NCBI GenBank assembly: GCA_963662465.1
Contig: OY759599.1
Coordinates: forward strand, 96,001-160,000
Direction: 5' to 3'
Source of the DNA: Desulfatiglandales bacterium
Lineage (GTDB): Bacteria > Desulfobacterota > DSM-4660 > Desulfatiglandales > Desulfatiglandaceae
DNA length: 64,000 nucleotides
Part shown: positions 1 to 64,000 of the stretch, piece after piece
How the letters are laid out: every line of letters starts with the position of its first letter
How positions within the stretch are numbered: the first letter of the stretch is position 1
Notes under the pieces: generated by a model
Seen by the model: the letters and a program-made list of their open reading frames with translations, nothing else
The model's database searches: none
Told to the model about the DNA's origin: nothing
Translations under genes and position numbers: made by a program

Positions 1-2
1 AG

Positions 3-218
3 ACGCACCTTTCACGCTTGGTTGACGAGGCTGCCAAAGGAAATGTTTTTATCATTGCCAAGGCAGGAAAACCGATGGTCAAAGTTTTGCCCCTGTCGGA
101 TGGTGTGGTTGACGGGACTGAAAGGTTGGGGTTCATGTCCGGTGAGATCACGGTACCGGACGATTTTGATTCTCTCGGGGCAACGGAAATTACCATGCTT
201 TTTGAAGGAAACCCCTGA
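3..218 (+). CDS. Phd/YefM-family antitoxin, start lies before the window
   Basis: Frame is open from the window edge: THLSRLVDEAAKG..FIIAKAGKPMVKV; its stop overlaps the PIN toxin start. Confidence 0.85.
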   Translation, partial: THLSRLVDEAAKGNVFIIAKAGKPMVKVLPLSDGVVDGTERLGFMSGEITVPDDFDSLGATEITMLFEGNP

Positions 219-604
219 TGAAACTGTTGTTGGATACGCACATTGTTCTGTGGGCTGCAGGTCAGCCTGAAAAGCTTTCCGAATCAGCCCGAACTCTCTT
301 GACAACACCCGAAAACGCTTTGTTTTTCAGCGTGGCCAGCATGTGGGAAATTGTCATCAAACGGGGCCTGGGACGGGACGATTTCAAGGTGAATTCGAGG
401 CGCTTGAGAAAGATGCTTATCGCAAATGGTTATAACGAACTATCTGTTGATGCGGAGCATGTTTTTACGGTCGAAACGCTGCCTTTACGTCATAAAGACC
501 CTTTTGATCGCTTGCTGCTGGCCCAGGCTAAAACGGAGGGAATGCTTTTGCTTACGGTTGATGCATCCGTTCTGCAATACCAGGAATCTGTGTTGGCTGT
601 TTAG
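218..604 (+). CDS. vapC: VapC/PIN-domain toxin
   Basis: MKLLLDTH, SVASMWEIVIK, HKDPFDRLLLAQA motifs. Confidence 0.93.
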   Translation: MKLLLDTHIVLWAAGQPEKLSESARTLLTTPENALFFSVASMWEIVIKRGLGRDDFKVNSRRLRKMLIANGYNELSVDAEHVFTVETLPLRHKDPFDRLLLAQAKTEGMLLLTVDASVLQYQESVLAV

Positions 605-651
605 GGGAAGCACGGGCACTATTTGCCTCGGTATGGGATTTGTGTGGCTTA

Positions 652-821
652 GATCCGCAGATTACGCAGATTACACGGATTAGGTGTCTCGCGCCAAGAC
701 GCCAAGGCGCAGAGAAGAGAGGATAGATGACGGGGGACGGAGGGCGGAAGACAGAGGACGGAGGACGGAGGACGGAGGACGGAGGTCGGATGTCGGAGGT
801 CGGAGGTCGGAGGACAGAGGG
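652..821 (+). repeat. Repeat stack: family A (9-mer GCAGATTAC), family B (8-mer CGCCAAGA/CGCAGAGG), family C (7-mer GAGGACG/GAGGTCG)
   Basis: gatccgcagattacgcagattacacggatt, then tctcgcgccaagacgccaaggcgcaga, then about 12 heptamers. Confidence 0.9.
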
Positions 822-963
822 TGAGAAAATCTAACGGGTTGAAGCCGGAATTTACACTCACCATCAGGCGTTGCAACATGTACTCGATAGCAACTTGCAG
901 CCTATCCAAAGGGCTTCTTGCTGCCACGATCCTGGTGCATTATCTGTCGGAAAGGATCCGAGT

Positions 964-1299
964 TCAATCTGCGGAAATAAGCCGTTGAGCTATGGCGCAG
1001 GCCTTTGATAAGGTTTTCTTGTCAACGCCGCCGATTTTTTTTACCAATCGTTTTTTGTCCAAACTTCTTAATTGATCCAGCATGATCTTTGAATCCTTGT
1101 CAAGACCGGCTGTACCACGGGGGATGAATACTTCAAATGGGTATATTTTCCGGGTTGTCGAGGTTATGGGCGCAACAATCAACCTGGAAGAGTTGTGATT
1201 CATGACATTTACCGAAATGACCAGCCCAGGCCTGGTCTTGCCGATTTCAGTATGTAGGGTCGGGTCCAAATTGACAAGATATACGTCTCCCTGATCCAT
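964..1299 (-). CDS. mazF: PemK/MazF-family toxin
   Basis: GDVYLVNLDPT..EIGKTRPGLVIS, APITS, DQLRSLDKKRL. Confidence 0.92.
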   Translation of the reverse strand: MDQGDVYLVNLDPTLHTEIGKTRPGLVISVNVMNHNSSRLIVAPITSTTRKIYPFEVFIPRGTAGLDKDSKIMLDQLRSLDKKRLVKKIGGVDKKTLSKACAIAQRLISAD

Positions 1300-1542
1300 T
1301 TAGTCCCACCCCTCTGGGTCCAAGGATTCCCATACTCTAATATCGGCCTGACGGTCTTTGTCTTTTGCAGCCTCTGAAAATGCCAGGCTCAATGCCTTTT
1401 CCTCTTCCTGCCGTATTTTTTTTGTGATTTCGTTTTTTAATAACTCATTGACAACCCTGCTTTTCTGGCGATTCGGAACCAGTTCCCCAAACCTTTCCCA
1501 TATTTGGCGCTCAATGGTTAAATTTACCCTGATCTGTTCCAT
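1300..1542 (-). CDS. Putative RHH antitoxin of the adjacent MazF
   Basis: 80 aa, N-terminal beta-strand (IRVNLTI), acidic tail, abuts the toxin gene. Confidence 0.75.
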   Translation of the reverse strand: MEQIRVNLTIERQIWERFGELVPNRQKSRVVNELLKNEITKKIRQEEEKALSLAFSEAAKDKDRQADIRVWESLDPEGWD

Positions 1543-1757
1543 CCGTCCCTCCTTCCTCTATTTGTGTTGCCTGCTGGATGTATACTAATACAGCAAAACC
1601 AGAAGGGCAAGGGATTAACGGGGTCAGGCTTTCCTTATTGTCGTTTTGAGGAATTGGTGTTTTGGAAAAGGGATTGCGAAAAGTAGAGGGCGCCTAATCT
1701 CGCTGGCATCAACGATGATGCGGCCGCATGGATAACTGAAAAAGGCAGTTTTACGTT

Positions 1758-2060
1758 CTAAGTGTTTCGGCCAGAGTCTACAAGGGCCATCTCGATTCGT
1801 TTTCCCAGTACAGCGGCAGCTTTGCTGATTGTGGCGATGGTTACGTTGTGTGCTTCTTCATTGAGAAGACGTTCCAATGCTGATCTGCTCGTTTTCATTC
1901 GGGTTGCCATCTCTGTTTTTCGAATACCTTGTTCTTCCATCATGGTTTTTAGCTGGTGGGCAAGGTTTTTTTTCAAGGCATTCAACTGAACTTGCTCATA
2001 GATGCCCTCTTCCTGGAGGAAATCATCAAAGCTCTGCCCTACATGGTGTTTCTTTAGCAT
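1758..2060 (-). CDS. XRE/HTH antitoxin
   Basis: HVGQSFDDFLQEEG and MKTSRSALERLL; downstream of a RelE-like gene. Confidence 0.8.
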   Translation of the reverse strand: MLKKHHVGQSFDDFLQEEGIYEQVQLNALKKNLAHQLKTMMEEQGIRKTEMATRMKTSRSALERLLNEEAHNVTIATISKAAAVLGKRIEMALVDSGRNT

Positions 2061-2063
2061 TTC

Positions 2064-2351
2064 TTAGCCCTCCATTTCTCTTTTTCTGCTTTTGGCCAAT
2101 TCAAGATCCCCTTTCGGAATCTTTTTTGATTTTTTGATGAATCCATGGAGCAGGTACAATTGATCAGATTCAATGAAAAAGAGTACCCGCGCTGCTCGGC
2201 CGTTCGAAATCCGAGAGCGTATTTCAAAATTTCCGTTTCCGAGAGGCTTACATCTTGGGGGACCTACAGGCCAATGATATTCCACATTGGCGATATCTCC
2301 GCCGATCTCTATTCTGTCCTCTTTGGCCAATGACAATAGCCATTCCCGGAC
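2064..2351 (-). pseudogene. RelE/ParE (Gp49-like) toxin, N-terminus apparently replaced by family C repeats
   Basis: VREWLLSL..WPVGPP..LLHGFIKKSKKIP; the frame runs into the repeat tract at about 2355 with no RBS/start. Confidence 0.7.
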
Positions 2352-2356
2352 AGTAA

Positions 2357-2528
2357 AGACAGATGTCAGAGGTCGGAGGTCGGAAGTCAGGAAGGGACAG
2401 AGGGCGGAGGTCGGAGGGCGGAGGACGGGAAAAGACAGAGGTCGGATGTCGGATGTCGGAGGTCGGAGGTCGGAGGTCGGGGGTGAGGGGGCTGAGTTTT
2501 GGGTTCTGGGTTATGGATTTTGAGTTAG
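2357..2528 (+). repeat. Repeat stack: family C heptamers then family D (TTTTGAG/TTTTGGG heptamers)
   Basis: gtcggaggtcgga tract followed by gagttttgggttctgggttatggattttgagtt. Confidence 0.88.
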
Positions 2529-2588
2529 AAATGGAAGAAAATTGACGAAAGGACTTTTGATTTTGCTTTGTTGGATGTTTAGGCGAAG

Positions 2589-2879
2589 TTACGCTCGATG
2601 TGCGTGCAGCTTTAGCCCAAGGGCCTTAATGACCTTGAGGATCGTCCCGAATTCCGGGTTTCCATTCTTTGAGAGCGCTTTGTAAAGGTTCTCCCTTGCC
2701 AGTCCGGTATCGCGTGCCAGCTGTGACATACCTCTGGCTCGCGCGATGACCCCCAATGCATGAGCGATGAATGCGGGGTTGTCCCCTGCTTCTTCGAGGC
2801 AGGCATCCAAATATGCTGCCATATCGTCATCGGTTTTCAGATATTCGGCGGTATCGTATCGGGTAAATTTTTCAGACAT
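2589..2879 (-). CDS. Addiction module antidote protein (HTH)
   Basis: YDTAEYL..AAYLDA..ALGVIARARGMSQLARDTGLARENLYKALS.NGNPEF. Confidence 0.9.
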   Translation of the reverse strand: MSEKFTRYDTAEYLKTDDDMAAYLDACLEEAGDNPAFIAHALGVIARARGMSQLARDTGLARENLYKALSKNGNPEFGTILKVIKALGLKLHAHRA

Positions 2880-3180
2880 TCTTCAACCCCTTCCATTTCT
2901 TGGCAATCGTTTGTGCCTGCTGGATATCCCGGTCCTGTGAGGATTTGTCACCACCACACAGCATCACCAACATGTTCAACTCGGGCTGCATGCAGTAAAG
3001 CCGATAGCCTGGTCCGTAGTGAATGCGCAACTCGGACAGCCCATGCCCAATGGGGCGAATATCACCCAGGTTGCCTAAGCCCACACGATCAAGTTTTGCA
3101 TGGATCCTCATGCGTGCCCGACGGTCTTTCAGATTCCCTAACCATTGAGAAAAAGTGGCACTTTCGATAATTTCAATCAT
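2872..3180 (-). CDS. Addiction module killer protein (RelE/ParE family)
   Basis: GNLGD..GLSELRIHYGPGYRLY..LCGGDKSSQDRDI. Confidence 0.9.
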   Translation of the reverse strand: MIEIIESATFSQWLGNLKDRRARMRIHAKLDRVGLGNLGDIRPIGHGLSELRIHYGPGYRLYCMQPELNMLVMLCGGDKSSQDRDIQQAQTIAKKWKGLKNV

Positions 3181-3273
3181 ATCTGGCTTTGTAACTTACA
3201 AAATACAATAAGTCAAGCAAGAACAATTTGAGGGTTCGTTTCTTCACAGGAGACGACGGAAGACGGAGGATGG

Positions 3274-3552
3274 ATGACAGCGGGTCGGCTGATAGCGTGG
3301 CCGTCCTTTCATTCGACGTTTGGTATTGTTGAGGCGGTGGAGGGGGGGAGGTTTCCGGATAGAGGCGATCCCGGTGAAATACGCTTCGCTGTCACTATCA
3401 TGAGTTTCACGGGACGAGTGATGACGGTGCATCCGCAGCGTTGGACGGATGATCCGGTGGCGTGGACGAAGGAGCTGGTTTGGCAGAATTGTAAGAATTT
3501 AGTGAAACGTATTGTTGTTCGCAGATTACGATCCGCAGATTACGCCGATTGA
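3274..3552 (+). pseudogene. C-terminal remnant of a polysaccharide-locus protein carrying a palindromic insert
   Basis: FHSTFGI..TVHPQRWTD..WTKELVWQN; bounded by family C and A repeats; palindrome cccggtgaaa...tttcacggg at 3370-3413. Confidence 0.5.
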
Positions 3553-3601
3553 CGCAGATTAAAGTTCTTGCGCAAAAAATGCAAAGAATAAGAAGAAATT
3601 A

Positions 3602-4819
3602 ATGTCAAGAAATGAATATAGGGTCTTTCTTGTGGTGGGTGCGCGGCCGAATTTTATGAAGATTGCGCCGATTGTCAGAGCGCTTAAAGCACAAAGCGAT
3701 CCGCAGATTACGCCGATTACACAGATTGATTGGAAGATTGTGCACACCGGGCAGCATTATGATTATGAAATGTCGCAGGCGTTCTTCGATGATTTGAAGA
3801 TTCCCAAACCCGATCATTTCCTGGAGGCGGGGCCGGGGAGCCATGCGGAGCAGACGGCCAGGATTATGGTCAGTTTTGAGAAGCTTTGCGAGCAGGAGCG
3901 GCCGGATCTGGTTGTGGGCGATGTCAATTCCACCCTGGCGTGCTCCGTGGTGTCCAAAAAGATCGGCATTGAAGTGGCCCACGTGGAGGCCGGGTTGCGG
4001 AGCTTTGATCTGTCCATGCCCGAGGAAATCAACCGGATGGTGACGGACGCTATAGCGGATTATTTTTTTGTGACGGAGCGAAGCGGGGTAGAGAACCTCA
4101 AAAAAGAAGGAAAGCCCGAAGACCGGATCTTTTTTGTCGGGCATGTGATGATTGATAATCTCTTGCATCAGCTGGAGGAAGTCCGCACGAATCATTTTCC
4201 TTTTGAGCATCGGGCGCTGAAGGATAGTCTTGACGAGTATATTTTCATGACGCTGCACCGGCCCGCCAACGTGGATGACAAGGAAATTCTTAGCGGGATC
4301 GCGGGGACTTTGGCCCGCGTGGCAAAGCATGTGCCCGTCATTTTTCCGGCACATCCCAGAACCGGGAAGATGCTGGCGCATTTCGGGATTGAGCTGCCGG
4401 AAAATATTCATCGGCTGCCGCCTTTGGGGTTTCGAGAGTCCTTGTACCTGTGGAAAGATGCCAAAATGGTGATCACCGACAGCGGGGGGCTGCAGGAAGA
4501 GACCACGGCCCTGGGTGTTCCCTGCCTGACGTTGAGGGAAAATACCGAGAGACCGGTCACGGTAACGGAAGGGACGAATCAGCTGGTGACGGTTAATGAT
4601 CTCGAGGACCGGGTACTGGAAATCCTGGCGGGAAGAGGAAAAAAGGGTCGGGTGCCGGAGTTGTGGGACGGAAGAGCGGCGGAGCGGATTGTGGGGGTTT
4701 TGGCGGAAATTTCACAGAGGTCGGATGTCGGATGTCGGAGGGCCGGAAGTAGGTGGTTAGAAGCGTTAGGCGTGCCCTTTTCCCCTAGAGCTTTTCTGTT
4801 GTTTATGGATAAAATATAG
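3602..4819 (+). CDS. wecB: UDP-N-acetylglucosamine 2-epimerase (non-hydrolysing)
   Basis: VVGARPNFMK, HTGQHYD, HVEAGLRS, MPEEINR, TDSGGLQEE, RENTERP; family A insert near 3698-3728; C-terminus extended through family C repeats. Confidence 0.93.
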   Translation: MSRNEYRVFLVVGARPNFMKIAPIVRALKAQSDPQITPITQIDWKIVHTGQHYDYEMSQAFFDDLKIPKPDHFLEAGPGSHAEQTARIMVSFEKLCEQERPDLVVGDVNSTLACSVVSKKIGIEVAHVEAGLRSFDLSMPEEINRMVTDAIADYFFVTERSGVENLKKEGKPEDRIFFVGHVMIDNLLHQLEEVRTNHFPFEHRALKDSLDEYIFMTLHRPANVDDKEILSGIAGTLARVAKHVPVIFPAHPRTGKMLAHFGIELPENIHRLPPLGFRESLYLWKDAKMVITDSGGLQEETTALGVPCLTLRENTERPVTVTEGTNQLVTVNDLEDRVLEILAGRGKKGRVPELWDGRAAERIVGVLAEISQRSDVGCRRAGSRWLEALGVPFSPRAFLLFMDKI

Positions 4820-4873
4820 AAAAGCCAAACCAAATATGATCATTATCAACCCACCTAAGATGACAGAATACAT

Positions 4874-5071
4874 CTATGCCTCCTTTTCGATAAATATGGC
4901 TAATAAATATACGAAAACAGAAATAATTACGCCTAAAAAAACCAATATCGGGTTTATTTTAAGTTGATGAAACAAAGGTGCAATGACTGAAGTGGCGAAA
5001 ATGATCTTGCCAGTATCAGTTAGAATGTCTGCAATCCTTTTCTTTTGTTTTTCGTTCAGAATCATAGCCAT
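4874..5071 (-). CDS. Small two-TM membrane protein
   Basis: 65 aa, AT-rich, two hydrophobic helices. Confidence 0.55.
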   Translation of the reverse strand: MAMILNEKQKKRIADILTDTGKIIFATSVIAPLFHQLKINPILVFLGVIISVFVYLLAIFIEKEA

Positions 5072-5171
5072 TCGCTTTCCATTTCTTTAACTTTATACTC
5101 AGATTGGAGTTGTGTCAATTTAAAAAGAAGCTTCTGGACGGAGGGCTGAGGTCGGAGGTCGGAGGACGGAG

Positions 5172-5379
5172 GACAGTGTTGAGTTTTGGGTTTTGAGTTT
5201 TGAGTTGAAGGGAAAGGGCGGAAGACAGTTTTGAGTTTTGGGTTTTGAGTTTTGAGTTGAAGGGAAAGGGCGGAAGACAGTTTTGAGTTTTGGGTTTTGA
5301 GTTTTGAGTTGAAGGGAAAGGGCAGAAGATAGTTTTGAGTTTTGGGTTTTGGGTTTTGAGTTGAAGGGAAAGGACGGAG
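5172..5379 (+). repeat. 52-bp tandem repeat x4 built from family D and family C units
   Basis: Units start at 5172, 5224, 5276, 5328: gacagttttgagttttgggttttgagttttgagttgaagggaaagggcggaa. Confidence 0.95.
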
Positions 5380-5454
5380 GACGGAGGGCGGAAGACAGAG
5401 GTCGGAGGGCCTCTCCCTACTGGGCATGGAGATATGGAGGCAGCGTCTCAGGGT

Positions 5455-5820
5455 CTAGTCGATCTCGAGTACCAGCTTAAGGGCTTCGACAACCTCTTCC
5501 ATTCGGCGTGGCGGCATTGTGCCAACCAACTGGGGTTTTTTTGTCTTAGGATCGTAAAATCTTTTAGGATCCAGGGAGCGCATCTGGAAACAGAGAAATA
5601 CTGTATCTTTGGGAAGGCCCGTCTCAGCTGATGGCACACGTACATTTGTGGGGTAGTCTCTTGGCACATTCCGCGCATCTGTGCCCACTACAACTGAAAC
5701 AACGAGCGGTTGTTTATTTATGGCGTCGCTTGATATCACGAGGACTGGTCTGCGGCCCGCCTGCTCCCGACCTTTAATCGGGTTCAAATTTACCAGATAA
5801 ATTCCGCCGCGCTTGATCAT
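5455..5820 (-). CDS. mazF: PemK/MazF-family toxin
   Basis: RGGIYLVNLNPIKGREQAGRRPVLVISSD, FQMRSLDPKRF. Confidence 0.9.
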   Translation of the reverse strand: MIKRGGIYLVNLNPIKGREQAGRRPVLVISSDAINKQPLVVSVVVGTDARNVPRDYPTNVRVPSAETGLPKDTVFLCFQMRSLDPKRFYDPKTKKPQLVGTMPPRRMEEVVEALKLVLEID

Positions 5821-5823
5821 AAT

Positions 5824-6087
5824 TCACAAACCATCGTTTTCCGCTTCCGTAAACTCCTCGGACAAAACAGAACACACATCCCGGATTGCAGGGTCATCGG
5901 CCATTTCAGCCATAGCTGTTTCAAATTGATATTTTTTTTGACGTTTTGTGAAATCGATCAAAATGAAGGTGACCAGGCGATTGAAGTTATCCCGGAGTTC
6001 AGGAGGCGCTATAGTGCGCAATTCTTCAACCAATTCATTTGGAAGTGCGATGCTGCGACGGATTGTCTTTTTTGCCGTATTTTTCAT
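5824..6087 (-). CDS. Putative RHH antitoxin
   Basis: Start reassigned to MKNTAKKTIRRSIALP after a GAGGG RBS; the extra N-terminus in the ORF track is translated repeat DNA. Confidence 0.75.
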   Translation of the reverse strand: MKNTAKKTIRRSIALPNELVEELRTIAPPELRDNFNRLVTFILIDFTKRQKKYQFETAMAEMADDPAIRDVCSVLSEEFTEAENDGL

Positions 6088-6302
6088 TTCACCCTCTTTG
6101 TAACCATAATCATGCACATAAAAAGTGTTGATGTCAACATGGAAATTGTTCATGGAAGAATCCAGAGGTTGGGAAGGGACAGAGGGCAGGGATGACGGAG
6201 GACGGAAGGCAGAGGACGGAGGACGGAAGGTAGAACAAGTGGATGATCTGATGGATGGCTGATAAGCTGATGGATAATAATCATATGGAAGTTCTGTTCT
6301 TG

Positions 6303-6332
6303 TTGACAAATCATATCACCTGGTGGTACACT
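6303..6332 (+). promoter_or_regulatory. Sigma70-like promoter with overlapping operator palindrome for the relE-HTH pair
   Basis: TTGACA-18 bp-TACACT; palindrome tatcacc-t-ggtggta. Confidence 0.6.
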
Positions 6333-6340
6333 CAGCGACA

Positions 6341-6727
6341 ATGAAAAAAGTTTTCAGAACCCGAACTTTCACCCGCTGGATGCGAAAGACTGGTCTGACC
6401 GACGAAATGCTTTGCCAGGCGGTTTCTGAGATGATGCAAGGGCTTGTGGACGGCGATCTGGGTGGCAACTTGCTGAAGAAGCGGATTGGCCTGTCCGGCC
6501 GGGGAAAACGTGGCGGCGGTCGAACGATTGTTGCCACCAATCGTTGTGACCGCTGGTTTTTCTTGTACGGCTTTGAAAAGAACGAACGCGCCAATATCAG
6601 CAAGGATGAAATCAAGGCGCTTCGGGAGTTAGCCGGACAATACCTGGCGTTTGACGACAAACAGATTGAATGGGCAGTCCGTAGCGGGAAATTCATGGAG
6701 GTGAATTTTGACGACAACAAAGCGTAA
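6341..6727 (+). CDS. RelE/HigB-family toxin
   Basis: FRTRTFTRW..DGDLGGNLLKKRI..GKRGGGRTI..LYGFEKNERANI. Confidence 0.9.
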   Translation: MKKVFRTRTFTRWMRKTGLTDEMLCQAVSEMMQGLVDGDLGGNLLKKRIGLSGRGKRGGGRTIVATNRCDRWFFLYGFEKNERANISKDEIKALRELAGQYLAFDDKQIEWAVRSGKFMEVNFDDNKA

Positions 6728-7028
6728 CAGCCGAATTTTGAAAGAAGTTCACGAAATGGCAAGTGACCTGAACGAGATTGGGTTGATCGACAAACGGCGG
6801 ATGCGGGAATTTGACGCTCTGTGCAACTTGGACGTCGAGGAAATACCGCCCCAAAAGATCAAACAGTTGCGTGAGGAGGCGCATATCAGTCAAGCTGTTT
6901 TTGCCGCTGTGCTGAACATCAGTTTGTCCACCATTCAAAAGTGGGAGATCGGCGACAAGAAACCCAGCGGCCCATCCCTGAAGCTGTTGAGCCTTATTGA
7001 ACGTAAAGGTTTGGAAGCTGTACTCTAA
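6708..7028 (+). CDS. HigA-like XRE antitoxin
   Basis: SQAVFAAVLN..QKWEIGDKKPSGPSLKLL. Confidence 0.9.
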   Translation: MTTTKRNSRILKEVHEMASDLNEIGLIDKRRMREFDALCNLDVEEIPPQKIKQLREEAHISQAVFAAVLNISLSTIQKWEIGDKKPSGPSLKLLSLIERKGLEAVL

Positions 7029-7138
7029 AATCCGATCCGAACCCCGGTGACGGAGGACGGAGGGCGGAAGACGGAGGACGGAAGGGCGAAAAGGTGAGAA
7101 GTGGCAGAGGTTCCATACAGCTAATGCCAATAACCCAT

Positions 7139-7511
7139 AACGAATAACCAGCCCAGCGACCCCAGCACCCGTACCATTTTTGAGTTTTCTGCATTTATCC
7201 TTCCTTTCGATTGCCCACCAGAGTAACAACCACCGCCTCATTACACGAGATACCAAAACAAATGAACCCATTAAATCCTGAAGAGACGAAAAATGTCAGC
7301 GGAATTCCGCCCATTGTTCTGGGTGTTGTGGATTTCTGTTTGCTGAATCTGGCATTTTTTCTGCTGAATTACTGGAAACGGGGATCTTTTGAGTTGGCCC
7401 CAAAATATGGGAAGCTGCTGCTGGCCTTTTATGGGGTCTGGTTCCTGGTTTCCCTGGCCAATAAGAAATTTCAGTGGCGGGAATACGCGGGGTTGGGTAG
7501 AGGGCTGTGGA
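7139..7511 (+). pseudogene. Duplicated 5' fragment of the sugar transferase gene
   Basis: Near-identical to 9981-10350; ends just before family D repeats. Confidence 0.9.
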
Positions 7512-7650
7512 GGCCCTGAACTGCAGTTTTGAGTTTTGAGTTTTGAGTTAAAGGAAACGTCCTGATTATGGGGGGTGATGGGAAGATCTTTAAAGACAGT
7601 TTTGGGTTATGGGTTAGGGAACAGCAGTTTTGGGTTTTGAGTTTTGAGTT

Positions 7651-7821
7651 ATGAGTGAAAGGAAGATTGATGCGCGGACTTTTGAGTTTGCTCTGGTTGT
7701 GGTGGATGCGTACAAATTTCTTCTGGGGAAAAAGGAGTTTGTGCTTTCGAAGCAGTTTTTAAGGGCTGGTACTTCGATCGGTGCGAATGTGACGGAGGCC
7801 CAAGCTGCCCAAAGCACTTAA
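7651..7821 (+). pseudogene. Four-helix-bundle protein (23S rRNA IVP-like), truncated at 56 aa
   Basis: My translation: MSERKIDARTFEFAL..KKEFVLSKQFLRAGTSIGANVTEAQAAQST*; ATG directly follows family D heptamers. Confidence 0.85.
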
Positions 7822-7917
7822 TGGGGGACGTTGGCAGTTCTGTTAGTTTATTAGACAGGATCAACAGGATCAACAGGATAAAAGAAAAGAGTTATCAGTA
7901 TCGTTATCCATTTCGGT

Positions 7918-7980
7918 TCATTTCGGAATGAGGCCGGCAACCAGCACATTGGTGTCGATGATGAAGGTGCGGGGGCTCAT
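7918..7980 (-). pseudogene. PIN-domain toxin remnant
   Basis: MSPRTFIIDTNVLVAGLIPK*; ATGA overlap with the upstream antitoxin. Confidence 0.7.
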
Positions 7981-8213
7981 CGCGTTCGATGAATACGGGT
8001 TTCTTCTATGGCGAGGCGAGTGGCTTCTTCTTGATTATGTTGTGCCTGAGACCGAGCGCGTTCGGCCAGTTGGCGGGCGCTTTCCATGGGTTTGATGCCG
8101 CGAAGCTGCAAACTCTCCTCAATGATTTGGCCGATACTACGCCCTTGCCGGACTGCGGTTTCTTTGATCGCACGATGCAAATTGTCGTTAAGCGTAATAG
8201 TTAGTCGGCCTAT
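7977..8213 (-). pseudogene. CopG/RHH antitoxin with ATA at the expected start codon
   Basis: AAGGAGG-taacc-ATA then GRLTITLNDNLHRAIKETAVRQGRSIGQIIEESL. Confidence 0.65.
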
Positions 8214-8361
8214 GGTTACCTCCTTAATTTTGTGTGACCCTTTTGCCACATTAACACCAAAGCACCAATGGGTCAATATTTTGACAGGATCAGAAGACAG
8301 AGGGCCAAATGAAAAGAGGCTTGAAAAGTAACACTTGGTGTGATACCATTGGTTATGTTCC

Positions 8362-8724
8362 ATGAGGGTTTTCAAAAATACTTGGTTCCGCCGTTTTGCA
8401 CGTGACCAGAAGATCACCGATTATGCCCTCCGTAATGTTGTTCAGAGAACCGAGAGCGGTCAGATTGATGCCAATCTGGGCGGAGGCGTGGTCAAACAAC
8501 GGGTTGCTCGGCCAGGTTATGGGAAGTCCAAAGGTTACCGAACCGTTATTCTGTACCAGGCGGGGGAAAGGGCGTTTTTTGTTTATGGATTTTCCAAAAG
8601 TCAGAGAGAAAACATCCGAGAAGATGAAAAAAAACAGTTCAAGAAGATGGCCGGTCACGTTCTGGAGCTCTCAGAAGAACAGTTGAACGAATTGGTAACT
8701 ATGGGGAAGTTTGAGGAGATCTAA
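8362..8724 (+). CDS. RelE/HigB-family toxin
   Basis: MRVFKNTWFRRFAR..DANLGGGVVKQRVARPG.GKSKGYRT. Confidence 0.9.
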   Translation: MRVFKNTWFRRFARDQKITDYALRNVVQRTESGQIDANLGGGVVKQRVARPGYGKSKGYRTVILYQAGERAFFVYGFSKSQRENIREDEKKQFKKMAGHVLELSEEQLNELVTMGKFEEI

Positions 8725-8728
8725 GGCG

Positions 8729-9046
8729 ATGGTGAAGAGATATACAAGTGAAGCTTTTGCCGCGATCCATGAAACCATGGAGGCACTGCATGAGATTGGC
8801 GCGGTTGACAAAAAGACCATGCGCGAATTTGATGAGGCTTGTTTGACCCCTGTTCGTGTTTTGAACCCAGAGGAGATTAGGCTGATTCGGTTGCGTGAAA
8901 ATCTGTCGCAGCCGGTCTTTGCGCTTTATCTGAATGTATCGAAAAATCTGGTTTCTGATTGGGAACGAGGCGTTAAAAAGCCAGGCGGTCCAGCATTGAA
9001 GTTGCTGACGGTGATCGACAAAAAAGGGTTGCAGGCGATTGCGTAA
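8729..9046 (+). CDS. HigA-like XRE antitoxin
   Basis: KTMREFDEACL..SQPVFALYLNVS..WERGVKKPGGPALKLL. Confidence 0.9.
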   Translation: MVKRYTSEAFAAIHETMEALHEIGAVDKKTMREFDEACLTPVRVLNPEEIRLIRLRENLSQPVFALYLNVSKNLVSDWERGVKKPGGPALKLLTVIDKKGLQAIA

Positions 9047-9385
9047 CCCGGGGTCAGGCTTTCCTTGTTGTCGTTTTGCAGTGGAGGTGCTGGGGAGGAC
9101 AGCGGTATTGGGCGTTTAAAAACAGTTTTGGGTTTTGAGCTGGGGGGACTGAAAAGCGGTTTTGATGGCGGTTTTTCTTAAGGCAGACCTCAATATTCTG
9201 ACAGGATTAACAGGATGGACAGGATAAAAGAAAGTGAAAGGCCAGCGGGACGCTCTTTAATAATTCAATAACTTACTGAGGTTATTACAAAACAGAGGAC
9301 GGAGGACGGATGTCGGAGGTCGGTGGTCGGTGGTCGGAAGTAGGCGGTTAGAAGCGTTAGGCGTGCTCCCTTACGGCAGGCAATT

Positions 9386-9968
9386 CAAACCCAATGAATC
9401 AGCTAAATTCTGAAGAAATGAAACATGTCGGCGGAATTCCGCCCGTTGTTCTGGGTGTGGTGGATTTCTGTTTGCTGAACCTGGCGTTTTTTCTGCTGAA
9501 TTACTGGAAACGGGGATCTTTTGAGTTGAGCCCCATCTATGGGAAGCTGCTGCTGGCCTTTTCAAGAAGAGAATTGCGATGCCTGGACAGGGAAAACGTG
9601 GGGGGTGGAGGAGCTTTCTCACAAGCCTGGTGGATCGAAAAGGCATTGACGCAGTTGCCTGATCTAAAAAAAAGTAACTCGCGCAGAGACGCCAAGACGC
9701 AAAGAAGAGAAGTTTTTTTGTTTTTCTCTGCGTCTCCGCGTCTCTGCGCGAGAATATAGAGACTTTCTTATAAGAAACAGATTCAAACATATCTTTGGCT
9801 TACGGGTTGCAGGCTGGGGTATCTGTTGAATTTCGGTGGGGCCCTGATGAAACAGGGTATTACCAGGGCTGTCAATAATCTTGAAGAATAAATTATCTCG
9901 CGCAGAGACGCGGAGGCGCAGAGGGAAGAAGGGTTTTTTGGTTTTTCTTTGCGTCTCTGCGCGAGAAT
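9386..9968 (+). pseudogene. Collapsed duplicate of the 10.1-13.1 kb unit (sugar transferase 5', RelE fragment, HTH 3', hairpin B, GxxExxY 3', hairpin B)
   Basis: 9624-9757 matches 12508-12643; 9770-9891 matches 12915-13036; 9386-9562 matches about 10095-10269. Confidence 0.85.
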
Positions 9969-10100
9969 AAAATAAGATGAAACGAATAAGCAGCCCAGCG
10001 ACCCCAGCACCTGTACCATTTTTGAGTTTTCTGCAATCCTTCCTTTCGATTGCCCGCCAGAGTAACAACCACCTCCTCATCACACGAGATACCAAAACAA

Positions 10101-12098
10101 ATGAACCCATTAAATTCTGAAGAGACGAAATATGTCAGAGGAATTCCGTCCATTGTTCTGGGTGTTGTGGATTTCTGTTTGCTGAATCTGGCATTTTTTC
10201 TGCTGAATTACTGGAAACGGGGATCTTTTGAGTTGGCCCCAAAATATGGGAAGCTGCTGCTGGCCTTTTATGGGGTCTGGTTCCTGGTTTCCCTGGCCAA
10301 TAAGAAATTTCAGTGGCGGGAATACGCGGGGTTGGGTAGAGGGCTGTGGACCCTGGCCCGATGCGGGCTGTATCTGGCCTACTGTGTGGCCGTCATGGTA
10401 GTGATCATGGGCCTCTATGGCTATTCCAGGGGGCAGGTGTTCGGGACCTGCCTGGTGTTCGTGGGATTGGAAGGGGTCGTGTTCTGGGGTGTGTATTTCC
10501 TGCTTCGGCGGTCCAATGGGGGGGACGTAAGGCGGGAACCATTGATGGTGGAGCGCCCTGCCCGAATTTCCTGGCGGCTGATGGTGGTGGATTTTGTGCT
10601 GGTGGGGGTTTCCTTTTTCGTGGTCAATTATCTGAAACGGGACGGCTTTCATGTTCTTCCGGATTATGAGAAACTGCTGCTGTTGATTTATGGGTTGTGG
10701 TTCGTCTGTTCGCTGGCCACCCGGAAGTTTGAACGGCTGGATTACGTGAATTACTACCATGGCCTCTGGCCGTGGATCAAGGCGATGATTCTGTTGGCCT
10801 TTTCCATGGGGGTGATGGTTTTTTTGTTTCGGTTTCGGTATTTTTCAAGAACCCAGGTGTTCGGGCCCATGGTCGTGCTGATGGTGTTGGAGACGGTTTT
10901 CTACCGGTTTTATTTTGAGCGCAAAAAACGGGTCGGCGCCGAGGGGGATATTGAATCCGCTGATACAGTGTCCCGCATCCTGAAGCAGGAACCGTTGACG
11001 GTGGAAACGGATCTGGAGGCCCTGAAGCAGGCGTTTTTGTCGCCCATTCGAGAACGGTTGCGGGATCGGTACCTGAAAAATCATTCGGGGCTGTTTTCGC
11101 TCATGGACCGGTCCATGGATCTGGCGGGCATTTTAAGGGCGGAAACGGCCATTCGAAACAGCAGTGAAATGCTCTATTCCGATACGGTGGGCGAGCGATA
11201 CATGCGGCTGTTCGTTAACCTGCGGAAGATCAATGATATTCGTTATATCAACCAGTATTTTCTGGCGGTGCACAATTTGTTGATTCCCGGGGGGTACCTG
11301 GTGGGGCGCGCCCATACCCTTGCCACCCATCGGGAATGGATGATCCGGAAGTTTCCGCGGCAACTGGCCAATGCCCTGTACGCAGTGGATTTTCTGTTTA
11401 ACCGGGTGATGCCCAAACTTCCATGGGTCAAGCAGGTTTATTTTTCCGTGACCAGGGGGAAGAACCGGGTCATGAGCCGATCGGAGTTGCTGGGCCGGCT
11501 TTGTTTCTGCGGGTTTGAGATTGTGGGGGAAGAAGATATTGACGAACGGTTCTGTTTTGTGGTGCGAAAGGCCAAAACCATCTCCATGGTGGAAAATCCG
11601 TCTTATGGTCCTCTGGTGGGGTTTAACCGGATCGGGGCCGGCAATAAACCCATTCGAACCTATAAATTCCGGACCATGCACCCCTATTCCGAATTTTTGC
11701 AGGATTATGTGTATGAGAAAAGCGGCCTTCAGAAGGGGGGAAAGCTGGAGAATGATTTTCGCATTACGGTCTGGGGAAAGGTGATGCGGAAACTCTGGCT
11801 GGACGAGCTGCCCATGCTGTACAACTGGGTGCGGGGGGAGCTGCAGATCTTTGGGGTGCGGCCGTTGAGCGCGCACTATTTCAGTTTGTATCCAGAAGAT
11901 TTGCAGGAATTGAGGGGGCGGGTGAAGCCGGGGCTGGTGCCGCCGTTTTATGCGGATATGCCGGTGACGTTTGAGGAGATTTGTGAGTCGGAGCGGCGGT
12001 ATATTCTGGCTTATTTGGAGCGGCCGGTTTGGACTCAGGTTAGGTATTTTTGGAAGGCTTTTTATAATATTGTGTTTCGGGGGGCTCGGAGCGGGTAG
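10101..12098 (+). CDS. Sugar transferase (priming phosphoglycosyl transferase family) with a long membrane N-terminus
   Basis: C-terminal YKFRTMH..D.RIT..G..MRKLWLDELPMLYNWVRGELQIFGVRP; internally duplicated TM block. Confidence 0.85.
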   Translation: MNPLNSEETKYVRGIPSIVLGVVDFCLLNLAFFLLNYWKRGSFELAPKYGKLLLAFYGVWFLVSLANKKFQWREYAGLGRGLWTLARCGLYLAYCVAVMVVIMGLYGYSRGQVFGTCLVFVGLEGVVFWGVYFLLRRSNGGDVRREPLMVERPARISWRLMVVDFVLVGVSFFVVNYLKRDGFHVLPDYEKLLLLIYGLWFVCSLATRKFERLDYVNYYHGLWPWIKAMILLAFSMGVMVFLFRFRYFSRTQVFGPMVVLMVLETVFYRFYFERKKRVGAEGDIESADTVSRILKQEPLTVETDLEALKQAFLSPIRERLRDRYLKNHSGLFSLMDRSMDLAGILRAETAIRNSSEMLYSDTVGERYMRLFVNLRKINDIRYINQYFLAVHNLLIPGGYLVGRAHTLATHREWMIRKFPRQLANALYAVDFLFNRVMPKLPWVKQVYFSVTRGKNRVMSRSELLGRLCFCGFEIVGEEDIDERFCFVVRKAKTISMVENPSYGPLVGFNRIGAGNKPIRTYKFRTMHPYSEFLQDYVYEKSGLQKGGKLENDFRITVWGKVMRKLWLDELPMLYNWVRGELQIFGVRPLSAHYFSLYPEDLQELRGRVKPGLVPPFYADMPVTFEEICESERRYILAYLERPVWTQVRYFWKAFYNIVFRGARSG

Positions 12099-12101
12099 AT
12101 T

Positions 12102-12180
12102 ATCTCGCGCAGAGCCGCAGAGGCGCAGAGAGGGAAAGGATTTTTTGTTTTTTCTTTGCGACTTAGCGTCTTTGCGCGAG
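12102..12180. repeat. Family B hairpin
   Basis: tctcgcgcagagccgcagaggcgcagag ... ctttgcgacttagcgtctttgcgcgag. Confidence 0.9.
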
Positions 12181-12231
12181 GTGATTTTTGGTTTCTTTGC
12201 GGGAGAGTGAGGGGGCGGGCGGTGGTCTGTA

Positions 12232-12546
12232 ATGAAAAATCGATCTGACAGTATTCTCGCGGTCGTTCATGAGACCGCAAAAGGTTTGCGCGATGCGGGT
12301 ATTATGAATGAAATAACCATGCGTGAATTTGATACGCTATGTCTGTTTCCCGTTAAGACATATCAACCACGGGAAATTAAAGAGATACGGTTGCGCCATC
12401 GGGTTAGCCAGGCGGTATTCGCTGCCTACCTGAATGTAAGCAAGACTTCTGTGGCAAGCTGGGAGTCGGGCGGGAAAAAACCCGGCCCAGCGGCAGCCAA
12501 GCTCCTTAGCTTGGTGGATCGAAAAGGCATTGACGCAGTTGCCTGA
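12232..12546 (+). CDS. Orphan HigA-like XRE antitoxin
   Basis: TMREFDTLCL..SQAVFAAYLNVS..WESGGKKPG; no intact toxin upstream. Confidence 0.85.
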   Translation: MKNRSDSILAVVHETAKGLRDAGIMNEITMREFDTLCLFPVKTYQPREIKEIRLRHRVSQAVFAAYLNVSKTSVASWESGGKKPGPAAAKLLSLVDRKGIDAVA

Positions 12547-12562
12547 TCTAAAAAAGAAGTAA

Positions 12563-12638
12563 CTCGCGCAGAGACGCCAAGACGCAAAGAAGAGAAGTTT
12601 TTATTGTTTTTCTCTGCGCCTCAGCGTCTCTGCGCGAG
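12563..12638. repeat. Family B hairpin, left flank of GxxExxY gene 1
   Basis: ctcgcgcagagacgccaagacgcaaag ... ctctgcgcctcagcgtctctgcgcgag. Confidence 0.92.
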
Positions 12639-12652
12639 AATATAGGTTTTTT

Positions 12653-13036
12653 ATGACGGAAAATGAGATTGGGACGATTGTGGTTGATGCGGCTGTGAAG
12701 GTTCATATGGCGCTGGGTCCGGGTCTTTTGGAAAGCGTCTACGAGATTGTTCTCGCTCATGAGCTTTCAAAGAGGGGACTGCATGTGGAAAGGCAGATTC
12801 CCATTCCCATACAATATGATCGGATCAAGTTTGATGAAGGTTTTAGGGCAGATATCATTGTAGAAAAAAAAGTAGTGCTTGAACTGAAATCTGTTGAGAA
12901 GATTACGCCTGCGCATAAGAAACAGATTCAAACATATCTTCGGCTTACGGGTTGCAGGCTGGGGTATCTGTTGAATTTCGGTGCGGCTTTGATGAAACAG
13001 GGTATTACCAGGGCTGTCAATAATCTTGAAGAATAA
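12653..13036 (+). CDS. GxxExxY protein (PD-(D/E)XK fold)
   Basis: LGPGLLESVYE, FRADIIVE..VVLELKS, QTYLRLTG..LGYLLNFG. Confidence 0.93.
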   Translation: MTENEIGTIVVDAAVKVHMALGPGLLESVYEIVLAHELSKRGLHVERQIPIPIQYDRIKFDEGFRADIIVEKKVVLELKSVEKITPAHKKQIQTYLRLTGCRLGYLLNFGAALMKQGITRAVNNLEE

Positions 13037-13040
13037 ATTA

Positions 13041-13123
13041 TCTCGCGCAGAGACGCAGAGGCGCAGAGAGAAAAAGGGCTTTTTTTGTTTTTTTTCTTAG
13101 CGCCTTGGCGTCTTTGCGCGAGA
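13041..13123. repeat. Family B hairpin, right flank of GxxExxY gene 1
   Basis: tctcgcgcagagacgcagaggcgcagag ... cttagcgccttggcgtctttgcgcgaga. Confidence 0.92.
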
Positions 13124-13536
13124 ATAGAGAGACTTTGTGCGAGAAATCTAAAAACTGGCCCGGGCGGGTGTTGGTGGCGTCTTATGTATTGATTGCCATT
13201 GCCGCGGTTGTCCCATACGGTTCCAAAGTTCAAAGTGTTTCAGTGGTATCCATCGGGCTTGACAAGATTGTCCACTTTATCGGTTTTGCGTGCATGGCGG
13301 TGTTTTCCCTGGGTGCCGGAAGAGGCGGTCCCTTTTGGAAGAAGATTTTTCTTGTTTTTATGGTGCTGGTTTTCGGTGTCTTAATTGAATTTGTCCAATA
13401 TTATTTGTCTTATCGAACCTTCAACCCGGTGGATATCGCCGCCAATCTTTTTGGGATGCTTTTTGGGATTTTGGTGTGGTATCTTTTCCTGGCGCGTGTT
13501 TTGAGAAGACGTGCGGAGAAGGGCCTTCCGGGTTAG
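13105..13536 (+). CDS. vanZ: VanZ-family membrane protein (start uncertain)
   Basis: DKIVHFIGF, IEFVQ....RTF...DIAANLFG. Confidence 0.8.
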   Translation: MASLRENRETLCEKSKNWPGRVLVASYVLIAIAAVVPYGSKVQSVSVVSIGLDKIVHFIGFACMAVFSLGAGRGGPFWKKIFLVFMVLVFGVLIEFVQYYLSYRTFNPVDIAANLFGMLFGILVWYLFLARVLRRRAEKGLPG

Positions 13537-13569
13537 ATGACTACGGTTCTTGTTTAAGTAAATAAAATG

Positions 13570-13596
13570 GCCGGCCTTTGGGTCGGCTTTTTTTTT
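13570..13596 (+). terminator. Intrinsic terminator
   Basis: gccggcc-tttg-ggtcggc followed by T9. Confidence 0.7.
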
Positions 13597-13731
13597 GATC
13601 CACAGATTACGATCCACAGATTACGCAGATTACGCAGATTACAGACCTCAATATTCTGACAGGATTAACAGGATTAACAAGATAAAAGAACATGGATGTA
13701 AGTATCCTGTAAATCCTGTAAATCCTGTCAA
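13597..13731. repeat. Family A tract followed by an inverted pair of family E (9-mer CAGGATTAA)
   Basis: gatccacagattac x2, gcagattac x2; tgacaggattaacaggattaacaagata ... tatcctgtaaatcctgtaaatcctgtca. Confidence 0.9.
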
Positions 13732-13768
13732 AAAACAATGGGGAAGCAGGTAGCGGGGAGGGAGCATT

Positions 13769-16441
13769 ATGATAAGGATTTTTTGGTTGGGATTGTTGTG
13801 TTTGGTTTTACCGAATGTGGCAACGGGTGAGGTGGTAAAAGGGATTTACGGGGTGCCGTCTATTGCGGAACGGGACCCCTCGAGTTATGTGGGAGATATG
13901 GAAAAGGCCGGGGTGAATGCCGTTTTTGTGAAGCCGGATCGGGATACGGTGAAATGGTTCAAGGACAGAGGGTTTCAGGTGTTTGTTTCCATTGATGCTT
14001 ATGGTGGGTCGCGGGCATGGAAACAATTTCCGGATTCCCGTCCGGTGTTGGCGGATGGGTCTCTTTTGGGGGAAAACCCGGAATATGCCTGTCATGGTGG
14101 CGCATGCCCGAGCCATGAGGGGTGGCAGCGGGAGAGGCTTTCATATATCGCTGGATTGATCAAGGATTTCGAGGGGCAGGGTTTGTTCATTGATGGGATC
14201 TGGCTGGATTATATTCGGTATCCGGGTCGGTGGAGCGTTTTGGATCCGAAGATTCCGGATACCTGTTACTGCGAGAGATGTTTGGGTAAATTTTCAAAAG
14301 AGATGGGGATTGAGTTTCCCATAGGGTTCTCGCGCAGAGACGCAAAGACGCAGAGAAGGGAAGAAGGGCAGAGGTCGGATGTCAGCGGTTGGGCCGTGGA
14401 GGACGAAAAAGATGGGATGATTGGATGGGTGGCAGGGAGCAACACAAAGGAGGTGTCTCGGTGGATCAAAGAGAACTGTCCTTATGAGTGGATGGTGTGG
14501 AAGAAACGGCAGATTAACGGTTTTGTGGAAAAAGTGAGGGGGGTGTTGAATGAGAAATCGCCGGATCGCCGACCACTTTTAGGAATTTTCCTGGTTCCCT
14601 GGACAAAAGGGGAAAGGGGGAACGGGGTTTCCTACAGCTTTGCTCAGGATGGGTTTGAACTGGCGAAATATGCGGATGTGATTTCGCCCATGGTGTATCA
14701 CAAGAAGGTGGGGCGGTCGGAAGCGTGGGTGGGGGTTATGACCCGGTATTATGAGGAGCGGGTTTCGTGCGAGGTTTGGCCGATTGTTCAGGCCATGGAT
14801 TGCACGGTTGAGGAATTTGCGGCGGTTATGCGGTATGCTGGTGAGGGAGGGGCGGATGGCGTTCTGGGGTTTCCGTTTAGGGCTGTGGAGAAGGCGGGGT
14901 TGTGGGAGGGGTTTCGGGGATTTAACCGGGCGGTGAATTTGCTCAAATCCACAGATTACGTGGATTACAGTGATAAGAAGGTAAGAGGATTAGAAGGTGA
15001 GAAAGTTAGTGAAGAAAGTGGGGTGATTGAGATTCGGCCCGAGTATGGGGAATGTGGGGAGTGGGTGGTTCCGTTGCGGGGTTGTGAGGCGGGGGTCGTC
15101 TATGAGTTTCGGGGGGAATTTTGGCAGCGGGTTTGGGAGAATGGGGCTTATCCGATGGTGTTGCTTTGGGGGAGGGAGTTTTTATTGAATACACACTGGA
15201 AGAGCAAGGTGTTTCAACCGCTGCGGGTGTATGTGAGGTGTCCGGGTGAGGTGAGGGATCAGACGTTTCGGTTTAAGAACTGCAACCCCGAGAAAGAAAT
15301 ACGGATGCGTAATCCTGAGTTGAGGCGGTTTTATGGGTTTGCTCCGGAACCGGGCGTGCCTTTGAAGCGGGATTTTTTTGATGAACATTTTTTCCCCATC
15401 GGGGTTTATGGGGCCAACCTGAAAAACCTGGAGGAGATTAAAAAGCTGGCCATCAATACGGTGGTGCTGGGTGGGACGGGAAAAAAGCTCAGGGAACAGG
15501 TGGAAAAGTGTCATGAGGTGGGGTTGCGGTATGTGCTGTCGACGCCCCATGATCCGGATCGGTTGCCGGTGTATCTGGATCAGATTTCGGGGTATGTGAG
15601 GCCTTACGATATGGCGTTTTATGTGAATGATGAACCGGGGATTCATTCGTTTCCGACGGGGAAGGCGGTGGATGTGAACCGGTTGATCAAGGAACGGTTT
15701 CCGGATTGTGCCACCTGTATGGCCATTGTGCGGCCGCAGGTGTGTGGGGAGTATAAGGATGGGGCCGATTTCTTCATGCTGGATCAGTATCCGGTACCGT
15801 TTATGCCATTTGGGTGGCTTTCCGATAGTATGGATTATTGTGCGGCGTGTTTGGGATCCGCAGATTACGCAGATTACGCGGATTACACTGAAAAGAAGGT
15901 TAAAGGTTTAGCAAGGGGTCGGCTGGCGGCGGTGATTCAGGCATTTGGGGGAGAAACGCGTTTTGATCATCCGAGGTTGCCGACTTGGCAGGAGATGGAT
16001 TGTCTGGCGTTTTTGTCGGTGGTGCATGGGTCGCGGGGGATTTTCTTTTATACGTATTCGTGGATCGGGAAGACGGAGGAGGGTCGGGAACGGCTGGGTC
16101 GGGTGGTGGGCCGGTTGAACCAGGTGTACCCGTGGCTGGTGGTGGAGAATTCAGGGGAGAAGGTTGGGGTGGAGATGCTTTCGGGCAATCGGTTTGATCC
16201 GAAGGGACGGGCGGCGGTGCAGTGTTGTCTTAAGCGGAAAGGGGATGAATTGATGGTGTTTGCGGTGAATACTATTGGAACTGGGGTGGAGTGTTTGCTA
16301 GAGGCTGAGAAGGTTAGAGGTTTAGAAGGTAAGAAGGTTAGTGAGGTGTTTTCGGGGGAGGATTATGTGGTTCGGGATGGGAAGATTCGGGTTCGGCTGG
16401 GGCCTTATGGGGTCAAGGCTTTTATCCACAGATTACACTGA
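13769..16441 (+). CDS. Secreted glycoside-hydrolase-like protein, probably two TIM-barrel domains, with several in-frame repeat inserts
   Basis: Signal peptide; DGIWLDYIRYPG, DVISPMVYH; second domain FFPIGVY..YVNDEP..LDQYP. Confidence 0.65.
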   Translation: MIRIFWLGLLCLVLPNVATGEVVKGIYGVPSIAERDPSSYVGDMEKAGVNAVFVKPDRDTVKWFKDRGFQVFVSIDAYGGSRAWKQFPDSRPVLADGSLLGENPEYACHGGACPSHEGWQRERLSYIAGLIKDFEGQGLFIDGIWLDYIRYPGRWSVLDPKIPDTCYCERCLGKFSKEMGIEFPIGFSRRDAKTQRREEGQRSDVSGWAVEDEKDGMIGWVAGSNTKEVSRWIKENCPYEWMVWKKRQINGFVEKVRGVLNEKSPDRRPLLGIFLVPWTKGERGNGVSYSFAQDGFELAKYADVISPMVYHKKVGRSEAWVGVMTRYYEERVSCEVWPIVQAMDCTVEEFAAVMRYAGEGGADGVLGFPFRAVEKAGLWEGFRGFNRAVNLLKSTDYVDYSDKKVRGLEGEKVSEESGVIEIRPEYGECGEWVVPLRGCEAGVVYEFRGEFWQRVWENGAYPMVLLWGREFLLNTHWKSKVFQPLRVYVRCPGEVRDQTFRFKNCNPEKEIRMRNPELRRFYGFAPEPGVPLKRDFFDEHFFPIGVYGANLKNLEEIKKLAINTVVLGGTGKKLREQVEKCHEVGLRYVLSTPHDPDRLPVYLDQISGYVRPYDMAFYVNDEPGIHSFPTGKAVDVNRLIKERFPDCATCMAIVRPQVCGEYKDGADFFMLDQYPVPFMPFGWLSDSMDYCAACLGSADYADYADYTEKKVKGLARGRLAAVIQAFGGETRFDHPRLPTWQEMDCLAFLSVVHGSRGIFFYTYSWIGKTEEGRERLGRVVGRLNQVYPWLVVENSGEKVGVEMLSGNRFDPKGRAAVQCCLKRKGDELMVFAVNTIGTGVECLLEAEKVRGLEGKKVSEVFSGEDYVVRDGKIRVRLGPYGVKAFIHRLH

Positions 16442-16452
16442 TTACGGGGATT
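16424..16452 (+). repeat. Family A arm, left flank of GxxExxY gene 2
   Basis: atccacagattacactgattacggggatt; also supplies the stop codon of the upstream gene. Confidence 0.88.
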
Positions 16453-16455
16453 AGG

Positions 16456-16827
16456 ATGGAAGATGAGAGGTCTTATAAGGTTATTGGGGCTGCTATGGAG
16501 GTGCATAAGGGGTTAGGTTGTGGTTTTCTTGAAGCAGTGTACCAGGAGGCACTTGAGAGGGAGTTTAGAATTCAGGGAATTCCTTATATTTCGCAGTATG
16601 AGATTCAAATTGTTTACAAAGGGGTCGTACTGAACAAAACGTATATCGCGGATTTTGTTTGTTATGAAAAAATAATTGTGGAAATTAAAGCTTTATCAAA
16701 AATGTCTGGTATTGAGGCTGCGCAGGTCATAAACTACCTGAAAGCGTCAAATTTTAAGATAGGTCTTCTTCTCAATTTTGGAGCCAAATCCCTGGAATAT
16801 AAACGCTTCATCCATAACAATCAGTAA
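16456..16827 (+). CDS. GxxExxY protein (PD-(D/E)XK fold)
   Basis: LGCGFLEAVYQEAL, YIADFVCYEKIIVEIKA, QVINYLKA..GLLLNFG. Confidence 0.93.
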   Translation: MEDERSYKVIGAAMEVHKGLGCGFLEAVYQEALEREFRIQGIPYISQYEIQIVYKGVVLNKTYIADFVCYEKIIVEIKALSKMSGIEAAQVINYLKASNFKIGLLLNFGAKSLEYKRFIHNNQ

Positions 16828-16858
16828 AATCCGTGTAATCTGCGTAATCTGCGGATCC
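16828..16858 (-). repeat. Inverted family A arm, right flank of GxxExxY gene 2
   Basis: aatccgtgtaatctgcgtaatctgcggatcc; its reverse complement matches the solo arm at 652-681. Confidence 0.92.
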
Positions 16859-16875
16859 TAATCAGTGGGTAAAAA

Positions 16876-19119
16876 ATGGAAAAAGCAGCATACATCATAT
16901 ACCTAACCATCCTCCTCCTCAGCATCTTCATGTTCGGGGCGGTGCATACCTACATGTACACCCTGATGACCCTTGGGGTGTTGGCGGCGACTGTTTTCCT
17001 TCTTTGGAAGAATGTTCGGAAGGACTACAAAAGCAGGGAATACCGGTTTCGGGTGCCCCGGAACAGTTTGCATGTGGGGTTTGCGGTGCTGCTGGGATTC
17101 CTGGTTTTACAGATGGTTCCCCTGCCTTCTTTTGTGGTGGATTTTCTGTCGCCGGAAGCATCGGTGGTGGCTGAAAAATCGTTTTCGGCGGTGGAATTGG
17201 TGAATAGCCCTGAGGCGGAAAAGCCGTGGTTTTTCCTTGCGGCCTATGGGTATCCGGTTCGCATGTCGATGGTTCGGTTTGTGGTTTACGGGTTGTTTTT
17301 CTTTGGTTTCCTTCAGACCCTTCAGTCACGCAGGCGAATTAATGTGGCGGTTTCGTTTCTGTTGGCCATGGGGTGTTTTGAGGCCCTGTATGGGCTCATG
17401 GAGACCTATTCCGGGTCGCACAAGGTGTTGTGGTACACCATGAATTATGCCAAAGAACGGGTGAAAGGCACTTTTATCAATGGCAATCATTTTGCCGCTT
17501 ACATGGCCATGGGCGTGGTTCTGGCGGCGGCCTTTGCGGGGGCCATTGCGCCGGAAAAACGTGTCAGCCGAAATAATTCCAGACGGAAGCCAAGTCTGAG
17601 TGCAAGGGTCGCCTCTTTTCTGGAAGGGGAAGAGGCTTTGTTCAAGCGGGTTCTGGTGGGGTTTTCCGGGGTGCTGATGGGGATCGGGTTGATCTTTTCA
17701 GCCTCCCGGGGCGCTATTTTGAGCTGGGCCGGGGCTATGTTTCTGATGGGGTTGCTGCTGGTTTTGCGGAAACAATATCGACGAAAAGGGGTTTTGCTTA
17801 TCGGTATTTTTCTGTTGATTTGCGGTTATGCGGTTCAAATCGGTGTGGAGTATCCTCTGGAGCGGTTTATGAAGATGGAATCGGGGATGGAAAGCCGGTC
17901 GCGCTATGCCGCCAGGACCATGGACCTTTTTGAGGATTTTCAAGTGGCCGGCGTGGGGGTCGGGAATTTCCAATATGCGTTTCCCAAATACCAGTCGGAG
18001 AAAGATAAGAAAAAGTACTATATTTTTGCGCATAATGACTGGGCCCAATATATGGCGGAGGCGGGTATTTTAGGGCTGGGCTTGTTGCTGGGTGGGGTCG
18101 GGTATTACCTTTTCAAGACCCTCAAGCTGTGGGCCAGGCGGAAGGATGCCTATGCGGTGTGCCTGGGGGTGGCGCCGGTTGTGGCACTTGTTTATATCGG
18201 CCTGCATTCCTATGTGGAATTTACGCTGCATACTCCGGCAAACGTGCTCATTCTGTTGTCCATCATGGCCATCGGGCATGCGGCCCTTCATTTGGAACGG
18301 CATCATCGGCGGGATGTGATGAGTTACCGGTATTACAATCTTCCTTTGAAATATAAGGGCGGGGTGGTGTTGCTGTTGATTCTGGGACTGATCGGGTGGA
18401 CGGGGTATTGGAGTATTCGGCATTTCATGGGGGAGGTGTATTGCAATACGGTGCCTAACAGCACCTTGAACCGGGATAAGCGGCCGCCGGTGGGCGAGGT
18501 GGTGCGGGCGGTTGAGTGGGATTCGGGGAATGCTGCTTACTGGTTTAAGCTTGGATCCGCAGATTACGCAGATTACACAGATGGAAAAGGAAAAGATGTC
18601 TCGCGCAAAGGCGCAAAGGCGCAAAGAGGGGAAAGGCAGGGGTCAGAGGTCAGAAGTCTGAAGTCAGAGGACAGAGGTCTGAAGTCGGTAACAGAAATCG
18701 GCGAAAATCTGTGTAATCTGCGGATAATGGCTTTGGAGAGATCTGTGGAACTGAATCCTTTTGACGCGCAGTACCATCTTCGGTTGGGGTGGGAATATGC
18801 GCATTTGTGGCAGGAAAAGGATTATCATGTGAGATGGCTGCCGGCGGCGGATATCAGCATGGATCGGGCGGCTTATTTTGCGGGGGTGAAGAACCCGCAC
18901 CTGCATCAAGAACTGGGGAATTACTGGACCATGCGGAGCAGGTCGGTGATGCCCAATGATCCATTGCACCATGAGGCGTGGGCGAAGGCTTGTTGGCATT
19001 ACCACAAAGCGCAAAGTCTTGAGACAGGAGGGGCGTTGAAGCGGATGAAGAAGGAAATACGGGGGTATGTTTGGAATTTTTATCCGGATGAAGACTATAT
19101 CGCGCAAGTAATCAATTAG
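16876..19119 (+). CDS. O-antigen ligase (Wzy_C) family membrane protein with TPR-like C-terminus
   Basis: GTFINGNHFA, SASRGA, GVGVGNF, AHNDWAQYMAEAGILG, many TM helices. Confidence 0.85.
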   Translation: MEKAAYIIYLTILLLSIFMFGAVHTYMYTLMTLGVLAATVFLLWKNVRKDYKSREYRFRVPRNSLHVGFAVLLGFLVLQMVPLPSFVVDFLSPEASVVAEKSFSAVELVNSPEAEKPWFFLAAYGYPVRMSMVRFVVYGLFFFGFLQTLQSRRRINVAVSFLLAMGCFEALYGLMETYSGSHKVLWYTMNYAKERVKGTFINGNHFAAYMAMGVVLAAAFAGAIAPEKRVSRNNSRRKPSLSARVASFLEGEEALFKRVLVGFSGVLMGIGLIFSASRGAILSWAGAMFLMGLLLVLRKQYRRKGVLLIGIFLLICGYAVQIGVEYPLERFMKMESGMESRSRYAARTMDLFEDFQVAGVGVGNFQYAFPKYQSEKDKKKYYIFAHNDWAQYMAEAGILGLGLLLGGVGYYLFKTLKLWARRKDAYAVCLGVAPVVALVYIGLHSYVEFTLHTPANVLILLSIMAIGHAALHLERHHRRDVMSYRYYNLPLKYKGGVVLLLILGLIGWTGYWSIRHFMGEVYCNTVPNSTLNRDKRPPVGEVVRAVEWDSGNAAYWFKLGSADYADYTDGKGKDVSRKGAKAQRGERQGSEVRSLKSEDRGLKSVTEIGENLCNLRIMALERSVELNPFDAQYHLRLGWEYAHLWQEKDYHVRWLPAADISMDRAAYFAGVKNPHLHQELGNYWTMRSRSVMPNDPLHHEAWAKACWHYHKAQSLETGGALKRMKKEIRGYVWNFYPDEDYIAQVIN
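18552..18726 (+). repeat. In-frame nested insert A-B-C-A(inverted) inside the ligase gene
   Basis: Translates as GSADYADYTD..SRKGAKAQR..QGSEVRSLKSEDRGLKS..ENLCNLRI. Confidence 0.88.
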
Positions 19120-19351
19120 AAAAATTACCCATTTCGGCTCAAGGCCGTTTTGGGTAAAGGATCAAGGAGAAAGACCTTATTTAGAAGGGGCTGAACCGCT
19201 TAAATTTGGCATGGTTGCTCGGCGTGAGAGATAGGGCGTGTTTTGATACACCTTGAAATCAGTTGGTATGAATTGATTTAACGCTTGCGCTCCGGTTCTT
19301 TATGTTATATTTTTGTATAACTATCGTCAAGCGAATGCAAGGAGGAATCAA

Positions 19352-19612
19352 ATGATAAGTGTAACACTGAGAAAGCTTGGTGGATCGGTTGTAATGGCTG
19401 TCCCTGTGCAGATTCTGACTATGCTGAATATCGGTGCCGGGAGCCATGTGAATGTGAATGTTGTAGACGGTAAGTTGGTCATTGAGCCCAGGGCTAAACC
19501 GCATTTCACGCTTGCCGAACTGCTGGCCCAGTGCAGCGATGAAAACATGGCGCTAACCGATGAGGATCGCGAGTGGCTCGATACCCGGCCGGTCGGTAAG
19601 GAAATGCCATGA
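19352..19612 (+). CDS. mazE: AbrB/MazE-family antitoxin
   Basis: TLRKLGGSVVMAVP..FTLAELLAQC..W....PVGKE. Confidence 0.9.
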   Translation: MISVTLRKLGGSVVMAVPVQILTMLNIGAGSHVNVNVVDGKLVIEPRAKPHFTLAELLAQCSDENMALTDEDREWLDTRPVGKEMP

Positions 19613-19953
19613 AGCGCGGAATTCCGGAACGCAGCGATATCCTGCATCTCGATCTTGATCCTGCGCTGGGAAAGGAGCAGCAGGGGCAGCGTTATGTACT
19701 GGTCCTCACCATCTCCGATTTCAACCGTTTTGGGTTGGCGTTGGTTGCCCCTATTACGTTGGGCGGTCAGTTTGCCCGCGAGAACGGTTTCACTGTATCG
19801 ATGATGGGATCGGGTACGAATACTCAGGGCGTTGTACTCTGCAACCAGGTACGGATGCTTGATTTCAAAAAACGCAATGCAAAGGCCATTGAATCGGCGC
19901 CTGAAATCGTTATGGATAATGTCCTGGCTCGAGTCAGGGCATTACTGGAATAG
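19609..19953 (+). CDS. mazF: MazF/ChpB-family toxin
   Basis: DPALGKEQQGQRYVLVL..APIT.GG..GVVLCNQVRMLD. Confidence 0.9.
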   Translation: MKRGIPERSDILHLDLDPALGKEQQGQRYVLVLTISDFNRFGLALVAPITLGGQFARENGFTVSMMGSGTNTQGVVLCNQVRMLDFKKRNAKAIESAPEIVMDNVLARVRALLE

Positions 19954-19985
19954 CCATTTTTTCCGCGCAATATAGAAATAGGGGA

Positions 19986-20270
19986 GTGGATATGGATGCA
20001 CATCGACTTAGAGATGAAAAACATGGCGGGTATTGGCTCATGATTCTTGGGTGCCCTTTACCGGGAAAGCATGACCTGAAAGACCCTTTGGCCGGATTGA
20101 GCGGGCCGTCATTTGCCACCTGTGCCACATGCGAAAATCAGGTCGGGGAAGATGTTGCGCTTGGTGGTGCGGATGGAGATTATAACGGAGCGGAACTCTT
20201 CCCTGATCGACTGACGTGCTTAATTGAAACCAAAGCCGATCCACAGATTACGCAGATTGACGCAGATTAA
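19986..20270 (+). CDS. Hypothetical protein ending in a family A repeat
   Basis: RBS GGGGAG; CxxC motif; C-terminus DPQITQIDAD is repeat-encoded. Confidence 0.4.
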   Translation: MDMDAHRLRDEKHGGYWLMILGCPLPGKHDLKDPLAGLSGPSFATCATCENQVGEDVALGGADGDYNGAELFPDRLTCLIETKADPQITQIDAD

Positions 20271-20430
20271 TTGTTTCGCGTAAGGCGCTGATAAGGAGGA
20301 AATAGAAGATAGGAAAGGGAAATAGGAAAGGATAGAAGGTCAGAGATCCACCCCAGACCGGTGGTCCGGGGTCAGGGGTCGGGAATCGGGGGGAGGACTA
20401 GGGGTCAGTAGCCGGTGGTCAGGGAGGGAA
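20238..20430 (+). repeat. Repeat stack: A, degenerate B, C-like heptamers, leading into a four-helix-bundle gene
   Basis: gatccacagattacgcagattgacgcagatt; ttcgcgtaaggcgc; ggggtcaggggtcgggaatcgg. Confidence 0.75.
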
Positions 20431-20434
20431 GGGG

Positions 20435-20524
20435 ATGGTTGCTAAATCGGCGAAAGATTTGCGGGTTTATAAGAAGGCATATGCGTTGGCTATGGCGATA
20501 TTCCATTCCGAGCAATACCACTGA
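20435..20524 (+). pseudogene. Four-helix-bundle protein N-terminal remnant
   Basis: My translation: MVAKSAKDLRVYKKAYALAMAIFH, then unrelated sequence. Confidence 0.75.
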
Positions 20525-20526
20525 AG

Positions 20527-20772
20527 TCAGGCGTCAGCCTTCTCTGAAAGCCACTCATTTATGAGTGCTTCTTCTGGTTTTCTTAACATTTTTGCCTTGT
20601 TTGTGATTTGGGCATACAAGTCCTTATTGATCCCAACGTATCTTTTTTTCTTCAATGAAAATTTAATTTCACTAACCTCCTTGACATCGTGGAATTCCCC
20701 AAAGTCGTGTTCATCCCAGAAGTCAGAGGCGTCATAAATGGATATGTCGTCAAAATTCCTATTTTTTCCCAT
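20527..20772 (-). CDS. BrnA/CopG-like antitoxin
   Basis: ASDFWDEHD motif, RHH-like C-terminus; coupled to a BrnT-like gene. Confidence 0.75.
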   Translation of the reverse strand: MGKNRNFDDISIYDASDFWDEHDFGEFHDVKEVSEIKFSLKKKRYVGINKDLYAQITNKAKMLRKPEEALINEWLSEKADA

Positions 20773-21047
20773 AACGTCCCCTTTCGCTGCTATTCATACC
20801 CCTTGCGGTCACTATTAGGGCCTTGTTTCCGAGTTTTTTGATAAAGAAAACGGATAAATAACGACCTGATTCGGTTCTGCCGAGGGCATTGTACAAATCC
20901 TCTCCTTCTACTTTGCCCTTTTCCTTCCGGAATATTCTGCAACCGCCGGACAAGATGTCCTTCACCTCAGATGGCAAAAATATTATGCTTCCATGCAAGC
21001 TTCTCGACTATTCTTTCCAGCCGGATTATATCTTCTATAATAAACAA
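20759..21047 (-). pseudogene. brnT: BrnT-family toxin, frameshifted
   Basis: IVEKLAWKHNI in one frame and LPSEV..LGRTESGRYL..VTARGM..ER in another; shift at the A-run near 20976-20980. Confidence 0.75.
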
Positions 21048-21135
21048 ATTTTAACTCATCTTATCAAAACAAGTAAGAAATTAGGTAGAAAAGTCTTCAG
21101 ATGATATAGGCAGAATTTGTGGCTCAGGTCAAGAC

Positions 21136-21309
21136 CTAATTACTTGTAGGATGTCCGCTAATCAAACTTATGGCGGTGCCTTCTCCAGCGCAGGGATCAA
21201 TAACCCTTATAAGGCCTTCCTGCTTTCGATTTATGTATCTGGCTATGATTGGCGTTACTTTATTTGGCGTTGGGTAGAATCCCATCTTTGCCTGTGCTGT
21301 TAATCTCAT
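21136..21309 (-). pseudogene. N-terminal remnant of a DUF6094-like DNA methyltransferase
   Basis: MRLTAQAKMGFYPTP..VIDPCAGEG, then truncated. Confidence 0.7.
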
Positions 21310-21393
21310 TTCATCCTCCATAAAAAAAGGGTCTCCTGTAATACAGGAAACCCTCTTAGGTTGATTGATAGTGTTTGTTCTTAACTGCTGTCT

Positions 21394-21543
21394 TTAATCA
21401 ATTAGCTCAAATTCATTTTCGCATTTCAAACAGACCGCTTTGAAATCTTTGACCGCTACACGAATGTTTGTGCATCCGCATGACCATTTCTTAAGATTGG
21501 ATTTGCCTTTCCTTCTCGCATTTGTCTGAAATATCTTTCGCAT
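21394..21543 (-). CDS. 49-aa zinc-ribbon protein (below the ORF-track cutoff)
   Basis: My translation: MRKIF..KGKSNLKKWSCGCTNIRVAVKDFKAVCLKCENEF; RBS AGGAGG. Confidence 0.6.
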   Translation of the reverse strand: MRKIFQTNARRKGKSNLKKWSCGCTNIRVAVKDFKAVCLKCENEFELID

Positions 21544-21564
21544 GATTGCCTCCTTTCTATTTGC

Positions 21565-22032
21565 TTATGAAAATGTATCAACAAAAAAACCTTGCCAATT
21601 TGGAAGGAGGGATTCCCTCATTCCCCCAAATGGAAGAGTAAATTGATGAAAAACTTCATCCTTTCCTTTCTCATGGTGAACCTTGACAGGCACACTGATT
21701 TTGATTGCATATTCAATCTCATATTTTGTTCCACCTGCGTAACCATCAGCTGCACTAAGGAAAGCGTGAATCAAATCACATTTCTCAACCAGCTCTTTGT
21801 TTCGTTGGTAATACCTTTCGGCGACATCAAATTTTGAACGAATGTTTGTTAAGTCAGGAGTATAAACAAGAACTTCCATTTTTCTTGACCGCGCATAATG
21901 CTGTGACCATGAGCAAACACCTTTGCAGTTGCTAGTGACAATTGTTGATTCTTCTGAGAGCGACAGAACCAATCTTTTGACCGATTTTTGACATTTATAT
22001 TTCCTTGCCCCAACAATACCCACATGAGCCAT
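21565..22032 (-). CDS. SLOG/DprA-like nucleotide-binding protein
   Basis: VGIVGAR..YYQRNKELVEKCD..GGTKYEIEYA. Confidence 0.6.
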   Translation of the reverse strand: MAHVGIVGARKYKCQKSVKRLVLSLSEESTIVTSNCKGVCSWSQHYARSRKMEVLVYTPDLTNIRSKFDVAERYYQRNKELVEKCDLIHAFLSAADGYAGGTKYEIEYAIKISVPVKVHHEKGKDEVFHQFTLPFGGMRESLLPNWQGFFVDTFS

Positions 22033-22125
22033 AACACCCTCCTTTCCAACAAAAAGGCCCTCCTGGAATTGAATCCCAAGAGAGCCTTTGAGTTTGGTTA
22101 AAATTAAATGTTTGTTATGCTGTTG

Positions 22126-22539
22126 CTATGTTGCGAATGTCACATTGCACCCTTTGAAACTGATTTCCCAATCACTGAGTTTTCCGTCAGATGAAAATCC
22201 CTGACTTAACCAGATCCCTCCGTTAAAAACCTCTGGGTGATGCTTGGTGTCAAAGTCAATGAACAACTGGCAGATCCATCTCCAAAACCTTTTTCCGATT
22301 TTAGGAGAATAGGTGATCTTGTCTATCCGGTCCCAATCTGGAAGGACGAGCCTGTAGAGGGCTATCAATACATCTCCTTGCTGTTCGTGTTTCTCAAACA
22401 AACTTTTGATGTGATCCTTCATCTTCTCTGGACTGTTGAGTTTCAGCTCACGAAATTTATCCTGGCATCGCTTCTCAAGATAGCTGTTGTCTGCCTGTAA
22501 GATTTTGACTGTACTTGTGTTCGTGTTTGTAGTTTCCAT
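22126..22539 (-). CDS. Hypothetical protein
   Basis: ORF with RBS in a co-directional cluster. Confidence 0.6.
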   Translation of the reverse strand: METTNTNTSTVKILQADNSYLEKRCQDKFRELKLNSPEKMKDHIKSLFEKHEQQGDVLIALYRLVLPDWDRIDKITYSPKIGKRFWRWICQLFIDFDTKHHPEVFNGGIWLSQGFSSDGKLSDWEISFKGCNVTFAT

Positions 22540-22757
22540 TATTGAATCCCTCCTTGATTTTCTAATTTTGGGTTGAAAATACATTCTTTGCATCGTGTTT
22601 TATCCCTGCATTTCTCACACACTTTCTTATGGTCAACTGTCATGCCAACATGGTCAAAGACCCTCTCAATTGCTTTGGTCATTGGAACCTCTAAAGCCCA
22701 GGCGATACGCCTTAAGGTGCAGCTATGCCTCTGACTGAGTTCAGGTGTGTATGCCAT
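22539..22757 (-). CDS. Small Cys-rich hypothetical protein
   Basis: MAYTPELS..LRRIAWAL..CEKCRD..CKEC; RBS GAGGTG. Confidence 0.6.
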   Translation of the reverse strand: MAYTPELSQRHSCTLRRIAWALEVPMTKAIERVFDHVGMTVDHKKVCEKCRDKTRCKECIFNPKLENQGGIQ

Positions 22758-22800
22758 TTTCCACCTCTCTATTTTTGCTTGATTTGAAAGATCTGATGGG

Positions 22801-23314
22801 TTAGTGAATCGATAGGAATTGGTTGAACTTCTGATTGATTTCTTCCATTATTCCGTTGTCTGCAAAGCTGTAATACGAATCGCCTACAATAATATGATCC
22901 AGGAGATTGGCATCTATTGCTTTGAAAGCAAAAGCCAGTTTCAGAGTAAGGCTCCTCCTCTCTTGAGGGTTGAGGATCGCCTGATGGGTGATTATAGCTG
23001 ATGACAACTGAGCCTGCCTTATATTTGAGAGCCAATTTGATAAGTTCCCTTGGATATATGGCGGCAGATGTTAATGAGCCTGATGCTACCTTATCTATTG
23101 ATTTGATATTGTTCTTGTTGTCCATGAAGATGCAGTACATCTGCTCAACATCATCCAACTTTGCAAATATCGGTTTCATTACATGAAAAACCTCTGTTGA
23201 GCTTTTAAGATACTGGCCCTTGGATTCCTTAAAGACCATTCTTGCGAATTTGCCTGATGTCAAATCCTTCCAGAACGCTTTTTCCGTCTTTTCAAAAAAA
23301 CAAAGCTGTTGCAT
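22801..23314 (-). pseudogene. radC: RadC/JAB-domain protein, frameshifted
   Basis: GSLTSAAIYPRE..YNHPSGDPQPSREE, then LLDHIIVG in another frame; the first His of HNHPSG is Tyr. Confidence 0.85.
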
Positions 23315-23333
23315 GGTGTTTTCTCCTTTCCTT

Positions 23334-23684
23334 TTACTCAAAATATGGCATGAGCCTTCGGATGATGGTATACGGTGCCAGGTCAAGCCCTTTCTTTCCT
23401 ATGGCATCGTCAACCTGATGGCTGTCTATGAACACATCTCCGGTTTGTTCATCGCCTTTGAAAATCTCAAGGCTGATGTAACCTAAGCCGAAGTGCTGTG
23501 AGAGGATGAAAGTCTCGCCTGCTTCACGATATGCGTAAATGTCATCACTGTAGCCGGCGCCAATCTTATGTTTGTGATTTCCGGTTTTGTCTCTGAAAAT
23601 TACTTCCAGTGATGGGTTCATCCTTCCAGCTTCGTGCATGTCTTCCCATGATTCTTTCTCAAGCCTGAAATTGACTTTTCGCAT
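23334..23684 (-). CDS. Hypothetical protein
   Basis: ORF with AAGGAGG RBS, overlapping the ardC end. Confidence 0.55.
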   Translation of the reverse strand: MRKVNFRLEKESWEDMHEAGRMNPSLEVIFRDKTGNHKHKIGAGYSDDIYAYREAGETFILSQHFGLGYISLEIFKGDEQTGDVFIDSHQVDDAIGKKGLDLAPYTIIRRLMPYFE

Positions 23685-24453
23685 GGCTTCCTCCTTGCAG
23701 TATGGTGTTGAGGACTTTTTCAGTTTCACTGAGGACTCTGAGACAGGCATTGTAAGGTTTGAGGTTCACCTTCTTTGCGTATCGCTCGATATAGTCATAA
23801 GTGTTTCCGAGAGTTTCCTTTGCACGTTTTCCAACCAATCGGCAAAGTGCCTGAGCTGATAATTCCGCAATGATTTCCTGTAACGGATCTTGACCAGCTT
23901 TCAGTTTGCCTTTGACTTTTTCATGGGATGCATGGGCAAGTTCGTGGAAGAAAGTTTTCTCTTCGGGTGTTGCAAGGGCTATTTCATGCCTGCCCGGGGA
24001 ATAGTATCCTCTGTATAGGTAATTCCCTGGTATCGCATTGACTGAGATCCCCCAACTTTCGGCGGTTTCGATCAAAGGGAAAGTCGGTAATTTGACGTTC
24101 TCATGGTCGAGCTTTTCACCTTCAGTGTCTTCAAATCGGAAAACAGGCGTTGGTTTGAAATACCTGAGTTCCTCTTCTTCGCCGGAGCCATCAACTTTTC
24201 TTGTGAAACATGGCACAAGGATGTAGATCGCCGTTGAACCCTTTTTCACCCAACGATTGACATCTTTCCATTGGCGAAACCCTCTCGCATCTCCAGTACC
24301 TGAGATGAACATCAAGGTACGGTTGGTGAAAGACCAGTTGGCACTGGGTGTGTCTGGAATTGGAAAAGTGGCAAGTGCCACAGCTTCAGGAATATCACCA
24401 GACTTGAATTTGCCGATTATCGTGTTGAGTACATTCTTGACTTTATCATTCAT
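23659..24453 (-). CDS. ardC: ArdC-like ssDNA-binding/antirestriction protein
   Basis: WSFTN..GFRQWKDVNRWVKKGSTAIYILVP..VF...TEG; HELAH metalloprotease-like motif. Confidence 0.75.
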   Translation of the reverse strand: MNDKVKNVLNTIIGKFKSGDIPEAVALATFPIPDTPSANWSFTNRTLMFISGTGDARGFRQWKDVNRWVKKGSTAIYILVPCFTRKVDGSGEEEELRYFKPTPVFRFEDTEGEKLDHENVKLPTFPLIETAESWGISVNAIPGNYLYRGYYSPGRHEIALATPEEKTFFHELAHASHEKVKGKLKAGQDPLQEIIAELSAQALCRLVGKRAKETLGNTYDYIERYAKKVNLKPYNACLRVLSETEKVLNTILQGGSHAKSQFQA

Positions 24454-25029
24454 TTTTTACCTCCTTAGAAATCAAAAAAGCCTTTCTGGGTGTTGGCCCA
24501 GAAAGGCTTTGATGTTCTGTTTAAAATTAAATATTTATATAGTTAATTTAGAATTATACTTTGGCTGACTTCTTCACGTGTCCATCTACAAGCCCTACGG
24601 ATCATAGAGCTTTGGTATTTTTGCCAGTCTTTCTTTTGTCGGTTGATTCCACATTTTTAATACCTCCTTTGGCTCAAATTATGAGCCTCTGCATAGGAAG
24701 GCTCATGTTAATGCTGATCCGCTTTCCTACCCTCTCTTCATTCTCCTTTGCTTAAGCTTCTTGTAAATTGCTGCATGAGTGGCCAAAGATCGAGCCGGCC
24801 TACAAGGTGTACTCTTCTATCCGTGAATAATCGAAATTCTCGACCTCTGCTTCAGCATTCTGCTTTTCGAGGTCGGTTTTCTGGACCACAGGTCCGTCTA
24901 CCGGAACTATCCTGAAGGATCGCACAGAAAAAAATAATGGCTGTTTTTTCGAATCGTCCGTTCCGATTCGAAAAAGGCTTTGCGGCCTTCGCGACTTGCG
25001 GTTCAATTTAAATGAAGTTTCAAACGAGG

Positions 25030-25902
25030 TTAACTCATCACAATCCTTCGCCGGGGCCTTGAAAGCATCTCATCCATTGCATTTTCCACTTCTGCCATGC
25101 CGTCCCGAATCTGTTCTTTCAACTGATTGTTGGAGCGGATGACATCGGCTGTTTTGCCCCCAAGAACGGCCCTGGCCCGATCAACCAGTTCAGTCAGTTC
25201 ACTATCATTGAAGATATTCCGGGCTTTGAACGTCTCAAAAAACGCATAAAAGTTATTGATGGTACCGTTTTTGAATACCTTGGGTTTGGTATTTCCACCG
25301 TTGGTAAATCGGTCGGTAATCCTTTCAATCATCCCGGAAAACTCCTCCCTGAGCGACATTACCGCCAGTTCGCGGGCATCCTCCATGGTTTGAACAAACT
25401 TCTGTTTTTCCCGTTCATACACCTCCGGTGAAAGCACACCGGTTCTGCCGTTTGGAACATCGAGATTGATGAACCTCCAGGCAAAGGAAAACTTGCCCGC
25501 GATATCCACCGGATAATCCGTTTCGTTGAAAAGGTCCCCGAGATAGACCATGGCTGTTTCTCGCAGTCGCTCGTAACGATCCATGAAATCGGCCACTTTG
25601 TTTTCGAAATCCAATTGAAATATGCGCAGTTGATCATCCACTTTCGAAATCATCTCCTTGGGAACGAAAACCATGCCGTTGATGGGAAATGGCAGGCTTA
25701 CGCCTGAAAGATAGCCGCGAGCGGCATTGGCCACTTTCTGGATCGGTTTGAGCGCACAGGGATCAATCAACTTCTTCTGCGTGCTGAGCCACTCGTTGGC
25801 AGCAGCCATGTTCGAAATCTGTTCGGTTTTGATTTTGCGCCTTGCGCCCCACACACTGGTGGAAAGTTGAATCAAACATCCCATTTCAAATATGTTTTCC
25901 AT
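25030..25902 (-). CDS. DUF3150-like protein
   Basis: KKLIDP..L..I....ARGYL..SLPF..G..FVP; helical C-terminus. Confidence 0.6.
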   Translation of the reverse strand: MENIFEMGCLIQLSTSVWGARRKIKTEQISNMAAANEWLSTQKKLIDPCALKPIQKVANAARGYLSGVSLPFPINGMVFVPKEMISKVDDQLRIFQLDFENKVADFMDRYERLRETAMVYLGDLFNETDYPVDIAGKFSFAWRFINLDVPNGRTGVLSPEVYEREKQKFVQTMEDARELAVMSLREEFSGMIERITDRFTNGGNTKPKVFKNGTINNFYAFFETFKARNIFNDSELTELVDRARAVLGGKTADVIRSNNQLKEQIRDGMAEVENAMDEMLSRPRRRIVMS

Positions 25903-25987
25903 TGGGTCTCTCCTTAGGGCAGCGGCATCCATAAGAGGATGCGCTGCTCGATAAATTGTTTATTGATTTTTTTTTGAAAGTTGCGAT

Positions 25988-26185
25988 TTAGCCGCAAAGG
26001 GGCAAGTACTTCTTGGCAAGGGTTTGGTTTTCCTGCCAGTAGGTAGGCGTCAGGGATTTTTCGGTTTCCTTGCCCAGCAGTTTTTTGAGGAATTCGGATT
26101 CAGTGATGCAACCCTTTCCCTTGAACCCCCGGGTTTCGATTTTGATTTCGCCATCATTTTTGATTTCGACAACAATCTCTTTCAT
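25988..26185 (-). CDS. DUF2997-family protein
   Basis: IVVEIKNDGEIKIETRGFKGKGC..LG. Confidence 0.8.
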   Translation of the reverse strand: MKEIVVEIKNDGEIKIETRGFKGKGCITESEFLKKLLGKETEKSLTPTYWQENQTLAKKYLPLCG

Positions 26186-26198
26186 TCTACACCTCCTT

Positions 26199-26573
26199 TC
26201 ATGATATCCTCACATGCAGTTTGATACTGTTTTCGGTCTTTCGTTCAAGAACGGAATATCCTTTTTTTCTGGCTTCGATCCTGGTTTTCATCACGGCGTA
26301 GGCCTGCTTGAGGAGACCTCCCTGGGAACCGATTACCTTTTCAAGGTTGCGGTCATAAAAGTCGCAGTTGAGCTCATAAAAATGATCCTTCCGGGTCACG
26401 CCGATCTCATAGTCTGCTCCCGGTACCTGGATGGTATGGTCACAGGGAGCTTCCTTTCCGTACCACCGGAAGGTTTTCTGGTTCCTGATCAGCTGCAAAC
26501 CAAGCTTTGAACACGCCTGGCCCAGGATCCCCAGATCCTTTACTTCCAATTCAATTTTGCTGATGTGCGACAT
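26199..26573 (-). CDS. DUF1257 (Ycf35-like) protein
   Basis: MSHISKIELEVKDL..L..AC..LG..LKQAYA..A.KKGY. Confidence 0.75.
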   Translation of the reverse strand: MSHISKIELEVKDLGILGQACSKLGLQLIRNQKTFRWYGKEAPCDHTIQVPGADYEIGVTRKDHFYELNCDFYDRNLEKVIGSQGGLLKQAYAVMKTRIEARKKGYSVLERKTENSIKLHVRIS

Positions 26574-26575
26574 GG

Positions 26576-27982
26576 CTATTTTATCCTCCGTACGCTCTTG
26601 GTTTGTCGCTCTTCGGGCATACTGGCGCGTCTTGCACGAGTCGTGGCCCACTGCTGCAAAGCACCGATTTCCTCTTTCATGGTTTTGGACAAGGGGACGA
26701 TGGTTTTGAGGGCCTCATCGAGACCATCAAAGAGGCTGTCCTTGGCCAGTTGCTCGATCTCAGCCCCTGTCCAACCGTTTAATTCATCCTCATACCCTTC
26801 CGGAATTTGGGTGCTGTATCGGTCGTTCATGATTCCCATTATTTCCAGCCGTTCTTTCCCGGTCGGAAGGTCCACGAAAAACATGGCGTCAAAGCGTCCT
26901 GCCCTCATAAATTCCGGGGGCAGATCCTTTATATTGTTGGCCGTGGCCATCACCAGGATCGGGCTTGTGGTTTCCTGCATCCAGGTTAAAAAGTGGCCAA
27001 ACATGGAAGCGGTGGTGCCCCCGTCCGTCTTTGATGACGATTTCACGCCGCCAAACACTTTATCGATTTCATCCAGCCAGACGACTGCTCTTCCAAAGGC
27101 TTCAATGGTCGCTGTGGCCTGCCGGATCTTTCGCTCGCTTTCCCCTACAAGGGACCCCTTTAACGAAGAGATATCCAGGCGGATCAGAGGCCAACCGAAA
27201 ATGGAAGCTGCCGCTTTACAGGAAAGAGACTTACCGGTACCCGGAATCCCCACCAACAAAAGAGCTTTGGGCCTGGGGAGATTCTCGTTCCCCGGTTCAA
27301 ACGCCTTTTTGCGGTTGGACAGGTACCGTTTCAAAAGATCCAGTCCACCCACCATGTCCACCGGGACCGGAGGCCAGAACTCCATGAGTCCGGTTCTTCG
27401 GATCATCTGCATCTTCTGCTGGGTGACAATGTCTGCACAGAACCTCTTTTTGAGTACGAGGCTCAGGGCAAAAGCGGTCTCGCTTTCAAACTCCGTGAGC
27501 CCCAGGGCCGCTTCTACCGCATTTTCAGACACATTTACGCCAACGCTTTCCCCAAGTTCCTGTTGGATCCGGCGTAGCTCATCAAGGGATGGGAGCCTGA
27601 AATCCAGGATGCTGAAAAACTTTTCGATCTCCTGGGGGAGCCTGACAGGAGGACCCACCATCACCAGACAGCACCCGGAAGCTTTCCACAGGGGGATGCT
27701 GTTCTGGATTTCCTGAATGATCTCCACGGAAGCGATAAAATGATGAAAATTTTGAACCATCAGAACCGTATCGCTCCTTTCCCCAAGCCACTTGACGGCG
27801 GCTAGGGGATCCAGCAGGTCTTCTACAATTCGGCCTGTCCCAGGTTCTGTGAGGCCTCTCAAACAGTCCCAACAAAAGCATTGCCAGGTCGCCGTTTCAA
27901 TCGAAGAGATAGCGCGCAAAGGTTCCTCGGTTTCAATGTAAAATCCGGGATAGCCAGCCTTCAGATAATTCTGTAAATCCAT
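26576..27982 (-). CDS. AAA ATPase, Ycf46-like
   Basis: VGGLDLLK, GIPGTGKS, WLDEIDK, ATANN..LPPEFMRAGRFD. Confidence 0.9.
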   Translation of the reverse strand: MDLQNYLKAGYPGFYIETEEPLRAISSIETATWQCFCWDCLRGLTEPGTGRIVEDLLDPLAAVKWLGERSDTVLMVQNFHHFIASVEIIQEIQNSIPLWKASGCCLVMVGPPVRLPQEIEKFFSILDFRLPSLDELRRIQQELGESVGVNVSENAVEAALGLTEFESETAFALSLVLKKRFCADIVTQQKMQMIRRTGLMEFWPPVPVDMVGGLDLLKRYLSNRKKAFEPGNENLPRPKALLLVGIPGTGKSLSCKAAASIFGWPLIRLDISSLKGSLVGESERKIRQATATIEAFGRAVVWLDEIDKVFGGVKSSSKTDGGTTASMFGHFLTWMQETTSPILVMATANNIKDLPPEFMRAGRFDAMFFVDLPTGKERLEIMGIMNDRYSTQIPEGYEDELNGWTGAEIEQLAKDSLFDGLDEALKTIVPLSKTMKEEIGALQQWATTRARRASMPEERQTKSVRRIK

Positions 27983-28160
27983 GATTTTCTCCTTTTAGAA
28001 TAAAAAAAGGGCCGACCCAGCGAATGCTGGAGCAGCCCTTTTTCGGGTTATGGGAAAAACCGAGATGTTTTCTCCTGTTATTTCCCTTTTAAAGCGGCAA
28101 GCTGCAACCAAAATGTCTCGCGCAAAGGCGCAAAGTTTTTTTGTTTTTTGTGACAGAAAA

Positions 28161-28676
28161 CTATGGAATAAGGCCTAAAATGTATTCTTCTACCAGGGTC
28201 TCGTTGAAATTTTCGATTTCGGATTCGGCATTTTGCTTTTCAATATCCGCCCTTTGAATAACGGGTGCGCTTACCGGCAACACCTGATAGAGTTTTAAAT
28301 GATTACCAAAATCTTTTCGCATAATTCCGAGATCCGATACCGCCTCAGCGGCATTGACGTAACCCAGCGGGTCGTCGGGTGATGCCACCATGAACCCGAG
28401 ACGGTGCTCCGGGTTCCCGATGATGAACAAGGATTTAACGCGTTCTTCCGAGACCTCCTCAATCAAAGGTTTGTTTTCCCTGAAATCATCGTCATCATCC
28501 AGGAAATGCTTGGCGTTTGCGATGAATCCTTCCCTGTTGTAAAGGGCGGCATCATCATGATCCGGATCCATGCTTTTTACATGAGCAGACAGTGCCCGAA
28601 TGGCCAGGCCCTGGTCCTCAAAAAAGATGGCATCTTCAATAATGCCCCTTGAAACGGTTATTAAAACCTGTGTCAT
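28161..28676 (-). CDS. Hypothetical protein
   Basis: ORF with RBS; its C-terminus is paralogous to the remnant at about 24800-24915. Confidence 0.6.
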   Translation of the reverse strand: MTQVLITVSRGIIEDAIFFEDQGLAIRALSAHVKSMDPDHDDAALYNREGFIANAKHFLDDDDDFRENKPLIEEVSEERVKSLFIIGNPEHRLGFMVASPDDPLGYVNAAEAVSDLGIMRKDFGNHLKLYQVLPVSAPVIQRADIEKQNAESEIENFNETLVEEYILGLIP

Positions 28677-29030
28677 CTGTTTCTCCTTTCATTATTTTCG
28701 GTTCCGTCTTAAAGGACAATCATGTCGATCATCCCTTCCACATGCCTCACCGTTATGAATTCCTTGAAATAGTCGGGCCTTTGCGGAAAGGCGGTATCAC
28801 TTTTCAGGTAGTTGACGATGTTCCGCATGGCCGTGTCATTGCTGACGCCTTTTTTCCTGGCAACGGACAGAAGCTTCTGCCGGTGCCTGTTCGAAATCAT
28901 GCTCCAGTATCCCTGCATTTCAAAACCTCCTCTTTTCAGTCAACGTCTCTCTCTTTTTGCTCCAACCACAACGGCAGTAATATCTGTCGCCGATGAGGAA
29001 TACGACATTTTTGGGCTCGGGCATTTCAAA

Positions 29031-29222
29031 TTAGGGTTCATGACAAATCCTCACATCGATCAGTTCATATATGTCCTGCCATTTTGCTTCGCACTCGGTA
29101 CAGTCCATCTTTTGAAAGGCCTTTCCGGTTTCTATCTCGATAAAGCCTCCTTGAATCGATGGAGATCCGCAAAGGGGACAGGAAACCCCTTTTCGTTTGA
29201 TGTGTTTTTTTTTGTCTAACAT
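29031..29222 (-). CDS. Small zinc-ribbon protein
   Basis: CPLCGS..CTECEAKW; RBS GGAGG. Confidence 0.55.
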   Translation of the reverse strand: MLDKKKHIKRKGVSCPLCGSPSIQGGFIEIETGKAFQKMDCTECEAKWQDIYELIDVRICHEP

Positions 29223-29277
29223 GGCCGGTCCTCCCCCATACTTATCTGTTGCTCAGGATTAGCGATACTTTCGGGAG

Positions 29278-29469
29278 TTATGCCCCGAGTTGGCTCTGAA
29301 TTATATACTGGTCGATCATGTCACCGCAGAAAGGGCAAAACCTATAACCGAATTCGTTCCAGTCATCGTTCTCTTTGAGAAGATCAACCTTATAGGTGTT
29401 CCCGCAGACGGAACATATTTCAGGATCGTCATAAGAATCGAACAGTCTGTTTAATTTTGAATTCCCCAT
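29278..29469 (-). CDS. Small zinc-ribbon protein
   Basis: CSVCG..CPFCG; RBS AGGAG. Confidence 0.55.
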   Translation of the reverse strand: MGNSKLNRLFDSYDDPEICSVCGNTYKVDLLKENDDWNEFGYRFCPFCGDMIDQYIIQSQLGA

Positions 29470-29804
29470 GTATTCATCTCTCCTTTCAGATTCTCAGATT
29501 AAATCTCCGTAAACATATCGCAGGACATACATCGGATGTATCCAATACTATTGTTTTTAGTGGATTCATTCTTCCCCACGAACACATAAACCTTGCCGCA
29601 GCACGGACAGATTTTCGCGTCATCTTGCAGATCTATTCCGGATCTCCATTCCATATCTTCCATCTGTTTCAACCCCCTTTCAAAAACGAAAAATGCCGAC
29701 ATAAGCCGACTCCTTGTAGAATGCCGTTCCCGAATCTTCACAGGCATCGGGACCATCCGCAGTAAAGACAGATGGGACAGCCACCCCCGCGGTAAAGCTG
29801 TTCA

Positions 29805-30110
29805 TTACAATCGGGACATCTGTTTCCGCTGCTTCGATTCGGCAGGGATATGGAAGGTGCAATTTCTTTCTTTGAGCGCCTGAAGTCCCTTTTCGATAAT
29901 GTTTCTTCCCTTTGTGAATTCATGAATTAATCGCCTCCTTTCTTTGAGATTCCGGGTTTTGTGGATACGGGCCTCGACCATATGAAGCCTCAGCATGGAC
30001 AATACCATGGTGGCGCCATATTCCTTTGTTGGCTCGATCACACTGAAAAGATTTGCCAACTTTTCTCTAAGGGTTTCCAGTTCGTTATGGATGTTCCGGG
30101 ACTTTTCCAT
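29805..30110 (-). CDS. Hypothetical protein
   Basis: ORF with AGGAGG RBS. Confidence 0.55.
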   Translation of the reverse strand: MEKSRNIHNELETLREKLANLFSVIEPTKEYGATMVLSMLRLHMVEARIHKTRNLKERRRLIHEFTKGRNIIEKGLQALKERNCTFHIPAESKQRKQMSRL

Positions 30111-30403
30111 TGATTTCCTCCTTTCATCATGAGTCTCTTTAAATGGTTGTTTGTTAAGCTAAATGGCCAAGAAAACGGGGTTAGAGGTTCACCTAAACAA
30201 AGAACGCCTCCCGACGGAGGCAGTCATACAGATGGCTCCAATGTCACTATTCGTTATTTGCCAGGATGAAAAAACCAGTTGTTCCTTTTGCTGTGCGGTC
30301 GTTATTTACAACGCGGTTCTTTTTCGGGTGTGATCGTAAGGGGAAAGCGGCACGCCGCAATTTGGCGCGGTAAGCCGCAGTTTTGGGTTTTGGGTTTTGG
30401 GTT

Positions 30404-32380
30404 TTAAGTTTTGAGTTGTTTTGGAAGGGATTTGGGGAGGTCCCGGACAAGGGTTACTTGAATGGAATCCTTATCAGGGAGGTGTGAATTTGAAAGGAGG
30501 ACCTTTGATTTTTGAAGGGCGATGGTATTGGTGGCAATGATGAATTTCTGATCGGCACGGAACTTGATAAGCTTTTCTATGTTCTTGGTTGTTTGATCCT
30601 GGTTGTTCTTTCCGGTCTCAAATTCCATGGCAATGACCCGGGCATCTTTTTCAAGGACAAGATCGATGTCATGTTTTTCTTTGTAGGTAAACCAGCCGTT
30701 TTGAAGGAAGTCTTGCCTTATCTGTTCCACGAAGTATCGGTGCTCCAGGCCTTGATTGCCTTCGCGCTCCACCTTGAGACCGATCTTAAAAAGGATCTCA
30801 GCCCCATTTTTTGTCACCTCAAAGAGCTTTTTACGGTTCACTATCACCGGACTGATGACACCGTTGTCAATTAAAGTCTTCTGGATATGGCTCGCATCTC
30901 TGGGGATCAGCCCCAGTTTCTTGGCCCGTTTGTCCGCCCCTTCAAAGGGTTGATTGAGCAGATCTTCGAGGAAAATGCGCTCCAGGGGGGAGGGGATAAA
31001 CCTATGTGTAGGAAACCGGAGCGGTTCTATTTCAGTCAATTGAAGGTTATTCGGGCTGTAATCCTTGTAAAAGTCTTTCATATGTTCCTGAATCTCTTTA
31101 TCAGAGATATTTTCCGGTTTCCGGATAAACGGAACATCAATGAGAAAAGGATATTGGTATCTTCCCATGAGCCTGCAGATGGCCTGGCCGGTTTTGAGCA
31201 TCCCGACGAATTTGCGTTCATCAAAGGTTATGTTCATGGCAGCGGCCACCGCACCCACATTCTTTTGATGATTTAACGAAAAGGTGATTTTTGTGTAGAG
31301 GTTTTCAAAGACCGGGTTCGGAATAAGGGAAGGGGTCTGGTCGATGATCAACAGACCGGTCCCGTATTTCCGGATCTGACGAAATATTTTCTGGACCAGG
31401 TCATCTTTTTCACTGTTGTCAACGATGTTATGGAATTCCTCAAATACCAACAGATGCTTGAGATGCTCGTCTTCCGCACCCTGGCGTTCCTTGTAAAGCC
31501 AGTACCAGAGGGTGAACATCTCGATGAAAAAGACCTTGTCATTGCTGTTTGACAGCGCCCCCAATTCAAATATGACAAAATTTTCCTGAAGCTTTTCGAT
31601 GGGATAAAAATCATGAACATTATATATTTTTCCCGTGCCGCCGTAGCTTAGAAACTCCAGCATTCGGAGCGAACTCTGTTTCCAGAGCATCTCCCTTCCG
31701 CGCATTTTGTTCCCGGTCATTTCCCCGGCCAGGATTTTTCTCGCATCTTCCGTTGTGGGCTCATTGTGTTCCTGGTAGGCCTTGTCAAACACTTTCAAGA
31801 GTACACTGTCAGATCCCACACCGCCTAAGTATGCTCGGTTAAAGACCTCGATGACGTTCTTGACATAATCCTTGTAGGTCAGTCCTTCAGGCATTTTCAG
31901 GTAGTTGAAAAAGAAGGGGGATATATCTGAACCGATGGTGAAAACCTTGACCTCCGGCGATTCTTTGACCAGGTCCCGGTAGTTTCTTTCCCAGTCAAAA
32001 ACGATGAAAGGGATTTTTATCCTCATCATTTCTCTAAGGATATTTTTGGCAAGGGTGGTCTTCCCGGTCCCGGTGCTTCCGAATATCCCGGTATGGCGGG
32101 TAAGCTCCGGGCGACTGATGCCGATGTTGTAAGAGGGGTAGCCCAGGTACCGGATATCGCCTATTGATATGTCCCCTCGGGCCAGATTCCTGTCAGGAGG
32201 GGGAAGCACGATATCCTCTTCAATATCGTCGATATGATATTTTTCTTTGAGAATGTTGATCACGGTCAGCCATTCCTGACGGTCTTTCAGGTTGCTGGAG
32301 TTGTATCTAACCCAGAGACCATCCGCCTTTTTTCCGATGAACGGTTTCAGCTTCCGAAGTATCGATTTAACGTCCTCCAT
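30404..32380 (-). CDS. HerA/DUF87-like ATPase with C-terminal wHTH-like and PD-(D/E)XK-like domains
   Basis: HTGIFGSTGTGKT, FEEFH, RQIRKYGTGLLIIDQTPS; tail DIDLVL..IAMEFETG. Confidence 0.8.
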   Translation of the reverse strand: MEDVKSILRKLKPFIGKKADGLWVRYNSSNLKDRQEWLTVINILKEKYHIDDIEEDIVLPPPDRNLARGDISIGDIRYLGYPSYNIGISRPELTRHTGIFGSTGTGKTTLAKNILREMMRIKIPFIVFDWERNYRDLVKESPEVKVFTIGSDISPFFFNYLKMPEGLTYKDYVKNVIEVFNRAYLGGVGSDSVLLKVFDKAYQEHNEPTTEDARKILAGEMTGNKMRGREMLWKQSSLRMLEFLSYGGTGKIYNVHDFYPIEKLQENFVIFELGALSNSNDKVFFIEMFTLWYWLYKERQGAEDEHLKHLLVFEEFHNIVDNSEKDDLVQKIFRQIRKYGTGLLIIDQTPSLIPNPVFENLYTKITFSLNHQKNVGAVAAAMNITFDERKFVGMLKTGQAICRLMGRYQYPFLIDVPFIRKPENISDKEIQEHMKDFYKDYSPNNLQLTEIEPLRFPTHRFIPSPLERIFLEDLLNQPFEGADKRAKKLGLIPRDASHIQKTLIDNGVISPVIVNRKKLFEVTKNGAEILFKIGLKVEREGNQGLEHRYFVEQIRQDFLQNGWFTYKEKHDIDLVLEKDARVIAMEFETGKNNQDQTTKNIEKLIKFRADQKFIIATNTIALQKSKVLLSNSHLPDKDSIQVTLVRDLPKSLPKQLKT

Positions 32381-33128
32381 TTTTCAAAATAAAGTCTTTT
32401 TGGCACCACCCGCCGCAGGTGCAGGGATAATCCTTTTCATCCGTTGATACGGTTTTTTTATGAATATCCGTGACCAGTTCCAGGGCATACTCGACAAAAC
32501 GTTGGGTTACCCGAAATCGTCTTTCCTTCATAGTTTTTAAAAAATCAATGGCCATAACGTCGGGCAGTACATGGAAATTTTCACGGTAAAGCAGCGCATA
32601 GATTGCCATCTGGATCTTGATGTCCGGGGTGATGTCATCTTTTTTGCTTGTCTTATAATCAGTGATCATGACACTGCCATTGTGGTTTTGTATGGCATCG
32701 ATAATGCCCATTACATAATAAGTTTTCGAAAAAAGTTTTACTTCGGCCGAGGTCTTTTTAGAGTGCCTCCGGCCCTGCTTTTCGTATCTCTTGAGCCAGC
32801 CCAGGAGCATCTCCCAGGACTCCTGGTAGTACTGTTTGATGGTTGAATCCCCAAGGCCCAACTGTTGAAGTTCCTTGTCATGCCGGAGCCAGGCATCGTC
32901 AAAAAGATGGTGCAAGGCAGCCTTAATCCTGTCGGGATAATGGCCGCTAGATACCTTCAGCTTATGAAACCCTGCGATGGCTTCATGCACCGCGCTTCCC
33001 CGGATGAGGTAGATGCTGGATCTCTGTTTCGAGCGAAGGGTGTACCTGAGATAGTATTTTCTGGGACAGCGGTGATACATGTTGATAGATGTTGCCGATT
33101 GCATGCGTCTTGCCAATTTATTTTCCAC
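32367..33128 (-). CDS. PD-(D/E)XK nuclease, Cas4/AddB-like
   Basis: SATSINMY.RCPRKYYL, GSAVH, GIIDAI..DYKTS, Q...YA, terminal C..C..WC. Confidence 0.85.
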   Translation of the reverse strand: MENKLARRMQSATSINMYHRCPRKYYLRYTLRSKQRSSIYLIRGSAVHEAIAGFHKLKVSSGHYPDRIKAALHHLFDDAWLRHDKELQQLGLGDSTIKQYYQESWEMLLGWLKRYEKQGRRHSKKTSAEVKLFSKTYYVMGIIDAIQNHNGSVMITDYKTSKKDDITPDIKIQMAIYALLYRENFHVLPDVMAIDFLKTMKERRFRVTQRFVEYALELVTDIHKKTVSTDEKDYPCTCGGWCQKDFILKNGGR

Positions 33129-33257
33129 TCCGGGACCTTTGTCGCATGTTCTTGACTTCAACAAAATCCACAATCACCTGTTCGATCTCATCATCATTCA
33201 TCATGAGGGCGAACTGTATTGCGTCTTGCTTTATTTTTTTGACATCCTGTCTGGTTA

Positions 33258-33845
33258 TCATGGTGAAACCTCCATTTCTGTAATAAGCATGTTCTTCTGA
33301 ACTTCTTCCTGGTACTGGGTCAGAGCCTCTCGAAGTTCCTGGTTCAACTGGCATGTGTCGTTGAAATAACCGGCAGCCTCTTTTCTTTCCTGTTGCCCCA
33401 GATCAAATTTCATTCCTTCCAGATTGATCCTTTCCCGGTCCACGTGGCATGATCTTGTTAGTCTTTCGTTGATCATGTTCTGGGCCTTACAGCTGTCTTT
33501 GGCGATCCCGTACATCATATCCCGGTGAATCTTTTTCCGCTCATCGAGCTGAAGCAGGATCATTTCAATTTTGGATCGAATAAGGGTCAAACGGTCTTCG
33601 AATATGTCGTCTATGGTGCCCGGCGAAGCGTTTTGAAGGGACTCTTTTTTCATGGAGCAAAGGACATGATCTACAAGGCCGTTTTTTGAAGGCGGTTTCC
33701 AATGGGGCGCTTTTTGCGTGGGAATGATGTATCTATCAGGATTAAGTGGGATATACATTTCCCATTGTTTTTTCACAGTGCTCCCATTTTTGTGCTCATG
33801 AGGTTCTTCCATTTCTATTGCGCTTTGCATTTCAATCTTCTCCAC
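33258..33845 (-). CDS. Coiled-coil hypothetical protein
   Basis: Long helical heptad-rich ORF upstream of the nuclease/ATPase pair. Confidence 0.55.
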   Translation of the reverse strand: MEKIEMQSAIEMEEPHEHKNGSTVKKQWEMYIPLNPDRYIIPTQKAPHWKPPSKNGLVDHVLCSMKKESLQNASPGTIDDIFEDRLTLIRSKIEMILLQLDERKKIHRDMMYGIAKDSCKAQNMINERLTRSCHVDRERINLEGMKFDLGQQERKEAAGYFNDTCQLNQELREALTQYQEEVQKNMLITEMEVSP

Positions 33846-33958
33846 TATCCGGTAGTAAACAATTCAAATATAAAAACTTTTCGGTATTGGAGATGGTTTC
33901 TCAGGAAGCATCTCTTTTAAACCAAAATCTATTTATAGAAAAAGCAGATCTCAAACCC

Positions 33959-34480
33959 ATGATGAAGAAAAAGTGTAAGCCCGATCAAAAAAATCAGTCG
34001 ATTTTGGTGTTCTCTGCGGTAGCTGTTATTCTTGTTTTTGGATTTCTTATATTTTATTTCAATCATCCCCGTGAGCAGCTAAAAGAATCTCCGGATATAT
34101 TTTTCAGCGTGGCCGGTCACGTGAATGGCAATCCCGTTCCAAACGCCACCATCTTTCTTTACGTCCTTACAGATACCCGCCTTAAAGCAGTCCTGGCCAC
34201 AATCAGGAACACGGAACCCTTCTTGAACATCACCATGAATGAAACCAATGGTTTCAGGATTCCTTATGTTTCACCCGGAGACTATGCCGCTGTTATGCCT
34301 GATACATTGTTCGACGGTCCCATCGGTGGGCCTGTTCCAAAAGAATGGCATCATAACAACTACGAACTCAAGATCATCCACCATGGCTACGACCATAAAT
34401 ATCTGGTCGTCGCTTTTTCAATCCACAGATTTCGCAGATTACACGGATTACTATCAATTGGAGGGCAATACGAAATCTGA
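33959..34480 (+). CDS. Membrane-anchored hypothetical protein
   Basis: N-terminal TM followed by a beta-rich domain; family A repeat at 34420-34449 in its 3' end. Confidence 0.5.
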   Translation: MMKKKCKPDQKNQSILVFSAVAVILVFGFLIFYFNHPREQLKESPDIFFSVAGHVNGNPVPNATIFLYVLTDTRLKAVLATIRNTEPFLNITMNETNGFRIPYVSPGDYAAVMPDTLFDGPIGGPVPKEWHHNNYELKIIHHGYDHKYLVVAFSIHRFRRLHGLLSIGGQYEI

Positions 34481-34484
34481 AGGA

Positions 34485-34565
34485 TTTAATTCCCCGGAGC
34501 TTGCTGCGATAGAAAAGATAAAACTCTCATTTGGATACCCGCTGCTTGCGGTCGGGTGGTTCATT
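34485..34565. repeat. REP/MITE-like paired palindromes resembling IS200/IS605-type ends
   Basis: atttaattccccggagcttgctgcg ... gataccccgctgcttgcggtcgggtggttcatt. Confidence 0.5.
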
Positions 34566-34935
34566 TCGCAAATCTTCTTGACACGTAAATTCGAGAATCG
34601 AAACCTTTATTAAGGCACGCTGTTTTCCAGAATCCGGGGACAAAAAAGTACCGATCTTGATGGCTTAAATGTCCTTTGAAATCAGGGAGCAAACTGCTCC
34701 CTTATTCTTCTGTATGTTCGGTCTCCCTGGTTTTTTCAGATATTTTTAAAAGATTCGCCGCTCAATTTTTGCCACATTACCGACTGTCCTATATTTCAGC
34801 GCCCAATAGAACGAATCCAACCAGGGCGTGGTATCCTGTCAATACATCTCATGGTGAAACCAAAACCGACCGGCTTCAAAACCGGAACTTATTCATAGTG
34901 AATGGAGTCGAGTTCTTAAGGCGAGAAAATTCCCT

Positions 34936-35226
34936 TTACGGTTTTTTTTTCCAGCAACAACAATCTGTACAATAGATGATGAGCTTTCTTGCTTCTTTCT
35001 CTGTACCTTTAAAGAGGACTTTCCCGCACGTTGAACATTCCATGCTGATATGTTCATTCTCCAAGCCATATTGCTCTTCAAATTCAGGCATCTTATCTAT
35101 TTCTCTTCCCAGTTCGCTGTCAAAAGGAATGAATTCAATGGGTGGTTCCATGGGCCTGAATTCCCTTAACCTGAAATCTATGAAATACCTTTTGCCCTTG
35201 TGCTTTATAATGGGTAGTTTTTGCAT
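34936..35226 (-). CDS. Hypothetical protein with zinc ribbon
   Basis: YFIDFRLREFR; CSTCG..CTDC; RBS GGAGG. Confidence 0.6.
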   Translation of the reverse strand: MQKLPIIKHKGKRYFIDFRLREFRPMEPPIEFIPFDSELGREIDKMPEFEEQYGLENEHISMECSTCGKVLFKGTEKEARKLIIYCTDCCCWKKKP

Positions 35227-35435
35227 TTTTTCTTAACCTCCGTGCTTTATTAATGGGGCACGGAGGACTGTTCGCGCCCTTAAACATTCTTGTCCAGCCC
35301 CTTTGCCTCAGAAATTCCGGGAAGTGAGCGAAGCTGCGTAGGCCTTGGCCGAAGTGCGGAGCTCGCGGTTGTCACAGAACGTAATGGAAACCGGCTAATG
35401 GCCATGCGAAAAAGGGCCTGAAAAGGCTCCTTCTT

Positions 35436-36005
35436 CTATTCACTGTAGGCGCGTTTCCGCCAAATGCACTTACACTTTAGGATTCTGCCGTTCAGCTCTG
35501 ATATCCTGGCGAAAAGTTTTTCCTTGTTCATCAAATGGGGATATTTCCTGTAGTTTTCAAGCAACATGCACACCTTGTTCCTGAACTCATCATCAACCAG
35601 CTTTTTGAATCGCTTGGCGATATTTGCTTTGCCCTCCTCGTGGCAGATACAGCTGTGGAGAAGTGCCAAGTCATCGACTCTCTCATAAATTTTTCTGAGG
35701 CGGTATGCATGTTTGTCGAAGGGATGTGCCCTCTGGTAGTCAATAGAACCGTAGTGGAATGATATGGAATCGTCCCCTTCAAAAGCCCAGAAATCGCTAT
35801 GCTGCGATTGCTTTGGCAAGCTTAAAAGCAATGCATAGTCCTGTGTCATAAACCAGTGTACAAAATCCCAGTATGCCTGTTGTTCCTCTTCGTTGTCGAA
35901 TTCCAAACAACTAAATTGGCGAATGGGTTTGAGTCCCGGCCGCGGCGGCAAATCCTGTTCATCAATCCAACAATCCACTGTTTCACGTATCTGTTTTCTA
36001 TCCAT
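35436..36005 (-). CDS. Hypothetical protein
   Basis: Start reassigned to MDRKQ after a GGAGGTG RBS. Confidence 0.55.
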   Translation of the reverse strand: MDRKQIRETVDCWIDEQDLPPRPGLKPIRQFSCLEFDNEEEQQAYWDFVHWFMTQDYALLLSLPKQSQHSDFWAFEGDDSISFHYGSIDYQRAHPFDKHAYRLRKIYERVDDLALLHSCICHEEGKANIAKRFKKLVDDEFRNKVCMLLENYRKYPHLMNKEKLFARISELNGRILKCKCIWRKRAYSE

Positions 36006-36558
36006 CTTATTCACCTCCCGGAGCGAGTATCTTCTCTCTCTCAGGTCGTAATCTGTACCTGAGAGAGAGTAGTCCTGCTTGGTTTTTGTCCGCATCGGTT
36101 TTTATAAAAATGGATGTATTCATCCCGGGATATGTAAATTCTGAACACATACCGGAATCAAGGACAAAAACTGAAAGATTAAAAATGTAGCGTGGCGGTC
36201 ACTTCCGGCGTGACTAATCCGGGAGAACGGACCATTTAATTTCTATCCTGGATTAGGCACGCGAAGTGGGCATATTTATGCCACCTATCTTTATTTATCT
36301 TTCACAGGCTATCTGCCAAAGGGAGGGTTTGGGAGGGAAATAAGGTTCCCCTCTCAAATTAGAAGAAGAATTTGCCATAGGCGACCCCGTGGGGGGAAAG
36401 GTTTAAATAGGCGTTTGCGGTGAGCAAAGCGGAGCGTACTCCTTTTAAGCCTTTAGCCGTGAAGTGGCACAAATAGTCCACCTTTCGTTGAGGCGGAATC
36501 TATTGGATATCGTCAAGATAAAACCACTGCTTATTTTTGATTTAAATCATCCTAAGGT

Positions 36559-38238
36559 CAATACCCGTGAATGAATGATGTTCATGCTGCCTTTTTGTAC
36601 AGGACTTCCACATCTTGATTGAAATGGACGGTTTGCGATTTATCCTTGCTACGCTTTCGTTTGAAATTAGACATTTTTACTTTTATGACCCGTGGATTAC
36701 GTCTGGGTCTGCGTGGTCTATCAATTTTTGATTCTGCGATCATTTTAAGCAGAAAAGACCGCTTTTCTTTTCTCTTTCCCGTTATCATACTCATGAGTGG
36801 GGCACTTTGTATGATAAGATCGACAGTATCTACGAAACTGATCAACAAAGGATCACCGCCTTCCATGTTTGTTGCTTCTTGGATCAAAGAGCGAATCAGA
36901 TTGTATACGATCATTATTGAATACAATTCCTGTTCAACCAAATCACTGCGTTTACTACGAATTATGGTCGGCATTTGCCCTTTAAGAGTAGCGCACTGAT
37001 GAGTTTTAATTTCATCAAAAGCAATTTCTATATCCCAGCGCTTATGATAATGGGTGACAATCTCTTTTGCGCTGATATCTGAATCCAAGAGGCTTGTAAT
37101 TAAACGTACAGGTCGAAAACCTGGAATTTGGAAATGAATTACACGAACGATTATTTCAACCTTTTTCCATTTTTTCCGGCCGGTTTTCGGGTCTTCCGAT
37201 TCAACGATTTTCCCGTCAATTTTGCTCAGATAACTGCCGTCAAGCATTTGGGAACCAGGAATTGGTTTTAATTTTCCCGATTTTGCTATTTTCATAATGT
37301 GTTGAATCCCATTCTCGAACATATAATTGGCCAAATCAAATGAGTAAAATCCAGCATCAAAAAGCAATAATGCGCTTTCTATTGAACATCTTTTCAGGAT
37401 TTGAAACATCAAGGTTCTTTCGCCGGTCTTTTTTCCTTTGTAGGGAGCATAAGCAATATCTATAATTCGACGGGCAGTCAGACCCATTAATGCAACCAAT
37501 CTCATTTGCGGGAATGCGCCGTAGCCTCTTCCCGAGTTGTGTTTTCCAAACTTTTGCCAATTGCTTTCAGTGTCCGGCATTGTCAAGGAGGTACCATCAA
37601 ACATAGCGGTTCTCATTCCATGAAAATCAGGAGGTTCAATGTCTTTGAAAGTCGAAGCAAATCTGTAAAAAATGGTACGAAAGACGTCAATTCCCATTTT
37701 GGATCGAGCATGGCTAATCGTGCCTGCTTTTACAAATTTTCCATGGAAATCCAAATCCTTCCAGCGCATACCGGCGACCAGCCAGTTCAAAGTTTTGTCG
37801 TAATTCAAGTTTCGACGCAAAGCTAATGCAAAGCATAGCCAAACCAAAACAACCGGCGTCAGAATCGTGCCTTTCCTGTATTTGTCTTTCTGATGTTCTT
37901 TGAGAGCATCCTCAATGATCGGTTGAATAATTTTTTCAAAAGGAGCAAACTCAAAATCACTTTCAATTTTGGAAAAAATTTCTGAAACCCTTTTGATCAT
38001 GACTCTATCCTCGTCTAAGTTTTCTGATTAGTTGGTCTTTACATGAACCCATCAGAGTTTAAACGAGTATGAAGCGAATGTCCCGCTCCGTATTGCGGCA
38101 TTATTCGCTAAAATCAGCCGTATGGCCTTATTAGATCGTTTTTTCTCGCTTTTATATAGAATTTCTTTTTATTTTGACGATTATCTTTACTGAGGATTGG
38201 CCTCAGAAAAAGTGAAGCCAATTCATTCACGGGTATTG
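36559..38238 (-). mobile_element. Complete IS4-family insertion sequence, 1680 bp
   Basis: 18-bp perfect TIR caatacccgtgaatgaat; 10-bp target duplication atcctaaggt at 36549-36558 and 38239-38248. Confidence 0.95.
36582..38000 (-). CDS. IS4-family DDE transposase
   Basis: FDGTSL, FDAGF, YHKRWDIEIAFDEIK (YREK motif). Confidence 0.95.
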   Translation of the reverse strand: MIKRVSEIFSKIESDFEFAPFEKIIQPIIEDALKEHQKDKYRKGTILTPVVLVWLCFALALRRNLNYDKTLNWLVAGMRWKDLDFHGKFVKAGTISHARSKMGIDVFRTIFYRFASTFKDIEPPDFHGMRTAMFDGTSLTMPDTESNWQKFGKHNSGRGYGAFPQMRLVALMGLTARRIIDIAYAPYKGKKTGERTLMFQILKRCSIESALLLFDAGFYSFDLANYMFENGIQHIMKIAKSGKLKPIPGSQMLDGSYLSKIDGKIVESEDPKTGRKKWKKVEIIVRVIHFQIPGFRPVRLITSLLDSDISAKEIVTHYHKRWDIEIAFDEIKTHQCATLKGQMPTIIRSKRSDLVEQELYSIMIVYNLIRSLIQEATNMEGGDPLLISFVDTVDLIIQSAPLMSMITGKRKEKRSFLLKMIAESKIDRPRRPRRNPRVIKVKMSNFKRKRSKDKSQTVHFNQDVEVLYKKAA

Positions 38239-38489
38239 ATCCTAAGGTTAACCGGCCACCGAAAACAATCGACACATTTGATTCTTTTTGCCATAATTGT
38301 CGAGTTGGAGCTGACTCTGCATTTCACGTTGACTTTCATTTCTGTTCACAGGGCCATTACAATTGTATTCAGAAATTTGGTTCAAATCTTATGAATACCA
38401 TCTGTATTGTGAAAGGCGTTAGAGTTTCGGTATAATGCGAGTATCTTTAACCTCGCTTAGTTCGAATCCAAAGCCTCCACCTCACAAGC

Positions 38490-38517
38490 TTGACAAAATA
38501 TACTGGCGTGATATTCT
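38490..38517 (+). promoter_or_regulatory. Sigma70-like promoter upstream of the cassette array
   Basis: TTGACA-16 bp-TATTCT with TGn extension; palindrome ttcgcgaattgcgaa just downstream. Confidence 0.6.
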
Positions 38518-38547
38518 CTATTCGCGAATTGCGAAAGGAGAATGCTC

Positions 38548-38655
38548 ATGGTCCTCAAGCCTCAAGATATCTTGGTTTTATTAAAGCTAATCTCTGTCGG
38601 GAAAAGAAACTGGTCTTACAACATCTTGTTAGGCGTGTGCCAGGCTGCGTCATGA
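38548..38655 (+). pseudogene. N-terminal remnant of an HTH protein, cut at the first cassette core site
   Basis: MVLKPQDILVLLKLISVGKRNWSYNIL with AGGAG RBS; sequence switches at GTTAGGC (38628). Confidence 0.6.
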
Positions 38656-38676
38656 TAGACTGATCCAAAGGCAACT

Positions 38677-39660
38677 ATGAGACTTGAAGCAGATATAGGT
38701 GGCCGTTACGAAGTGCTCTGCAATGAGACGGGCTACTTCGGCGGAAATGTCATACGTATTGGGGAGCCGAAGGTATGCCGTTTTTGCGGCGAGACAGACA
38801 CCACACTTTTCAAGAAGAAAGCACATACGTTTCCGGAGTCAATCGGAAACAAGTGGGTCTTCTCTCTCGACGAGTGCGATCGGTGCAACTTGCTGTTCGG
38901 AGACTACGAGGATGCTTTGGCAACATGCGTTAGGCCCTTCCTCACCCTCGGCGGAGTCAGAGGAAAGAAAGGAGTCCCTCAGCTCGGCCGGTCTAAGGGC
39001 CAGTCCTCAATCAAGCACATTTTTGAACAAGGAAAGCGAGGTCTTTCCCTGGCGGCGCAAGTTGAAGATCTCGACTCCGTGTTTCGCCCTGGTAGATCCG
39101 CTGGTGTCATTGAGGCTGATTTTATAGTCCCCCCGGCACGCTTCAGGCCTCGCCTAGCATACAAGGCGCTGGTGAAGATGGGTATCGCGCTTCTGCCTCG
39201 AGAGGAGCTGGGGAACTACTCGAAGCTAAGGACATGGCTGCAAACGAAGAACGATGAAGTCGACTTTCCCTCACTGGACGTACTGATGTCGTTCGTTTCA
39301 GTCGGAAACTCGCCAGACATGGTGTCCGGCACCCTCCTGCGACGGCTCGATCCGATAGACGTGGTGCCACACATTCTCTTTTTCCTCACCGCCGGATCTG
39401 TCTGCTTTCAGATCGACTTGCTTGCTGATGAATTGGACTCTCATATCCCTCACGTGGATCCTTGCCACGTAAAGATCCGTTGGACTTCAGTGCTTTTAGG
39501 CGAAAGTGATGACCCTCCCATCAAGCTGCGGTATTCAGATCCAACTTGCCTTGATTGGTCTGCCGCTGACCTTGCGGATCCTCCCGTTGAGAAGTTGAAG
39601 TTCGAATTCAACGTAGCGACGACCCACGCTCAGTGGACTCCCATCATGCGAGAGTCTTAG
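38677..39660 (+). CDS. HNH endonuclease-domain protein (cassette 1)
   Basis: CRFCG..AHTFPESIGN..ECDRCN. Confidence 0.8.
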   Translation: MRLEADIGGRYEVLCNETGYFGGNVIRIGEPKVCRFCGETDTTLFKKKAHTFPESIGNKWVFSLDECDRCNLLFGDYEDALATCVRPFLTLGGVRGKKGVPQLGRSKGQSSIKHIFEQGKRGLSLAAQVEDLDSVFRPGRSAGVIEADFIVPPARFRPRLAYKALVKMGIALLPREELGNYSKLRTWLQTKNDEVDFPSLDVLMSFVSVGNSPDMVSGTLLRRLDPIDVVPHILFFLTAGSVCFQIDLLADELDSHIPHVDPCHVKIRWTSVLLGESDDPPIKLRYSDPTCLDWSAADLADPPVEKLKFEFNVATTHAQWTPIMRES

Positions 39661-39679
39661 TTGAGCCGCGTGTCCATTC

Positions 39680-39748
39680 GCCTAACATCGGGCTGGACGA
39701 GGATGCGCTGGAAAACCGCCCGCCCACCTGTCAGCCCGGCCGTTCGGC
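39680..39748 (+). other. attC site 1 (69 bp)
   Basis: R'' GCCTAAC, 5 nt, L'' GCTGGACG with extra G, L' TGTCAGC, 6 nt, R' GTTCGGC. Confidence 0.88.
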
Positions 39749-39775
39749 TGCAGCACAAAGGAGGTTCAATGCACT

Positions 39776-40954
39776 ATGGACCCAGTAACAAAGGACATTC
39801 TATCCCAGCTCGACAATCTCTTGGCAGCCAGTAATCAATCGTGGCTGTTCGGTGCAGGAATCAGCCTTGATGCAGGGATTCCTCTGATGTGGCCGCTTAC
39901 TGAGCGAGTATTCACGAGGGCAAAAGACGATGGAGAACCGAGTGACATCAAAGTTCTCGAGTTTGTAAAGAGCCAGCTTTCTGACGATTCGCATATTGAG
40001 CACATCTTGAGTCAGCTCGGCGATCACCGCGCGATTGCCGACCGCTCAAAGGACAAGAATGTCGCGTTCGACGCCATTTCTCTCTCGGTGGATGACCTTG
40101 ATGGTCTTCACCAAAGGATTCTGACATGGATTGCTGAGACAATTCGATGGGGATACAAACCTGCTCAACCTGTGGGGATTCCTGAGGAAATTGGGACGTA
40201 TGAGAACCGTATTGTCGTTATCGACAACCATTCAGCATTCGTTTATGCCCTCTTCAATCGAAGCCAAGCAGGAATCGCAGAACGACGGAGAGCAGTCCGG
40301 CTATTTACCACCAACTACGATACCCTCCTTGAAGATGCTCTTGCACTTGGAGGCTTCTCGTGCTGGGATGGGTTCTCTGGCGGCGCGGTCGCGTATCGTA
40401 GCCATCGTTACGGCGACGAAGAGCCAAATCTCAGAGATCGTGCGCATGTAATCAAGCTTCACGGGTCGATCGACTGGCACTTAGGAGAAGATGACCGAGT
40501 CTGGCGAGTCCGCGACGGGGATCTCTATCCTAAGAAAGTTTCTCGGGTTCTAATCTACCCACAAGCCACAAAATACCTTGCGACTCAAAGGGATCCATTT
40601 GCGGCCCAATTTGATCTATTCCGGCGTTCACTTGGGGCACGGGAGGAGAATGTTCTCGCAACATGTGGATACAGCTTTGGGGACGAGCATATCAACCAGG
40701 AGATTGAACTGACGCTACAACGCCCGGAGAACAAAGCAACGGTTCTCGCCTTTGCTCAGAAGCTCAATCCGACTCTCGAAAGGTGGAGGACCGGTCCGTG
40801 GGGTAAACGTGTCTATGTCATTTCAGCGGATGGCTTGTATGTAGGTGCAGACGGACCTCAAGCGCCTCCGACTGCTGGAGCAAAACGAGATTGGTGGACG
40901 TTTTCTGGCGTGACCAAAATGCTAAACTGTGGAGCGGAGGCGTGTGCGCTATGA
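39776..40954 (+). CDS. SIR2-like protein (Sir2-HerA defence pair)
   Basis: LFGAGIS, FTTNYDTLLE, KLHGSIDW, GYSFGDEHIN. Confidence 0.92.
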   Translation: MDPVTKDILSQLDNLLAASNQSWLFGAGISLDAGIPLMWPLTERVFTRAKDDGEPSDIKVLEFVKSQLSDDSHIEHILSQLGDHRAIADRSKDKNVAFDAISLSVDDLDGLHQRILTWIAETIRWGYKPAQPVGIPEEIGTYENRIVVIDNHSAFVYALFNRSQAGIAERRRAVRLFTTNYDTLLEDALALGGFSCWDGFSGGAVAYRSHRYGDEEPNLRDRAHVIKLHGSIDWHLGEDDRVWRVRDGDLYPKKVSRVLIYPQATKYLATQRDPFAAQFDLFRRSLGAREENVLATCGYSFGDEHINQEIELTLQRPENKATVLAFAQKLNPTLERWRTGPWGKRVYVISADGLYVGADGPQAPPTAGAKRDWWTFSGVTKMLNCGAEACAL

Positions 40955-42837
40955 ATACGTTTGAGCTTATTTCGGACCTGAAGATTGGGCACATCGTTGA
41001 GGTGTCCGGAACTACCATTCGGGTAGAGTTATCAGGAGATGTCACGGAGCTCACCCGAACCTATGAGGGGAGAGTTTATCCCATCGGACAGATCGGTAGC
41101 ATCGTAAAAGTCCATTTTGGAAGACGCTTGGTCTTCGGTTTCGTGACGCTGCTAAGAATGAGGTCTGAGGAGCTTCTTGAGATTACAGAGCCCATTCCAC
41201 CCGATGCCGATCAGCGGCTCATGGAAGTCGAATTGTTTGCGGAAGGTATCTGGAACGCAGCAGACCAAAAACTCCGGTTCGTTCGAGGTGTGACGACCTA
41301 TCCGCTTCCCCGTCAAAGCGTGCATCTGCTCACTCGCGAGGAGACTACCCATATATACTCAGCGGCTGAGGGGCAGCAGAATGACGGCGAATATAGCCCG
41401 CTCGTTCCATTCGCTCATTACGTTGGAGCAGACAATGCCTTATGTCGGGCAAACGTAGATAAAATGCTGGGCATGCATTGCGCGGTTCTAGGTTCAACGG
41501 GTTCAGGAAAGTCTGGTGCGGTTGCTGCTTTGCTTCATAGCATGCTGGATCACACCCCTGAACCGGCCGCAGTCTGTCACCCGAGAATCCTCATCATTGA
41601 TCCTCATGGGGAATACGGCCACGCGTTCAAGGAACGTGCGATCGTTTATCGTGCTTACGACCCACTTGGAAACGAAGAGACGACCGGCTCTCCGATAAGC
41701 CTCCCCTATTGGCTCATGTCGGCGGACGAGATCAGGACCTTAGTGATTGGAAAAACTGAACAGGAAGCTACATCACAGAACAACATCATCTACAAGGCCA
41801 TCACCTATGCCCGAATGGTTGCCGCTGACCTTGTTGAGCCTTCCCCGACCGCACATGGCGGAGCGGCCCCTACCGATGGCTTAGACCATGATGCACCACG
41901 GCCAAAGGCAGGAGTTACGTTCGAACAGCTGATTGAGTTCGATCACGACAAGCCGCGACCGTTCAGCCTCCAGGAGTTTTACAACCACATTTTCTATTTG
42001 CAGGCAGCGCGCGTGCAGGGAGGCGCGCTTCAGAGCGTTACGGCTTCTGAATTCGCCTCAAAATTCAAATCCATCTTGGACAAGCTCTCAGTCTTGAGGC
42101 GTGATCCACGGATCCGTTTCATGATGCGGGAATGGAATGATCAGAGCCCTTCACTTGAGCATATTATCGCCCAGTTGGTCGGACAGATCCAAGGTGAGGG
42201 AGGCGTAGATCAAGACATTCGTATTTTGGATATTTCTGGTCTTCCAAATGAAGTGGCCGGTCCACTTGCTGCCATGTTGGCTCGTCTGTTGTTTCAGTAT
42301 AAGGTTTACCAGACAACGGAGGAAAGACGACGCGATCCAGTCGTCTTCGTGTGTGAAGAAGCTCACCGATATGTCCCCGACAGAGGCGAGGCCGAGTATG
42401 CAGCGGCTCAAACCGCAATCCGAAGGATAGCTCGTGAAGGGCGGAAATACGGTATTGGCCTCATGCTCGTGAGTCAGCGCCCCGCCGATATAGAGAGCAC
42501 TGTGATTTCGCAATGTGGCACATGGCTCGTCCTGCGGCTTACAAACGCAGCGGATCAACAGCACGTTTCTCGTTTCTTGCCAGATGGATTGTCAGGCATG
42601 ACGAAAGCACTGCCTAATCTCGCTCAGCAGGAGGCAATCTTCGTTGGCGAAGGCGCTGCGATGCCCGCTCGAGTTCGAATTCGAGATCTCGAAGATGACC
42701 AATTGCCGAAATCGGAGACGGCAAAATTCGCAAAGGGTTGGACCCTTGATCGGCTTACCGAAGCGGAGATTGCAGCAGTCGCTAACCGAATGGCCGGAGA
42801 AGTAATGCACACCCCAGGAGGACAAGAAAGCGTCTAA
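40951..42837 (+). CDS. herA: HerA-family ATPase (Sir2-HerA defence pair)
   Basis: HAS-barrel-like N-terminus, HCAVLGSTGSGKS, DPHGEY, EEAHRY, IAREGRKYG..SQRP; ATGA overlap with sir2. Confidence 0.92.
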   Translation: MNTFELISDLKIGHIVEVSGTTIRVELSGDVTELTRTYEGRVYPIGQIGSIVKVHFGRRLVFGFVTLLRMRSEELLEITEPIPPDADQRLMEVELFAEGIWNAADQKLRFVRGVTTYPLPRQSVHLLTREETTHIYSAAEGQQNDGEYSPLVPFAHYVGADNALCRANVDKMLGMHCAVLGSTGSGKSGAVAALLHSMLDHTPEPAAVCHPRILIIDPHGEYGHAFKERAIVYRAYDPLGNEETTGSPISLPYWLMSADEIRTLVIGKTEQEATSQNNIIYKAITYARMVAADLVEPSPTAHGGAAPTDGLDHDAPRPKAGVTFEQLIEFDHDKPRPFSLQEFYNHIFYLQAARVQGGALQSVTASEFASKFKSILDKLSVLRRDPRIRFMMREWNDQSPSLEHIIAQLVGQIQGEGGVDQDIRILDISGLPNEVAGPLAAMLARLLFQYKVYQTTEERRRDPVVFVCEEAHRYVPDRGEAEYAAAQTAIRRIAREGRKYGIGLMLVSQRPADIESTVISQCGTWLVLRLTNAADQQHVSRFLPDGLSGMTKALPNLAQQEAIFVGEGAAMPARVRIRDLEDDQLPKSETAKFAKGWTLDRLTEAEIAAVANRMAGEVMHTPGGQESV

Positions 42838-42884
42838 ACCATTTGATCTGAGTGCCCTTCGAGTTGGGTGGGAATCAGAGATGG

Positions 42885-42940
42885 GCCGAACGAATAAGGA
42901 CAGAGTGTGCGAAGCCACAATCTTATCCGTTTGGTTGGAC
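42885..42940 (+). other. attC site 2 (degenerate L boxes)
   Basis: R'' GCCGAAC complementary to GTTCGGC at the cassette start; imperfect stem; ends GTTGGAC. Confidence 0.65.
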
Positions 42941-43285
42941 AAGTCCAAAATCGGCACATAACTTGCAATTATCAAATATCTTTTTGAGGGCGATTATTGT
43001 AAAAACAACCTGGTATATGAAGCGGTTAGATGGGATTTGTAGGACTGTACGAATTTATCCATTGCGCTTAATTCTATACTGTTTTTGGATAAATTGCAAA
43101 TTCTTCTTAATGATTTTCATTATGCACTCTGGCTCATGTGCAGATACTGTGTGAGTGGCATTTTGCCATCCCGCTTTCAGCGAGAAGCCTGGAAAGCACC
43201 AAGGGAACGGTGGACGAGGGCGTTCCCAAAAGGACGTTTTTTCAAACTGAGAATTGTTGTTTTTCTTCTGCCGCGTAGCGGCTTC

Positions 43286-43345
43286 GTCCAACAATTTGCT
43301 GCACGGGAGCGCAAAAAGCCGCGCCCTGTGAGCAACACGTTCAAC
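43286..43345 (+). other. attC site 3 (60 bp)
   Basis: R'' GTCCAAC, 5 nt, L'' GCTGCACG, L' TGTGAGC, 5 nt, R' GTTCAAC. Confidence 0.85.
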
Positions 43346-43890
43346 AATTATTATCCTATTCATAAACCGGTATCGTGTCCGATAAATTGTTGATACAGAA
43401 TCTAAGCATGAGTGGTGTTAATTCCTTTTTATCTCCGATCTAGCGAATACTGATGTATGAGCTCATTTATCAAAATGATGGCACGGGGCTCTTTTAGTTC
43501 CTCATGTGCCCACAAACCCATTTCTATCGCAAAGCATGTGACAACGGTTTCTTTGACATCGAATTTTGTGATATCTGAACAGGGCTATATCAATTCCCCG
43601 TGGAAGGAAAAGCGGAAAGTTTAAATGAAAAACATTGGCTTCACGGATCCAGATTGGAGTTGTTTGCTGAGGGATTATTAGGAATCTTGACTGTGAAGTT
43701 ATTCGAAAAATCCTTTCCTGGAAGCTGATATATTCTGTGGCGAGCAGGAAACCTGAGCGCAGCGCACGGACTTTCGGGAGATTGTCCAACAGAACCCTGT
43801 GCCGTTCTTCAAAAACACAAGGATATTGACTCCGGTTGAAAGGTTCTCTTACGTAATTCCTGCAAAAAAATGGGGATCACTGTTCCACAG

Positions 43891-44163
43891 TCACGCACAT
43901 TGCACAAATTCAATGGCATCATCGATCAGCTTGATCGTCTCTTTGTCTGAATCCTCGTTTTCAGAAAACCACCTCCTGTAATCGTTTAGAGCGTCAAGGA
44001 TAATCCCTGCATGATCTGAGATAGAATTGTTATCCGCGGCATTCCTTTTTGCCTTCTCGCAATCGACGGTGTTGCCCAGAGGTTCAGTCATCCTGTGCTG
44101 GACAAGGTCAAATCCTGCGTTTTTGCCTTCGACTGCTTTTTGTTCTTTTCTGAGTTCTGTCAT
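43891..44163 (-). CDS. Hypothetical protein
   Basis: ORF with GGAGG RBS. Confidence 0.45.
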   Translation of the reverse strand: MTELRKEQKAVEGKNAGFDLVQHRMTEPLGNTVDCEKAKRNAADNNSISDHAGIILDALNDYRRWFSENEDSDKETIKLIDDAIEFVQCA

Positions 44164-44245
44164 ATATATCAACCTCCAGGGACAATTCCCTTTTTGAGTA
44201 AGGGGAATTTTGCCCCTCAAGTGAGGTCTCGGCTTTTGCGCGGCC

Positions 44246-44614
44246 TTATCTCAGTTCTTCAATCGGCCCAATATCCACCGGCTCTTCCTGGATGGCAATG
44301 TTTGTGGCCTCTGCTCCTTCAGGTCCTTCTGCGACCTCCACCTTGAACAGGTTTACTGTCTGGCCGCGCTTGTTGGTTGTTTTTCCTCCAAAAGTTATCC
44401 TCACCTTTTGGCCTATCTTAACATATTTCATCCTGTCGTCTAAAACCGCAGTGCCCCAGACAAAAAACATACCGGCCTTTGTCTCGAGATAGTATCTGGC
44501 GCTTAAGCCCGATATTTCATCTTTAGGTTCTCTACTGACGAGCACTCCTGTTATCTGCTCATTTTCTTTTTCAGGTTTCCAAACGCCTGGTTCTATGGTC
44601 TTCCATTCATCCAT
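44246..44614 (-). CDS. Putative OB-fold ssDNA-binding protein
   Basis: Beta-rich core (VWKPE..ITGVL..FFVWGTAVL..GQKVRITF.GK..FKVEV) with acidic tail. Confidence 0.55.
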   Translation of the reverse strand: MDEWKTIEPGVWKPEKENEQITGVLVSREPKDEISGLSARYYLETKAGMFFVWGTAVLDDRMKYVKIGQKVRITFGGKTTNKRGQTVNLFKVEVAEGPEGAEATNIAIQEEPVDIGPIEELR

Positions 44615-44744
44615 TTTTTTCACCTCTAATTCTGTCAACCGAGGAATTTCTCCTCTATGGGCCAGCGAAAACAGTCAGATTTATTAAATCTTTCCTTTGC
44701 GAGACCCTGCATAATGACATGGCGCGGGAACCGGACGGATGGGA

Positions 44745-45905
44745 TTACATGGTTTTACGTTCGAGTTTAAGGAGCCCTTTCTCTGTTTTTATGAGACCGG
44801 TGATTTTCCTTTCCAGGTCTCTAATATCTTGTATCATCCCGGAAAGATCCTTCAAAAGGACCCGGGCCTTTGCAAGATAAGGCGTTGATTCATAGGGATA
44901 ACCCGCCTGCATCTTTTCCATGGCGGCTTCGAGAAAACGGTTGAAGGCTTGCAGGTGCTGTTCCAGCCGCGATTCGGTTCCCATTACCCTTTGTTCAAGG
45001 TTGATTTTTTCTTCCTCCCGTGAAATTTCCGCTTGAAGCACATACCGCTCTTTTCCAGAAAGCTTGGTCAACCGGTCTTTGAGCTCTTTCAATTGGTTCA
45101 TGTCTAATGTTTCCAAACGCCTGAACACTTCTTTGAGATGTACAAGTTCATTTTTGAACAGGGTTTCTTTGCTGGAAATTGTTTTCAGGGTTCGAACGAT
45201 TGTTTCACGGGCCTCTCTGGGAAGACTGTTTCTATTATTTTCCACGGCTTTTTGGATCTCTCCCAATTCCGAGGCAATGTCATCCACCGTGTGAAGCTGT
45301 ATTTCAGTTGATTTTCCGGCTTCCTTAAAAACCATTTTTTTCTCCCGATCTTCGACGTCAATTTCTTGTTCTACCTTCGCTCTGAAGGGATTTGTAATGT
45401 TGCGAACGGTCAATCCGCGAGGCCTGTGGAATTGGAAGATTTTGTAAAGGCTTACAATAAAGAGGATGAGGAGTCCCAGATTGACCAACCCGAGATTACG
45501 CTCGCCGAGGTTGTAATATACTTCCGGGAATTTGAACCATGACAGGATATAGAAAAGAATATAGGTCAGGTGAAATGCTTTTGCCGCAGCCATGCCAAAG
45601 CCCCTGCACAGACCGAAGGGTACAGTGGCCGCCATAAAAACCAGCAAGATGGTTCCCAGCATTCCCCAGCCTTCGAAGATGTTGGCGATACGCTCCCGCA
45701 TCATGAAAACGCCCACCGTGAGCATGAGCCCCACAGAGATGATCAGAGGCCTGACGTAGGGTTTTGTGAAATGCTTTCTGAGGGTAATGCCGGCAATGGA
45801 TATGAAAAAGACCAACAGGACGGTGAAATAGATCCATTCGGTATACCTGGCGAGGATCTCACTGGGTTTGAGGATGTCCAGCGGGAAAAGCGTGGGGGAA
45901 GGCAT
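44745..45905 (-). CDS. Membrane protein with about 5 TM helices and a long coiled coil
   Basis: Hydrophobic N-terminal half, heptad-rich C-terminal half. Confidence 0.7.
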   Translation of the reverse strand: MPSPTLFPLDILKPSEILARYTEWIYFTVLLVFFISIAGITLRKHFTKPYVRPLIISVGLMLTVGVFMMRERIANIFEGWGMLGTILLVFMAATVPFGLCRGFGMAAAKAFHLTYILFYILSWFKFPEVYYNLGERNLGLVNLGLLILFIVSLYKIFQFHRPRGLTVRNITNPFRAKVEQEIDVEDREKKMVFKEAGKSTEIQLHTVDDIASELGEIQKAVENNRNSLPREARETIVRTLKTISSKETLFKNELVHLKEVFRRLETLDMNQLKELKDRLTKLSGKERYVLQAEISREEEKINLEQRVMGTESRLEQHLQAFNRFLEAAMEKMQAGYPYESTPYLAKARVLLKDLSGMIQDIRDLERKITGLIKTEKGLLKLERKTM

Positions 45906-45993
45906 AGTTGGAGGGATGTGTGGCCGGATTTAAATATTTTGCGGTGTTCTGATGGAAATAAGGCCCGTGTCTATCGTGGGTTTGGTGGCAATA

Positions 45994-46425
45994 TCAGTGG
46001 ACTTGTTGCTGTAGGATCTCGACTAACGCCTCCGAGGAATCTGCAATTCTGCTGCAAGAACACTCAATCATCGCGTTGACTATCGAGTTTTCAGTCTCCC
46101 CGGCGTTTCTGAAATCGGTCCTGATCCCAATGATGGGCAGCTTATTTAAGTGTTTACAATAGAAATACCCGATTTCCCAAGCCGTACCATCATCGACCTG
46201 TGGACCGTCCAGGACACAGACAAGGACATCCACCTCATCGAGGTACGACCTGCATATTTCAAATATCTTTTGTTTCCCCTGGGAATTCGCTTCGTCATGC
46301 GGGATGAGATCGTAAGGCCAAATGACGGTTATGTCCTTTGAGATTTCTTCAAGTTTTCTCTTAATACCGGCAAGCCAGGCCCGTTCGCATTCAGAGAATA
46401 AAGGTCCTGCAAGATATATTTTCAT
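45994..46425 (-). CDS. Nucleoside 2-deoxyribosyltransferase family protein
   Basis: KIYLAGPLFS, DGPQVDDGTAWEIGY, RTDFR, NAMI. Confidence 0.88.
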   Translation of the reverse strand: MKIYLAGPLFSECERAWLAGIKRKLEEISKDITVIWPYDLIPHDEANSQGKQKIFEICRSYLDEVDVLVCVLDGPQVDDGTAWEIGYFYCKHLNKLPIIGIRTDFRNAGETENSIVNAMIECSCSRIADSSEALVEILQQQVH

Positions 46426-46640
46426 TTGGAGCACGCTCCTTTTTGAAAAGCCTTTTCCAGAAAAATTCCGTGACCCAAAAAATTTATCAAATAGATAAAT
46501 ATAGATGCCGATGCAAGAATCACCACGAGAAAGATTGCATAGGCCGTCAGCAGTATTGTCAGGATAACCTTATCAGGATGTCTAAGTGATCACTTTCGGT
46601 AAAGAGTGAATTCATCGGCGATTTTTTTGGGTCTCTTATA

Positions 46641-46783
46641 ATATTGATGGTCCCGTAAAAAGTCCCCAAGCCCGCCACCCTCGCGAAAGCGGGGGTCCAT
46701 AAGCCCCTGACTTTCCTGGATTCCCGCTTTCGCGGGAATGACTAAAACGGACGATTTTTGACTTTTTACGACTGCATCAATAT
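46641..46783. mobile_element. MITE-like palindromic element
   Basis: Imperfect TIR atattgatggtcccgtaaaaagtc / gactttttacgactgcatcaatat; internal ATTCCC-N8-GGGAAT hairpin; supplies the stop codon of the PIN-like gene. Confidence 0.75.
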
Positions 46784-47148
46784 CCAACCATTTTCGGCCG
46801 CCGAATTCTCAGCTTTCCGGGCGTTGCCACACCGATACAACCTGCCAACCTCTCCAGCATACCTGATTTCAAAACTTCCTGAATCAATTGTTTCATTTGG
46901 GGGATTCCTTCACCCTCAGGTCTCAGGAGTAATACGCCGTAATGGGTTCCCGGTGGGTGTTTTCGAATATTAGCAAATCCTTTATCACCCGTAATAAGGA
47001 AGCGTTCTTCCTTTTGAGCGATTTCCCAGAGTTGCGGATCCAGAGCTCCAGAAATTCCTTCTTCCAGGACGGATGCTGTATCCGGAAAAACCTCGCGCAC
47101 AAGCTCGACAACGGCTTTGGGCAAATCTTCGTCTATTTTTATCTTCAT
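46777..47148 (-). CDS. DUF5615 PIN-like toxin
   Basis: MKIKIDEDLP..LITGDKGF..G.LLLR. Confidence 0.85.
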   Translation of the reverse strand: MKIKIDEDLPKAVVELVREVFPDTASVLEEGISGALDPQLWEIAQKEERFLITGDKGFANIRKHPPGTHYGVLLLRPEGEGIPQMKQLIQEVLKSGMLERLAGCIGVATPGKLRIRRPKMVGY

Positions 47149-47150
47149 CG

Positions 47151-47387
47151 TTAACTGGCCATGGCATAGACGGATTCCTGAGACACCGATTCAGAAGCGT
47201 ACATTAAAGCCGCTGAAACATCATCGTTAGTGAGTTGAGGATATTCTTTCAATACATCCTCCCTATTCAATCCCTGAGCCAGGCTTCCAACAATCACACT
47301 GACGGGAATGCGGGTTCCCTTGATACAAGGCTCCCCCCCTCTGAGATCAGGATGAGAAATGATCTTTTCCAAAAAAACCTGTTTCAT
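47151..47387 (-). CDS. DUF433 antitoxin
   Basis: GGEPCIKGTRIPVS..EYPQLT.DDV.AALMYA. Confidence 0.9.
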   Translation of the reverse strand: MKQVFLEKIISHPDLRGGEPCIKGTRIPVSVIVGSLAQGLNREDVLKEYPQLTNDDVSAALMYASESVSQESVYAMAS

Positions 47388-47765
47388 AACGTCCCCTCCA
47401 AAATTTCATTTATGCTCACGCAAAGTCTTTATACGTCCATGGCAAAAATGCTTTGGCCACTTTTTCAATCAACGCATAAACGCGATCAATATTCTCAGAA
47501 GTTCTATGAATTCGTCCAGTTCCATACTCTGGCACGATTACTTTGAAAACCGTACCGGTCCCCATAGATTCTGAGCAAGGCAATAATGTCAAGAAGCCAA
47601 CCTCTCAAGGGATATTTCAAGCAAGATTAGAAATCAAGGAAAAAACTTAATCGACTTACTGGCGCAGACTTATTTGCAGTAAAATCTTTTGATTCAGTAC
47701 CAATCTCTCATCTGAGCATCGAGCATTTTGATGCTGATTGCGGGAATTTGAGGTACGTGGGAAGA

Positions 47766-48013
47766 TTTCCTGTGGAAACGGATTTTAGCATTTGTGGTAT
47801 GCTTTTTCAACTTTTCCGGTTATCACCAATCAGGGACGACGTTTATAAACATCATCACCATTATATATATTTTACAATATTGTAAATAAATATATATATA
47901 ATAACATTACTTTTTTACCTGCTGAAGTTCCACAGGACATTTACCCCTCCAGCTCGGTTGCCACTTTGAAATGGTCATTAACATTTAAATACTGCCTCTG
48001 TTTCATGTGGAAG
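47766..48013. promoter_or_regulatory. Putative archaeal-type replication origin: ORB-like boxes around an AT-rich core
   Basis: TTTCCTGTGGAAAC (47766-47779); AT-rich 47861-47917; GTTCCACAGGACA (47927-47939); box with G-string on the minus strand (47943-47971); GTTTCATGTGGAAG (48000-48013). Confidence 0.6.
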
Positions 48014-48016
48014 TAG

Positions 48017-49273
48017 ATGAAGGAAATGTCCGATGGAAATTTTTTGAAGCCGGATAGTACTGAATCACTAATCGAATCTCTCCATGCCACTCAGAGGAAG
48101 AGAACCTTGGTCATCAACCCTGATTATCTTGATGACGAAAAACTGCCGGAAGATGAAAGGGCAGCCGTTCTAAAAGAAATCTTTAATCGTAACATCCGTG
48201 AAAAACAACTGAGTAGAATCATTTCCCATCTCGCACCGGTCCTGGATGGTATTCACCCGAATTCTGCCTTGATCTTCGGACCAACCGGCGCCGGAAAAAC
48301 AGTTACTTTGATGCACGTACTTTCCACCTTTGAATGGGTCGCTGAAACCAAGGGAGTCATGTTCCGCTATTCGTATATTGATTTGACCTCCCCAAAAACC
48401 TACTTTGGCGCCTTAAATGAGGTCGCTATTTCTCTTGATAGCGCATGCAAAAAATACCGTAAAGGTATTCCAATTGAGTACATGCAGGCGCAAATAGTGG
48501 AGTCGCTCGGAAATTATGACGGTTACCTCAGTCTACTCATCGATGAGGCTGACAACATCCGGCCTAACTCCGACGGCTTTCTCACATTTCTTGCAAAAAC
48601 ACTTCCCCGGAAAGTCTCTTGCAGATTGATTCTTGTTCTCCTGACCAATCGGCTTGACTGGGAGAAAACCCTTGACCCCAGGATTCTGAGTTTTTTCAAA
48701 AAAACCGATATGATCTTTGAACCCTATGACGCCCTTGATCTCCTTGAAATCCTGAAACTCAGGGTTGAGAAAGCCCTTGATATGACCAAGGTCGATATGG
48801 CTGCGCTCAAAAAGGTGGCTGCTTATGCCTCACGGGAAACCGGAGACGCAAGAAAGGCCGTTGAACTTCTGGCCAAAGCTGTCAAGGTAGCCGAAGAAAG
48901 CACGGGACGGCTCTCGGAAAAAGAAGTCGATATTGCGGCAGACCGACTTGAGATAGACAAGACAGAAGAACTTGTCAAGGCACTTGCGACCCAGCAGCGT
49001 GTAGCCCTGAAGTCCTGTTATGGCGCCTTATCAAATGGCAGCAAAAAGACATATACAGGCCAGGTTTACCGGGTCTATGGGGACGTATGCGGTCGGGAAG
49101 GCCTGCGGCCTCTAACCCAGAGACGTTTCTCTGAGATAATGAGCTTTCTCGATCTTTACGGTCTGATCAATGCCAGAGTCATCTCAAAAGGTCGATACGG
49201 AAACACGCGGGAGATATCAAGTTCTTTGCCGGATGAGGTTGTGGAGCGTTTTCTTTTTTCCAGTATCTATTGA
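48017..49273 (+). CDS. cdc6: Orc1/Cdc6-family replication initiator
   Basis: GPTGAGKT, IDEAD, LDPRILS, FEPYDA..L..IL..R, GDARKAVELL, winged helix LTQRRFSEIMSFLDLYGLINARVISKGRYGNTREI. Confidence 0.9.
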   Translation: MKEMSDGNFLKPDSTESLIESLHATQRKRTLVINPDYLDDEKLPEDERAAVLKEIFNRNIREKQLSRIISHLAPVLDGIHPNSALIFGPTGAGKTVTLMHVLSTFEWVAETKGVMFRYSYIDLTSPKTYFGALNEVAISLDSACKKYRKGIPIEYMQAQIVESLGNYDGYLSLLIDEADNIRPNSDGFLTFLAKTLPRKVSCRLILVLLTNRLDWEKTLDPRILSFFKKTDMIFEPYDALDLLEILKLRVEKALDMTKVDMAALKKVAAYASRETGDARKAVELLAKAVKVAEESTGRLSEKEVDIAADRLEIDKTEELVKALATQQRVALKSCYGALSNGSKKTYTGQVYRVYGDVCGREGLRPLTQRRFSEIMSFLDLYGLINARVISKGRYGNTREISSSLPDEVVERFLFSSIY

Positions 49274-49513
49274 ATTCCGAATTCAGAAAGGAAGGCCAAT
49301 CGTTCCCTTTGGCGGATTTCAATGCAAACAGCCTTCAAAACAGCTTCCTCCCGAATTATAGTATCCTTACAGTCGCCGTTCTCATTTCCCAATCTCCTCA
49401 AATCCATTTCAATTTTTCTTGATAAAATCCGTAGATCTCTTATCCTTTCAATATAGGTGTAAGACAACCTCACCTCCACCACCCGGGGCGGAGCATCAGG
49501 GCGTAGATGACCG

Positions 49514-49663
49514 TTAATCATCTTTGATCCTGACCCTCGAAGTGAATTTTCTTCCACAATCATTGCATTTTCTCAGTCGAACTTTGCCGTCGGCCAATTT
49601 ACGATGCCCTTTCCATATGGTCCGCGTGCTGCGGCAATAGGGGCATTTATACGGTCTTCCCAT
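49514..49663 (-). CDS. 49-aa zinc-ribbon protein (below the ORF-track cutoff)
   Basis: My translation: MGRPYKCPYCRS..WKGHR..RKCNDCGRKFT; RBS GAGGTG. Confidence 0.6.
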   Translation of the reverse strand: MGRPYKCPYCRSTRTIWKGHRKLADGKVRLRKCNDCGRKFTSRVRIKDD

Positions 49664-49806
49664 AAATAATCACCTCGGTCCCTTCAGGATATTCGTTTAT
49701 ATAAAAAGTTTTCGCCTTTGAAGCCTCGCTACATTTCAAGCTGGAGACAGGAACCGAAACATTATTATGTATGAACCTGTCTTCACGTCTCTAAAAGGCC
49801 CGAGAG

Positions 49807-50604
49807 GTGGTATTTGTGCAAAGTGAATTAAGGGGTGCAACGGCCCTGGTGCAAGAAATAAAGGTCAGCAGCCCGCTCGTATCAGCAGTTATTCGAATCC
49901 TAAAGCGTGTCGATGACTTCAAAAAGCTCGCCAAGGAATTCTATTTTGATGTCATTCTATCCGTCCACCAGTGCCCGCGGTGCGGTAGTCGATTAGAAAT
50001 GACCGGAAAAAGCGAATGCTCCTGTGTGTGTGGCAATATCTTTGATCCAACAATTGCCTTTCAGAAATCCGCTTGTTGTGGCAAGCACCTGGTTCGCAAA
50101 TCACAGCATTATATCTGCTCCGGATGTGGAACAAACGTTCCCTCCACATTCCTTTTCGATGAGAAACTGTTTGATAAAGCCTATTTCAGGGAGATGGTAA
50201 AGAAATCCAGATCACGGGCTGCAAAAAGAAGGGAAGAGATGAAAAGGCTTTTGGCAGAGAGCAGATCAGGGGCACTGGTTTTCGCTGATGAGCCCTGCCT
50301 TGAATTCATCCCGGGGCTTATTGAAGATCTGGATGATTTTATTGGAACAGAAAGACTCAGGCCAGGGGATTTCGCTCTGGATACCAACTCAAGTTTCAAA
50401 ATGGACGATTATCGCGAGCACATCCTTCGTATTCTGGGATGCGACAGTCTATTGTTTTCAGATATTGATACCCTTATTAGTGATGCGCGCCGGGACAAAA
50501 TATGGCGATTTGTGACGCTCACGTTCATGCAAAGCGCAAGGGAGGTCATGCTCACCCAGTATGGCAACGATCTCTTAGTGGAGAGGACTTCATATGAAAC
50601 TTAG
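49807..50604 (+). CDS. Multi-zinc-ribbon protein with wHTH-like C-terminus
   Basis: CPRCG, CSCVCG, CCG, CSGCG clusters. Confidence 0.7.
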   Translation: MVFVQSELRGATALVQEIKVSSPLVSAVIRILKRVDDFKKLAKEFYFDVILSVHQCPRCGSRLEMTGKSECSCVCGNIFDPTIAFQKSACCGKHLVRKSQHYICSGCGTNVPSTFLFDEKLFDKAYFREMVKKSRSRAAKRREEMKRLLAESRSGALVFADEPCLEFIPGLIEDLDDFIGTERLRPGDFALDTNSSFKMDDYREHILRILGCDSLLFSDIDTLISDARRDKIWRFVTLTFMQSAREVMLTQYGNDLLVERTSYET

Positions 50605-50950
50605 CAATAAAAATAAGGACTTTTTGGAACGGTTGAAGGTTCTCCTCATTAGTAAGGAGCTTAGCATAGAGTGGAAAGATGACGGCATAAAGCGGCTCGT
50701 GCTGCGGCAAAACTATGGGGACAAAGTTGAACGGGATTTTAATATGACCCGGCAGGGAGTCCGCTGGAGATTTCAGCGCCTGTTTAACGAAATTTATGTC
50801 AACGCCTATCTCACCGTGTACTGGATCGAGTCCAAGTTTGGGACAGAGTTACGAGCGAGGGCCTTGGAAATCGCAAGAGAGAGGGTTGAACTCAGGAAAA
50901 AGGCGGAGGAAAAGGGCTTTTTTGATGTTTCCCGTCGAGAAAAGGGATGA
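50594..50950 (+). CDS. Hypothetical protein
   Basis: Overlaps the upstream stop; RBS GAGG. Confidence 0.65.
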   Translation: MKLSNKNKDFLERLKVLLISKELSIEWKDDGIKRLVLRQNYGDKVERDFNMTRQGVRWRFQRLFNEIYVNAYLTVYWIESKFGTELRARALEIARERVELRKKAEEKGFFDVSRREKG

Positions 50951-51231
50951 TTGGCCGCCGGATCAAGGGGCGGGCGATTGTAAAGGTTTTCGCCCTCCTA
51001 ACAAATCCTTCAAATCGGGCCTGCAAATGAGGGAAAACCATTCAAACCAAAGCCATTTGCCCATAAACTTGGCTTGTTGAGCGCAGATTCCACGGAATCG
51101 CACGGTTTTCGGGAAATGGCCATCTTCCTTCCCTGATCCAGTTTGGGCCTGGAAAAATTTTAACATCATTGAAAACGAGCGACCCCCTTTCAAATGCCCT
51201 ATTTGGACCAAAAAGGCAGGGGTGAAAAAAC

Positions 51232-51645
51232 ATGGCTGGCACAAAAATAGATTTTAACTACAATAAGATTACTCGGATACAGGGTTTGGATGAGCTTGGA
51301 GTAGTGCTGTTTCCGGGAAATAGGAACCATCAAAAGGTTTTCCTGAGCATCTTCATAGAATTGAAATACGCAAACAACGGGCTCTTGGGCAGCCTGACTT
51401 ACCTTTGTGAGAAATATGGATTCACGCCCCGGATGCTGGAGACCGTCCGCAGCAAAATGCGACGGATGGGGATTATTGACCATGTGTCCCGCTTCAATAA
51501 GAATCATGGCTACAGAGAAGGCTGGGTGTTTTCAAGCCGATTCTCAAAAACCTTAAAACGGATGAATGAACTGTTAGTGAGTTTCAGGGAAAGAGCCGAC
51601 GCCCTTCAAGAGAAAAAGGACCGGGACTTGTTCCGCTATCTATAA
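51232..51645 (+). CDS. Hypothetical protein, wHTH-like
   Basis: LCEKYGFTPRMLETVRSKMRRMGIIDHV pattern. Confidence 0.6.
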   Translation: MAGTKIDFNYNKITRIQGLDELGVVLFPGNRNHQKVFLSIFIELKYANNGLLGSLTYLCEKYGFTPRMLETVRSKMRRMGIIDHVSRFNKNHGYREGWVFSSRFSKTLKRMNELLVSFRERADALQEKKDRDLFRYL

Positions 51646-51703
51646 AATAATGATTTTGAAAACCTATAGCTTTAAATAGGTCCCGCATTTTCTGGAGAAC
51701 GAG

Positions 51704-52162
51704 GTGCTCAACGTGGACCGAAACTTAGAAAATCTACTCTATGGAAAAAGGGACCCAAAGCTCAAATCCGAAGGCGAACGTAGAATTGCATACTTTTTGG
51801 AGGAAAATTCAATCAGGTATCAATACGAAGCTGGCGTCCTGGTCAATTCGATCGAAAAAAAACCACGCATCTGGTACCCGGACTTTTATCTTCCCGAGTT
51901 TGGCGCCTACATTGAATATTATGGCCTAAAGGGACAGCGAAGCTATGACAACGGAATCAAGAGAAAAGAAACGACATATTCAAAAATGGGTCTGGATGTA
52001 ATACCTGTTTATCCATGGTCATTTTCTGAGAACTGGCAGGGCTATATTATGAAAGAACTCAAACAAAGTGTGGACCGACGTTACAAAACACTGATGAGCA
52101 AGCCTTACTGGTCACAAAAGAATACTTCCGGATATCATGGGGGATCCACCAGGCGTTACTGA
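51704..52162 (+). CDS. PD-(D/E)XK-like nuclease domain protein
   Basis: KSEGERRIAYFL..YPDFYLPE..YIEYYG. Confidence 0.75.
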   Translation: MLNVDRNLENLLYGKRDPKLKSEGERRIAYFLEENSIRYQYEAGVLVNSIEKKPRIWYPDFYLPEFGAYIEYYGLKGQRSYDNGIKRKETTYSKMGLDVIPVYPWSFSENWQGYIMKELKQSVDRRYKTLMSKPYWSQKNTSGYHGGSTRRY

Positions 52163-52309
52163 TCCATGGTGTTTATTCTCTGTGTTCTCTTTCATTCTAT
52201 GTACTTCTTTAGGTGTGATGATGGGTTTGGGTGTCTTTTTATTATTATATTCGGTTTTCGGTACATGGGATATCTAACTGTTATTGCGGGATTTTGTGGA
52301 AATGAAAGA

Positions 52310-52448
52310 GTATCATAAATGGTCATTTTTTTTGTTCTTAGAAGGTATTTATGATACAATTTAGAGGAATAATGGTACCTTTTGGATGGAATTACGGTAC
52401 ATTTTGGACCTATTTATGATACCTTTTTCGCATTTATGATACAATTTA
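52310..52448. repeat. Iteron-like 11-mer ATTTATGATAC x4 (one inverted)
   Basis: 52310-52320 (reverse), 52347-52357, 52412-52422, 52432-52442. Confidence 0.8.
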
Positions 52449-52533
52449 TCTGAGCTGTGGTCGGTACTTATTACCACCGATTTAATTCGGTACTATCAGA
52501 TATTAAGGACATGAATTTAAATGGAAGGGACGG

Positions 52534-53466
52534 TTATGCTTTGAGAGGCAGCACGGGGGTTCGGCAAGCGGAAGTACCTAAGATCGATTCTGAAGGGGCC
52601 TCTTGTTTTCCGGCGCGGACCCAGATTTCGGCCGATAAGCCATGGGAGAACATCTGTTCAAGACTTGTCAGCCATATAAAATCCGAGGGCGGCATTTCCT
52701 GAACCAGCCTTGACAACACCGCCAGCCGACCGTTTGTATTGGTGAGGAAGAGGAGACGGAACCCCTTCAGATTGCAGTCCCAGTATTTCTCGTACCGTTT
52801 ATACCGGTCGCTTCGAAAATATTCCTGATAGTTTATGACTTTCTGGCGTACGTCCCGGGGGTCGCGTTTTAGACTGGCAACGGACTCTGTCCCCATGTCC
52901 ACCTCAAGAAAGAAAAGGAGCGTGATCTGCCTTTTTCTGTTCGTTATGGAGAAAACTCCGTCCGGGGTAAATCCACTTGCATTTTGATCCTTTTCGCCAG
53001 CGGGTGGCGGTTCAAATATGAGAGGGATGTCACTTTTTTCCCGTTTTAAGAAAGGCGAATCGGGGGAGAGGAACCGGATGGAGAATTCAGGCATCGCGTA
53101 CTCCATTTCGCCCAAATGGATACGGAACCAGTTGGTTAAGAGTTGATGCTCCATGCAGCGGATTTTTTCAGCGTTTATCTTATTAATCGGCACGTCCCGG
53201 AGGACTGGATATTTAGGACCGAGCAGATCGGCGCCTTCTTGGGTGAGAGAGACCATTTTTTCAGGTCTGCCGCGACTCTGACCGAACCCGCGGGTAGCTG
53301 TGATAATGACCCCCGCCTGTTCCAGTTTTTGCAGACGCCTTCGGACTACCTGCCTGCTCTTACGTTGGATGGCAGTGACCTGGCTTGCTGTTAGCACTCG
53401 ATGCTCGGCAATTGCAGTAAGGACCTGGTGGTCGTTTTTGTTAAACTTGAATGTCATTGGATTCAT
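52534..53466 (-). CDS. Replication-relaxation (Replic_Relax) family protein
   Basis: N-terminal wHTH (VRRRLQKL..AG), H.L..N, TPDGVF, FFLEVDMGTES. Confidence 0.85.
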   Translation of the reverse strand: MNPMTFKFNKNDHQVLTAIAEHRVLTASQVTAIQRKSRQVVRRRLQKLEQAGVIITATRGFGQSRGRPEKMVSLTQEGADLLGPKYPVLRDVPINKINAEKIRCMEHQLLTNWFRIHLGEMEYAMPEFSIRFLSPDSPFLKREKSDIPLIFEPPPAGEKDQNASGFTPDGVFSITNRKRQITLLFFLEVDMGTESVASLKRDPRDVRQKVINYQEYFRSDRYKRYEKYWDCNLKGFRLLFLTNTNGRLAVLSRLVQEMPPSDFIWLTSLEQMFSHGLSAEIWVRAGKQEAPSESILGTSACRTPVLPLKA

Positions 53467-54389
53467 TCCTCCTTTTTGGAATTTTCGGGGCTATTTTTAG
53501 TAGCTGGTACGGTTTGGTTTTGACTATTTACCCATGCTCGAACAGCTTGAAGCGCTTTTTTCGGAACAGGTGTAGTCCCGTTTAACCATGCTTCACATGT
53601 CTTTGGCTTTTTTCGACCTGTTATGCCTGAAAGTTGACCTGCACTGAAGTTATGTTGTTTGTGAAGGGCCATGAGTTCCTTGTTTGAGGGGGCAGATTGT
53701 AACGTTTCATTTGGCGTTGCCTTCTGAATCATCCACGCCGCGCTCGTTGCCACAGTGAGACCTATGGAGAGGGGTTCGAGGACCAGAACTAGAATGAGAA
53801 TGAGCATGGCAATGGCGTCTGTTTCGTTGATTTTTAATATCTTAGCGACCGCGAAAATAGGGCCGGAGGATGTCTGATCTTTGACAAATCGGGTTTCAAG
53901 TTCAGCTTGCTGTTTTGCAATTTCCAGCAGCCTGGCCTGTTTCTGTCCATAACCGGATGCTTTTCGTTCTTTTATTCGCCTCGTTACATGAGAAGTCGGA
54001 AGCCCTGCTAATGTGGCGTTTGTGGTCAATATTTGTTCTTGGAGAATTGCCGCCTCTTTTTTGAGCCCTTTAAGGGCGGTTTCGGTGGCTCTCAAGTTTT
54101 GGGTCGCCCTGGCGTGACTCAGTGACAAGAAACCTATGACTTCAATGGAAGTCAATAAGACCAGAACGGATACGATGATAACGTACAGGCTTTTGGTAAG
54201 ACCACCGAGTTTTTGCCAGTTCCGGTACAGGTGGGCCACGGTCAAGATTTTGCCGATTTCCATGCCGAGACCCATACACACAATAACGGAAGCATTGCTG
54301 ACAAATACAGACATCAGTCCGTACACGGACATGTATATGGAGCTTCCTGCAACCAGCAACAGACTGGTTGTCACAAGAATGCGGTACAT
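53463..54389 (-). CDS. Membrane protein with coiled coil and C-terminal HTH
   Basis: TM helices with MEIGK motif, coiled coil, LEPL TM, HTH-like tail; overlaps the replication-relaxation gene start. Confidence 0.7.
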   Translation of the reverse strand: MYRILVTTSLLLVAGSSIYMSVYGLMSVFVSNASVIVCMGLGMEIGKILTVAHLYRNWQKLGGLTKSLYVIIVSVLVLLTSIEVIGFLSLSHARATQNLRATETALKGLKKEAAILQEQILTTNATLAGLPTSHVTRRIKERKASGYGQKQARLLEIAKQQAELETRFVKDQTSSGPIFAVAKILKINETDAIAMLILILVLVLEPLSIGLTVATSAAWMIQKATPNETLQSAPSNKELMALHKQHNFSAGQLSGITGRKKPKTCEAWLNGTTPVPKKALQAVRAWVNSQNQTVPATKNSPENSKKEE

Positions 54390-54462
54390 GATTCACACCT
54401 CCCTTTTTTCCGGGAACAAGCTGGCGGGTACTGATTGAAAAACATGACCTTTTTCTGACCAT

Positions 54463-54680
54463 CCGGTTTTGGTCTGATCCGGCCAGGGTTTTTGGTGGTT
54501 TGATCAAGTTCCTTTTTGTCTGGTCAGGTTTTGGTCAGGTTTTGGTCAGGTTCGGTCCAGTTCCCGTCCGGTTTTGGTCAGGTTTTGGTCAGATTCCATT
54601 CTGGTCAGACTGATTCAGGTTTTTTTCGTTTCAGGTTCTTTTCATGTTTCCCGGTTTGGTCAGGTTTTGGAACAGATTCG
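54463..54680 (+). repeat. Degenerate 10-11 bp periodic array (GGTTTTGGTCA)
   Basis: e.g. ggtcaggttttggtcaggtttggtcagg and ccggttttggtcaggttttggtcag. Confidence 0.8.
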
Positions 54681-54715
54681 GGCCGTCTCGGATTGTGATG
54701 GTTCTTCAATGTTTC

Positions 54716-55426
54716 CTAAAATCTCACAATGCACTTTTGGACCCAAGGATCTGCAATGGCTTTCAGCTTGAGGAGTTCGTCCTTGTCATGACCAGCGCCT
54801 GTTTTGGCGAAAAACAGGGGATTCAGTACTCCATTATTATGGAATCGCTGTAAGGCATAAAGCTCAGCGCCCTTTATGGTTCGCACAACATTTTTCATGC
54901 TTTGTTCATCCACGATCGGTTTTATGCAGGTTGTCCTGAACTCATAGGGTATGCCTGATCCCATGATGTTTTCAATGCTTGCGAGCGTTTGGTCTGGATC
55001 ATATTCTTTCGCGATGGTGGATGGATAGCGGAGAGGATCGGTCTTAACATCCATGGCGATATAGTCAACGAGCCCCTCATCGATCATACGTTTGATGACT
55101 TCCGGCCGGCTGCCGTTTGTGTCCAGTTTGATCAGATAGCCGATCTCCTTTATTTTCGTGCATAACAAAACAAGCTCCTTCCGGAGCGTTGGTTCTCCGC
55201 CGGAAATAACCACACCGTCAATGAAGCCTTTGCGGTTTTCAAGAAACTCGCAGAACGCTTTTTCGTCAAGTCCATTTGAATATCCTGAACCGCCTTTTAC
55301 GAGCTGTGGATTGTGGCAATAAGGACAGGTGAAATTGCAGCCCGAAACAAAGAGCACACAGCTTAATTTCCCGGGATAGTCAATCAGTGAATTCTTTTGT
55401 ATTCCACCGATAATCATTGAATGCAC
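54716..55426 (-). CDS. nrdG: Anaerobic ribonucleotide reductase activating protein (radical SAM)
   Basis: SLIDYPG, GCNFTCPYCHNP, SGGEPT, KLDTNG. Confidence 0.93.
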   Translation of the reverse strand: MHSMIIGGIQKNSLIDYPGKLSCVLFVSGCNFTCPYCHNPQLVKGGSGYSNGLDEKAFCEFLENRKGFIDGVVISGGEPTLRKELVLLCTKIKEIGYLIKLDTNGSRPEVIKRMIDEGLVDYIAMDVKTDPLRYPSTIAKEYDPDQTLASIENIMGSGIPYEFRTTCIKPIVDEQSMKNVVRTIKGAELYALQRFHNNGVLNPLFFAKTGAGHDKDELLKLKAIADPWVQKCIVRF

Positions 55427-55461
55427 TCCTCATCGATCCGGTTTTGTTCCGCAAGAAAACT

Positions 55462-57180
55462 TCAGGCCGCCTCAAACACTTTTCTCATATCGTATTCTGC
55501 TTGTTTTCCGTCGTTCCACTGCTTGACAGGTCTCAAGTAGCCAACGACCCGCGAATAAACTTCCGTTTCTTTCCCGCAATCAGGGCAGCGTTTTTGCTCT
55601 CCGTTCAGGTACCCGTGGGACGGACAGATGCTGAAGGTTGGAGTCAGTGTGAAATAGGGAAGCCTGAAATGATTAACAACCTTCTTGAGCAACGCCCTTA
55701 TTGATCTAACGTCACTGACTTGTTCCCCCAAATAAATATGAAGGACTGTTCCCCCCGTATATGTTGCCTGCAATTGGTCCTGTAACTCCAAGGCTTCGAA
55801 AATATCGTCCGTGTAATTTACGGGTAGCTGGGTAGAGTTTGTATAAAAAGGTGCAGCTCCTTTTCGGTATTCCGCTTCATTTGCACAGATGATTTCAGGG
55901 AACCTTTTCTTGTCAAGCATCGCAAGTCGATACGATGTGCCTTCTGCAGGCGTTGCTTCTAAGTTGAACATTTCGCCTGTCTCATCTTGTATTTGGGAAA
56001 TGATTGTGCGGATATGGTCCATGGTTTTGAGGGCAAATACCTGTCCTTTTTCACTTCCGATGTCCCTCCCAAACAAGTTCAGGCACGCCTCGTTCATGCC
56101 GATGATTCCGATGGTTGAAAAATGGTTTTTCCAGTAAAGCCCAGTGCCCTCTTTGATCTGTCTTAAGTAGAATTTTGAATAGGGATAGAGGTTTTTATCT
56201 GTGAAATTCTCAAGGACTTTCCTTTTTATTGTGAGGCTCTCTTTTGCAAGGTGAACAAGCTTTCCCAAATGCTTCATGAAATCATCCTCGCTATCCGCCT
56301 GATATCCTATGCGGGGGAGGTTAATGGTCACGACTCCGATTGAACCCGTCAGGGGGTTCGCGCCGAAAAGACCGCCGCCTCTTTTCAGGAGTATCCTGTT
56401 GTCAATGCGAAGGCGGCAACACATGGATCTTGTGTCTTCAGGCGACATGTCGGACCTGACAAAGTTTGAAAAATACGGAATCCCGTATTTCCCTGTCATG
56501 GCCAGGATCGCTTCAAGCACTGGGTTGTCCCAATCAAAATCTTTTGTGATATTGTAGGTAGGTATGGGAAAGGTGAAGACACGCCCTTTGGCATCGCCCT
56601 CCATCATGACCTCGGCAAATGCCCTATTGATCATGTCCATTTCTATTTGAAAATCGGAATATGTCTCTTTTTGTTCGATGCCTCCTATGATGACACGTTG
56701 GTTTCTCAGAGTTCGAGGGGGGGACAGGTCTAAAGTAATGTTGGTAAATGGGGTTTGGAAGCCGACTCTGGTCGGGACGTTTATGTTGAAAATAAATTCT
56801 TGCAGCGCCTGTTTCACTTGTCGGTAATCAAGGCCGTCATACCGAATAAAAGGGGCAAGAAGGGTGTCAAAATTTGACATAGCCTGAGCGCCGGCAGCTT
56901 CACCTTGTAATGTATAGAAAAAATTAATAATTTGTCCTAAAGCAGGCCTGAAATGTTTAGGTGGTGCACTCTCGACTTTCCCCAGGACACCCTTGAAGCC
57001 TTGCATGAGCAAGTCTCTCAGTTCCCAACCAACACAATAAACAGAAAGGAGGCTGAGGTCGTGTATGTGGAAATTTCCTCTTCTGTGTGCGCGCCGAATT
57101 TCCGGGGGGTATATGTGGCTTAACCAGTATTCAGAGGTGATATCCGATGAAATATAGTTATTGAGCCCCTGAAGGGAATA
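55462..57180 (-). pseudogene. nrdD: Class III ribonucleotide reductase, 5'-truncated at an IS end
   Basis: HIHDL, RSMCCRL, EATPAE, CPSHG..CPDC, YSRVVGYLRPV; sequence upstream of YSLQGLNN is the IS terminal repeat. Confidence 0.9.
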
Positions 57181-59188
57181 GCGCATAAGTCTAAATGTTG
57201 TGGGGTTGTATAACCCATCAAAATTAAAAGGCGTTTTCGGTAAACAAGAATGCATTATGAACATTCATAACTTGAATCCAAGGTAAGTCAAATGTTTGGC
57301 CGTTGGCTAATTCAAAGGGACTTTTATGAGCATTTTTTGCGCCAGGTAAAAATGGGACAAAATTCCTGATAGTCGCATGTGCTCGAAAGAAAAGACTTGC
57401 CCATTTCTTATCTCGAAAACTCTCAATTTGTTTTAGTTTACGTTTGATTCCTTTTAAATAATTGTCAACAATGGAGGTTGTTTGTTTTATCCCATTTCTA
57501 TTTTTATGAGAGGTATAATGAGTGGCATTTTCTTTTAATTCTACTACCCTCTTTTTTAGTAATGGATGAGAAAATGCATCGTCATCTAATGCCTTAATCT
57601 TTACTTCCAAGTTAACTTTAGATGTGGATGTTTTCAAAACTTTCTTAAATTTTTTATAAAGCTTGTCCACTTCTTGGTCGGTACATTTTGATTCTTTTTG
57701 ATATTTTGATAGTGCATCGTAGAAGTTTTTCAAACAATGACGATGGCAATATCCGACCCAAATGTTATGGAATACGGTCTTGATAGCATTGGTTGAGGCT
57801 TTCCACTTATCTTTTGTTACACCAAGGATTTTGAAGTCGATTTTTTGCAAAAAATCCTCAAATGAACCGCACAGGTTTTCTTCATCAACATGATCAACAT
57901 AATCGGAGTGCCATACTAATAAATTTTCAGGATCGACCATAACTACAGAATAAGTTCTTAAATTTGGTTCTTTTTCAAAGCCCTCATCTTCCTGTAGATA
58001 TCCTGAGCCTTTCACTCCTGCTCTTGTTAGTATTGTTGCAGGATGAAGTGTTCCTGCCCATCGATTCCAGTTCAAGATGGTCTGTTTGCTTTTGACACTT
58101 TTTTTGCCAATAATTTTAAGGCTTTCGATGGCTCCTTGAATGCTCGCATTAAAACGGTACATATTCCGAAATACGTGCCCAATAATCTCTATACCAAAAT
58201 TCTTTTCCCTTGGGAGAAAGCTGGGAACAAGAGAGAACTTTTGTTTGCACTTCCGGCATTGTATCATGCGGATTGGGAATGTCTGTTGTTCTCCTCCATT
58301 CATTATTGTTTTTCGAGGATTCCCGCGGAAACCAGATAAAATATATTCTTTAGGTCCAGAACATGTTGAATTATGGCCTGTGTGGTGATCATATTTATCG
58401 AGTTTATCTAATACTTCAATGCGAAACTTCTTACTGTCTTTTACGAGAGCATGATAGCTTTCGGTGTTATTATAAGGAAAGATATATGTTTGATTTCCTC
58501 GTTTAGAAACAAGGTCTTCCATTTTCTTTTTTACATTTTCGATTATGGATTTATCAAAAGATTTTAACATCCCTATCTCAAATGCAATACTGATTGTACT
58601 ATCACGACTTTTTACATTATTCAATTTTTTAGTAATATTACTTATCATTGAACGAATTGAATAAAAGATTCTAATTTTCTGTCGATCCCGTTGTGTTTTT
58701 GGAATGCTTTTTTTCCCTTTTATTGGCTTACAAATATCCCATAATTGACTTATTAACCTACCAAGTTCATCAATAAGAGCAGACAATGTTACATAAAAAT
58801 ATTGCAATGATTGAAACATCTCCCTTTCATTGATCCATGATCTGATGGCATTAATGCATTTCTCAATTTCAAAGAAAATCTCAGGATACTGTTTTGGATC
58901 GTAATAACATTGTCTTGCAAGTCTGTTTTGAGCTTTGTCCAACATTGTCAAAGCTCTCTTAATATTATTAATCATGTGCAACCTCTCTAATTTAACATAG
59001 ACTGTTGCACTATGATTATGCACACTTATCAAAAAAAGTCCCTAACTTTTTTCCGCTAAGGCGAATTCAGGAAAAAATGTTTGGCCTCACGAAATGCGCT
59101 TTGATTAGGATATTGATTCTGAACCGTTTAACAGATGAAATAATTTCAATATGTTAGAGTAAACCCCACAACATTTAGACTTATGCGC
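57181..59188 (-). mobile_element. Insertion sequence, family unassigned, 27-bp TIRs, no target duplication
   Basis: gcgcataagtctaaatgttgtggggtt (57181-57207) and its exact reverse complement (59162-59188); AT-rich interior. Confidence 0.9.
57224..58975 (-). CDS. Putative DDE-type transposase
   Basis: Single ORF filling the TIR-bounded element; CxxC, QEDEGF, VTKD, YCHRH, TTSIVDNY. Confidence 0.75.
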   Translation of the reverse strand: MINNIKRALTMLDKAQNRLARQCYYDPKQYPEIFFEIEKCINAIRSWINEREMFQSLQYFYVTLSALIDELGRLISQLWDICKPIKGKKSIPKTQRDRQKIRIFYSIRSMISNITKKLNNVKSRDSTISIAFEIGMLKSFDKSIIENVKKKMEDLVSKRGNQTYIFPYNNTESYHALVKDSKKFRIEVLDKLDKYDHHTGHNSTCSGPKEYILSGFRGNPRKTIMNGGEQQTFPIRMIQCRKCKQKFSLVPSFLPREKNFGIEIIGHVFRNMYRFNASIQGAIESLKIIGKKSVKSKQTILNWNRWAGTLHPATILTRAGVKGSGYLQEDEGFEKEPNLRTYSVVMVDPENLLVWHSDYVDHVDEENLCGSFEDFLQKIDFKILGVTKDKWKASTNAIKTVFHNIWVGYCHRHCLKNFYDALSKYQKESKCTDQEVDKLYKKFKKVLKTSTSKVNLEVKIKALDDDAFSHPLLKKRVVELKENATHYTSHKNRNGIKQTTSIVDNYLKGIKRKLKQIESFRDKKWASLFFRAHATIRNFVPFLPGAKNAHKSPFELANGQTFDLPWIQVMNVHNAFLFTENAF

Positions 59189-60267
59189 GAAAAACCTTGG
59201 CTGTCGGTGTTTACCCCGAAGTGACATTGGCCGAAGCCAGACAGCAGCGTGATGATGCGAGGAAGCTGTTGCAGAAAGGTGTGGACCCGTCCCAGCATAA
59301 AAAAGAAACAAAATTAATTCAGCGGGAATTAGCGGTCAATAATTTTGAGGCCGTAGCGCGGGAATGGTTCGATAAAAATACTCACGTTTGGACGAAAAAG
59401 CATGCGACAACCGTTATCCGGCGTTTGGAGTTAAATGTTTTCCCCATCATCGGCAACCGTCCAATTAAGCTGGTTACTGCTCCTGAACTCCTGGAAGTCC
59501 TTCAGAAGATAGAAAGCCGTGGAGCCATTGAGACAGCCCACAGGGTCAAGCAAATATGTGGTCAGGTGTTCCGGTATGCAATTGCAACCGGACGGGGGGA
59601 GCGTGATCCGAGCGCAGACCTCAAAGGGGCTTTGACCCCTGTGAAGCCAAAAAGTATGGCAGCGATTACCGATCCTAAAAAGATTGGGAGTCTGCTCAGG
59701 GCTATTGACGGTTATGACGGGCAAATTATGACAATGTGCGCCCTGCGACTTGCACCTCTGACGTTTGTGCGCCCTGGTGAACTCCGGCATGCTGAATGGT
59801 TGGAAATTGACCTGGATAATGCCGAATGGAAGATACCAGCTCACAAGATGAAAATGAAGCTCCCCCATATCGTACCACTATCCAGGCAAGCCGTTGATAT
59901 CCTGGTTGAGCTCAAACCTATTACGGGTGATGGACGGTATGTCTTTCCTTCCCTGCGAAGTACCGTCAGGCCTATGAGCAATAATACCGTCAATGCGGCT
60001 TTGAGGCGTATGGGGTATGCGAAGGACGAAATGACCGGCCATGGTTTCAGGGCCATGGCGTCAACGATCCTTCATGAACAGGGGTGGCCATCCGATGTGA
60101 TCGAGCGTCAACTTGCCCATACTGAGGGGAACAGCGTGAAGGCCGCTTACAACCATGCTCAGCACCTTCCTGAACGGCGGAAGATGATGCAGTCATGGGC
60201 TGATTGCCTGCATGCGTTAAAGGGCGGTGCTCAGGTGACCTCCTTCCGGCGGGTGAATGGAAGTTAA
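59189..60267 (+). pseudogene. P4-like tyrosine integrase, 5'-truncated at the IS end
   Basis: Begins mid arm-binding domain (KTLAVGVYPEVTLAEAR); RPGEL, HGFR, QLAH..AAYN catalytic motifs intact. Confidence 0.88.
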
Positions 60268-60441
60268 GTGGGATATCTTATGTGGGGGTAAACGGTAAAA
60301 AATAACATTTCCGATCCTATGCGCAAAAAGCGCAATATTTGCGTAAGGTTTTAATGGTGCCCATGGATATGGTTGCTCCCGAAAAGCGGGGCGCCCTATC
60401 TAATTTCAACATCGCCGTGACGTACAGTTAAATTTTCAGTT

Positions 60442-60499
60442 TCCGGGGATAGGTTCTGCAGACCGATAAGGCGTGATTACCTGTCTCGCTTTCCCCGGA
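60442..60499 (+). ncRNA. Structured element downstream of the integrase, possibly an int-alpA-type RNA motif
   Basis: Closing stem tccgggga/tccccgga with two inner hairpins; related partial copy at about 60365-60400. Confidence 0.35.
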
Positions 60500-60526
60500 T
60501 TAACAACAAGGCCGTGAGGGGCGGCT

Positions 60527-61372
60527 ATGACTATGCTACTCTTGGATTTTTGCAATATCAAAGAATGGACATCCGAAGCAGCCTTAAAACTCTACAAAAC
60601 ACACCGAATCATTCATTCCGAATGGGGAGAACGTGACGGGTTTGAGAAGTTTTGTGCATCTAAATACCAGCCTAAAAACCCTTTAGCTTTTGCACTGGTA
60701 GAAGTGAACGAGATCGAACCCTGGCTATCTGAAGACAGTGAAAATTCTTCCCCATCTGAATGGATGGGCATGCCTATCCTGTTTCCTTCTAATCCGGGGT
60801 ATTCTCAAATATGGCGGAGTTTGCAATTCAGTAAAGAACAATTTTATATCCCATTTCTGAACAAATGTTCGGAGGGCATTCTTGATTTGAATTTTGTGAA
60901 TGACCTACTGGAGGATTTCCAGGCTACACAAGACATTCGATTCTTGGTAACGGAAACCAAAGAAACTTTTTTTAGACCTCAATTCTCAATGAACAATAAA
61001 TATTTAAAAACGATTGAAGACCACATTGATTGGGAAATCTTATCCATTGTATTGAATCGACCAGAATTTTCAAAAAAACTGACACAATTGTTAAGAAGGT
61101 GCGTGAAGTGCAACAAGTATTTTCTTGCATCCAGAAACAACAAGGATTTTAAGAACTGTCCTACATGTTCCCGCAAAACATCCATGTCACCTGAAGCCCA
61201 GCGCGAATATCAAAGAAACAGGCGAAAAAAGTTGAAAGCGCAAAAAGAAGCAGCGAAGGTGGATGTCGAAACAAGAAAACGTGAGAAGAAAATTGATTTT
61301 TTCATGAAACAACTCGTAATACCCAGGGATGAGGCTATTAATCTAATTGAAGAAGAGGCTCAAATTGAATAG
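60527..61372 (+). CDS. Hypothetical protein with C-terminal zinc finger
   Basis: RRCVKCNKYF..CPTC. Confidence 0.65.
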   Translation: MTMLLLDFCNIKEWTSEAALKLYKTHRIIHSEWGERDGFEKFCASKYQPKNPLAFALVEVNEIEPWLSEDSENSSPSEWMGMPILFPSNPGYSQIWRSLQFSKEQFYIPFLNKCSEGILDLNFVNDLLEDFQATQDIRFLVTETKETFFRPQFSMNNKYLKTIEDHIDWEILSIVLNRPEFSKKLTQLLRRCVKCNKYFLASRNNKDFKNCPTCSRKTSMSPEAQREYQRNRRKKLKAQKEAAKVDVETRKREKKIDFFMKQLVIPRDEAINLIEEEAQIE

Positions 61373-61589
61373 CGTAACTGAGGAAGAGATAAAAAGACAC
61401 AGGTTTGCTAGGGTTACGCTTAGACGAATAACTGAATAAGGAGTATTTATATGTAAATACCTAAGTTACTTGTCATTTTTGACATAGCATTTTTTTGTAG
61501 GCATAAGAAGTCCGACATCTTAAATGATGTTTTGGGCTTTTTTTTTGGCCGATAGCTTCAAACAAAAGAATTTGAGAGGGGGTGAAGAA

Positions 61590-61796
61590 ATGAAAAACAA
61601 ACCGAACCTAGAACTAAAAACTATCCTTTTTAAAAGAGGCATTACACAGCGTCAATTGTCTTTTGGAACTGGCATTGACGAAGGTCTGATTTCAAAGACA
61701 ATTCGCTATGGCATGACCACTGCGCAGATCAGGGAACGGATCGCTGATTTTCTGAATGTGAATCAATCAGAGCTTTTTAACTATCGGAATTACTAA
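61590..61796 (+). CDS. XRE-like HTH protein
   Basis: RGITQRQLSFGTGIDEGLISK..IADFLNV. Confidence 0.75.
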   Translation: MKNKPNLELKTILFKRGITQRQLSFGTGIDEGLISKTIRYGMTTAQIRERIADFLNVNQSELFNYRNY

Positions 61797-61820
61797 TTCA
61801 ACTAAAGGGGGTGTTCTCAA

Positions 61821-62057
61821 GTGAATATTATGCGGAGCAGTTCCATCCTTCGGAGAAAACAGGTGGAAACCCGGACGGGCTTATCTCGTTCGACTATCTA
61901 CCTGCGGATCAAAAAAGGCACTTTTCCCAAACCGATTAAGCTCTCAGAACGTGCGGTCGGCTGGCTTGAATCAGAGATTGCTGACTGGTTGGACGAAAAA
62001 ATCCAGATCCGCGATGCCGGAGCTGAAATTCAGGGAGGTGAACTCCATGCCAGATGA
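61821..62057 (+). CDS. alpA: AlpA-family regulator/excisionase
   Basis: LRRKQVETRTGLSRSTIY..GTFPKPIKLSERAVGWLESEI. Confidence 0.93.
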   Translation: MNIMRSSSILRRKQVETRTGLSRSTIYLRIKKGTFPKPIKLSERAVGWLESEIADWLDEKIQIRDAGAEIQGGELHAR

Positions 62058-62393
62058 AACGGCGGCAATCCTGGAATTCATACGTTCGGTGGGTATCTAT
62101 TCGTTTGTTCTTGGAAAAGTCAAGGATGAAGCGGAAGCGGTGCGGATGTTCAAGGATGAATTTCAAGATTTGGTCAAGCTCTGTTCAGGTTCGGAGTGTG
62201 GGAAAAAAAATGGAAGCAATCAAATCAAATCTCAGAAGCCGTTTCATCAATCTTTTGGTGACCAAAGCTCTCTCATGGGTAGAAGAAATTTTAATTTGGC
62301 TTCCCTATTTCACGCGGATAAGCATGTGGATCGACGGGATTCATGTTTTCAGAGAGGGGTGCGGATCTAAGGCCCATCGAAGAGGAAATCGCA

Positions 62394-64000
62394 GTGGATA
62401 TTGAAGAATTCAAAGCAACGCTACAGTCAATCGAAAGTTCTGTCCCAAACCTGAAGCGCAAAACGGCAACCGAACTTGCCGGGCCATGCTTGAAATGTGG
62501 CGGAAAGGATAGGTTTGTCATCAATGATGGAAAATTCCTATGCCGCAATTGTCATCCAAAATTCGGGGATGTGATTGAATTTCACGCTTGGATGGAGGGA
62601 CTTTCATCAAGTGAATTCATGAAACAGCGTATGTCAAGATCCGCCAGCAGCCGGAAACAGAAACCCATGACCAACAAACAGGGCGCTGAGAAACTTCAAG
62701 GGATTTGGGACCGGATAAAGCCGGGGATTGAAGACCTTTCAAATGTCTACGCCTATCTTTGCGACAATCGGAAAATCAGCAGAAACACTGTTGAGAAGGC
62801 AGTCAAGGAAGGCAAAATCAAGTCTTGGCGCTATCCTTTGAACGTTTCCATTCTGAATAATTATTACAACGATGGAACCGACCCGCACGCTGTAGCGTTC
62901 CGGTATGACCGATTGGATAACGGTAAGCTGGTCGCGGTTCAAGCAGTATCCACGACCGGGAAACCCCTGTTTGTTTCCGATGGAGTGGGAAAAGGGAAGA
63001 AATTCGAGCGGGGATCGAAGGCTTCTGAGGGTTTCTTTTGCGTGGGTGCTCCATTAAACAAGGGGGACATGGTTTGTATTGTGGAGGCCCCGATAAACGC
63101 TTTGACCGGGGTTACCGTAAAACCGGATGCGGCATGGATCGCTATAGGCGGCAGCACTATGACCGCAAAATTCAAAGATCAGCTCAGGCCGATTTTGGTC
63201 GGGAAGCTGGTAAAAATTATTTGCTGTTTCGATAACGATGAACCCGGGCAAAAGGCTGTTCAGCGATGCGCGAAAGCTATGGGGCGCGAGATCTTCACGA
63301 TTGCTTACCCAGCGGGTGCAAAGGATGGGTTTGACATCAATGATTTCCTGAAGGCTGGGGACCGGCAGGCGATATTGGACATGATTGACAATGCGGTCCC
63401 TGTGGAGGCTGAAAAGGAGCCGGCAGATGAAAAGACCCAAAGCCAAATTCTGCTGGAAATAGCGTTGACAAATTCTCTGTTTCATTCACCGGAAGGCGAT
63501 CATTTCGCACGCGTGAAAGTTGGCGACCATTCTGAAACATGGGCAATCGCTTCGGAAGGCTACCAACGCATTTTGCGATATGGATTTTTCAAACAGCAGG
63601 AAAAGACGCCTGGCGCCCAGGCGGTTTCGGATGCAATCAAGGTGCTGGAAGGTATTTGTGAATTTGAAAACGAATTCACCCAGGCTATTCCTGAAATATT
63701 GGGGGGTATATTTGACGCTGTTTCATGTGCACTCAGGAATCGCCACAAGATCAAACCTGAAAGGCTTCCCCGCATGGCTGACTTTGCCATGTGGGTTATG
63801 GCTGCAGAAGCAGAAAGCGCTTTACCCTGGAACCCGGGCGGATTCATGGAAGCCTACAACCGGAATCGAGCTTCGATCATAGAGACTGCACTTGAATCTG
63901 ATTTGGTAAGTAGTGCTGTCAAAAGGTTTCTCGAAGATTCAATTGCAGATGAATGGAAAGGTACAGCATCAAAGCTCCTTGCCGCTTTAGAAATGATTGT
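62394..64000 (+). CDS. P4-alpha-like primase (zinc finger + TOPRIM), open to the window end and absent from the ORF track
   Basis: My translation from GTG 62394: GPCLKCGGKDRF..CRNC, IVEAPINAL, CFDNDEPG, DINDFL; no stop before 64000. Confidence 0.8.
   Translation, partial: MDIEEFKATLQSIESSVPNLKRKTATELAGPCLKCGGKDRFVINDGKFLCRNCHPKFGDVIEFHAWMEGLSSSEFMKQRMSRSASSRKQKPMTNKQGAEKLQGIWDRIKPGIEDLSNVYAYLCDNRKISRNTVEKAVKEGKIKSWRYPLNVSILNNYYNDGTDPHAVAFRYDRLDNGKLVAVQAVSTTGKPLFVSDGVGKGKKFERGSKASEGFFCVGAPLNKGDMVCIVEAPINALTGVTVKPDAAWIAIGGSTMTAKFKDQLRPILVGKLVKIICCFDNDEPGQKAVQRCAKAMGREIFTIAYPAGAKDGFDINDFLKAGDRQAILDMIDNAVPVEAEKEPADEKTQSQILLEIALTNSLFHSPEGDHFARVKVGDHSETWAIASEGYQRILRYGFFKQQEKTPGAQAVSDAIKVLEGICEFENEFTQAIPEILGGIFDAVSCALRNRHKIKPERLPRMADFAMWVMAAEAESALPWNPGGFMEAYNRNRASIIETALESDLVSSAVKRFLEDSIADEWKGTASKLLAALEMI

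What the first reader, a model, noticed from the sequence alone, without database searches (positions are those of the whole stretch)
652..20524. Cognate repeat families paired with GxxExxY and four-helix-bundle genes: a candidate REPIN/RAYT-like mobile system
Seen: GxxExxY gene 2 (16456-16827) is bracketed by inverted family A arms, and GxxExxY gene 1 (12653-13036) by family B hairpins. The four-helix-bundle remnants start right after family D (7651) and C-like (20435) heptamers. Solo arms of the same families are scattered between and inside genes: A at about 652, 3521, 3698, 13597, 14947, 15854, 18552, 20238, 34420; B at about 687, 14328, 18599, 28115. Known: GxxExxY proteins have a PD-(D/E)XK fold with no established function, and RAYT genes are flanked by the REPs they spread. 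Inference: each small gene plus its own repeat forms a mobile unit that leaves or spreads non-autonomous arms and concentrates in polysaccharide loci.
Basis: partly seen in the sequence, partly recalled or inferred. Interest (0 to 1): 0.88.

Follow-up and report, generated by a model that had tools for sequence, protein, structure and literature searches.

The report
Swappable repeat-armed small-gene cassettes
Tiny genes for a nuclease-like protein or a four-helix protein each sit between their own type of inverted repeat arms, and related bacteria carry different gene-plus-arm units, bare arms or nothing at the very same spot, which points to a little-known kind of selfish mobile DNA that also writes short loops into working proteins.

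Summary
Arm type follows the protein clade, not the host: 67 GxxExxY genes need 14 label changes against 38.7 shuffled. For four-helix-bundle genes the link is weak (Mantel p 0.055). The junction that holds gene 2 here is empty in 7 of 20 orthologous loci; others carry a gene-1-type gene with B arms, four-helix genes with heptamer arms, or arms alone. In a congener gene 2 differs at 1 of 44 four-fold sites against 162 of 670 in its neighbours. Another GxxExxY clade has 21 gene-less 150-161 bp copies. It works like RAYT/REPIN but is not a member: PD-(D/E)XK fold, single arms not palindromic, arms often in frame. Best reading: selfish cassettes spread by nuclease-stimulated recombination at arms; no activity is shown, and arms also abound in genomes where no cognate gene was found. 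This scan noted the same architecture before in many other genomes; I found no paper on it.

The parts
652..829 (+). compound cluster: solo A arm, solo B arm, C heptamer array
   Evidence: (D1, D9, D16)
3529..3560 (+). solo A arm upstream of wecB
   Evidence: D20
3698..3727 (+). A arm read in frame inside wecB, at a length-variable position; present also in G119
5129..5417 (+). C and D heptamer arrays between toxin-antitoxin modules
7525..7650 (+). D heptamer arrays (left arm of four-helix cassette) with an abortive copy of the gene start
7651..7821 (+). four-helix-bundle gene, 5' half only (TIGR02436, PF05635)
9678..9967 (+). deleted copy of the gene-1 unit: B hairpin, last 41 codons of a GxxExxY gene, B hairpin
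12103..12180 (+). gene-less B hairpin after the sugar-transferase gene
12563..12639 (+). left B hairpin of gene 1
12653..13036 (+). GxxExxY gene 1 (127 aa, B clade)
13041..13122 (+). right B hairpin of gene 1
13597..13733 (+). solo A arm followed by a gene-less E hairpin
14329..14439 (+). 111-nt in-frame insert (B arm plus C heptamers) in the 890-aa gene; absent in G119
14947..15010 (+). in-frame A arm plus 8-mer repeats in a variable loop
15854..15886 (+). in-frame A arm; G119 has a C heptamer array here instead
16306..16342 (+). in-frame 8-mer repeats; G119 has an A arm here instead
16424..16452 (+). left A arm of gene 2; supplies the last codons and stop of the 890-aa gene
16456..16827 (+). 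GxxExxY gene 2 (123 aa, A clade), PD-(D/E)XK fold
16828..16857 (+). right (inverted) A arm of gene 2
   Evidence: I5
18552..18725 (+). nested in-frame insert in the Wzy_C-domain gene: A arm, B arm, C heptamers, inverted A arm; G119 has a second A arm in place of B and C
20238..20434 (+). solo A arm, degenerate B start, C-like heptamers
20435..20524 (+). four-helix-bundle N-terminal remnant (29 aa)
28117..28135 (+). solo B arm
34421..34449 (+). solo A arm

Best explanation
Each unit is a 0.45-0.55 kb selfish cassette: one small promoterless gene in the sense of its host operon, between arms made of about three tandem 8-10-mers (GxxExxY) or several 7-mers (four-helix bundle) in inverted orientation. 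SHOWN: cassettes are gained, lost and swapped as units at fixed operon junctions and protein loops; arm type follows GxxExxY clade; gene-less hairpins, solo arms and tandem arrays derive from them. INFERRED: the GxxExxY protein, a Cas4/RecB-like PD-(D/E)XK nuclease, cuts at or near paired arms of its own family (a cruciform or single-strand hairpin exposed during transcription), and host recombination repairs the break from another arm-bearing copy. That one process would copy a gene into bare arms (homing), delete it again, make tandem and abortive copies, nest one family in another and rearrange the polysaccharide genes between arms, with no target duplication. Four-helix cassettes share the layout and the sites but cannot cut DNA themselves; most likely their protein binds the arms and a host or neighbouring nuclease does the cutting.
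For: Same-site polymorphism of the gene-2 junction across 20 loci. Gene 2 nearly identical in G119 (1 of 44 four-fold sites) while neighbours differ at 162 of 670 (Fisher p 1.5e-4). Tree: A clade 9 of 9, F clade 12 of 12, B superclade 20 B plus 12 unclassified and no A, E or F; host families mixed in each clade. Invariant D66, E76, K78, fold match to Cas4 and restriction-type nucleases, more synonymous than replacement codon changes in two divergent paralogue pairs (40 vs 19, 56 vs 19). 21 gene-less copies of one element, 12 in tandem beside its gene. Ends of duplicated segments lie near arms more often than expected (34 of 119 intergenic ends vs 13% background; 10 of 66 coding ends vs 2%). 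Solo A, B and C arms outside the three main loci face with transcription 32 to 4. At least 4 A-pattern hits in 8 of 9 genomes with a gene at least 58% identical to gene 2, against 9 of 111 others.
Against: No activity is shown. Co-variation can arise from simple co-inheritance of a gene with its flanks. Seven genomes have 14-63 B arms without a close gene-1 relative, two of them in 8 or fewer contigs. 141 of 185 duplicated-segment ends are not near an arm. The loci are mosaic throughout (other segments 98-99% identical to G119), so the near-identity of gene 2 may be ordinary recombination. D and E solo arms show no sense bias. The four-helix Mantel test is not significant (rho 0.08, p 0.055). 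Three unrelated folds (PD-(D/E)XK, four-helix, GIY-YIG) occupy the same junction, which also fits a shared outside mobiliser. The other two paralogue pairs show no excess of synonymous changes (7 vs 9, 40 vs 43). How an arm first enters an arm-free site is not explained.
Confidence: 0.5

Rival explanations
1. The arms alone are the mobile unit, spread by a host or other trans-acting process (for example RNA-templated gene conversion or a Y1/RAYT-like enzyme), and the small genes are cargo caught between arms and co-inherited with them.
For: Three unrelated cargo folds at one junction; arms plentiful without a detected cognate gene; 30 Y1-family and 47 reverse-transcriptase matches in the genome; sense-strand polarity of solo arms.
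Against: Only 5 of 30 Y1 matches have an arm within 700 nt and none is bracketed by an inverted pair, against 9 of 12 GxxExxY and 9 of 11 four-helix matches within 200 nt (the three GxxExxY misses show E arms by eye). Cargo is not random: arm period and type sort by protein family and clade.
Confidence: 0.25
2. The pairing works at RNA level: the arms close a stem around the gene, as in 23S rRNA intervening sequences, for RNase III processing or translational control, and the protein binds its own arm repeats; movement between sites is ordinary recombination.
For: The arms of gene 2 pair to enclose the ORF in the predicted RNA fold; Coxiella IVS has a four-helix ORF in such a stem, cut by RNase III (PMC4990558, passages); genes are always co-oriented with the operon; polarity follows transcription (18 of 24 on lagging-strand genes, p 0.023).
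Against: The whole-cassette fold is only marginally better than shuffles (z -1.85); gene 1 and several E-clade genes lie between complete hairpins or same-direction arms, not inside one stem; an RNA role does not explain in-frame solo arms, tandem arrays or family swaps.
Confidence: 0.15
3. Host-beneficial contingency system: arms are kept as recombination sites that reshuffle surface-polysaccharide genes and toxin-antitoxin modules, with the nucleases as domesticated triggers.
For: 276 of 447 arms in three polysaccharide loci; duplicated segments often end at arms; toxin-antitoxin modules alternate with arms in window 1-9400.
Against: Arms and cassettes also sit in housekeeping operons (ispG-proS, ftsW-murG); many cassettes are truncated; concentration may reflect tolerance and high turnover of these loci.
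Confidence: 0.1

Closest known systems
REP/REPIN elements with RAYT (TnpA-REP) genes. Read: first third of PMC3337134, abstract of PMC8266576
   Same: A small gene flanked by cognate repeats; inverted doublets that fold into hairpins; tandem arrays; dispersed singlets; repeat and protein co-vary; several families in one genome.
   Different: Protein is PD-(D/E)XK or a four-helix bundle, not HUH; a single arm is a tandem repeat and not a palindrome; many arms are inside genes, in frame; the genes are multi-copy, move and replace each other.
ORF-bearing 23S rRNA intervening sequences (Coxiella, Leptospira; S23p, PF05635). Read: passages of PMC4990558
   Same: Four-helix-bundle ORF in the loop of a stem formed by terminal inverted repeats; described as selfish; mobility mechanism unknown.
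   Different: Here at mRNA operon junctions, not rRNA; arms are heptamer arrays; the same layout holds GxxExxY genes; gene-less arms are dispersed.
TAACTGA heptamer repeats of Beggiatoaceae, cyanobacteria and Bacteroidetes. Read: abstract and passages of PMC4679880
   Same: Intergenic heptamer arrays near start codons, oriented with the gene, some in frame; the T family here is the same or a very similar unit.
   Different: That paper's main text has no occurrence of 'helix bundle', 'intervening' or 'nuclease' and proposes translational regulation; here heptamers form inverted arms around a four-helix gene. Its supplements were not read.
Rickettsia palindromic elements and cyanobacterial small dispersed repeats (recalled; the latter paper is not held)
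   Same: Short repeats inserted in frame in protein loops and polymorphic between relatives.
   Different: As I recall them, no cognate gene was identified; I could not check whether any small dispersed repeat family equals these arms.
Free-standing homing endonucleases and MITEs (recalled)
   Same: Site-restricted gain with gene-conversion-like footprint; internally deleted non-autonomous copies with the same ends.
   Different: Not in an intron or intein; no DDE transposase; no target duplication seen; many unrelated sites are used.

Membership tests
RAYT/REPIN | Y1 HUH transposase as the associated protein | tested here: not met
   PF13366/TIGR04256 and PF05635/TIGR02436; model matches Cas4 and restriction-type folds
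RAYT/REPIN | Single repeat is an imperfect palindrome | tested here: not met
   Single A arms fold no better than shuffles (z 0.04 and -1.8); B and E single arms were not folded alone
RAYT/REPIN | Inverted doublets forming hairpins | tested here: met
   B and E doublets z -6.3 to -8.5; 23 E2 pairs
RAYT/REPIN | Predominantly extragenic | tested here: inconclusive
   14 of 33 A, 10 of 47 B and 20 of 73 C arms lie in predicted genes; E and D are almost all intergenic (my own rough gene calls)
RAYT/REPIN | Repeat co-varies with protein clade | tested here: met
   GxxExxY. Four-helix: weak
RAYT/REPIN | Protein cleaves cognate single-stranded repeat | not testable with these tools
   needs purified protein
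ORF-bearing rRNA intervening sequence | Located in an rRNA gene | tested here: not met
   cassettes lie between or inside protein-coding genes
ORF-bearing rRNA intervening sequence | ORF enclosed by a terminal stem | tested here: met
   gene 2; 28 of 37 four-helix and 47 of 67 GxxExxY loci have inverted flanks
ORF-bearing rRNA intervening sequence | Excision by RNase III | not testable with these tools
   needs RNA data
IS/MITE | Terminal inverted repeats and internally deleted copies | tested here: met
   515-522 bp gene-bearing and 150-161 bp gene-less copies
IS/MITE | Target-site duplication | tested here: inconclusive
   none visible at filled/empty junctions, but relatives are 75-90% identical
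IS/MITE | Known transposase family encoded | tested here: not met
PD-(D/E)XK nuclease | Core fold and D..ExK catalytic residues | tested here: met
   pLDDT 93.5; D66, E76, K78 invariant in 57 sequences; Foldseek E 7e-4 to Cas4 SSO0001; VIA Z 8.2, rmsd 2.8 over 94 residues to BpuSI

The most novel reading that the evidence does not exclude
A transposase-free class of minimal selfish elements in which small proteins of unrelated folds (GxxExxY nuclease, four-helix bundle, GIY-YIG) each recognise their own tandem-repeat arms, home into one another's sites, compete for the same operon junctions and protein loops, and thereby both insert new peptide loops into proteins and reshuffle surface-polysaccharide loci. 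It would give the first function for two very large families of unknown role and an origin for the orphan heptamer repeats of many phyla.
Probability: 0.35. Interest if true: 0.9.

Novelty: new variant of a known kind. Interest (0 to 1): 0.72.

Why it matters
PDDEXK_3/GxxExxY is listed as of unknown function (PMC3424549, passage) although one search here returned 7989 relatives among 8000 scored, and the four-helix family is known mainly from rRNA intervening sequences and as an Avd look-alike (PMC10053308, passage). This genome holds several cognate pairs at once, so specificity can be tested directly: gene-1 and gene-2 proteins against A and B arms. If the reading holds, it names a mover for widespread short repeats, a source of in-frame loop insertions, and a compact (about 125 aa) sequence- or structure-specific nuclease family.

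Tried and rejected
Excision or circles: contigs of 4 runs laid on 12000-20600 showed no listed joint that removes gene 1 or gene 2 cleanly; 21 joints were not shown and contigs drop rare forms, so this is no evidence. No RNA holder listed. No solved relative by sequence. Y1/RAYT-like genes as the arms' partners: not bracketed. Group II intron insertion-site check failed to reach the intron ends and gave nothing. A first breakpoint test (250 of 356) counted arrays and repeated pairs; I replaced it. The four-helix statistics and the tree included 7 wrong-strand rows; one search corrects them (p moved from 0.002 to 0.055) and the tree is not used. A census of arm-derived peptides across homologues was not done, so insert families are read by eye. 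Viral contigs: 12 relatives; 8 have inverted-flank scores of 14 or more and 4 distant ones (27-33% identity) do not. Literature: GxxExxY, 3 papers held and 2 listed, one passage read, incidental; searches listed no paper linking these genes to flanking repeats. Subscription journals and bioRxiv supplements were not searchable; the small-dispersed-repeat paper is not held.
Full report
Observation. The window is G000:C1:96001-160000 of an 8.16 Mb genome; named homologues are mostly from Desulfobacterota-type bacteria. Both GxxExxY genes, both four-helix remnants and all listed arms are present. The neighbours are wecB, a sugar transferase, vanZ, an 890-aa protein without a family match and a Wzy_C-domain gene; window 1-9400 is a run of type II toxin-antitoxin modules separated by heptamer arrays.

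Own genome. There are 12 TIGR04256 and 12 TIGR02436 matches. All 13 GxxExxY-like places printed and the pseudogene printed show arms of tandem 8-10-mers by eye, in five types that sort with the protein. Nine of 11 four-helix matches tested have heptamer arms within 200 nt, forward upstream and reverse-complement downstream, in four types; the two without belong to longer open frames. Ten motifs gave 447 arms against 8 in one shuffled genome; 309 fall in six 100-kb bins and 276 in three polysaccharide loci totalling 332 kb. The last 10 kb of the contig duplicates 91899-101959 at 99.5%, which inflates counts slightly. One clade shows the full non-autonomous series: two gene-bearing elements of 515 and 522 bp, 12 tandem 156-bp gene-less copies beside one of them, and 9 dispersed copies of 150-161 bp with the same ends.

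Do arms follow the protein? From 121 genomes of the order, gene 1 matched in 82. For 67 distinct GxxExxY genes with usable flanks, 47 have inverted flanks (score 14 or more) against 11% of mismatched pairs, 52 have a best period of 8-10, and flank similarity rises with protein identity (Mantel rho 0.21, p 0.001, pairs under 80% identity). On a tree, labels need 14 changes against 38.7 shuffled; the A clade is 9 of 9 (support only 80/52), F 12 of 12 (100/99), and the 32-row gene-1 superclade holds 20 B and 12 unclassified rows; two A-labelled and one F-labelled row lie elsewhere; host families are mixed within clades. Kin share labels, so this shows linkage, not recognition. For 37 four-helix genes, 28 have inverted flanks and 26 have period 7, but co-variation is visible only above 60% identity (rho 0.08, p 0.055, correcting).

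Do solo arms need the gene? The A pattern has 4 or more hits in 8 of 9 other genomes with a gene at least 58% identical to gene 2 and in 9 of 111 others (arms beside the gene are included, genomes are related and mostly drafts). For B, 6 of 8 genomes with a gene at least 65% identical to gene 1 have 7 or more hits, but 7 genomes have 14-63 hits without such a gene. The link is real but not strict.

Filled, empty and swapped sites. G119 shares window 13133-19023 at about 85%. Gene 2 differs at 1 of 44 four-fold sites; vanZ, the 890-aa gene and the Wzy_C gene at 11 of 60, 82 of 305 and 69 of 305, so the cassette was exchanged recently at this site, though the loci are mosaic in general. A 111-nt in-frame B+C insert at 14329 is absent in G119, and at 15854, 16306 and 18590 the two genomes carry different families in the same loop. 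Among 99 aligned homologues of the 890-aa protein (of 120 listed), two of these loops have a median of 18 residues against 55 and 37 here, and close relatives carry various repeat-like inserts (first 36 rows read by eye). Of 114 loci fetched, 70 had enough downstream DNA and 20 had the Wzy_C gene within 1.5 kb: 7 have a short plain spacer; L071 has the gene-2 allele already seen; L131 has a gene-1-type gene with B arms nested inside remnant A arms; L074, L075 and L128 have four-helix genes with heptamer arms of different units; L073 has A arms without a gene; L129 a lone reverse arm; L136 a gene-less element plus a GIY-YIG gene; L103 and L158 (one sequence) another hairpin; 3 are unclassified. 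Housekeeping junctions behave alike in 5 congeners: a C arm starts at a stop codon in two genomes and is absent in four; ispG-proS holds a B hairpin, a T-heptamer hairpin or almost nothing; another junction holds a B hairpin here and a four-helix remnant with its own heptamers in G119 (gene names read from sequence, not from a family scan). No target duplication was visible.

Protein. The gene-2 model (pLDDT 93.5) has the PD-(D/E)XK core with invariant D66, E76, K78 and Q90; best matches are Cas4 SSO0001 and restriction-type domains at Z about 8. A shared fold shows no function.

Polarity and breakpoints. Unpaired A, B and C arms outside the three loci lie in the sense of the local gene 32 to 4 and on the leading strand 27 to 20; D and E show no such bias. 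Selection against pyrimidine-rich reverse arms in mRNA could give the same bias (inference). Ends of duplicated segments lie near arms at 44 of 185 sites, two- to seven-fold above matched background.

Mechanism. Gain, loss, swap, nesting and tandem amplification are shown. Cutting at cognate arms followed by recombinational repair is the simplest single process that gives all of them without a transposase (inferred, 0.5). Arms moved by an outside factor with genes as cargo (0.25), an RNA-stem role (0.15) and a host contingency system (0.1) remain.

Known systems. It works like RAYT/REPIN (PMC3337134 first third; PMC8266576 abstract) but fails the enzyme and palindrome tests; it is built like an ORF-bearing rRNA intervening sequence (PMC4990558 passages) but lies in mRNA operons; its heptamers recall those of PMC4679880 (abstract, passages). 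Searches listed no paper on the pairing; subscription journals and unread supplements may hold one. Earlier notes of this scan report the same architecture in many other genomes; they are unchecked and not counted as support. What this locus adds is several cognate pairs side by side, five or more alternative occupants of one junction, and a recent same-site exchange.

Noticed in passing
window 1-9400: About eight type II toxin-antitoxin modules (PIN, PemK, Gp49-HTH, RelE-HTH) alternate with C and D heptamer arrays; the PemK module at 5371-5954 has a 97% copy at G000:C1:7107412 that also starts at a C arm.
   Followed up: partly
L075 7560-7850; L136 7420-7700; window 3365-3420: A GIY-YIG gene with short inverted ends sits inside a four-helix gene (L075) and beside arms (L136); gene-less hairpins of similar type occur in the window and inside an E arm of G119: a third cargo-and-arm family.
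   Followed up: partly
   Followed up: no
window 1-5959: 99.5-99.8% identical to the last 6-10 kb of the contig (G000:C1:8151577-8161625): real duplication or assembly artefact.
   Followed up: partly
G000:C1:1472482 (L216): A gene-less E2 element after gltX marks a synteny break against G119 and G109.
   Followed up: partly
G000:C1:7116743 and 6950779: Copies of a 439-aa reverse transcriptase lie next to or between arms.
   Followed up: no
window 7525-7650; L033, L037, L059, L075: Abortive copies: left arm plus the first 15-60 nt of the gene, then the arm again, as if copying restarted at the arm.
   Followed up: no
window 21500-36000: Minus-strand block with an AAA ATPase and a HerA/VirB4-like ATPase, probably part of an integrated element; holds one solo A and one solo B arm.
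   Followed up: no

Follow-up and report, generated by a model that had tools for sequence, protein, structure and literature searches.

In-frame repeat blocks in three polysaccharide genes of a Desulfatiglandales bacterium: cassette arms probably translated in tolerant loops

Three polysaccharide genes in a window of 64,000 nucleotides, the whole stretch of Desulfatiglandales DNA that was analysed, carry six blocks of short tandem repeats within their open reading frames. On sequence grounds each block consists of one arm or several stacked arms from the inverted tandem repeats that elsewhere in the genome enclose GxxExxY genes or genes for four-helix bundles. We consider it likely that they are left-over cassette arms residing in tolerant loops and linkers, where they are probably translated and where variants that break the frame or bring in stop codons are removed by selection. 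Translation with selection is favoured over removal at the RNA or DNA level because of the frame and stop counts, the purifying selection on the gene cores and the five blocks that form no hairpin. The locus would offer a clear example of selfish, non-coding DNA that has repeatedly become protein sequence at fixed sites, and among relatives all states can be seen: empty, filled, swapped and broken. It also links GxxExxY and the four-helix bundle, two very widespread and functionally uncharacterised families, and the long-noted bacterial tandem repeats of 7-9 nt to a testable process in which arms would be cleaved and their flanks converted. Caution is called for in annotation, since unusual low-complexity segments in proteins of such bacteria are likely to be repeat-derived, and arm-bearing genes split short-read assemblies at the arm loops.

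The genes and their repeat blocks

The features discussed below all lie on the forward strand:

3602..4819, +, WecB-type UDP-GlcNAc 2-epimerase of 405 aa (TIGR00236, 281 bits, cut-off 210)
3698-3727, +, WecB arm: solo forward family A, 9-nt period, residues 33-42
4720..4739, +, family C array (7-nt) in the WecB C-terminal tail, read through
12563..13124, +, GxxExxY gene (12653-13036) with a family B hairpin on each side; source type of the B arm
13769..16441, +, 890-aa protein of predicted glycoside-hydrolase-like fold (pLDDT 89.8)
14327-14437, +, S1 of the 890-aa gene: 111 nt; B, C and a third arm, all forward
14948-15007, +, S2 of the 890-aa gene: A and F arms at a domain boundary
about 15854-15912, +, S3 of the 890-aa gene: A and F-like arms
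about 16299-16341, +, S4 of the 890-aa gene: F array
16424..16858, +, complete A cassette: forward A arm, GxxExxY gene 16456-16827, reverse A arm 16828-16858
16876..19119, +, O-antigen-ligase-like membrane protein of 747 aa (PF04932); C-terminal part helical-repeat in the model
18553-18726, +, ligase block of 58 codons: forward A, forward B, forward C, reverse A

All six blocks described in an earlier note on this DNA are present with open frames, at the positions given there or a few bases off, among them the A-B-C-A' block of roughly 58 codons in the ligase-like protein. Family A is read in different frames, as had been claimed; all three forward ones are used, one in WecB, one in S2, S3 and the ligase block, and one at the end of the 890-aa gene (16424-16441). 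The start of S1 at 14327 was right but its extent had been drawn too short: the block reaches 14437, and the overlooked third array, of 8-nt period, lies close to that end. The family C array through which WecB also runs had likewise been missed.

One short-read contig of run X2 extends across 13750-19150 and matches it exactly, with neither gaps nor differences, and the WecB arm is spanned by contigs of run X1. The blocks are therefore no long-read artefact; since the window may itself derive from these two runs, the agreement proves nothing further. Contigs of run X3 also match parts of the stretch exactly, S1 included, and were given no weight, the kind of run being unrecorded. In three genomic regions, short arrays of period 6-10 reach densities of 34-62 per 50 kb, where the median is 8.

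The 890-aa and ligase genes occur in one copy each in the genome. The 890-aa protein matched no Pfam or NCBIfam family, and its model matched amylase, dextranase and galactosidase families in Foldseek (TMq 0.24-0.29); TPR Pfam families were found on three homologues of the ligase-like protein. S1, S2 and S3, together with the greater part of the ligase block, form low-confidence loops inside otherwise confident models. The arm-derived residues at S4 and at ligase positions 611-620 are modelled with confident structure, the models there drawing on alignment rows that carry the ancestral helix; the ligase reverse A arm (residues 611-617) falls in a predicted helix.

Cassettes, sites and turnover among relatives

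The cargo of the cassettes is either a GxxExxY gene (PF13366, TIGR04256; PD-(D/E)XK) or a four-helix-bundle gene (PF05635). Terminal inverted repeats, a feature of MITEs, are present in full cassettes and empty hairpins and absent from solo arms; the family B hairpins at 12563-12640 and 13041-13124 have z values of -8.5 and -8.2. The forward arm of the A cassette provides the stop codon of the 890-aa gene. This cassette is missing from the 890-aa/ligase junction in contigs of runs X4 and X6, and between the window and the related locus L001 it shows 5 differences in 437 nt where the flanking genes show 52 in 371 and 58 in 525. At locus L130 an A cassette takes the place of the middle of a beta-CASP gene, a case in which insertion went along with deletion at the expense of the target. 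With the window copies as queries, neither an inverted partner nor a cargo gene was found for the F arm and the third S1 arm. When stacked arms were sorted by GC skew, forward arms stood ahead of reverse ones in most composites, as judged by eye. Of 243 ends of duplicated segments, 61 lay no more than 25 nt from an arm (background 6.4%), a figure inflated by arm masking and taken as a hint only.

Comparison with arm-free relatives divides the sites, so that the word "inserted" used in the earlier note fits only S1, S3 and WecB, where length was gained; at S2 and S4, and over part of the ligase block, a linker was replaced instead. S1 adds 111 nt to the usual 24, S3 measures 75 nt against 18 (57 nt longer), and the WecB site 45 nt against 21, with nine residues more than PDB 4neq. 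By contrast, S2 is shorter than the arm-free median (105 against 171 nt), S4 is of equal length (42 against 45 nt), and the 171 nt at the ligase site stand against 87. Because these lengths are shorter, equal or partly matched by the arm-free linker, the arms at S2, S4 and in part of the ligase block are read as standing in for ancestral sequence. S1, whose site is empty in L001 and in run X6, is flanked by a 4-nt direct repeat (14323-14326 and 14434-14437); this repeat is a putative target-site duplication of the kind made by MITEs, the empty alleles being too diverged to confirm it, and the other sites show replacement.

The same six positions hold other arm families and other lengths in relatives. 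L001 (core dS 0.43) lacks S1 and has a C array at S3 and an A array at S4; three paralogues within the genome differ at one linker; seven arrays are stacked in frame across 342 nt in L139; and unrelated repeat types occupy the same loops in L014 and L033. The WecB arm lies inside an 82-nt patch almost identical to that of L001: its 82 nt contain 4 differences, where 255 were counted over 1014 nt elsewhere; the patch was picked after being seen, and conservation is an alternative to conversion. Near-identical patches of this kind in otherwise diverged alleles point to recombination or gene conversion.

A cassette or arm would enter through recombination between short similar sequences, often deleting target DNA, and the cargo gene would subsequently be lost. 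The first arm in a loop would then become a target for further arms, so that stacks build and swap, and patches of arm and flank would pass between diverged alleles by gene conversion. More tentatively, this turnover might be driven by a homing-like system in which GxxExxY nucleases encoded by the cassettes cleave their cognate arms or adjacent DNA and repair carries arm and flank from one diverged allele to another, rewriting fixed loops and even the helix of the ligase repeat domain; we regard this extension as possible but doubtful.

Translation and selection against other readings

The anchored segments from relatives comprised 295 distinct ones, 40 of them arm-bearing, one more having been removed for a run of N. 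Of these 40, all distinct, 39 keep an open reading frame in register, and of 37 distinct combinations of site and length, 36 have a length divisible by three; units of 7, 8 and 10 nt occur among the in-frame arrays. Within the arms there are 0 stops in the frame that is read and 33 and 36 in the other two. Frameshifts were found in one arm-bearing segment (L096, at S4) and in 3 of 254 arm-free ones. The relatives share descent, so that these counts overstate independence, and genes interrupted by a long cassette, or by a break of the assembly at an array, escape the anchor method. The gene cores are judged to be under purifying selection from core dN/dS values of 0.14-0.31 for the 890-aa gene (6 loci), 0.14-0.19 for the ligase gene (4 loci) and 0.09 for WecB (against L001). 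Together with the low-confidence loops of the models, the frame and stop statistics and this core range of 0.09-0.31 support the first of the two readings offered in the earlier note, that selection keeps the genes functional while selfish repeats add loop peptides.

The second reading, removal or skipping at the RNA or DNA level, fares poorly. Excision by an RNase III-type enzyme with rejoining, or ribosome bypass, would yield proteins without arms, and the ligase block does contain a suitable structure, its two A arms pairing in a 20-bp stem (z -6.8); moreover, full cassettes share the stem-plus-ORF layout of intervening sequences, which are excised from rRNA by RNase III (PMC4990558). However, the other five blocks have neither hairpin nor partner arm (z -1.1 to +1.4), and with their blocks taken out S2, S4 and the ligase site would be left with no linker, against roughly 57, 15 and 29 codons in arm-free relatives. 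Excision could not rebuild the L130 gene, whose middle is already lost, and it leaves unexplained both the 39 of 40 segments in frame and the absence of stops from one frame only. We hold RNA-level processing to be very unlikely overall, if still conceivable for the ligase hairpin. Excision or switching of DNA in part of the population, as phase variation of surface-polysaccharide genes, appears very unlikely as well. Slippage of 7- and 8-nt arrays would shift the frame, array lengths vary among duplicated intergenic copies in the genome, and L096 is frameshifted at S4; yet the in-gene arrays are short, imperfect and nearly always open, the X2 contig keeps all five blocks of 13750-19150 unchanged, and none of the X2 joints listed skips a block, in contigs that do lose rare variants.

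That the genes are decaying and their open frames a short-lived remnant is suggested by the abundance of gene fragments and duplications in the region and by WecB, which lacks two residues near position 103 (both present in L001, L102 and 4neq) and has the read-through tail. Because of these two features, and of the further epimerase genes in the genome, the window copy of WecB may be under relaxed constraint. As a general account decay is highly improbable, with dN/dS far below 1 against the closest relative, no second copy of the 890-aa and ligase genes, arm-bearing open frames kept in many relatives, and every invariant column of a 78-row alignment kept by the window protein (by construction of the list). 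Selection might instead favour the arms as a supply of changeable surface patches on polysaccharide enzymes, in line with high turnover at fixed sites, the confinement of arms to surface-polysaccharide regions and the confident structure at S4 and ligase 611-620. Unrelated repeats in the same loops and the use of any frame fit tolerance, and the structure models rely on rows with the ancestral helix; we give such adaptive variation very little credence. Tolerated, translated arms under selection for frame remain the preferred explanation.

Comparison with known systems

Mostly open-access texts were searched for a link between such arms and these cargo genes or in-frame loops, and none was found. 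Rickettsia palindromic elements, named as a parallel in the earlier note and the nearest published counterpart, are described as non-autonomous palindromes of about 150 bp that reside in frame within working genes and encode a conserved peptide (PMC10969869). The likeness holds for in-frame residence in functional ORFs and reading as an extra peptide, and is loose otherwise: here mostly single tandem arms are found and only the ligase block folds, no one peptide or frame is conserved, and many unrelated families are stacked and swapped, often replacing ancestral sequence.

The ORF-bearing intervening sequences of 23S rRNA in Coxiella and Leptospira (PMC4990558) hold a small gene between complementary ends. 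Full cassettes are built likewise, and their four-helix cargo belongs to the same Pfam family, PF05635, but the arms lie in or between protein genes and not in rRNA, their ends consist of tandem arrays, GxxExxY is a frequent cargo, and the remnants inside genes are apparently translated rather than excised. A model for possible GxxExxY action is offered by the Ssn nucleases (GIY-YIG), whose small gene is reported to lie amid cognate NTS/SRM repeats, gene-less copies of which are numerous (PMC11893778). Here too a small nuclease-like gene is flanked by cognate repeats and gene-less copies abound; the cargo is instead a predicted PD-(D/E)XK protein of PF13366 or a four-helix bundle.

Short tandem heptamers that border genes, partly arranged as inverted pairs and in a minority of cases lying within ORFs, have been described in Beggiatoaceae (PMC4679880) and in Xanthomonas and Nostoc (PMC4692102), and in the former stop content is said to decide which orientation survives in ORFs. 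The arrangement resembles ours; the accessible parts of these papers mention neither a GxxExxY or four-helix link nor fixed loops that turn over between relatives. In Borgs, amino-acid tandem repeats evolve quickly in ORFs under frame selection and give disordered products, as the arms may do, but they arise locally from units all divisible by three (PMC9879509), whereas the present arrays often have units of 7, 8 and 10 nt and belong to families that are also seen as cassette arms.

Arm blocks in three genes and their probable source cassettes

The earlier note had reported repeat blocks within three polysaccharide genes and had read family A in different frames. Its family letters A, B, C and F are kept here. 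All six blocks are present and in frame, and family A is read in all three forward frames. Run X2 has a contig that covers 13750-19150 with zero differences and contigs of run X1 cover the WecB arm, X2 and X1 each being possibly the window's own source.

Blocks, their positions in the window and the distance between fixed protein anchors (nt; window vs median of arm-free relatives)
WecB arm, 3698-3727: 45 vs 21
S1, 14327-14437, in the 890-aa gene (13769-16441): 135 vs 24
S2, 14948-15007, same gene: 105 vs 171
S3, 15854-15912, same gene: 75 vs 18
S4, 16299-16341, same gene: 42 vs 45
Ligase block, 18553-18726 (gene 16876-19119): 171 vs 87

The families to which these short tandem arrays (arms) belong recur around small cargo genes. 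Family A, as forward and reverse arm, encloses two GxxExxY genes, one at 16456-16827 and one at 7.09 Mb of the genome (G000), family B hairpins stand on both sides of the GxxExxY gene 12653-13036, and four-helix-bundle genes of this genome are enclosed by C-type and other heptamer arms; not all of the 21 cargo genes and gene fragments inspected have a clear inverted pair. The layout of the A-arm cassette is seen again in L001, the closest relative fetched (a Desulfatiglandales MAG), and in locus L095. The cassette at 16424-16858 is missing from contigs of runs X4 and X6, and S1 from an X6 contig. Since the arm families enclose cargo genes and empty sites occur in these contigs, the blocks within genes are arms that lack cargo. 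Searches with the F arm and the third arm of S1 found no cassette for either. At 7660-7815 a truncated four-helix-bundle gene (PF05635 8-54) follows forward heptamer arms and has no reverse arm, and a GxxExxY gene located beyond the three array-dense regions (G000 5563239-5563586) has its own 9-nt arm family in the layout forward, gene, forward-reverse.

Reading frame and variation at the same loops

Among the protein homologues listed (50 of 112 for the 890-aa protein, 120 of 247 for the ligase) many other repeat-like blocks occupy the same positions, and because these homologues were retrieved as whole proteins they are no test of frame. The frame was tested on DNA loci retrieved by short patterns or six-frame search, giving 356 anchored segments; of the 295 distinct ones 41 contain an array of period 7-10, and one of these was dropped for a run of N. 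Arm-bearing segments were open and in frame in 39 of 40 cases, 36 of the 37 distinct site-length combinations were divisible by three, and stops within the arrays numbered 0 in the read frame vs 33 and 36 in the two alternative frames. The sole arm-bearing exception (L096, at S4) is near background, since 3/254 arm-free segments are also frameshifted. Nominal P values overstate the significance, as kin are non-independent and the set misses genes that a long cassette or an assembly break has interrupted.

The loops themselves vary. L001 (core dS 0.43) has no S1 and holds different arm families at S3 and S4, and in L139 seven arrays are stacked within 342 nt. One linker varies among three same-genome paralogues of a putative oxidoreductase-acetyltransferase fusion; among four paralogues of a putative nucleotide-sugar dehydrogenase-like gene an array is present in two and absent from a third, and the fourth terminates shortly past its arrays. 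Unrelated repeat types, which we take to be palindromic REP-like repeats, form in-frame blocks of 495-687 nt at S2 and S4 in L014 and at S2 in L033.

Decay of the genes, raised in the earlier note as untranscribed pseudogenes, conflicts with their conserved cores, less certainly so in the case of WecB. Masking of the blocks gives dN/dS values of 0.14-0.31 for the 890-aa gene (6 loci, one of them partial), of 0.14-0.19 for the ligase (4 loci; another, of 21 codons, was ignored) and of 0.09 for WecB against L001, the WecB comparison with L102 being saturated. WecB scores above the TIGR00236 cut-off; relative to PDB 4neq it has nine extra loop residues at the arm and misses two near 103. The model of the 890-aa protein (pLDDT 89.8), for which Foldseek returned glycoside hydrolases of several families, is of low confidence only at S1, S2 and S3, with S4 at 90-91. 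In the ligase model residues 576-600 score <50 and residues 611-620, which include the reverse A arm, score 91 within helix 604-626. This helical arm is a prediction only, because the model leans on ancestral alignment rows; by eye, 12 of the 120 listed homologues have a reverse-A-type peptide at this site, and others show a different reverse arm or retain the ancestral helix.

Removal of the arms at the RNA level, the other branch offered in the earlier note, leaves the pattern of frame and stops unexplained and would take away needed linkers. Self-pairing is confined to the ligase block (20-bp stem, z -6.8); the other five fold no better than shuffles, so that removal would have to act on five sites with no stem. 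Switching at the DNA level was not seen in the contigs, though contigs drop rare variants. Adaptive use of the loop variation is inseparable from tolerance on these data.

Replacement of ancestral sequence and proposed route of entry

That the arms had been inserted, as first proposed, holds for S1, a clean insertion of 111 nt where the length in relatives is nearly constant; the anchor distances show that at S2, S4 and the ligase site arms replaced ancestral sequence. In L130 (G000 7091301-7092600) a GxxExxY A cassette with a doubled forward arm lies in a beta-CASP nuclease gene, flanked on one side by the start of the metallo-beta-lactamase-fold domain (profile 5-61 of 196), on the other by the last third of the beta-CASP domain (78-120). 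The middle of the gene is missing, so cassette entry with deletion can happen. In L130 the target contributes a few bases to the inverted match at either end.

An 82-nt patch at the WecB arm differs from L001 at 4 positions vs 255/1014 in the rest of the gene; the patch was picked after the fact, and the best other WecB window differs at 10/82. The cassette 16424-16860 differs from L001 at 5/437, its flanking genes at 52/371 and 58/525. Recent transfer of arm and flank between diverged alleles would produce such patches, with strong DNA-level conservation as the other possible cause. Many duplicated segments end close to arms, an estimate biased by masking, and the 4-nt direct repeat bordering S1 is insufficient evidence for a target-site duplication. 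We infer that arms arrive by gene conversion and by recombination between short stretches of similar sequence, for which the GxxExxY protein would be a candidate cutting enzyme.

Genomic setting and relation to known systems

The genome is a single contig of 8.16 Mb, of which three regions (around the window, at 7.0-7.15 Mb and at 8.1 Mb) are dense in arrays of period 6-10, with 34-62 per 50 kb vs a median of 8. In the first 20 kb of the window a polysaccharide locus is interrupted by short tandem arrays, fragments of genes and toxin-antitoxin pairs. At 218-9046, 12232-12546 and 19313-20772 toxin-antitoxin genes (PIN, three PemK, two RelE, two Gp49-like, HTH antitoxins; one orphan) are crowded between arm arrays. 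Fragments amid arm arrays at 7095-7518, 9386-9562 and 9770-9950 are two 5′ pieces of the sugar-transferase gene 10050-12098 and one 3′ piece of a GxxExxY gene. A 3′ fragment of a putative deacetylase-like gene lies at 3274-3552; the intact copy has a C array in frame, and the piece directly past the array is found again at several places.

Copies and pieces of the deacetylase-like gene in G000
85039-85803
92371
95455
7119865

Higher-order arrays with heptamer arms inside each unit, possibly stacked empty cassettes, were found at 5163-5382 (52-nt unit, four copies), upstream at G000 86.3-88.9 kb (105-nt unit, ~25 copies) and at G000 8148-8149 kb. Two pairs of duplicates were observed, of 12 kb (G000 29.1-41.2 kb and 8082-8094 kb, 99.99% identical) and of 10 kb (91.9-102.0 kb and 8151.6-8161.6 kb, 99.5%); the latter includes a second, identical WecB and terminates precisely where the contig does, so it is possibly an assembly overlap.

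A search of mostly open-access literature found no publication on these arms within genes. This locus adds a frame test across relatives, ancestral linkers replaced by arms, arm families swapped at fixed loops, and conversion-like patches. Rickettsia palindromic elements resemble the arms in how they work and differ in size, palindrome and conserved peptide; the parent cassettes are similar to rRNA intervening sequences bearing ORFs and, in layout, to Ssn nucleases with their repeats.

Follow-up and report, generated by a model that had tools for sequence, protein, structure and literature searches.

How many mobile units does this integrase-less array hold, how could they have come to stand where no integrase gene lies nearby, and what is the attC-like hairpin behind its Sir2-HerA operon? 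The window, i.e., the whole 64-kb stretch of DNA that we have analysed, carries an HNH nuclease gene followed by this operon, both between integron-like sites (Table 1). Our answer, which we hold to be probable, is that two cassettes were inserted at a G/T crossover in a gene likely to encode an antitoxin, and that the attC of the Sir2-HerA cassette has been split by a gene-less copy of an IS91-type element, likely inserted in trans.

Table 1 The array and its surroundings, with positions in the window
Feature	Position	Strand	Remarks
IS4-family insertion sequence	36558..38239	-	Pfam DDE_Tnp_1 and Nterm_IS4; 8-bp target duplication
Sigma-70-like promoter of interrupted gene	38490..38517	+	perfect -35, extended -10
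5' stub of ~180-aa gene	38548..38628	+	27 codons; cut by array
First core	38628..38634	+	secondary attG-like insertion point; G/T crossover at 38628/38629
Pair 1	38628 / 39680		GTTAGGC / GCCTAAC, complementary 7/7
HNH_5 nuclease gene	38677..39660	+	327 aa; cassette 1 (1,114 bp)
attC1	39680-39748	+	69 bp; closes cassette 1; last 7 bases are core of cassette 2
Pair 2	39742 / 42885		GTTCGGC / GCCGAAC, complementary 7/7
SIR2 gene (SIR2_2)	39776..40954	+	392 aa; PADLOC SIR2 E 7e-149
HerA gene	40951..42837	+	628 aa; start overlaps SIR2 stop; PADLOC HerA E 5e-141
Inverse core (R'') of Sir2-HerA cassette	42885..42891	+	complements core 39742; severed from attC body by insert
Gene-less derivative of recombinase and IS91-type transposase element	42892..43292	-	401 bp; inverted relative to array
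Hairpin end of insert, oriIS-like	42892..42945	-	downstream of transposase in full copies; body of former "attC2"
Pair 3	42934 / 43286		GTTGGAC / GTCCAAC, complementary
Decayed miniature inverted-repeat element	43108..43259		152 bp; nested in insert
Other insert end, terIS-like palindrome	43270..43292	-	upstream of recombinase in full copies
Hybrid attC ("attC3")	43286..43345	+	R'' from insert; body 43293-43345 from Sir2-HerA cassette
Last core and 110 nt	43339..43450	+	also after an attC in genome G006, 79% over 111 nt

Two cassettes and a split attC

The six 7-mers which a sequence-only reading of this DNA had taken as cores and inverse cores are all in their places, and the three pairs are perfectly complementary. 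The chance of finding a complementary pair within 60 nt of both ORF ends is 0.7% (50 of 7131 ORFs in this genome, real cassettes included). From these pairs three cassettes had been deduced; we have found two, HNH and Sir2-HerA, while the third unit is an inverted insert of 401 bp. That is, the two 7-mers of pair 3 are constant parts of a mobile element and not the integration scar for which they had been taken.

The attC sites were scored with a covariance model trained on 26 sites, from which direct homologues of the window's own sites were excluded. We have used this model for the attC counts because a heuristic scanner was unreliable, giving many false sites and missing split or truncated ones. 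In the window the model yields eight plus- or minus-strand matches in all, with attC3 ranking first (43286-43345, plus strand; 40.5 bits, E 6e-7, some training sites sharing its loop motif) and attC1 second (plus strand; 26.2 bits, E 1e-3). The expectation that the model would recognise the sites holds for these two and fails for the middle one: at 42885-42940 there is no plus-strand match, and the minus-strand score of 10.8 bits (E 3.3) is at chance level. In cassette 1, whose core and inverse core are complementary in all seven positions, attC1 shows R''-L''-L'-R' boxes and a hairpin fold (bottom strand -18.6 kcal/mol, z -2.6), and homologous sites are present in relatives. The single-strand fold z values of the three sites (-2.6, -0.9 and -1.2) are modest and decide little, and Rfam gives no match in the region at the gathering score or at E 1. 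The L boxes of attC1 and attC3 had been called canonical for an extrahelical G; the unpaired base is indeed a G on the top strand, and thus a C on the bottom strand. The canonical extrahelical G of attC is the one on the bottom strand.

Among 50 related Sir2 loci (a weak partial match, L075, was dropped from 51), five carry Sir2-HerA as a cassette, with cores complementary in 6–7 of 7 positions and a normal attC directly after HerA; four of these five attC belong to the training set of the model, and their scores are by construction. One of the five, L025, lies with intI in a complete integron. In L025 and L037, R'' has the same position as in the window, 47–48 nt past the stop codon, and a normal attC follows it. 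The "attC2" that had been assigned to the window operon is the end of the insert which splits the operon's attC, and the body of that attC is found again as "attC3", the original site being parted by 401 bp. The hybrid attC closes a Sir2-HerA unit of 3,597 bp in array orientation, and its body recurs behind a different R'' in another genome (G017). Overall, the central claim, that an array without integrase carries both the HNH gene and the Sir2-HerA operon as integron cassettes, is borne out by the attC model, by the Sir2-HerA cassettes elsewhere and by the lack of intI. With two attC and no intI nearby, the array is a CALIN. As judged by its sequence, the Sir2-HerA operon is a genuine 3.2-kb two-gene cassette, and the segment 43339..43450 is likely the start of a further, lost cassette.

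An IS91-type element in attC sites

In the Sir2-HerA attC, the insert directly follows the R'' box. Both insert ends match full-length elements of 2.3–2.5 kb. The hairpin end has a 15-pair consensus, with compensatory changes in five pairs (16 copies), and scores weakly as an attC on the transposase strand only. The other end is conserved in all two-ended copies, and its last 7 bases rebuild the R'' box. The two ends are unequal, with subterminal palindromes and no terminal inverted repeats, as is characteristic of IS91. The interior was considered as a transposase or recombinase remnant, which we have rejected; the nested miniature element is there instead. Free copies of the latter with 14-bp terminal inverted repeats occur in 6 of 208 relatives, and in a seventh it is nested in a mini-element.

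The full-length relative L079 encodes a Y2 HUH transposase (NF033538 382 bits, cut-off 125; PF04986; PF14319) and a tyrosine recombinase only, with neither a DEDD transposase nor a reverse transcriptase; on this gene content, a group II intron or IS1111 origin was rejected. Compared with IntI, the recombinase lacks the IntI insertion, has 94 versus 133 residues between the motifs, and reaches 84 bits on TIGR02249 versus a cut-off of 265 (first frame). IS91 elements with IntI-related recombinases are mentioned in the available text of bioRxiv 10.1101/542381. Of the metagenome loci, 35 extend 1.4 kb or more past the hairpin end; in 21 of them an IS91-type transposase lies there, and 14 have the hairpin end with neither transposase nor far end.

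Of the two-ended copies, we have examined the 15 distinct ones whose flanks reach 50 nt or more (L091, L096, L101 and L109 had less and were dropped, L138 is a duplicate of L133, and L116 and L087 were left out of the attC-model scan). An attC body in array orientation stands behind ten of them, with 18.7–44 bits, to which the element's own end adds; four have a weak attC or none, and one copy is reversed. Two of the ten stand out: on the E. coli plasmid NZ_LT985243, a full element splits the aadA1 attC of a class 1 integron at the same base, and a second mini copy (66.5% over 421 nt) lies in the attC of a toxin-antitoxin cassette in G490. In 60 element flanks the left side varies and the right side is conserved, and 37 of the left flanks start with purine-pyrimidine versus a background of 22%. 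Directly before the insert there is a gene end in array orientation in 29 of 51 cases, an opposite gene start in 8, both in 2 and neither in 12; among 29 such preceding genes whose start could be located, ten show a perfect complementary core. At the junctions nothing past AAC, with which the motif ends, is repeated, as far as can be read from a comparison whose strand was inferred and whose AAC was preset by the search pattern at the left junction.

From these positions and ends, the family appears to insert right after the AAC of the attC R'' box, opposite to the array. A new R'' box terminates the far end of the element and restores the attC; Sir2-HerA would thus remain excisable by IntI, as a unit of 3,597 bp including the insert. 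The enzyme is likely a rolling-circle transposase acting in trans. As this genome holds no matching transposase (best match 34%), the insert likely came with the cassette, or the helper was lost. A head-to-tail element junction in L110 is compatible with a single-stranded circle rather than a demonstration of it.

The same anatomy would also arise if the insert were an inverted gene-less cassette, its circle having been recombined by IntI at the R'' of the Sir2-HerA attC, on the top strand. The joined element ends do resemble a weak attC on the transposase strand, with complementary 7-mers and attC box spacings of 5/8 and 7/6, so that IntI could be the inserting enzyme; in addition, the junction falls at the AAC/GTT triplet used by IntI, copy L129 is placed like a normal cassette at R', and the transposase-only relatives in this genome are ordinary cassettes. 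However, the joined ends score just 10.8–15.3 bits versus 26–55 in real attC sites, 10 of 11 attC-linked copies are inverted, which is the opposite of normal cassette insertion, and both the intact Y2 transposase and the palindromic, unequal ends are in keeping with an IS91 architecture. We regard insertion by IntI as rather unlikely, though worth keeping in mind.

The transposase reading can be compared with known elements. According to the available text of bioRxiv 10.1101/2025.01.24.634351, IS91, IS801 and IS1294 likewise have a Y2 transposase and two unlike ends that carry subterminal palindromes but lack terminal inverted repeats; their end tetranucleotide resembles the target, as may also hold here. 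The IS91 family as described there uses the tetranucleotide CTTG, GTTC or GTCC beside oriIS as target, with no target duplication, whereas the junction motif here ends in AAC, the targets are attC R'' boxes, and the window copy is gene-less. IS1111-attC elements and group IIC-attC introns, as presented in parts of PMC3001079 and PMC11089894, likewise enter attC close to its 5' end and lie against the direction of the array; they differ by their DEDD transposase or reverse transcriptase, in place of HUH transposase and tyrosine recombinase, and by not rebuilding the R'' box. ISShvi3 beside an attC (PMC9229058) and gcISKpn22 in In722 (PMC6262049) are also IS91-like or IS-named units in cassette arrays, but these passing mentions describe cassette structures, and it is by description rather than by sequence that we set the inverted R'' insertion and the gene-less form apart from them. 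In the openly accessible main texts of the literature, we have found no IS91-type element inserting at attC R''. That the insert stands for a third class of attC parasites, in which an HUH transposase reads folded attC hairpins, inserts backward at R'' and leaves the site rebuilt, is in our judgement an evenly balanced proposition.

The insertion point of the array

The array lies within a gene of which G567 has an uninterrupted copy. As far as the junction the two agree at 96% over 167 nt, and the homology to this empty site stops at 38629. The first core is a secondary site inside the interrupted gene, which the sequence-only reading had missed. The empty site reads GTC, versus the GWT consensus of attG sites. 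The full-length gene is held by 5 of 201 genomes; elsewhere it precedes an AbiEii-type nucleotidyltransferase, and a plasmid homologue adjoins an annotated AbiEii gene. It is likely the antitoxin of a toxin-antitoxin pair. The 3' part of this gene is nowhere in the genome, and a later deletion has to be assumed.

The promoter that precedes the interrupted gene recurs without change before the intact copy in G567, while the number of promoter-like sites (9 versus 4.7 in shuffles) is weak on its own. This promoter is likely a stand-in for the integron Pc: the cassettes would be transcribed from it, and the loss of all but 27 codons of the repressor-like product would leave it derepressed. The search for intI agrees with an integrase-less array, as there is none in the window, and it reveals complete integrons elsewhere in the genome, which had been overlooked (five matches over the TIGR02249 cut-off, the nearest intI-like match ~0.3 Mb from the array). 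IntI from these integrons would have put the circular cassettes at the secondary site, in a mobile island. The array resembles the CALINs, SALINs and attG insertions in the available text of bioRxiv 10.1101/2022.09.11.507474 in its few cassettes, genomic G/T, lack of intI, disrupted gene and resident promoter, and differs from them by its GTC and by the lost 3' part of the host gene.

Alternatively, the array could have begun as a complete integron that lost intI and attI, either through deletion or because the adjoining IS4 element cut them off. That element, outside the array and of interest as context only, has five further full copies in the genome. Its position 390 bp upstream, the rearranged right side (with the remainder of the gene absent and what is likely another cassette beginning at 43339) and the bases before the first core, which resemble an inverted core five bases away (10.1 bits), speak for such a remnant; but a six-frame search of the IS4 site gives no trace of intI, there is no attC body upstream of the first core, and the DNA before that core belongs to a gene from whose intact copy the sequence departs precisely at G/T. 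This origin is improbable. Less probable still is an array of three same-orientation cassettes with a merely atypical middle attC, where three perfect pairs and the usual distance of the middle site from the stop codon are outweighed by the missing plus-strand match, by the variable left and conserved right flanks, by the same two ends in the aadA1 attC, and by the normal attC directly after R'' in all five other Sir2-HerA cassette copies.

Cargo genes and biological meaning

In the HNH_5 protein, four Cys together with H50, N58 and N71 are invariant. Relatives are seen in none of 400 genomes of the phylum (protein search and alignment), and in no cassette elsewhere: six distant viral loci with relatives have no attC, and one plasmid locus lies between IS630 copies. 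The protein has no PDB sequence match, and its ESM Atlas matches are only unnamed HNH_5 clusters. The predicted structure (pLDDT 94) has no Foldseek match at E 0.001 (best VIA Z 4.5), which supports neither a new nor a known fold, and its C-terminal beta domain is without a solved match. None of 79 family members matches the PADLOC 2023 profiles at E 0.01, a library that predates newer systems. The protein is most likely a DNA nuclease with bound zinc, in which the C-terminal domain would serve sensing or targeting. For and against a defence role, the odds are about even; the HNH cassette is a reasonable but ordinary defence candidate.

For the Sir2-HerA pair, SIR2 N180, D182 and H229 correspond to the catalytic N163, D165 and H212 of the solved protein (PDB 8w9l alignment), and K187 in Walker A of HerA to K173 (PDB 8wiv alignment). 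As in the Paenibacillus SIR2-HerA (PDB 8w9l/8wiv; available parts of PMC11472057 and PMC13434337), the genes are adjacent, the catalytic residues are kept, and the PADLOC match is strong. On the other hand, the window pair lies far below the cut-offs of the NCBIfam anti-phage SIR2/HerA equivalogs (57 of 500, 259 of 850 and 168 of 800 bits). By these comparisons it is a subfamily separate from the equivalogs and a predicted anti-phage pair. From what is known of the family, Sir2 and HerA would form an NADase-ATPase complex that depletes NAD+ on phage infection.

The operon measures 3.06 kb and is not shortened: cassette copies span 3,029–3,092 nt, and most others 3,008–3,131 nt. Like the integron defence cassettes of bioRxiv 10.1101/2024.07.02.601686 and 10.1101/2024.07.02.601719, the window array has predicted anti-phage genes, at most two to a cassette; unlike them, as far as their main texts go, it includes an unshortened 3.06-kb operon. 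Sir2 and HerA are absent from these two main texts, and in the openly accessible main texts of the literature we have found no description of Sir2-HerA in a cassette. In a DNA tree, used in place of a poorly resolved HerA protein tree, the operon seems to have changed between cassette and non-cassette form at least four times, in copies 76–95% alike; together with the attC-parasite reading, we judge this to stand at an even balance.

Arrays of this kind call for care in reading, as what looks like an attC hairpin, perfect core pairs included, can turn out to be one end of an insertion element in inverted position. This element family spans from environmental bacteria to a class 1 integron, and its two gene-less copies define it by ~100 and 35 terminal bases; on this basis, the targeting of attC hairpins by an HUH transposase could be tested directly. 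If the attC-parasite reading is true, the element and its gene-less 400-bp derivatives ride cassettes without crippling them, and the 401 bases are a complete minimal substrate. In cassette form, and without being shortened, a full-size, 3-kb, two-gene, predicted NAD-depleting system moves across phyla, and the Sir2-HerA copies in and out of cassettes would form a natural series on cassette making and loss, which bears on the origin of cassettes.

Core pairs, attC sites and the surrounding island

We have found that the six 7-mers taken as core/inverse-core pairs in the sequence-only reading are all in place and perfectly complementary. Genome-wide, 50 of 7,131 ORFs have complementary 7-mers lying no more than 60 nt from either end. 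A covariance model was trained on 26 aligned attC sites from this genome and related loci, with direct homologues of the window's sites excluded (paired cells in the training alignment: 85%). Scanning the 64-kb window gave 8 hits, the best being attC3 (plus strand, 40.5 bits, possibly inflated by a loop motif common to attC3 and some training sites) and then attC1 (plus strand, 26.2 bits), while the middle site, 'attC2', has no plus-strand hit and reaches 10.8 bits (E 3.3) on the minus strand. The unpaired base of the L box is G on the top strand and C on the bottom strand. The proposed integron cassettes stand for HNH and Sir2-HerA; the third unit is an attC-targeting element of a non-autonomous kind.

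The window contains no intI, as had been claimed for this array; elsewhere, the complete genome of 8.16 Mb contains five matches above the TIGR02249 cut-off and at least 61 attC-like sites (150 candidates scored), many within two large arrays. We also observed long integron integrases with an N-terminal extension (open frames of 407–490 aa) at three loci of this genome (L004, L005, L007) and in a relative's complete integron (L025:1980-3299).

Features of the array and its surroundings (window coordinates)
Feature	Position	Strand	Remark
Mobile island	about 21000-61400		RadC, AAA ATPase, HerA-like ATPase, PD-(D/E)XK nuclease, Cdc6/Orc1, Replic_Relax, NrdD, phage-type integrase
IS4-family element	36558-38239		8-bp target duplication
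HNH_5 protein			327 aa
attC1	39680-39748	+	
SIR2_2 protein			392 aa
HerA protein			628 aa; start codon overlaps SIR2 stop
'attC2'	42885-42940		middle site
Inverted insert	42892-43292	−	401 bp
Nested miniature element	43108-43259		
attC3	43286-43345	+	
Original Sir2-HerA attC	42885-42891 and 43293-43345		R'' and body
int-alpA RNA hit	60442-60511		within mobile island

The first core is a secondary insertion site, falling at codon 27–28 of an interrupted gene whose plasmid homologue sits 5' of an annotated AbiEii-type gene. A related genome, G567, carries the gene uninterrupted at that point, with 96% identity over 167 nt ending at the G/T boundary of the core. CALINs and attG insertions have been published already, and the first core fits the attG pattern (bioRxiv 10.1101/2022.09.11.507474) with two exceptions: GTC stands at the empty site of G567, and the genome lacks the 3' portion of the interrupted gene. 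A promoter-like site and a short inverted repeat ahead of the start codon are conserved in the relatives; both may now drive the cassettes, and the repeat may be the operator of a candidate antitoxin. At the other end, 110 nt beyond the last core match DNA behind an attC in the related genome G006, which implies an array that was formerly longer. The IS4-family element within the island has five further full copies and one split copy in the genome, more than 99% identical.

The Sir2-HerA and HNH cassettes

The Sir2-HerA operon is an integron cassette. A search of 185,579 species genomes turned up 51 loci, many 76–93% identical, with hosts in distant phyla; flanks were examined in 50 (L075 dropped), four of them cut by contig ends. 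Five loci (L025, L033, L036, L037 and L068) have the cassette form, with a core 33–92 nt 5' of SIR2, an inverse core past HerA that is complementary at 6–7 of 7 positions, and a normal attC directly behind, although four of these five attC sites belonged to the model's training set. In L025, intI lies 2 kb upstream. No attC adjoining the operon was found at the remaining 45 loci. Cassette copies are not shorter than the others.

When 27 copies were placed in a DNA tree, four state changes were required for the six cassette forms, and a single clade of them was rejected (AU p 1.5e-5); this may reflect either repeated gain or repeated loss of the cassette form. The protein tree groups the cassette forms otherwise, so mosaic genes are possible. 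A leader of ~27 nt is common to cassette and non-cassette copies (L025–L074), and L031 retains a core at the usual distance, yet has no attC past HerA. Several non-cassette copies sit behind a motif that may mark the 3' end of a gene for type I restriction specificity. The catalytic residues of SIR2 and HerA are those of the solved Paenibacillus proteins (PMC11472057), and both scores fall below the NCBIfam equivalog cut-offs.

For the HNH protein we obtained 97 homologues, none above 54% identity apart from itself; four cysteines, H50, N58 and N71 are invariant across 79 family members. Its structure model is of high confidence (pLDDT 94), and sequence and model searches found no clear match among solved structures. 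PADLOC gave no match, and in the loci examined none of its relatives occupied a cassette or a defence locus. What suggests a defence role is that the gene encodes a nuclease, forms a cassette and neighbours Sir2-HerA.

Defence cassettes as such are already published (bioRxiv 10.1101/2024.07.02.601686, 10.1101/2024.07.02.601719). In the literature covered we came across no description of Sir2-HerA in cassette form, though the supplementary system-type table of the former may list it.

An inverted insert from an attC-targeting element family

The third unit is an insert that lies inverted. Among relatives, the sequence to the right of 'attC2' is conserved and that to its left is variable, and a metagenome scan with the left arm of 'attC2' gave 67 loci. 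In 35 of these the sequence extends 1.4 kb or more rightward; of the 35, 21 continue into an opposite-strand IS91-type transposase, usually plus a tyrosine recombinase, and these units end after 2.3–2.5 kb in a palindrome and 7-mer identical to those preceding attC3; in the remaining 14, the hairpin end is present by itself. Across 16 copies of this end, 5 of the 15 base pairs show compensatory changes.

Left flanks resemble cassette ends: with the AAC at the junction preset by the search pattern, purine-pyrimidine comes first in 37 of 60 against a background of 22%. For 51 flanks, a gene ends just before the insert in 29, starts the other way in 8, does both in 2 and neither in 12; in 10 of the 29, a perfectly complementary core lies close to the gene start. 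Fifteen distinct two-ended copies retain 50 nt or more of right flank; behind them, an attC body lies in array orientation in 10 (18.7–44 bits, the R'' portion of each score coming from the element's own end), in reverse in one, and is weak or absent in four. Three two-ended copies occur in same-genus genomes. On the E. coli plasmid NZ_LT985243, a full element between aadA1 and qacE-delta1 splits the aadA1 attC directly after AAC, and the related genome G490 has a second gene-less copy (376 bp, 66.5% identical) inside the attC of a toxin-antitoxin cassette.

Nested in each of the two mini copies is a miniature inverted-repeat element, of a 130–150-bp family (L180, L183–L193) with 14-bp terminal inverted repeats that is free in six related genomes. 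The recombinase frame of the full-length element is split at a run of eight A, just 5' of the catalytic His-x-x-Arg; the position of the split is shared by 15 of the 17 loci inspected (including L079), and this is likely a programmed −1 frameshift; in the E. coli copy (L156) the frame is continuous. At L076, L087/L172, L124 and L134 the hairpin end occurs by itself, a perfect palindrome flanked at its base by AAC and GTT, and the rest of the element is missing; L087 and L103 have an identical left flank with the two forms; such palindromes are possibly excision footprints. A lone decayed copy of the terIS-like end adjoins an unrelated gene elsewhere in this genome (G000:C1:670587, minus strand). 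A transposase-only IS91-type cassette, ~34% identical to the element's transposase, occurs at G000:C1:4413000-4425000, as eight tandem copies in normal orientation beside intI, and at about ten other places.

Entry into the Sir2-HerA attC

The ends and gene content of the element fit the IS91 family (bioRxiv 10.1101/2025.01.24.634351), of which recombinase-bearing members are already known (bioRxiv 10.1101/542381). IS1111 elements and group IIC introns that target attC have been described (PMC3001079, PMC11089894). In the literature covered, insertion of an IS91-type element at R'' is not described; ISShvi3 (PMC9229058) and gcISKpn22 (PMC6262049), both mentioned only in passing, come closest, and the passages searched in PMC7923331, PMC8876359, PMC3971601 and PMC13434337 add nothing on this or on Sir2-HerA cassettes.

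We favour the Y2 transposase as the probable inserting enzyme. Host IntI, acting on the weak attC-like junction of the element, is a less likely agent, and the element's own recombinase is unlikely to handle a folded attC because it lacks the IntI insertion. The closest transposase match in the genome is at 34%, and the insert has therefore probably lost its mobility. Insertion took place behind the AAC of R'', and the far end of the insert re-created R''; a strong attC thus continues to close what is now a 3,597-bp unit.

Follow-up and report, generated by a model that had tools for sequence, protein, structure and literature searches.

Introduction

The bacterial (DnaA/DnaB) and archaeal (Orc1/MCM) machines for replication initiation are described as unrelated (PMC5333045). 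In the accounts given of Sulfolobus oriC1 and Orc1-1 (PMC12141716, PMC3607249), the origin is laid out as ORB3-DUE-ORB2 with a central ucm, ORB1 and the adjacent orc1-1 gene. The euryarchaeal ORB consensus is given as GTTCCAGTGGAAAC-AAA----GGGGG (PMC1868953), and the AAA+ region of the archaeal initiator is reported to read the G-string (PMC3936714).

Here we describe an orc1/cdc6 gene and its upstream region in a bacterial genome. The window, by which we mean the whole stretch of 64,000 nucleotides analysed, corresponds to C1:96001-160000 of a single-contig genome of 8.16 Mb that is rated 100% complete and in which DnaA, DnaB and a tmRNA are present. As in the archaeal oriC1-type layout, inverted boxes flank an AT-rich element beside orc1/cdc6. 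A bacterial point of comparison is provided by iteron plasmids, whose winged-helix Rep initiators load host DnaB; iteron replicons combine an initiator gene beside its sites, an AT-rich unwinding element, autorepression and reliance on the host replisome. Our locus shares with them the initiator beside its sites and the AT-rich element, and presumably also autorepression and use of the host replisome, but it has an AAA+ Orc1 initiator and one inverted pair instead of tandem iterons.

With oriC1 as described for Sulfolobus (PMC12141716, PMC3607249), the locus shares a pair of inverted boxes flanking an AT-rich element, a central motif that is conserved and a third box, and with Orc1-1 the adjacent position of the initiator and the same wing and recognition-helix motifs; unlike oriC1, it lies on a bacterial mobile element with no intact MCM, and spacers in its family measure 82-223 bp. 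The TTCCA-NN-GGAA core and the G/C-rich tail of its boxes are shared with the euryarchaeal ORB (PMC1868953). Like the ori-cdc6 pairs reported from haloarchaeal secondary replicons, it has its own linked initiator on a mobile replicon (PMC3936714, PMC4010727, PMC3528665), and haloarchaeal plasmid Orc1/Cdc6 proteins are ~27% identical to the window protein. A literature search, whose coverage excludes most subscription journals, found no title or abstract start describing a bacterial Orc1-ORB module.

The features of the module are as follows.

47755-47780, plus strand: left ORB-like box, 31.0 bits, genome rank 2; outer (5') tail G-rich, core toward the AT-rich spacer
47781-47924, no strand: AT-rich spacer, candidate unwinding element, 73% AT
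47833-47849, plus strand: GGGACGACGTTTATAAA motif in the spacer
47871-47886, no strand: central AT palindrome, local form of the family motif TTTC-N-ATAT-W-GAAA
47925-47950, minus strand: right ORB-like box, 31.1 bits, genome rank 1; inverted relative to the left box and containing the GGAGGGGT tail
47962-47991, plus strand: CACT..AGTG operator-like palindrome (degenerate here), then a BRE-TATA-like box at 47980-47991, ahead of orc1
48001-48013, plus strand: degenerate box core, 8 nt past the TATA-like box and over the expected transcription start; core score 12.5
48016-48041, plus strand: third strong box, candidate autorepression site, 26.4 bits; overlaps the orc1 start codon
48017-49273, plus strand: orc1/cdc6, 418 aa, AAA+ plus winged helix with an Orc1-1-like wing

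A complete Orc1/Cdc6 protein from a family with bacterial hosts

The original prediction had described a complete Orc1/Cdc6 protein with AAA+ and winged-helix domains and a SKGRYG wing motif, and profile searches bear this out. The open reading frame scores 235 bits against TIGR02928 (cut-off 181), matches Pfam Cdc6_lid and Cdc6_C, and has SKGRYG at residue 390. None of the archaeal equivalog cut-offs (NCBIfam PRK00411 type) was passed, the best score being 226.6 against 501. The best solved relatives of the family profile are 2qby_A (E 8e-62) and then 2v1u_A, with the winged-helix QRR and GRYG stretches aligned. The Walker A/B, sensor and arginine-finger motifs and the ORB-reading wing are intact, and these are conserved in 120 proteins. 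The probable start lies at 48026 and reads Met-Ser-Asp-Gly; MS[DCY]G occurs near the N-terminus in 34 of the 120. Relative to Sulfolobus Orc1-1, the N-terminus has ~30 extra conserved residues and the AAA+ insert has also diverged. In the ATPase domain, where an MCM-recruitment surface would be expected, the lid and the stretch that follows Walker A diverge family-specifically from the outgroup Orc1 consensus. The gene is present in a single copy in the whole host genome. Its dN/dS is 0.039-0.066 in four pairs with estimable dS (four other pairs are saturated), and on this codon comparison orc1 is under purifying selection.

A word search for relatives returned 1447 matches among 8000 scored candidates, the best 120 being 72-100% identical. 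Labelled members come from Thermodesulfobacteriota/Deltaproteobacteria, Planctomycetota, Zixibacteria, Myxococcota and Aminicenantes; all host-labelled members are bacterial, and one 90% cluster includes both Desulfobacterales and Aminicenantes. Counting the centre genome in each case, carriers number 4 of 401 genomes in the phylum (one with only a 30% match), 9 of 209 in the class, 1 of 401 around genome G402 and 2 of 285 around G403 (one weak). Host spread is patchy, as for mobile elements. Among plasmids, 399 records matched, all at <60% identity, and those listed are archaeal; the phage collection gave no match and IMG/VR nothing beyond two weak ones.

In two quick trees against other Orc1 proteins (SH-aLRT only, midpoint root), the family stands on a separate long stem. 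Seventeen of the 20 rows grouped as bacterial have a bacterial label or genome, and the other three are unlabelled metagenome contigs. There are two deep subfamilies, ~40% identical, with bacterial hosts in both. The named archaeal proteins close to the family (Woesearchaeota, Micrarchaeota) fall outside the clade, so a DPANN donor may be taken as a lead, not a result.

Conserved inverted boxes with an opposite-strand tail

A box matrix of 26 columns was built from 26 homologous upstream regions, with the window excluded. Its top three sites in the 8.16-Mb genome all lie at orc1 (26-31 bits), the next best scoring 23, and when the three closest relatives are left out of the matrix the boxes still score 29.8, 30.9 and 24.7. 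The boxes are conserved upstream of homologues, as an origin reading would have them: with leave-out matrices, an inverted pair 82-223 bp apart occurs at 23 of 30 loci, against 0 of 1200 dinucleotide shuffles. These 30 loci are those with >55% identity that reach the gene start, and among them are the window and two pairs of near-duplicates; of the seven lacking an inverted pair, one has just 268 bp of sequence. The pair is also found in two further genomes, one from the distant subfamily, while a third, distant genome scores <16 bits. In a scan of 39 stretches, the strong boxes were concentrated at orc1, bar two single exceptions. The canonical ORB 13-mer is at chance level in the window (3 matches at no more than 2 mismatches, 2.41 expected); the box signal comes from the comparison of homologous loci.

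All strings quoted in the original prediction are present, with the left box at 47766-47779, the palindrome at 47871-47886 and the right box at 47927-47939 on the minus strand, but its account of three oppositely oriented boxes on the far side of the spacer holds only in part. The right box stands, as the best site in the genome; TTTCAAAGTGGCAAC does not (best overlapping core score -6.2), and GGAGGGGT, read as its 3' G-string, is instead the 5' flank of the right box. TTCCACATGAAAC corresponds to the degenerate core, for which 12 of 24 loci reach a score of at least 6 in the matching region, but it is best read on the plus strand. The strong box over the orc1 start codon had been missed.

A G-string 3' of the ORB core is absent; the G-rich tail lies 5' of the core, which amounts to a C-rich tail on the other strand. 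Followed from the spacer outward, the family box has a T-/C-rich end where the ORB consensus has AAA and G (PMC1868953), so that the tail strand is opposite. The AAA+ region corresponding to the archaeal G-string reader has changed in this Orc1 family. Haloarchaeal G-strings appear, from a figure legend in PMC3936714, to point away from the spacer, and if they do, the geometry has been kept and only the tail strand has changed.

The spacer core at 47860-47910 is 92% AT and, by nearest-neighbour energy, contains the least stable 50-bp window of the whole genome. The TTTC-N-ATAT-W-GAAA motif occurs in 14 of 21 spacers, compared with 2.8% of shuffles, at 30-47 bp from the right box, and recalls the ucm described for Sulfolobus oriC1 (PMC12141716) by position only. 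A motif related to GGGACGACGTTTATAAA is found in 9 of 21 spacers in either orientation, a raw count with no shuffle baseline, and is a candidate for a second TATA-like or protein-binding site.

The module lies on a probably integrative element

The genes used below to describe the element are these.

21500-57180, no strand: remaining element, approximate extent; shared genes run from ~21.5 to 57 kb, with a host IS4 copy at 36544-38246
30404-33881, minus strand: operon of a coiled-coil gene, a Cas4-like PD-(D/E)XK nuclease and a HerA/DUF87 ATPase; TATA-like box at 33869-33881
44246-44693 region, minus strand: small conserved gene, no Pfam match; TATA-like box at 44682-44693
44745-45905, minus strand: membrane and coiled-coil gene; BRE-TATA-like box at 45928-45940, 21 nt before the ATG, no Shine-Dalgarno
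49807-50604, plus strand: cysteine-rich protein with a C-terminal winged helix, in 12 of 32 element groups holding orc1
50594-50950, plus strand: 118-aa protein, in 8 of 32 such groups
51232-51645, plus strand: winged-helix protein, in 13 of 32 such groups
51704-52162, plus strand: nuclease-like gene; TATA-like box at 51668-51678
52534-53466, minus strand: Replic_Relax gene, relaxase-like
54716-57264, minus strand: cargo genes nrdG and nrdD; the nrdD 5' end is cut by an IS (match begins at profile position 122 of 684)
57181-59188, no strand: host IS with ~24 further chromosomal copies; right-hand limit of the element, and cuts short a separate P4-like integrase

No att site or family integrase was found for the window copy, and its left end is not fixed. 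Several element copies are broken; the one in the window has lost its integrase end, looks immobilised and single-copy, and is probably silent. A relative in genome G896 preserves a complete element of ~68 kb between tRNA-Asp and its 48-bp repeat, beside a tyrosine integrase. Among the 29 ORFs scanned in it were a beta clamp, HU, a RepB-type primase and defence genes, and neither MCM nor DnaB; a HerA-like gene was found separately.

The relaxase occurs in only 4 of 20 other element groups and a HerA-like ATPase, at 34% identity or above, in 5 of 20, many groups being short fragments. The HerA/DUF87 ATPase of the window has winged-helix-like and nuclease-like parts at its C-terminus and is a candidate translocase or helicase. 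Among the ORFs scanned, no type IV secretion mating-pair genes were recognised, only the relaxase-like gene and the HerA/VirB4-like ATPase.

The three conserved neighbours at 49807-51645 are candidate adaptors or regulators. Structure models of two of them gave generic winged-helix matches only (best Z 7.7 and 8.8), and the Atlas returned no result for the 118-aa protein. For the winged helix at the C-terminus of the 49807-50604 product, Foldseek placed ScpA/kleisin structures first (E 0.02) and the Atlas match was 0.77; the protein could contact host SMC, a lead drawn from a generic match. The small gene at 44246-44693 possibly encodes an OB-fold single-strand binding protein.

Other contents of the element were recorded alongside. 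The HNH, SIR2-like and HerA genes at 38677-42837 resemble the SIR2-HerA anti-phage system, and in relatives, similar places are taken by BREX-, CBASS- and type I restriction-like genes. An 11-nt repeat array lies between the relaxase operon and nrdG (54507-54691), with similar units in the relative stretch L015, and might serve as an origin of transfer or as a binding array. The cargo has many genes for repair and for supplying nucleotides (NrdD/G, NrdJ, dCMP deaminase, deoxyribosyltransferase, spore photoproduct lyase, RtcB, Sir2), found in stretches L020, L022, L023, L064 and L015 and in the window at 45994-46434 and 54716-57264. The XPB-Bax1 pair is typical of archaea, and an XPB-Bax1-like pair occurs in a bacterial genome at L075:12221-14912, beside a paralogue of the window gene at 44745-45905. 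To the right of the element, 59197-64000 holds a separate degraded P4-like satellite with the truncated integrase, an int-alpA RNA (the sole Rfam match) and AlpA-like and primase-like remnants.

The helicase question

The original prediction had seen no MCM in the window, and a search extended to the rest of the element found none either. In the host as a whole, the MCM AAA+ family gives weak, non-specific matches only, a family that also matches in 14 of 14 control genomes. MCM_OB was not found in 9 other carrier genomes searched, and it passes its cut-off in 1 of 209 class genomes, which is this host with a motor-less fragment. This MCM N-terminal fragment (285 aa, C1:39485-40342, minus strand, 104 kb from orc1, with a second copy at C1:8092623) scores 84 bits for MCM_OB, has 1ltl_A as its best solved match and lies in a stretch of 29-35% GC. 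No AAA+ motor domain is recognisable after the break, and IMG/VR holds no relative of the fragment. The C-terminal winged helix of MCM is described as its contact with Orc1-1 (PMC5333045, section 2.6); the fragment lacks it and therefore cannot serve as the helicase. Nearby, C1:42100-42590 is non-coding; in it an AT-only core is surrounded by several inverted repeats of the form CTCTACG..CGTAGAG, and a TATA-like box follows, 24 nt ahead of a gene distantly paralogous (26%) to the window gene at 44745-45905. This stretch could be where a second archaeal-derived element, of the MCM type, has its origin.

We conclude that the module is a variant, not a full member, of the archaeal oriC1/Orc1-1 system, because both the polarity of the G-string and the availability of an intact MCM were tested and differ here. 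The original prediction, that an archaeal initiator-origin pair was kept on a bacterial mobile element, thus survives in this modified form, with conservation, selection, bacterial host labels and the complete tRNA-integrated relative in its favour.

No helicase gene common to all elements was found. We rank host DnaB above the HerA-like ATPase because the melting site is extreme, the cargo includes bacterial replisome genes and HerA is patchily distributed. Loading of host DnaB on the melted DNA, much as plasmid Rep proteins do it and perhaps via the neighbouring winged-helix proteins, is a tentative proposal made by analogy, with a rather less than even chance of being right; the HerA-like ATPase, our second choice, is doubtful as the helicase.

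A probable origin that would also control its initiator

Taken together, the sequence comparisons make it probable, though well short of certain, that the feature is the origin of the excised element, at which a non-MCM helicase, most likely host DnaB, would be loaded, and where Orc1 would repress its own gene. The elements would form a family of integrative elements of anaerobic bacteria, with a module descended from the archaeal Orc1-1/oriC1 type. After excision, Orc1 would bind each inverted box with its winged helix on the core and its AAA+ domain on the outer tail, and would help to open the AT core, which is very unstable. By occupying the degenerate box and the start-codon box, Orc1 would shut off orc1 and limit copy number. 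In the tested hosts, MCM could not be the helicase. The original prediction had posed replication and autoregulation as alternatives; they are not exclusive, since an origin would suit the inverted pair, and autoregulation the boxes that cover the likely transcription start and the start codon.

Counting against an origin are the single-copy depth, the lack of a skew switch, the variable spacer, the 7 of 30 loci without the pair and the broken state of several copies. Host GC skew turns near 1.8 and 5.4-5.7 Mb, with no switch at the orc1 locus. The host has two full-length DnaA-family matches (C1:4828139 and C1:5768458), the latter near the GC-skew minimum.

TATA-like boxes and a possible archaeal reservoir

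The promoter-like box ahead of orc1, AA-NN-TTWAWATA, has A at -4 in 24 of 25 loci and at -3 in 21 of 25 (one row is mis-anchored). With a matrix built from orc1-upstream sites alone, 33 core and other families were tested against 200 shuffled sets each. BRE-TATA-like boxes upstream of five non-orc1 core families scored above all 200 sets, a sixth family scored above 199 of 200 and four more stood at 0.015-0.05; the other 23, including anti-restriction genes, gave no signal. For the five families, the antisense strand scores lower. In one of them (window 44745-45905), 10 of 12 rows have the ATG 20-24 nt past the box and lack an SD-like 4-mer, several of the rows being close kin.

The archaeal match is one of sequence and spacing, an A-rich BRE and a TATA at a set distance from the start. 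Shared with archaeal leaderless BRE-TATA promoters, as reported in PMC5316973, are the A-rich element, the TTWAWA box and a start codon ~27 nt from the box centre; the element promoters differ in being known from sequence alone and in hosts that, where tested, are without TBP (0 of 6 genomes, this host included) and TFB (0 of 5, likewise). TATA-like promoters in such hosts fit an archaeal phase.

A two-box bacterial promoter was rejected, as 33 pooled non-orc1 sites show no conserved second box and 58 sites no sigma70 -10 enrichment (3 against 6.9). A possible reader is an alternative sigma factor whose second box is poorly conserved. The box is not a host-wide promoter type (no peak, 36 against 30.5), and comparison of all element leaders with host leaders gave a weak signal (3 of 31 against 160 of 3598, with many spurious ORFs among the 31). 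RNA contigs of the relative X12 cover the region, coverage that is no proof of transcription.

These promoters speak for an inter-domain shuttle with an archaeal reservoir, whose origin and promoters would function only where an archaeal host provides MCM, TBP and TFB, the bacterial copies being integrated passengers. The element integrases, which score best on the archaeal XerA model though below its cut-off, point the same way, as does the low-GC MCM fragment by a distant paralogue of an element gene, which shows archaeal-type DNA entering the host. We nevertheless consider a shuttle unlikely: the host-labelled family is bacterial throughout (archaeal genomes were covered by one exact-peptide scan, whose 5 matches are all bacterial), both named DPANN proteins fall outside the clade, and the elements have bacterial cargo and, read by eye, sigma70-like promoters on one accessory gene family.

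Boxes as possible operators

Alternatively, the boxes could be only operators or a protein-loading site, with Orc1 a regulator or partition-type factor and the element replicating passively or via its relaxase. Their overlap with the start codon and the likely transcription start would suit such a role, and so would the single-copy depth and the Replic_Relax gene. One genome even has two copies in which only 18 nt separate the left box from a divergent promoter-like site. An outward promoter-like site is nevertheless found at the left box in just 3 of 21 loci; the left box is therefore not simply a second operator, and its function as a divergent operator was rejected. Its presence at the 18 other loci would stay unexplained, as would the extreme AT core and the central palindrome. 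Nor do the boxes occur across the elements in the way a regulon would have them, and few groups hold the relaxase. We regard this explanation as rather improbable, and keep to that of an origin with autorepression.

Integrity of the assembly

An independently assembled contig, possibly from the source sample, equals 46713-56554 with zero differences and at host-like depth. In the best-matching run, depth is 36.7 for the origin contig and 913 for the IS with ~25 copies, which fits one element copy per chromosome, with no sign of amplification. An assembly chimera or archaeal contamination, a danger that the original prediction had raised, is extremely improbable even though an end-to-start duplication of the genome reaches window position ~5960, because near-identical host IS copies sit inside the element and the identical 9.8-kb contig has single-copy depth, and relatives lie on bacterial contigs of 1.96 Mb and 4.8 Mb.

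The duplications are large and near-identical (C1:8082092-8161625 against C1:29146-101959, contig end against start), begin at the tmRNA 3' end, and are either tandem island copies or an assembly overlap. Window positions 1-19000 hold a polysaccharide gene cluster with strong GC skew and many short G-rich repeat families, with 7-nt units such as GGAGGAC and TTTTGGG and also GATTACGCA units, some within ORFs; such families recur at 28110, 30373 and 34421.

Implications

To the original prediction, our analysis adds the opposite-strand tail, the genome-wide ranking of the boxes, the operator and two-box tests and the MCM fragment. The findings may reflect an archaeal-style programme in bacteria, in which Orc1 would load a non-MCM helicase and an element factor would read TATA-type promoters without TBP, or a shuttle replicating in both domains; we hold this to be possible, if somewhat unlikely. 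The system is of testable size, one small gene and a 300-bp fragment, and bears on whether Orc1 itself opens DNA, a matter called unsettled in PMC5333045. A selected Orc1-ORB origin in bacteria would mean that Orc1 hands over to another helicase, that the element crosses domains, or that the module has a new job.
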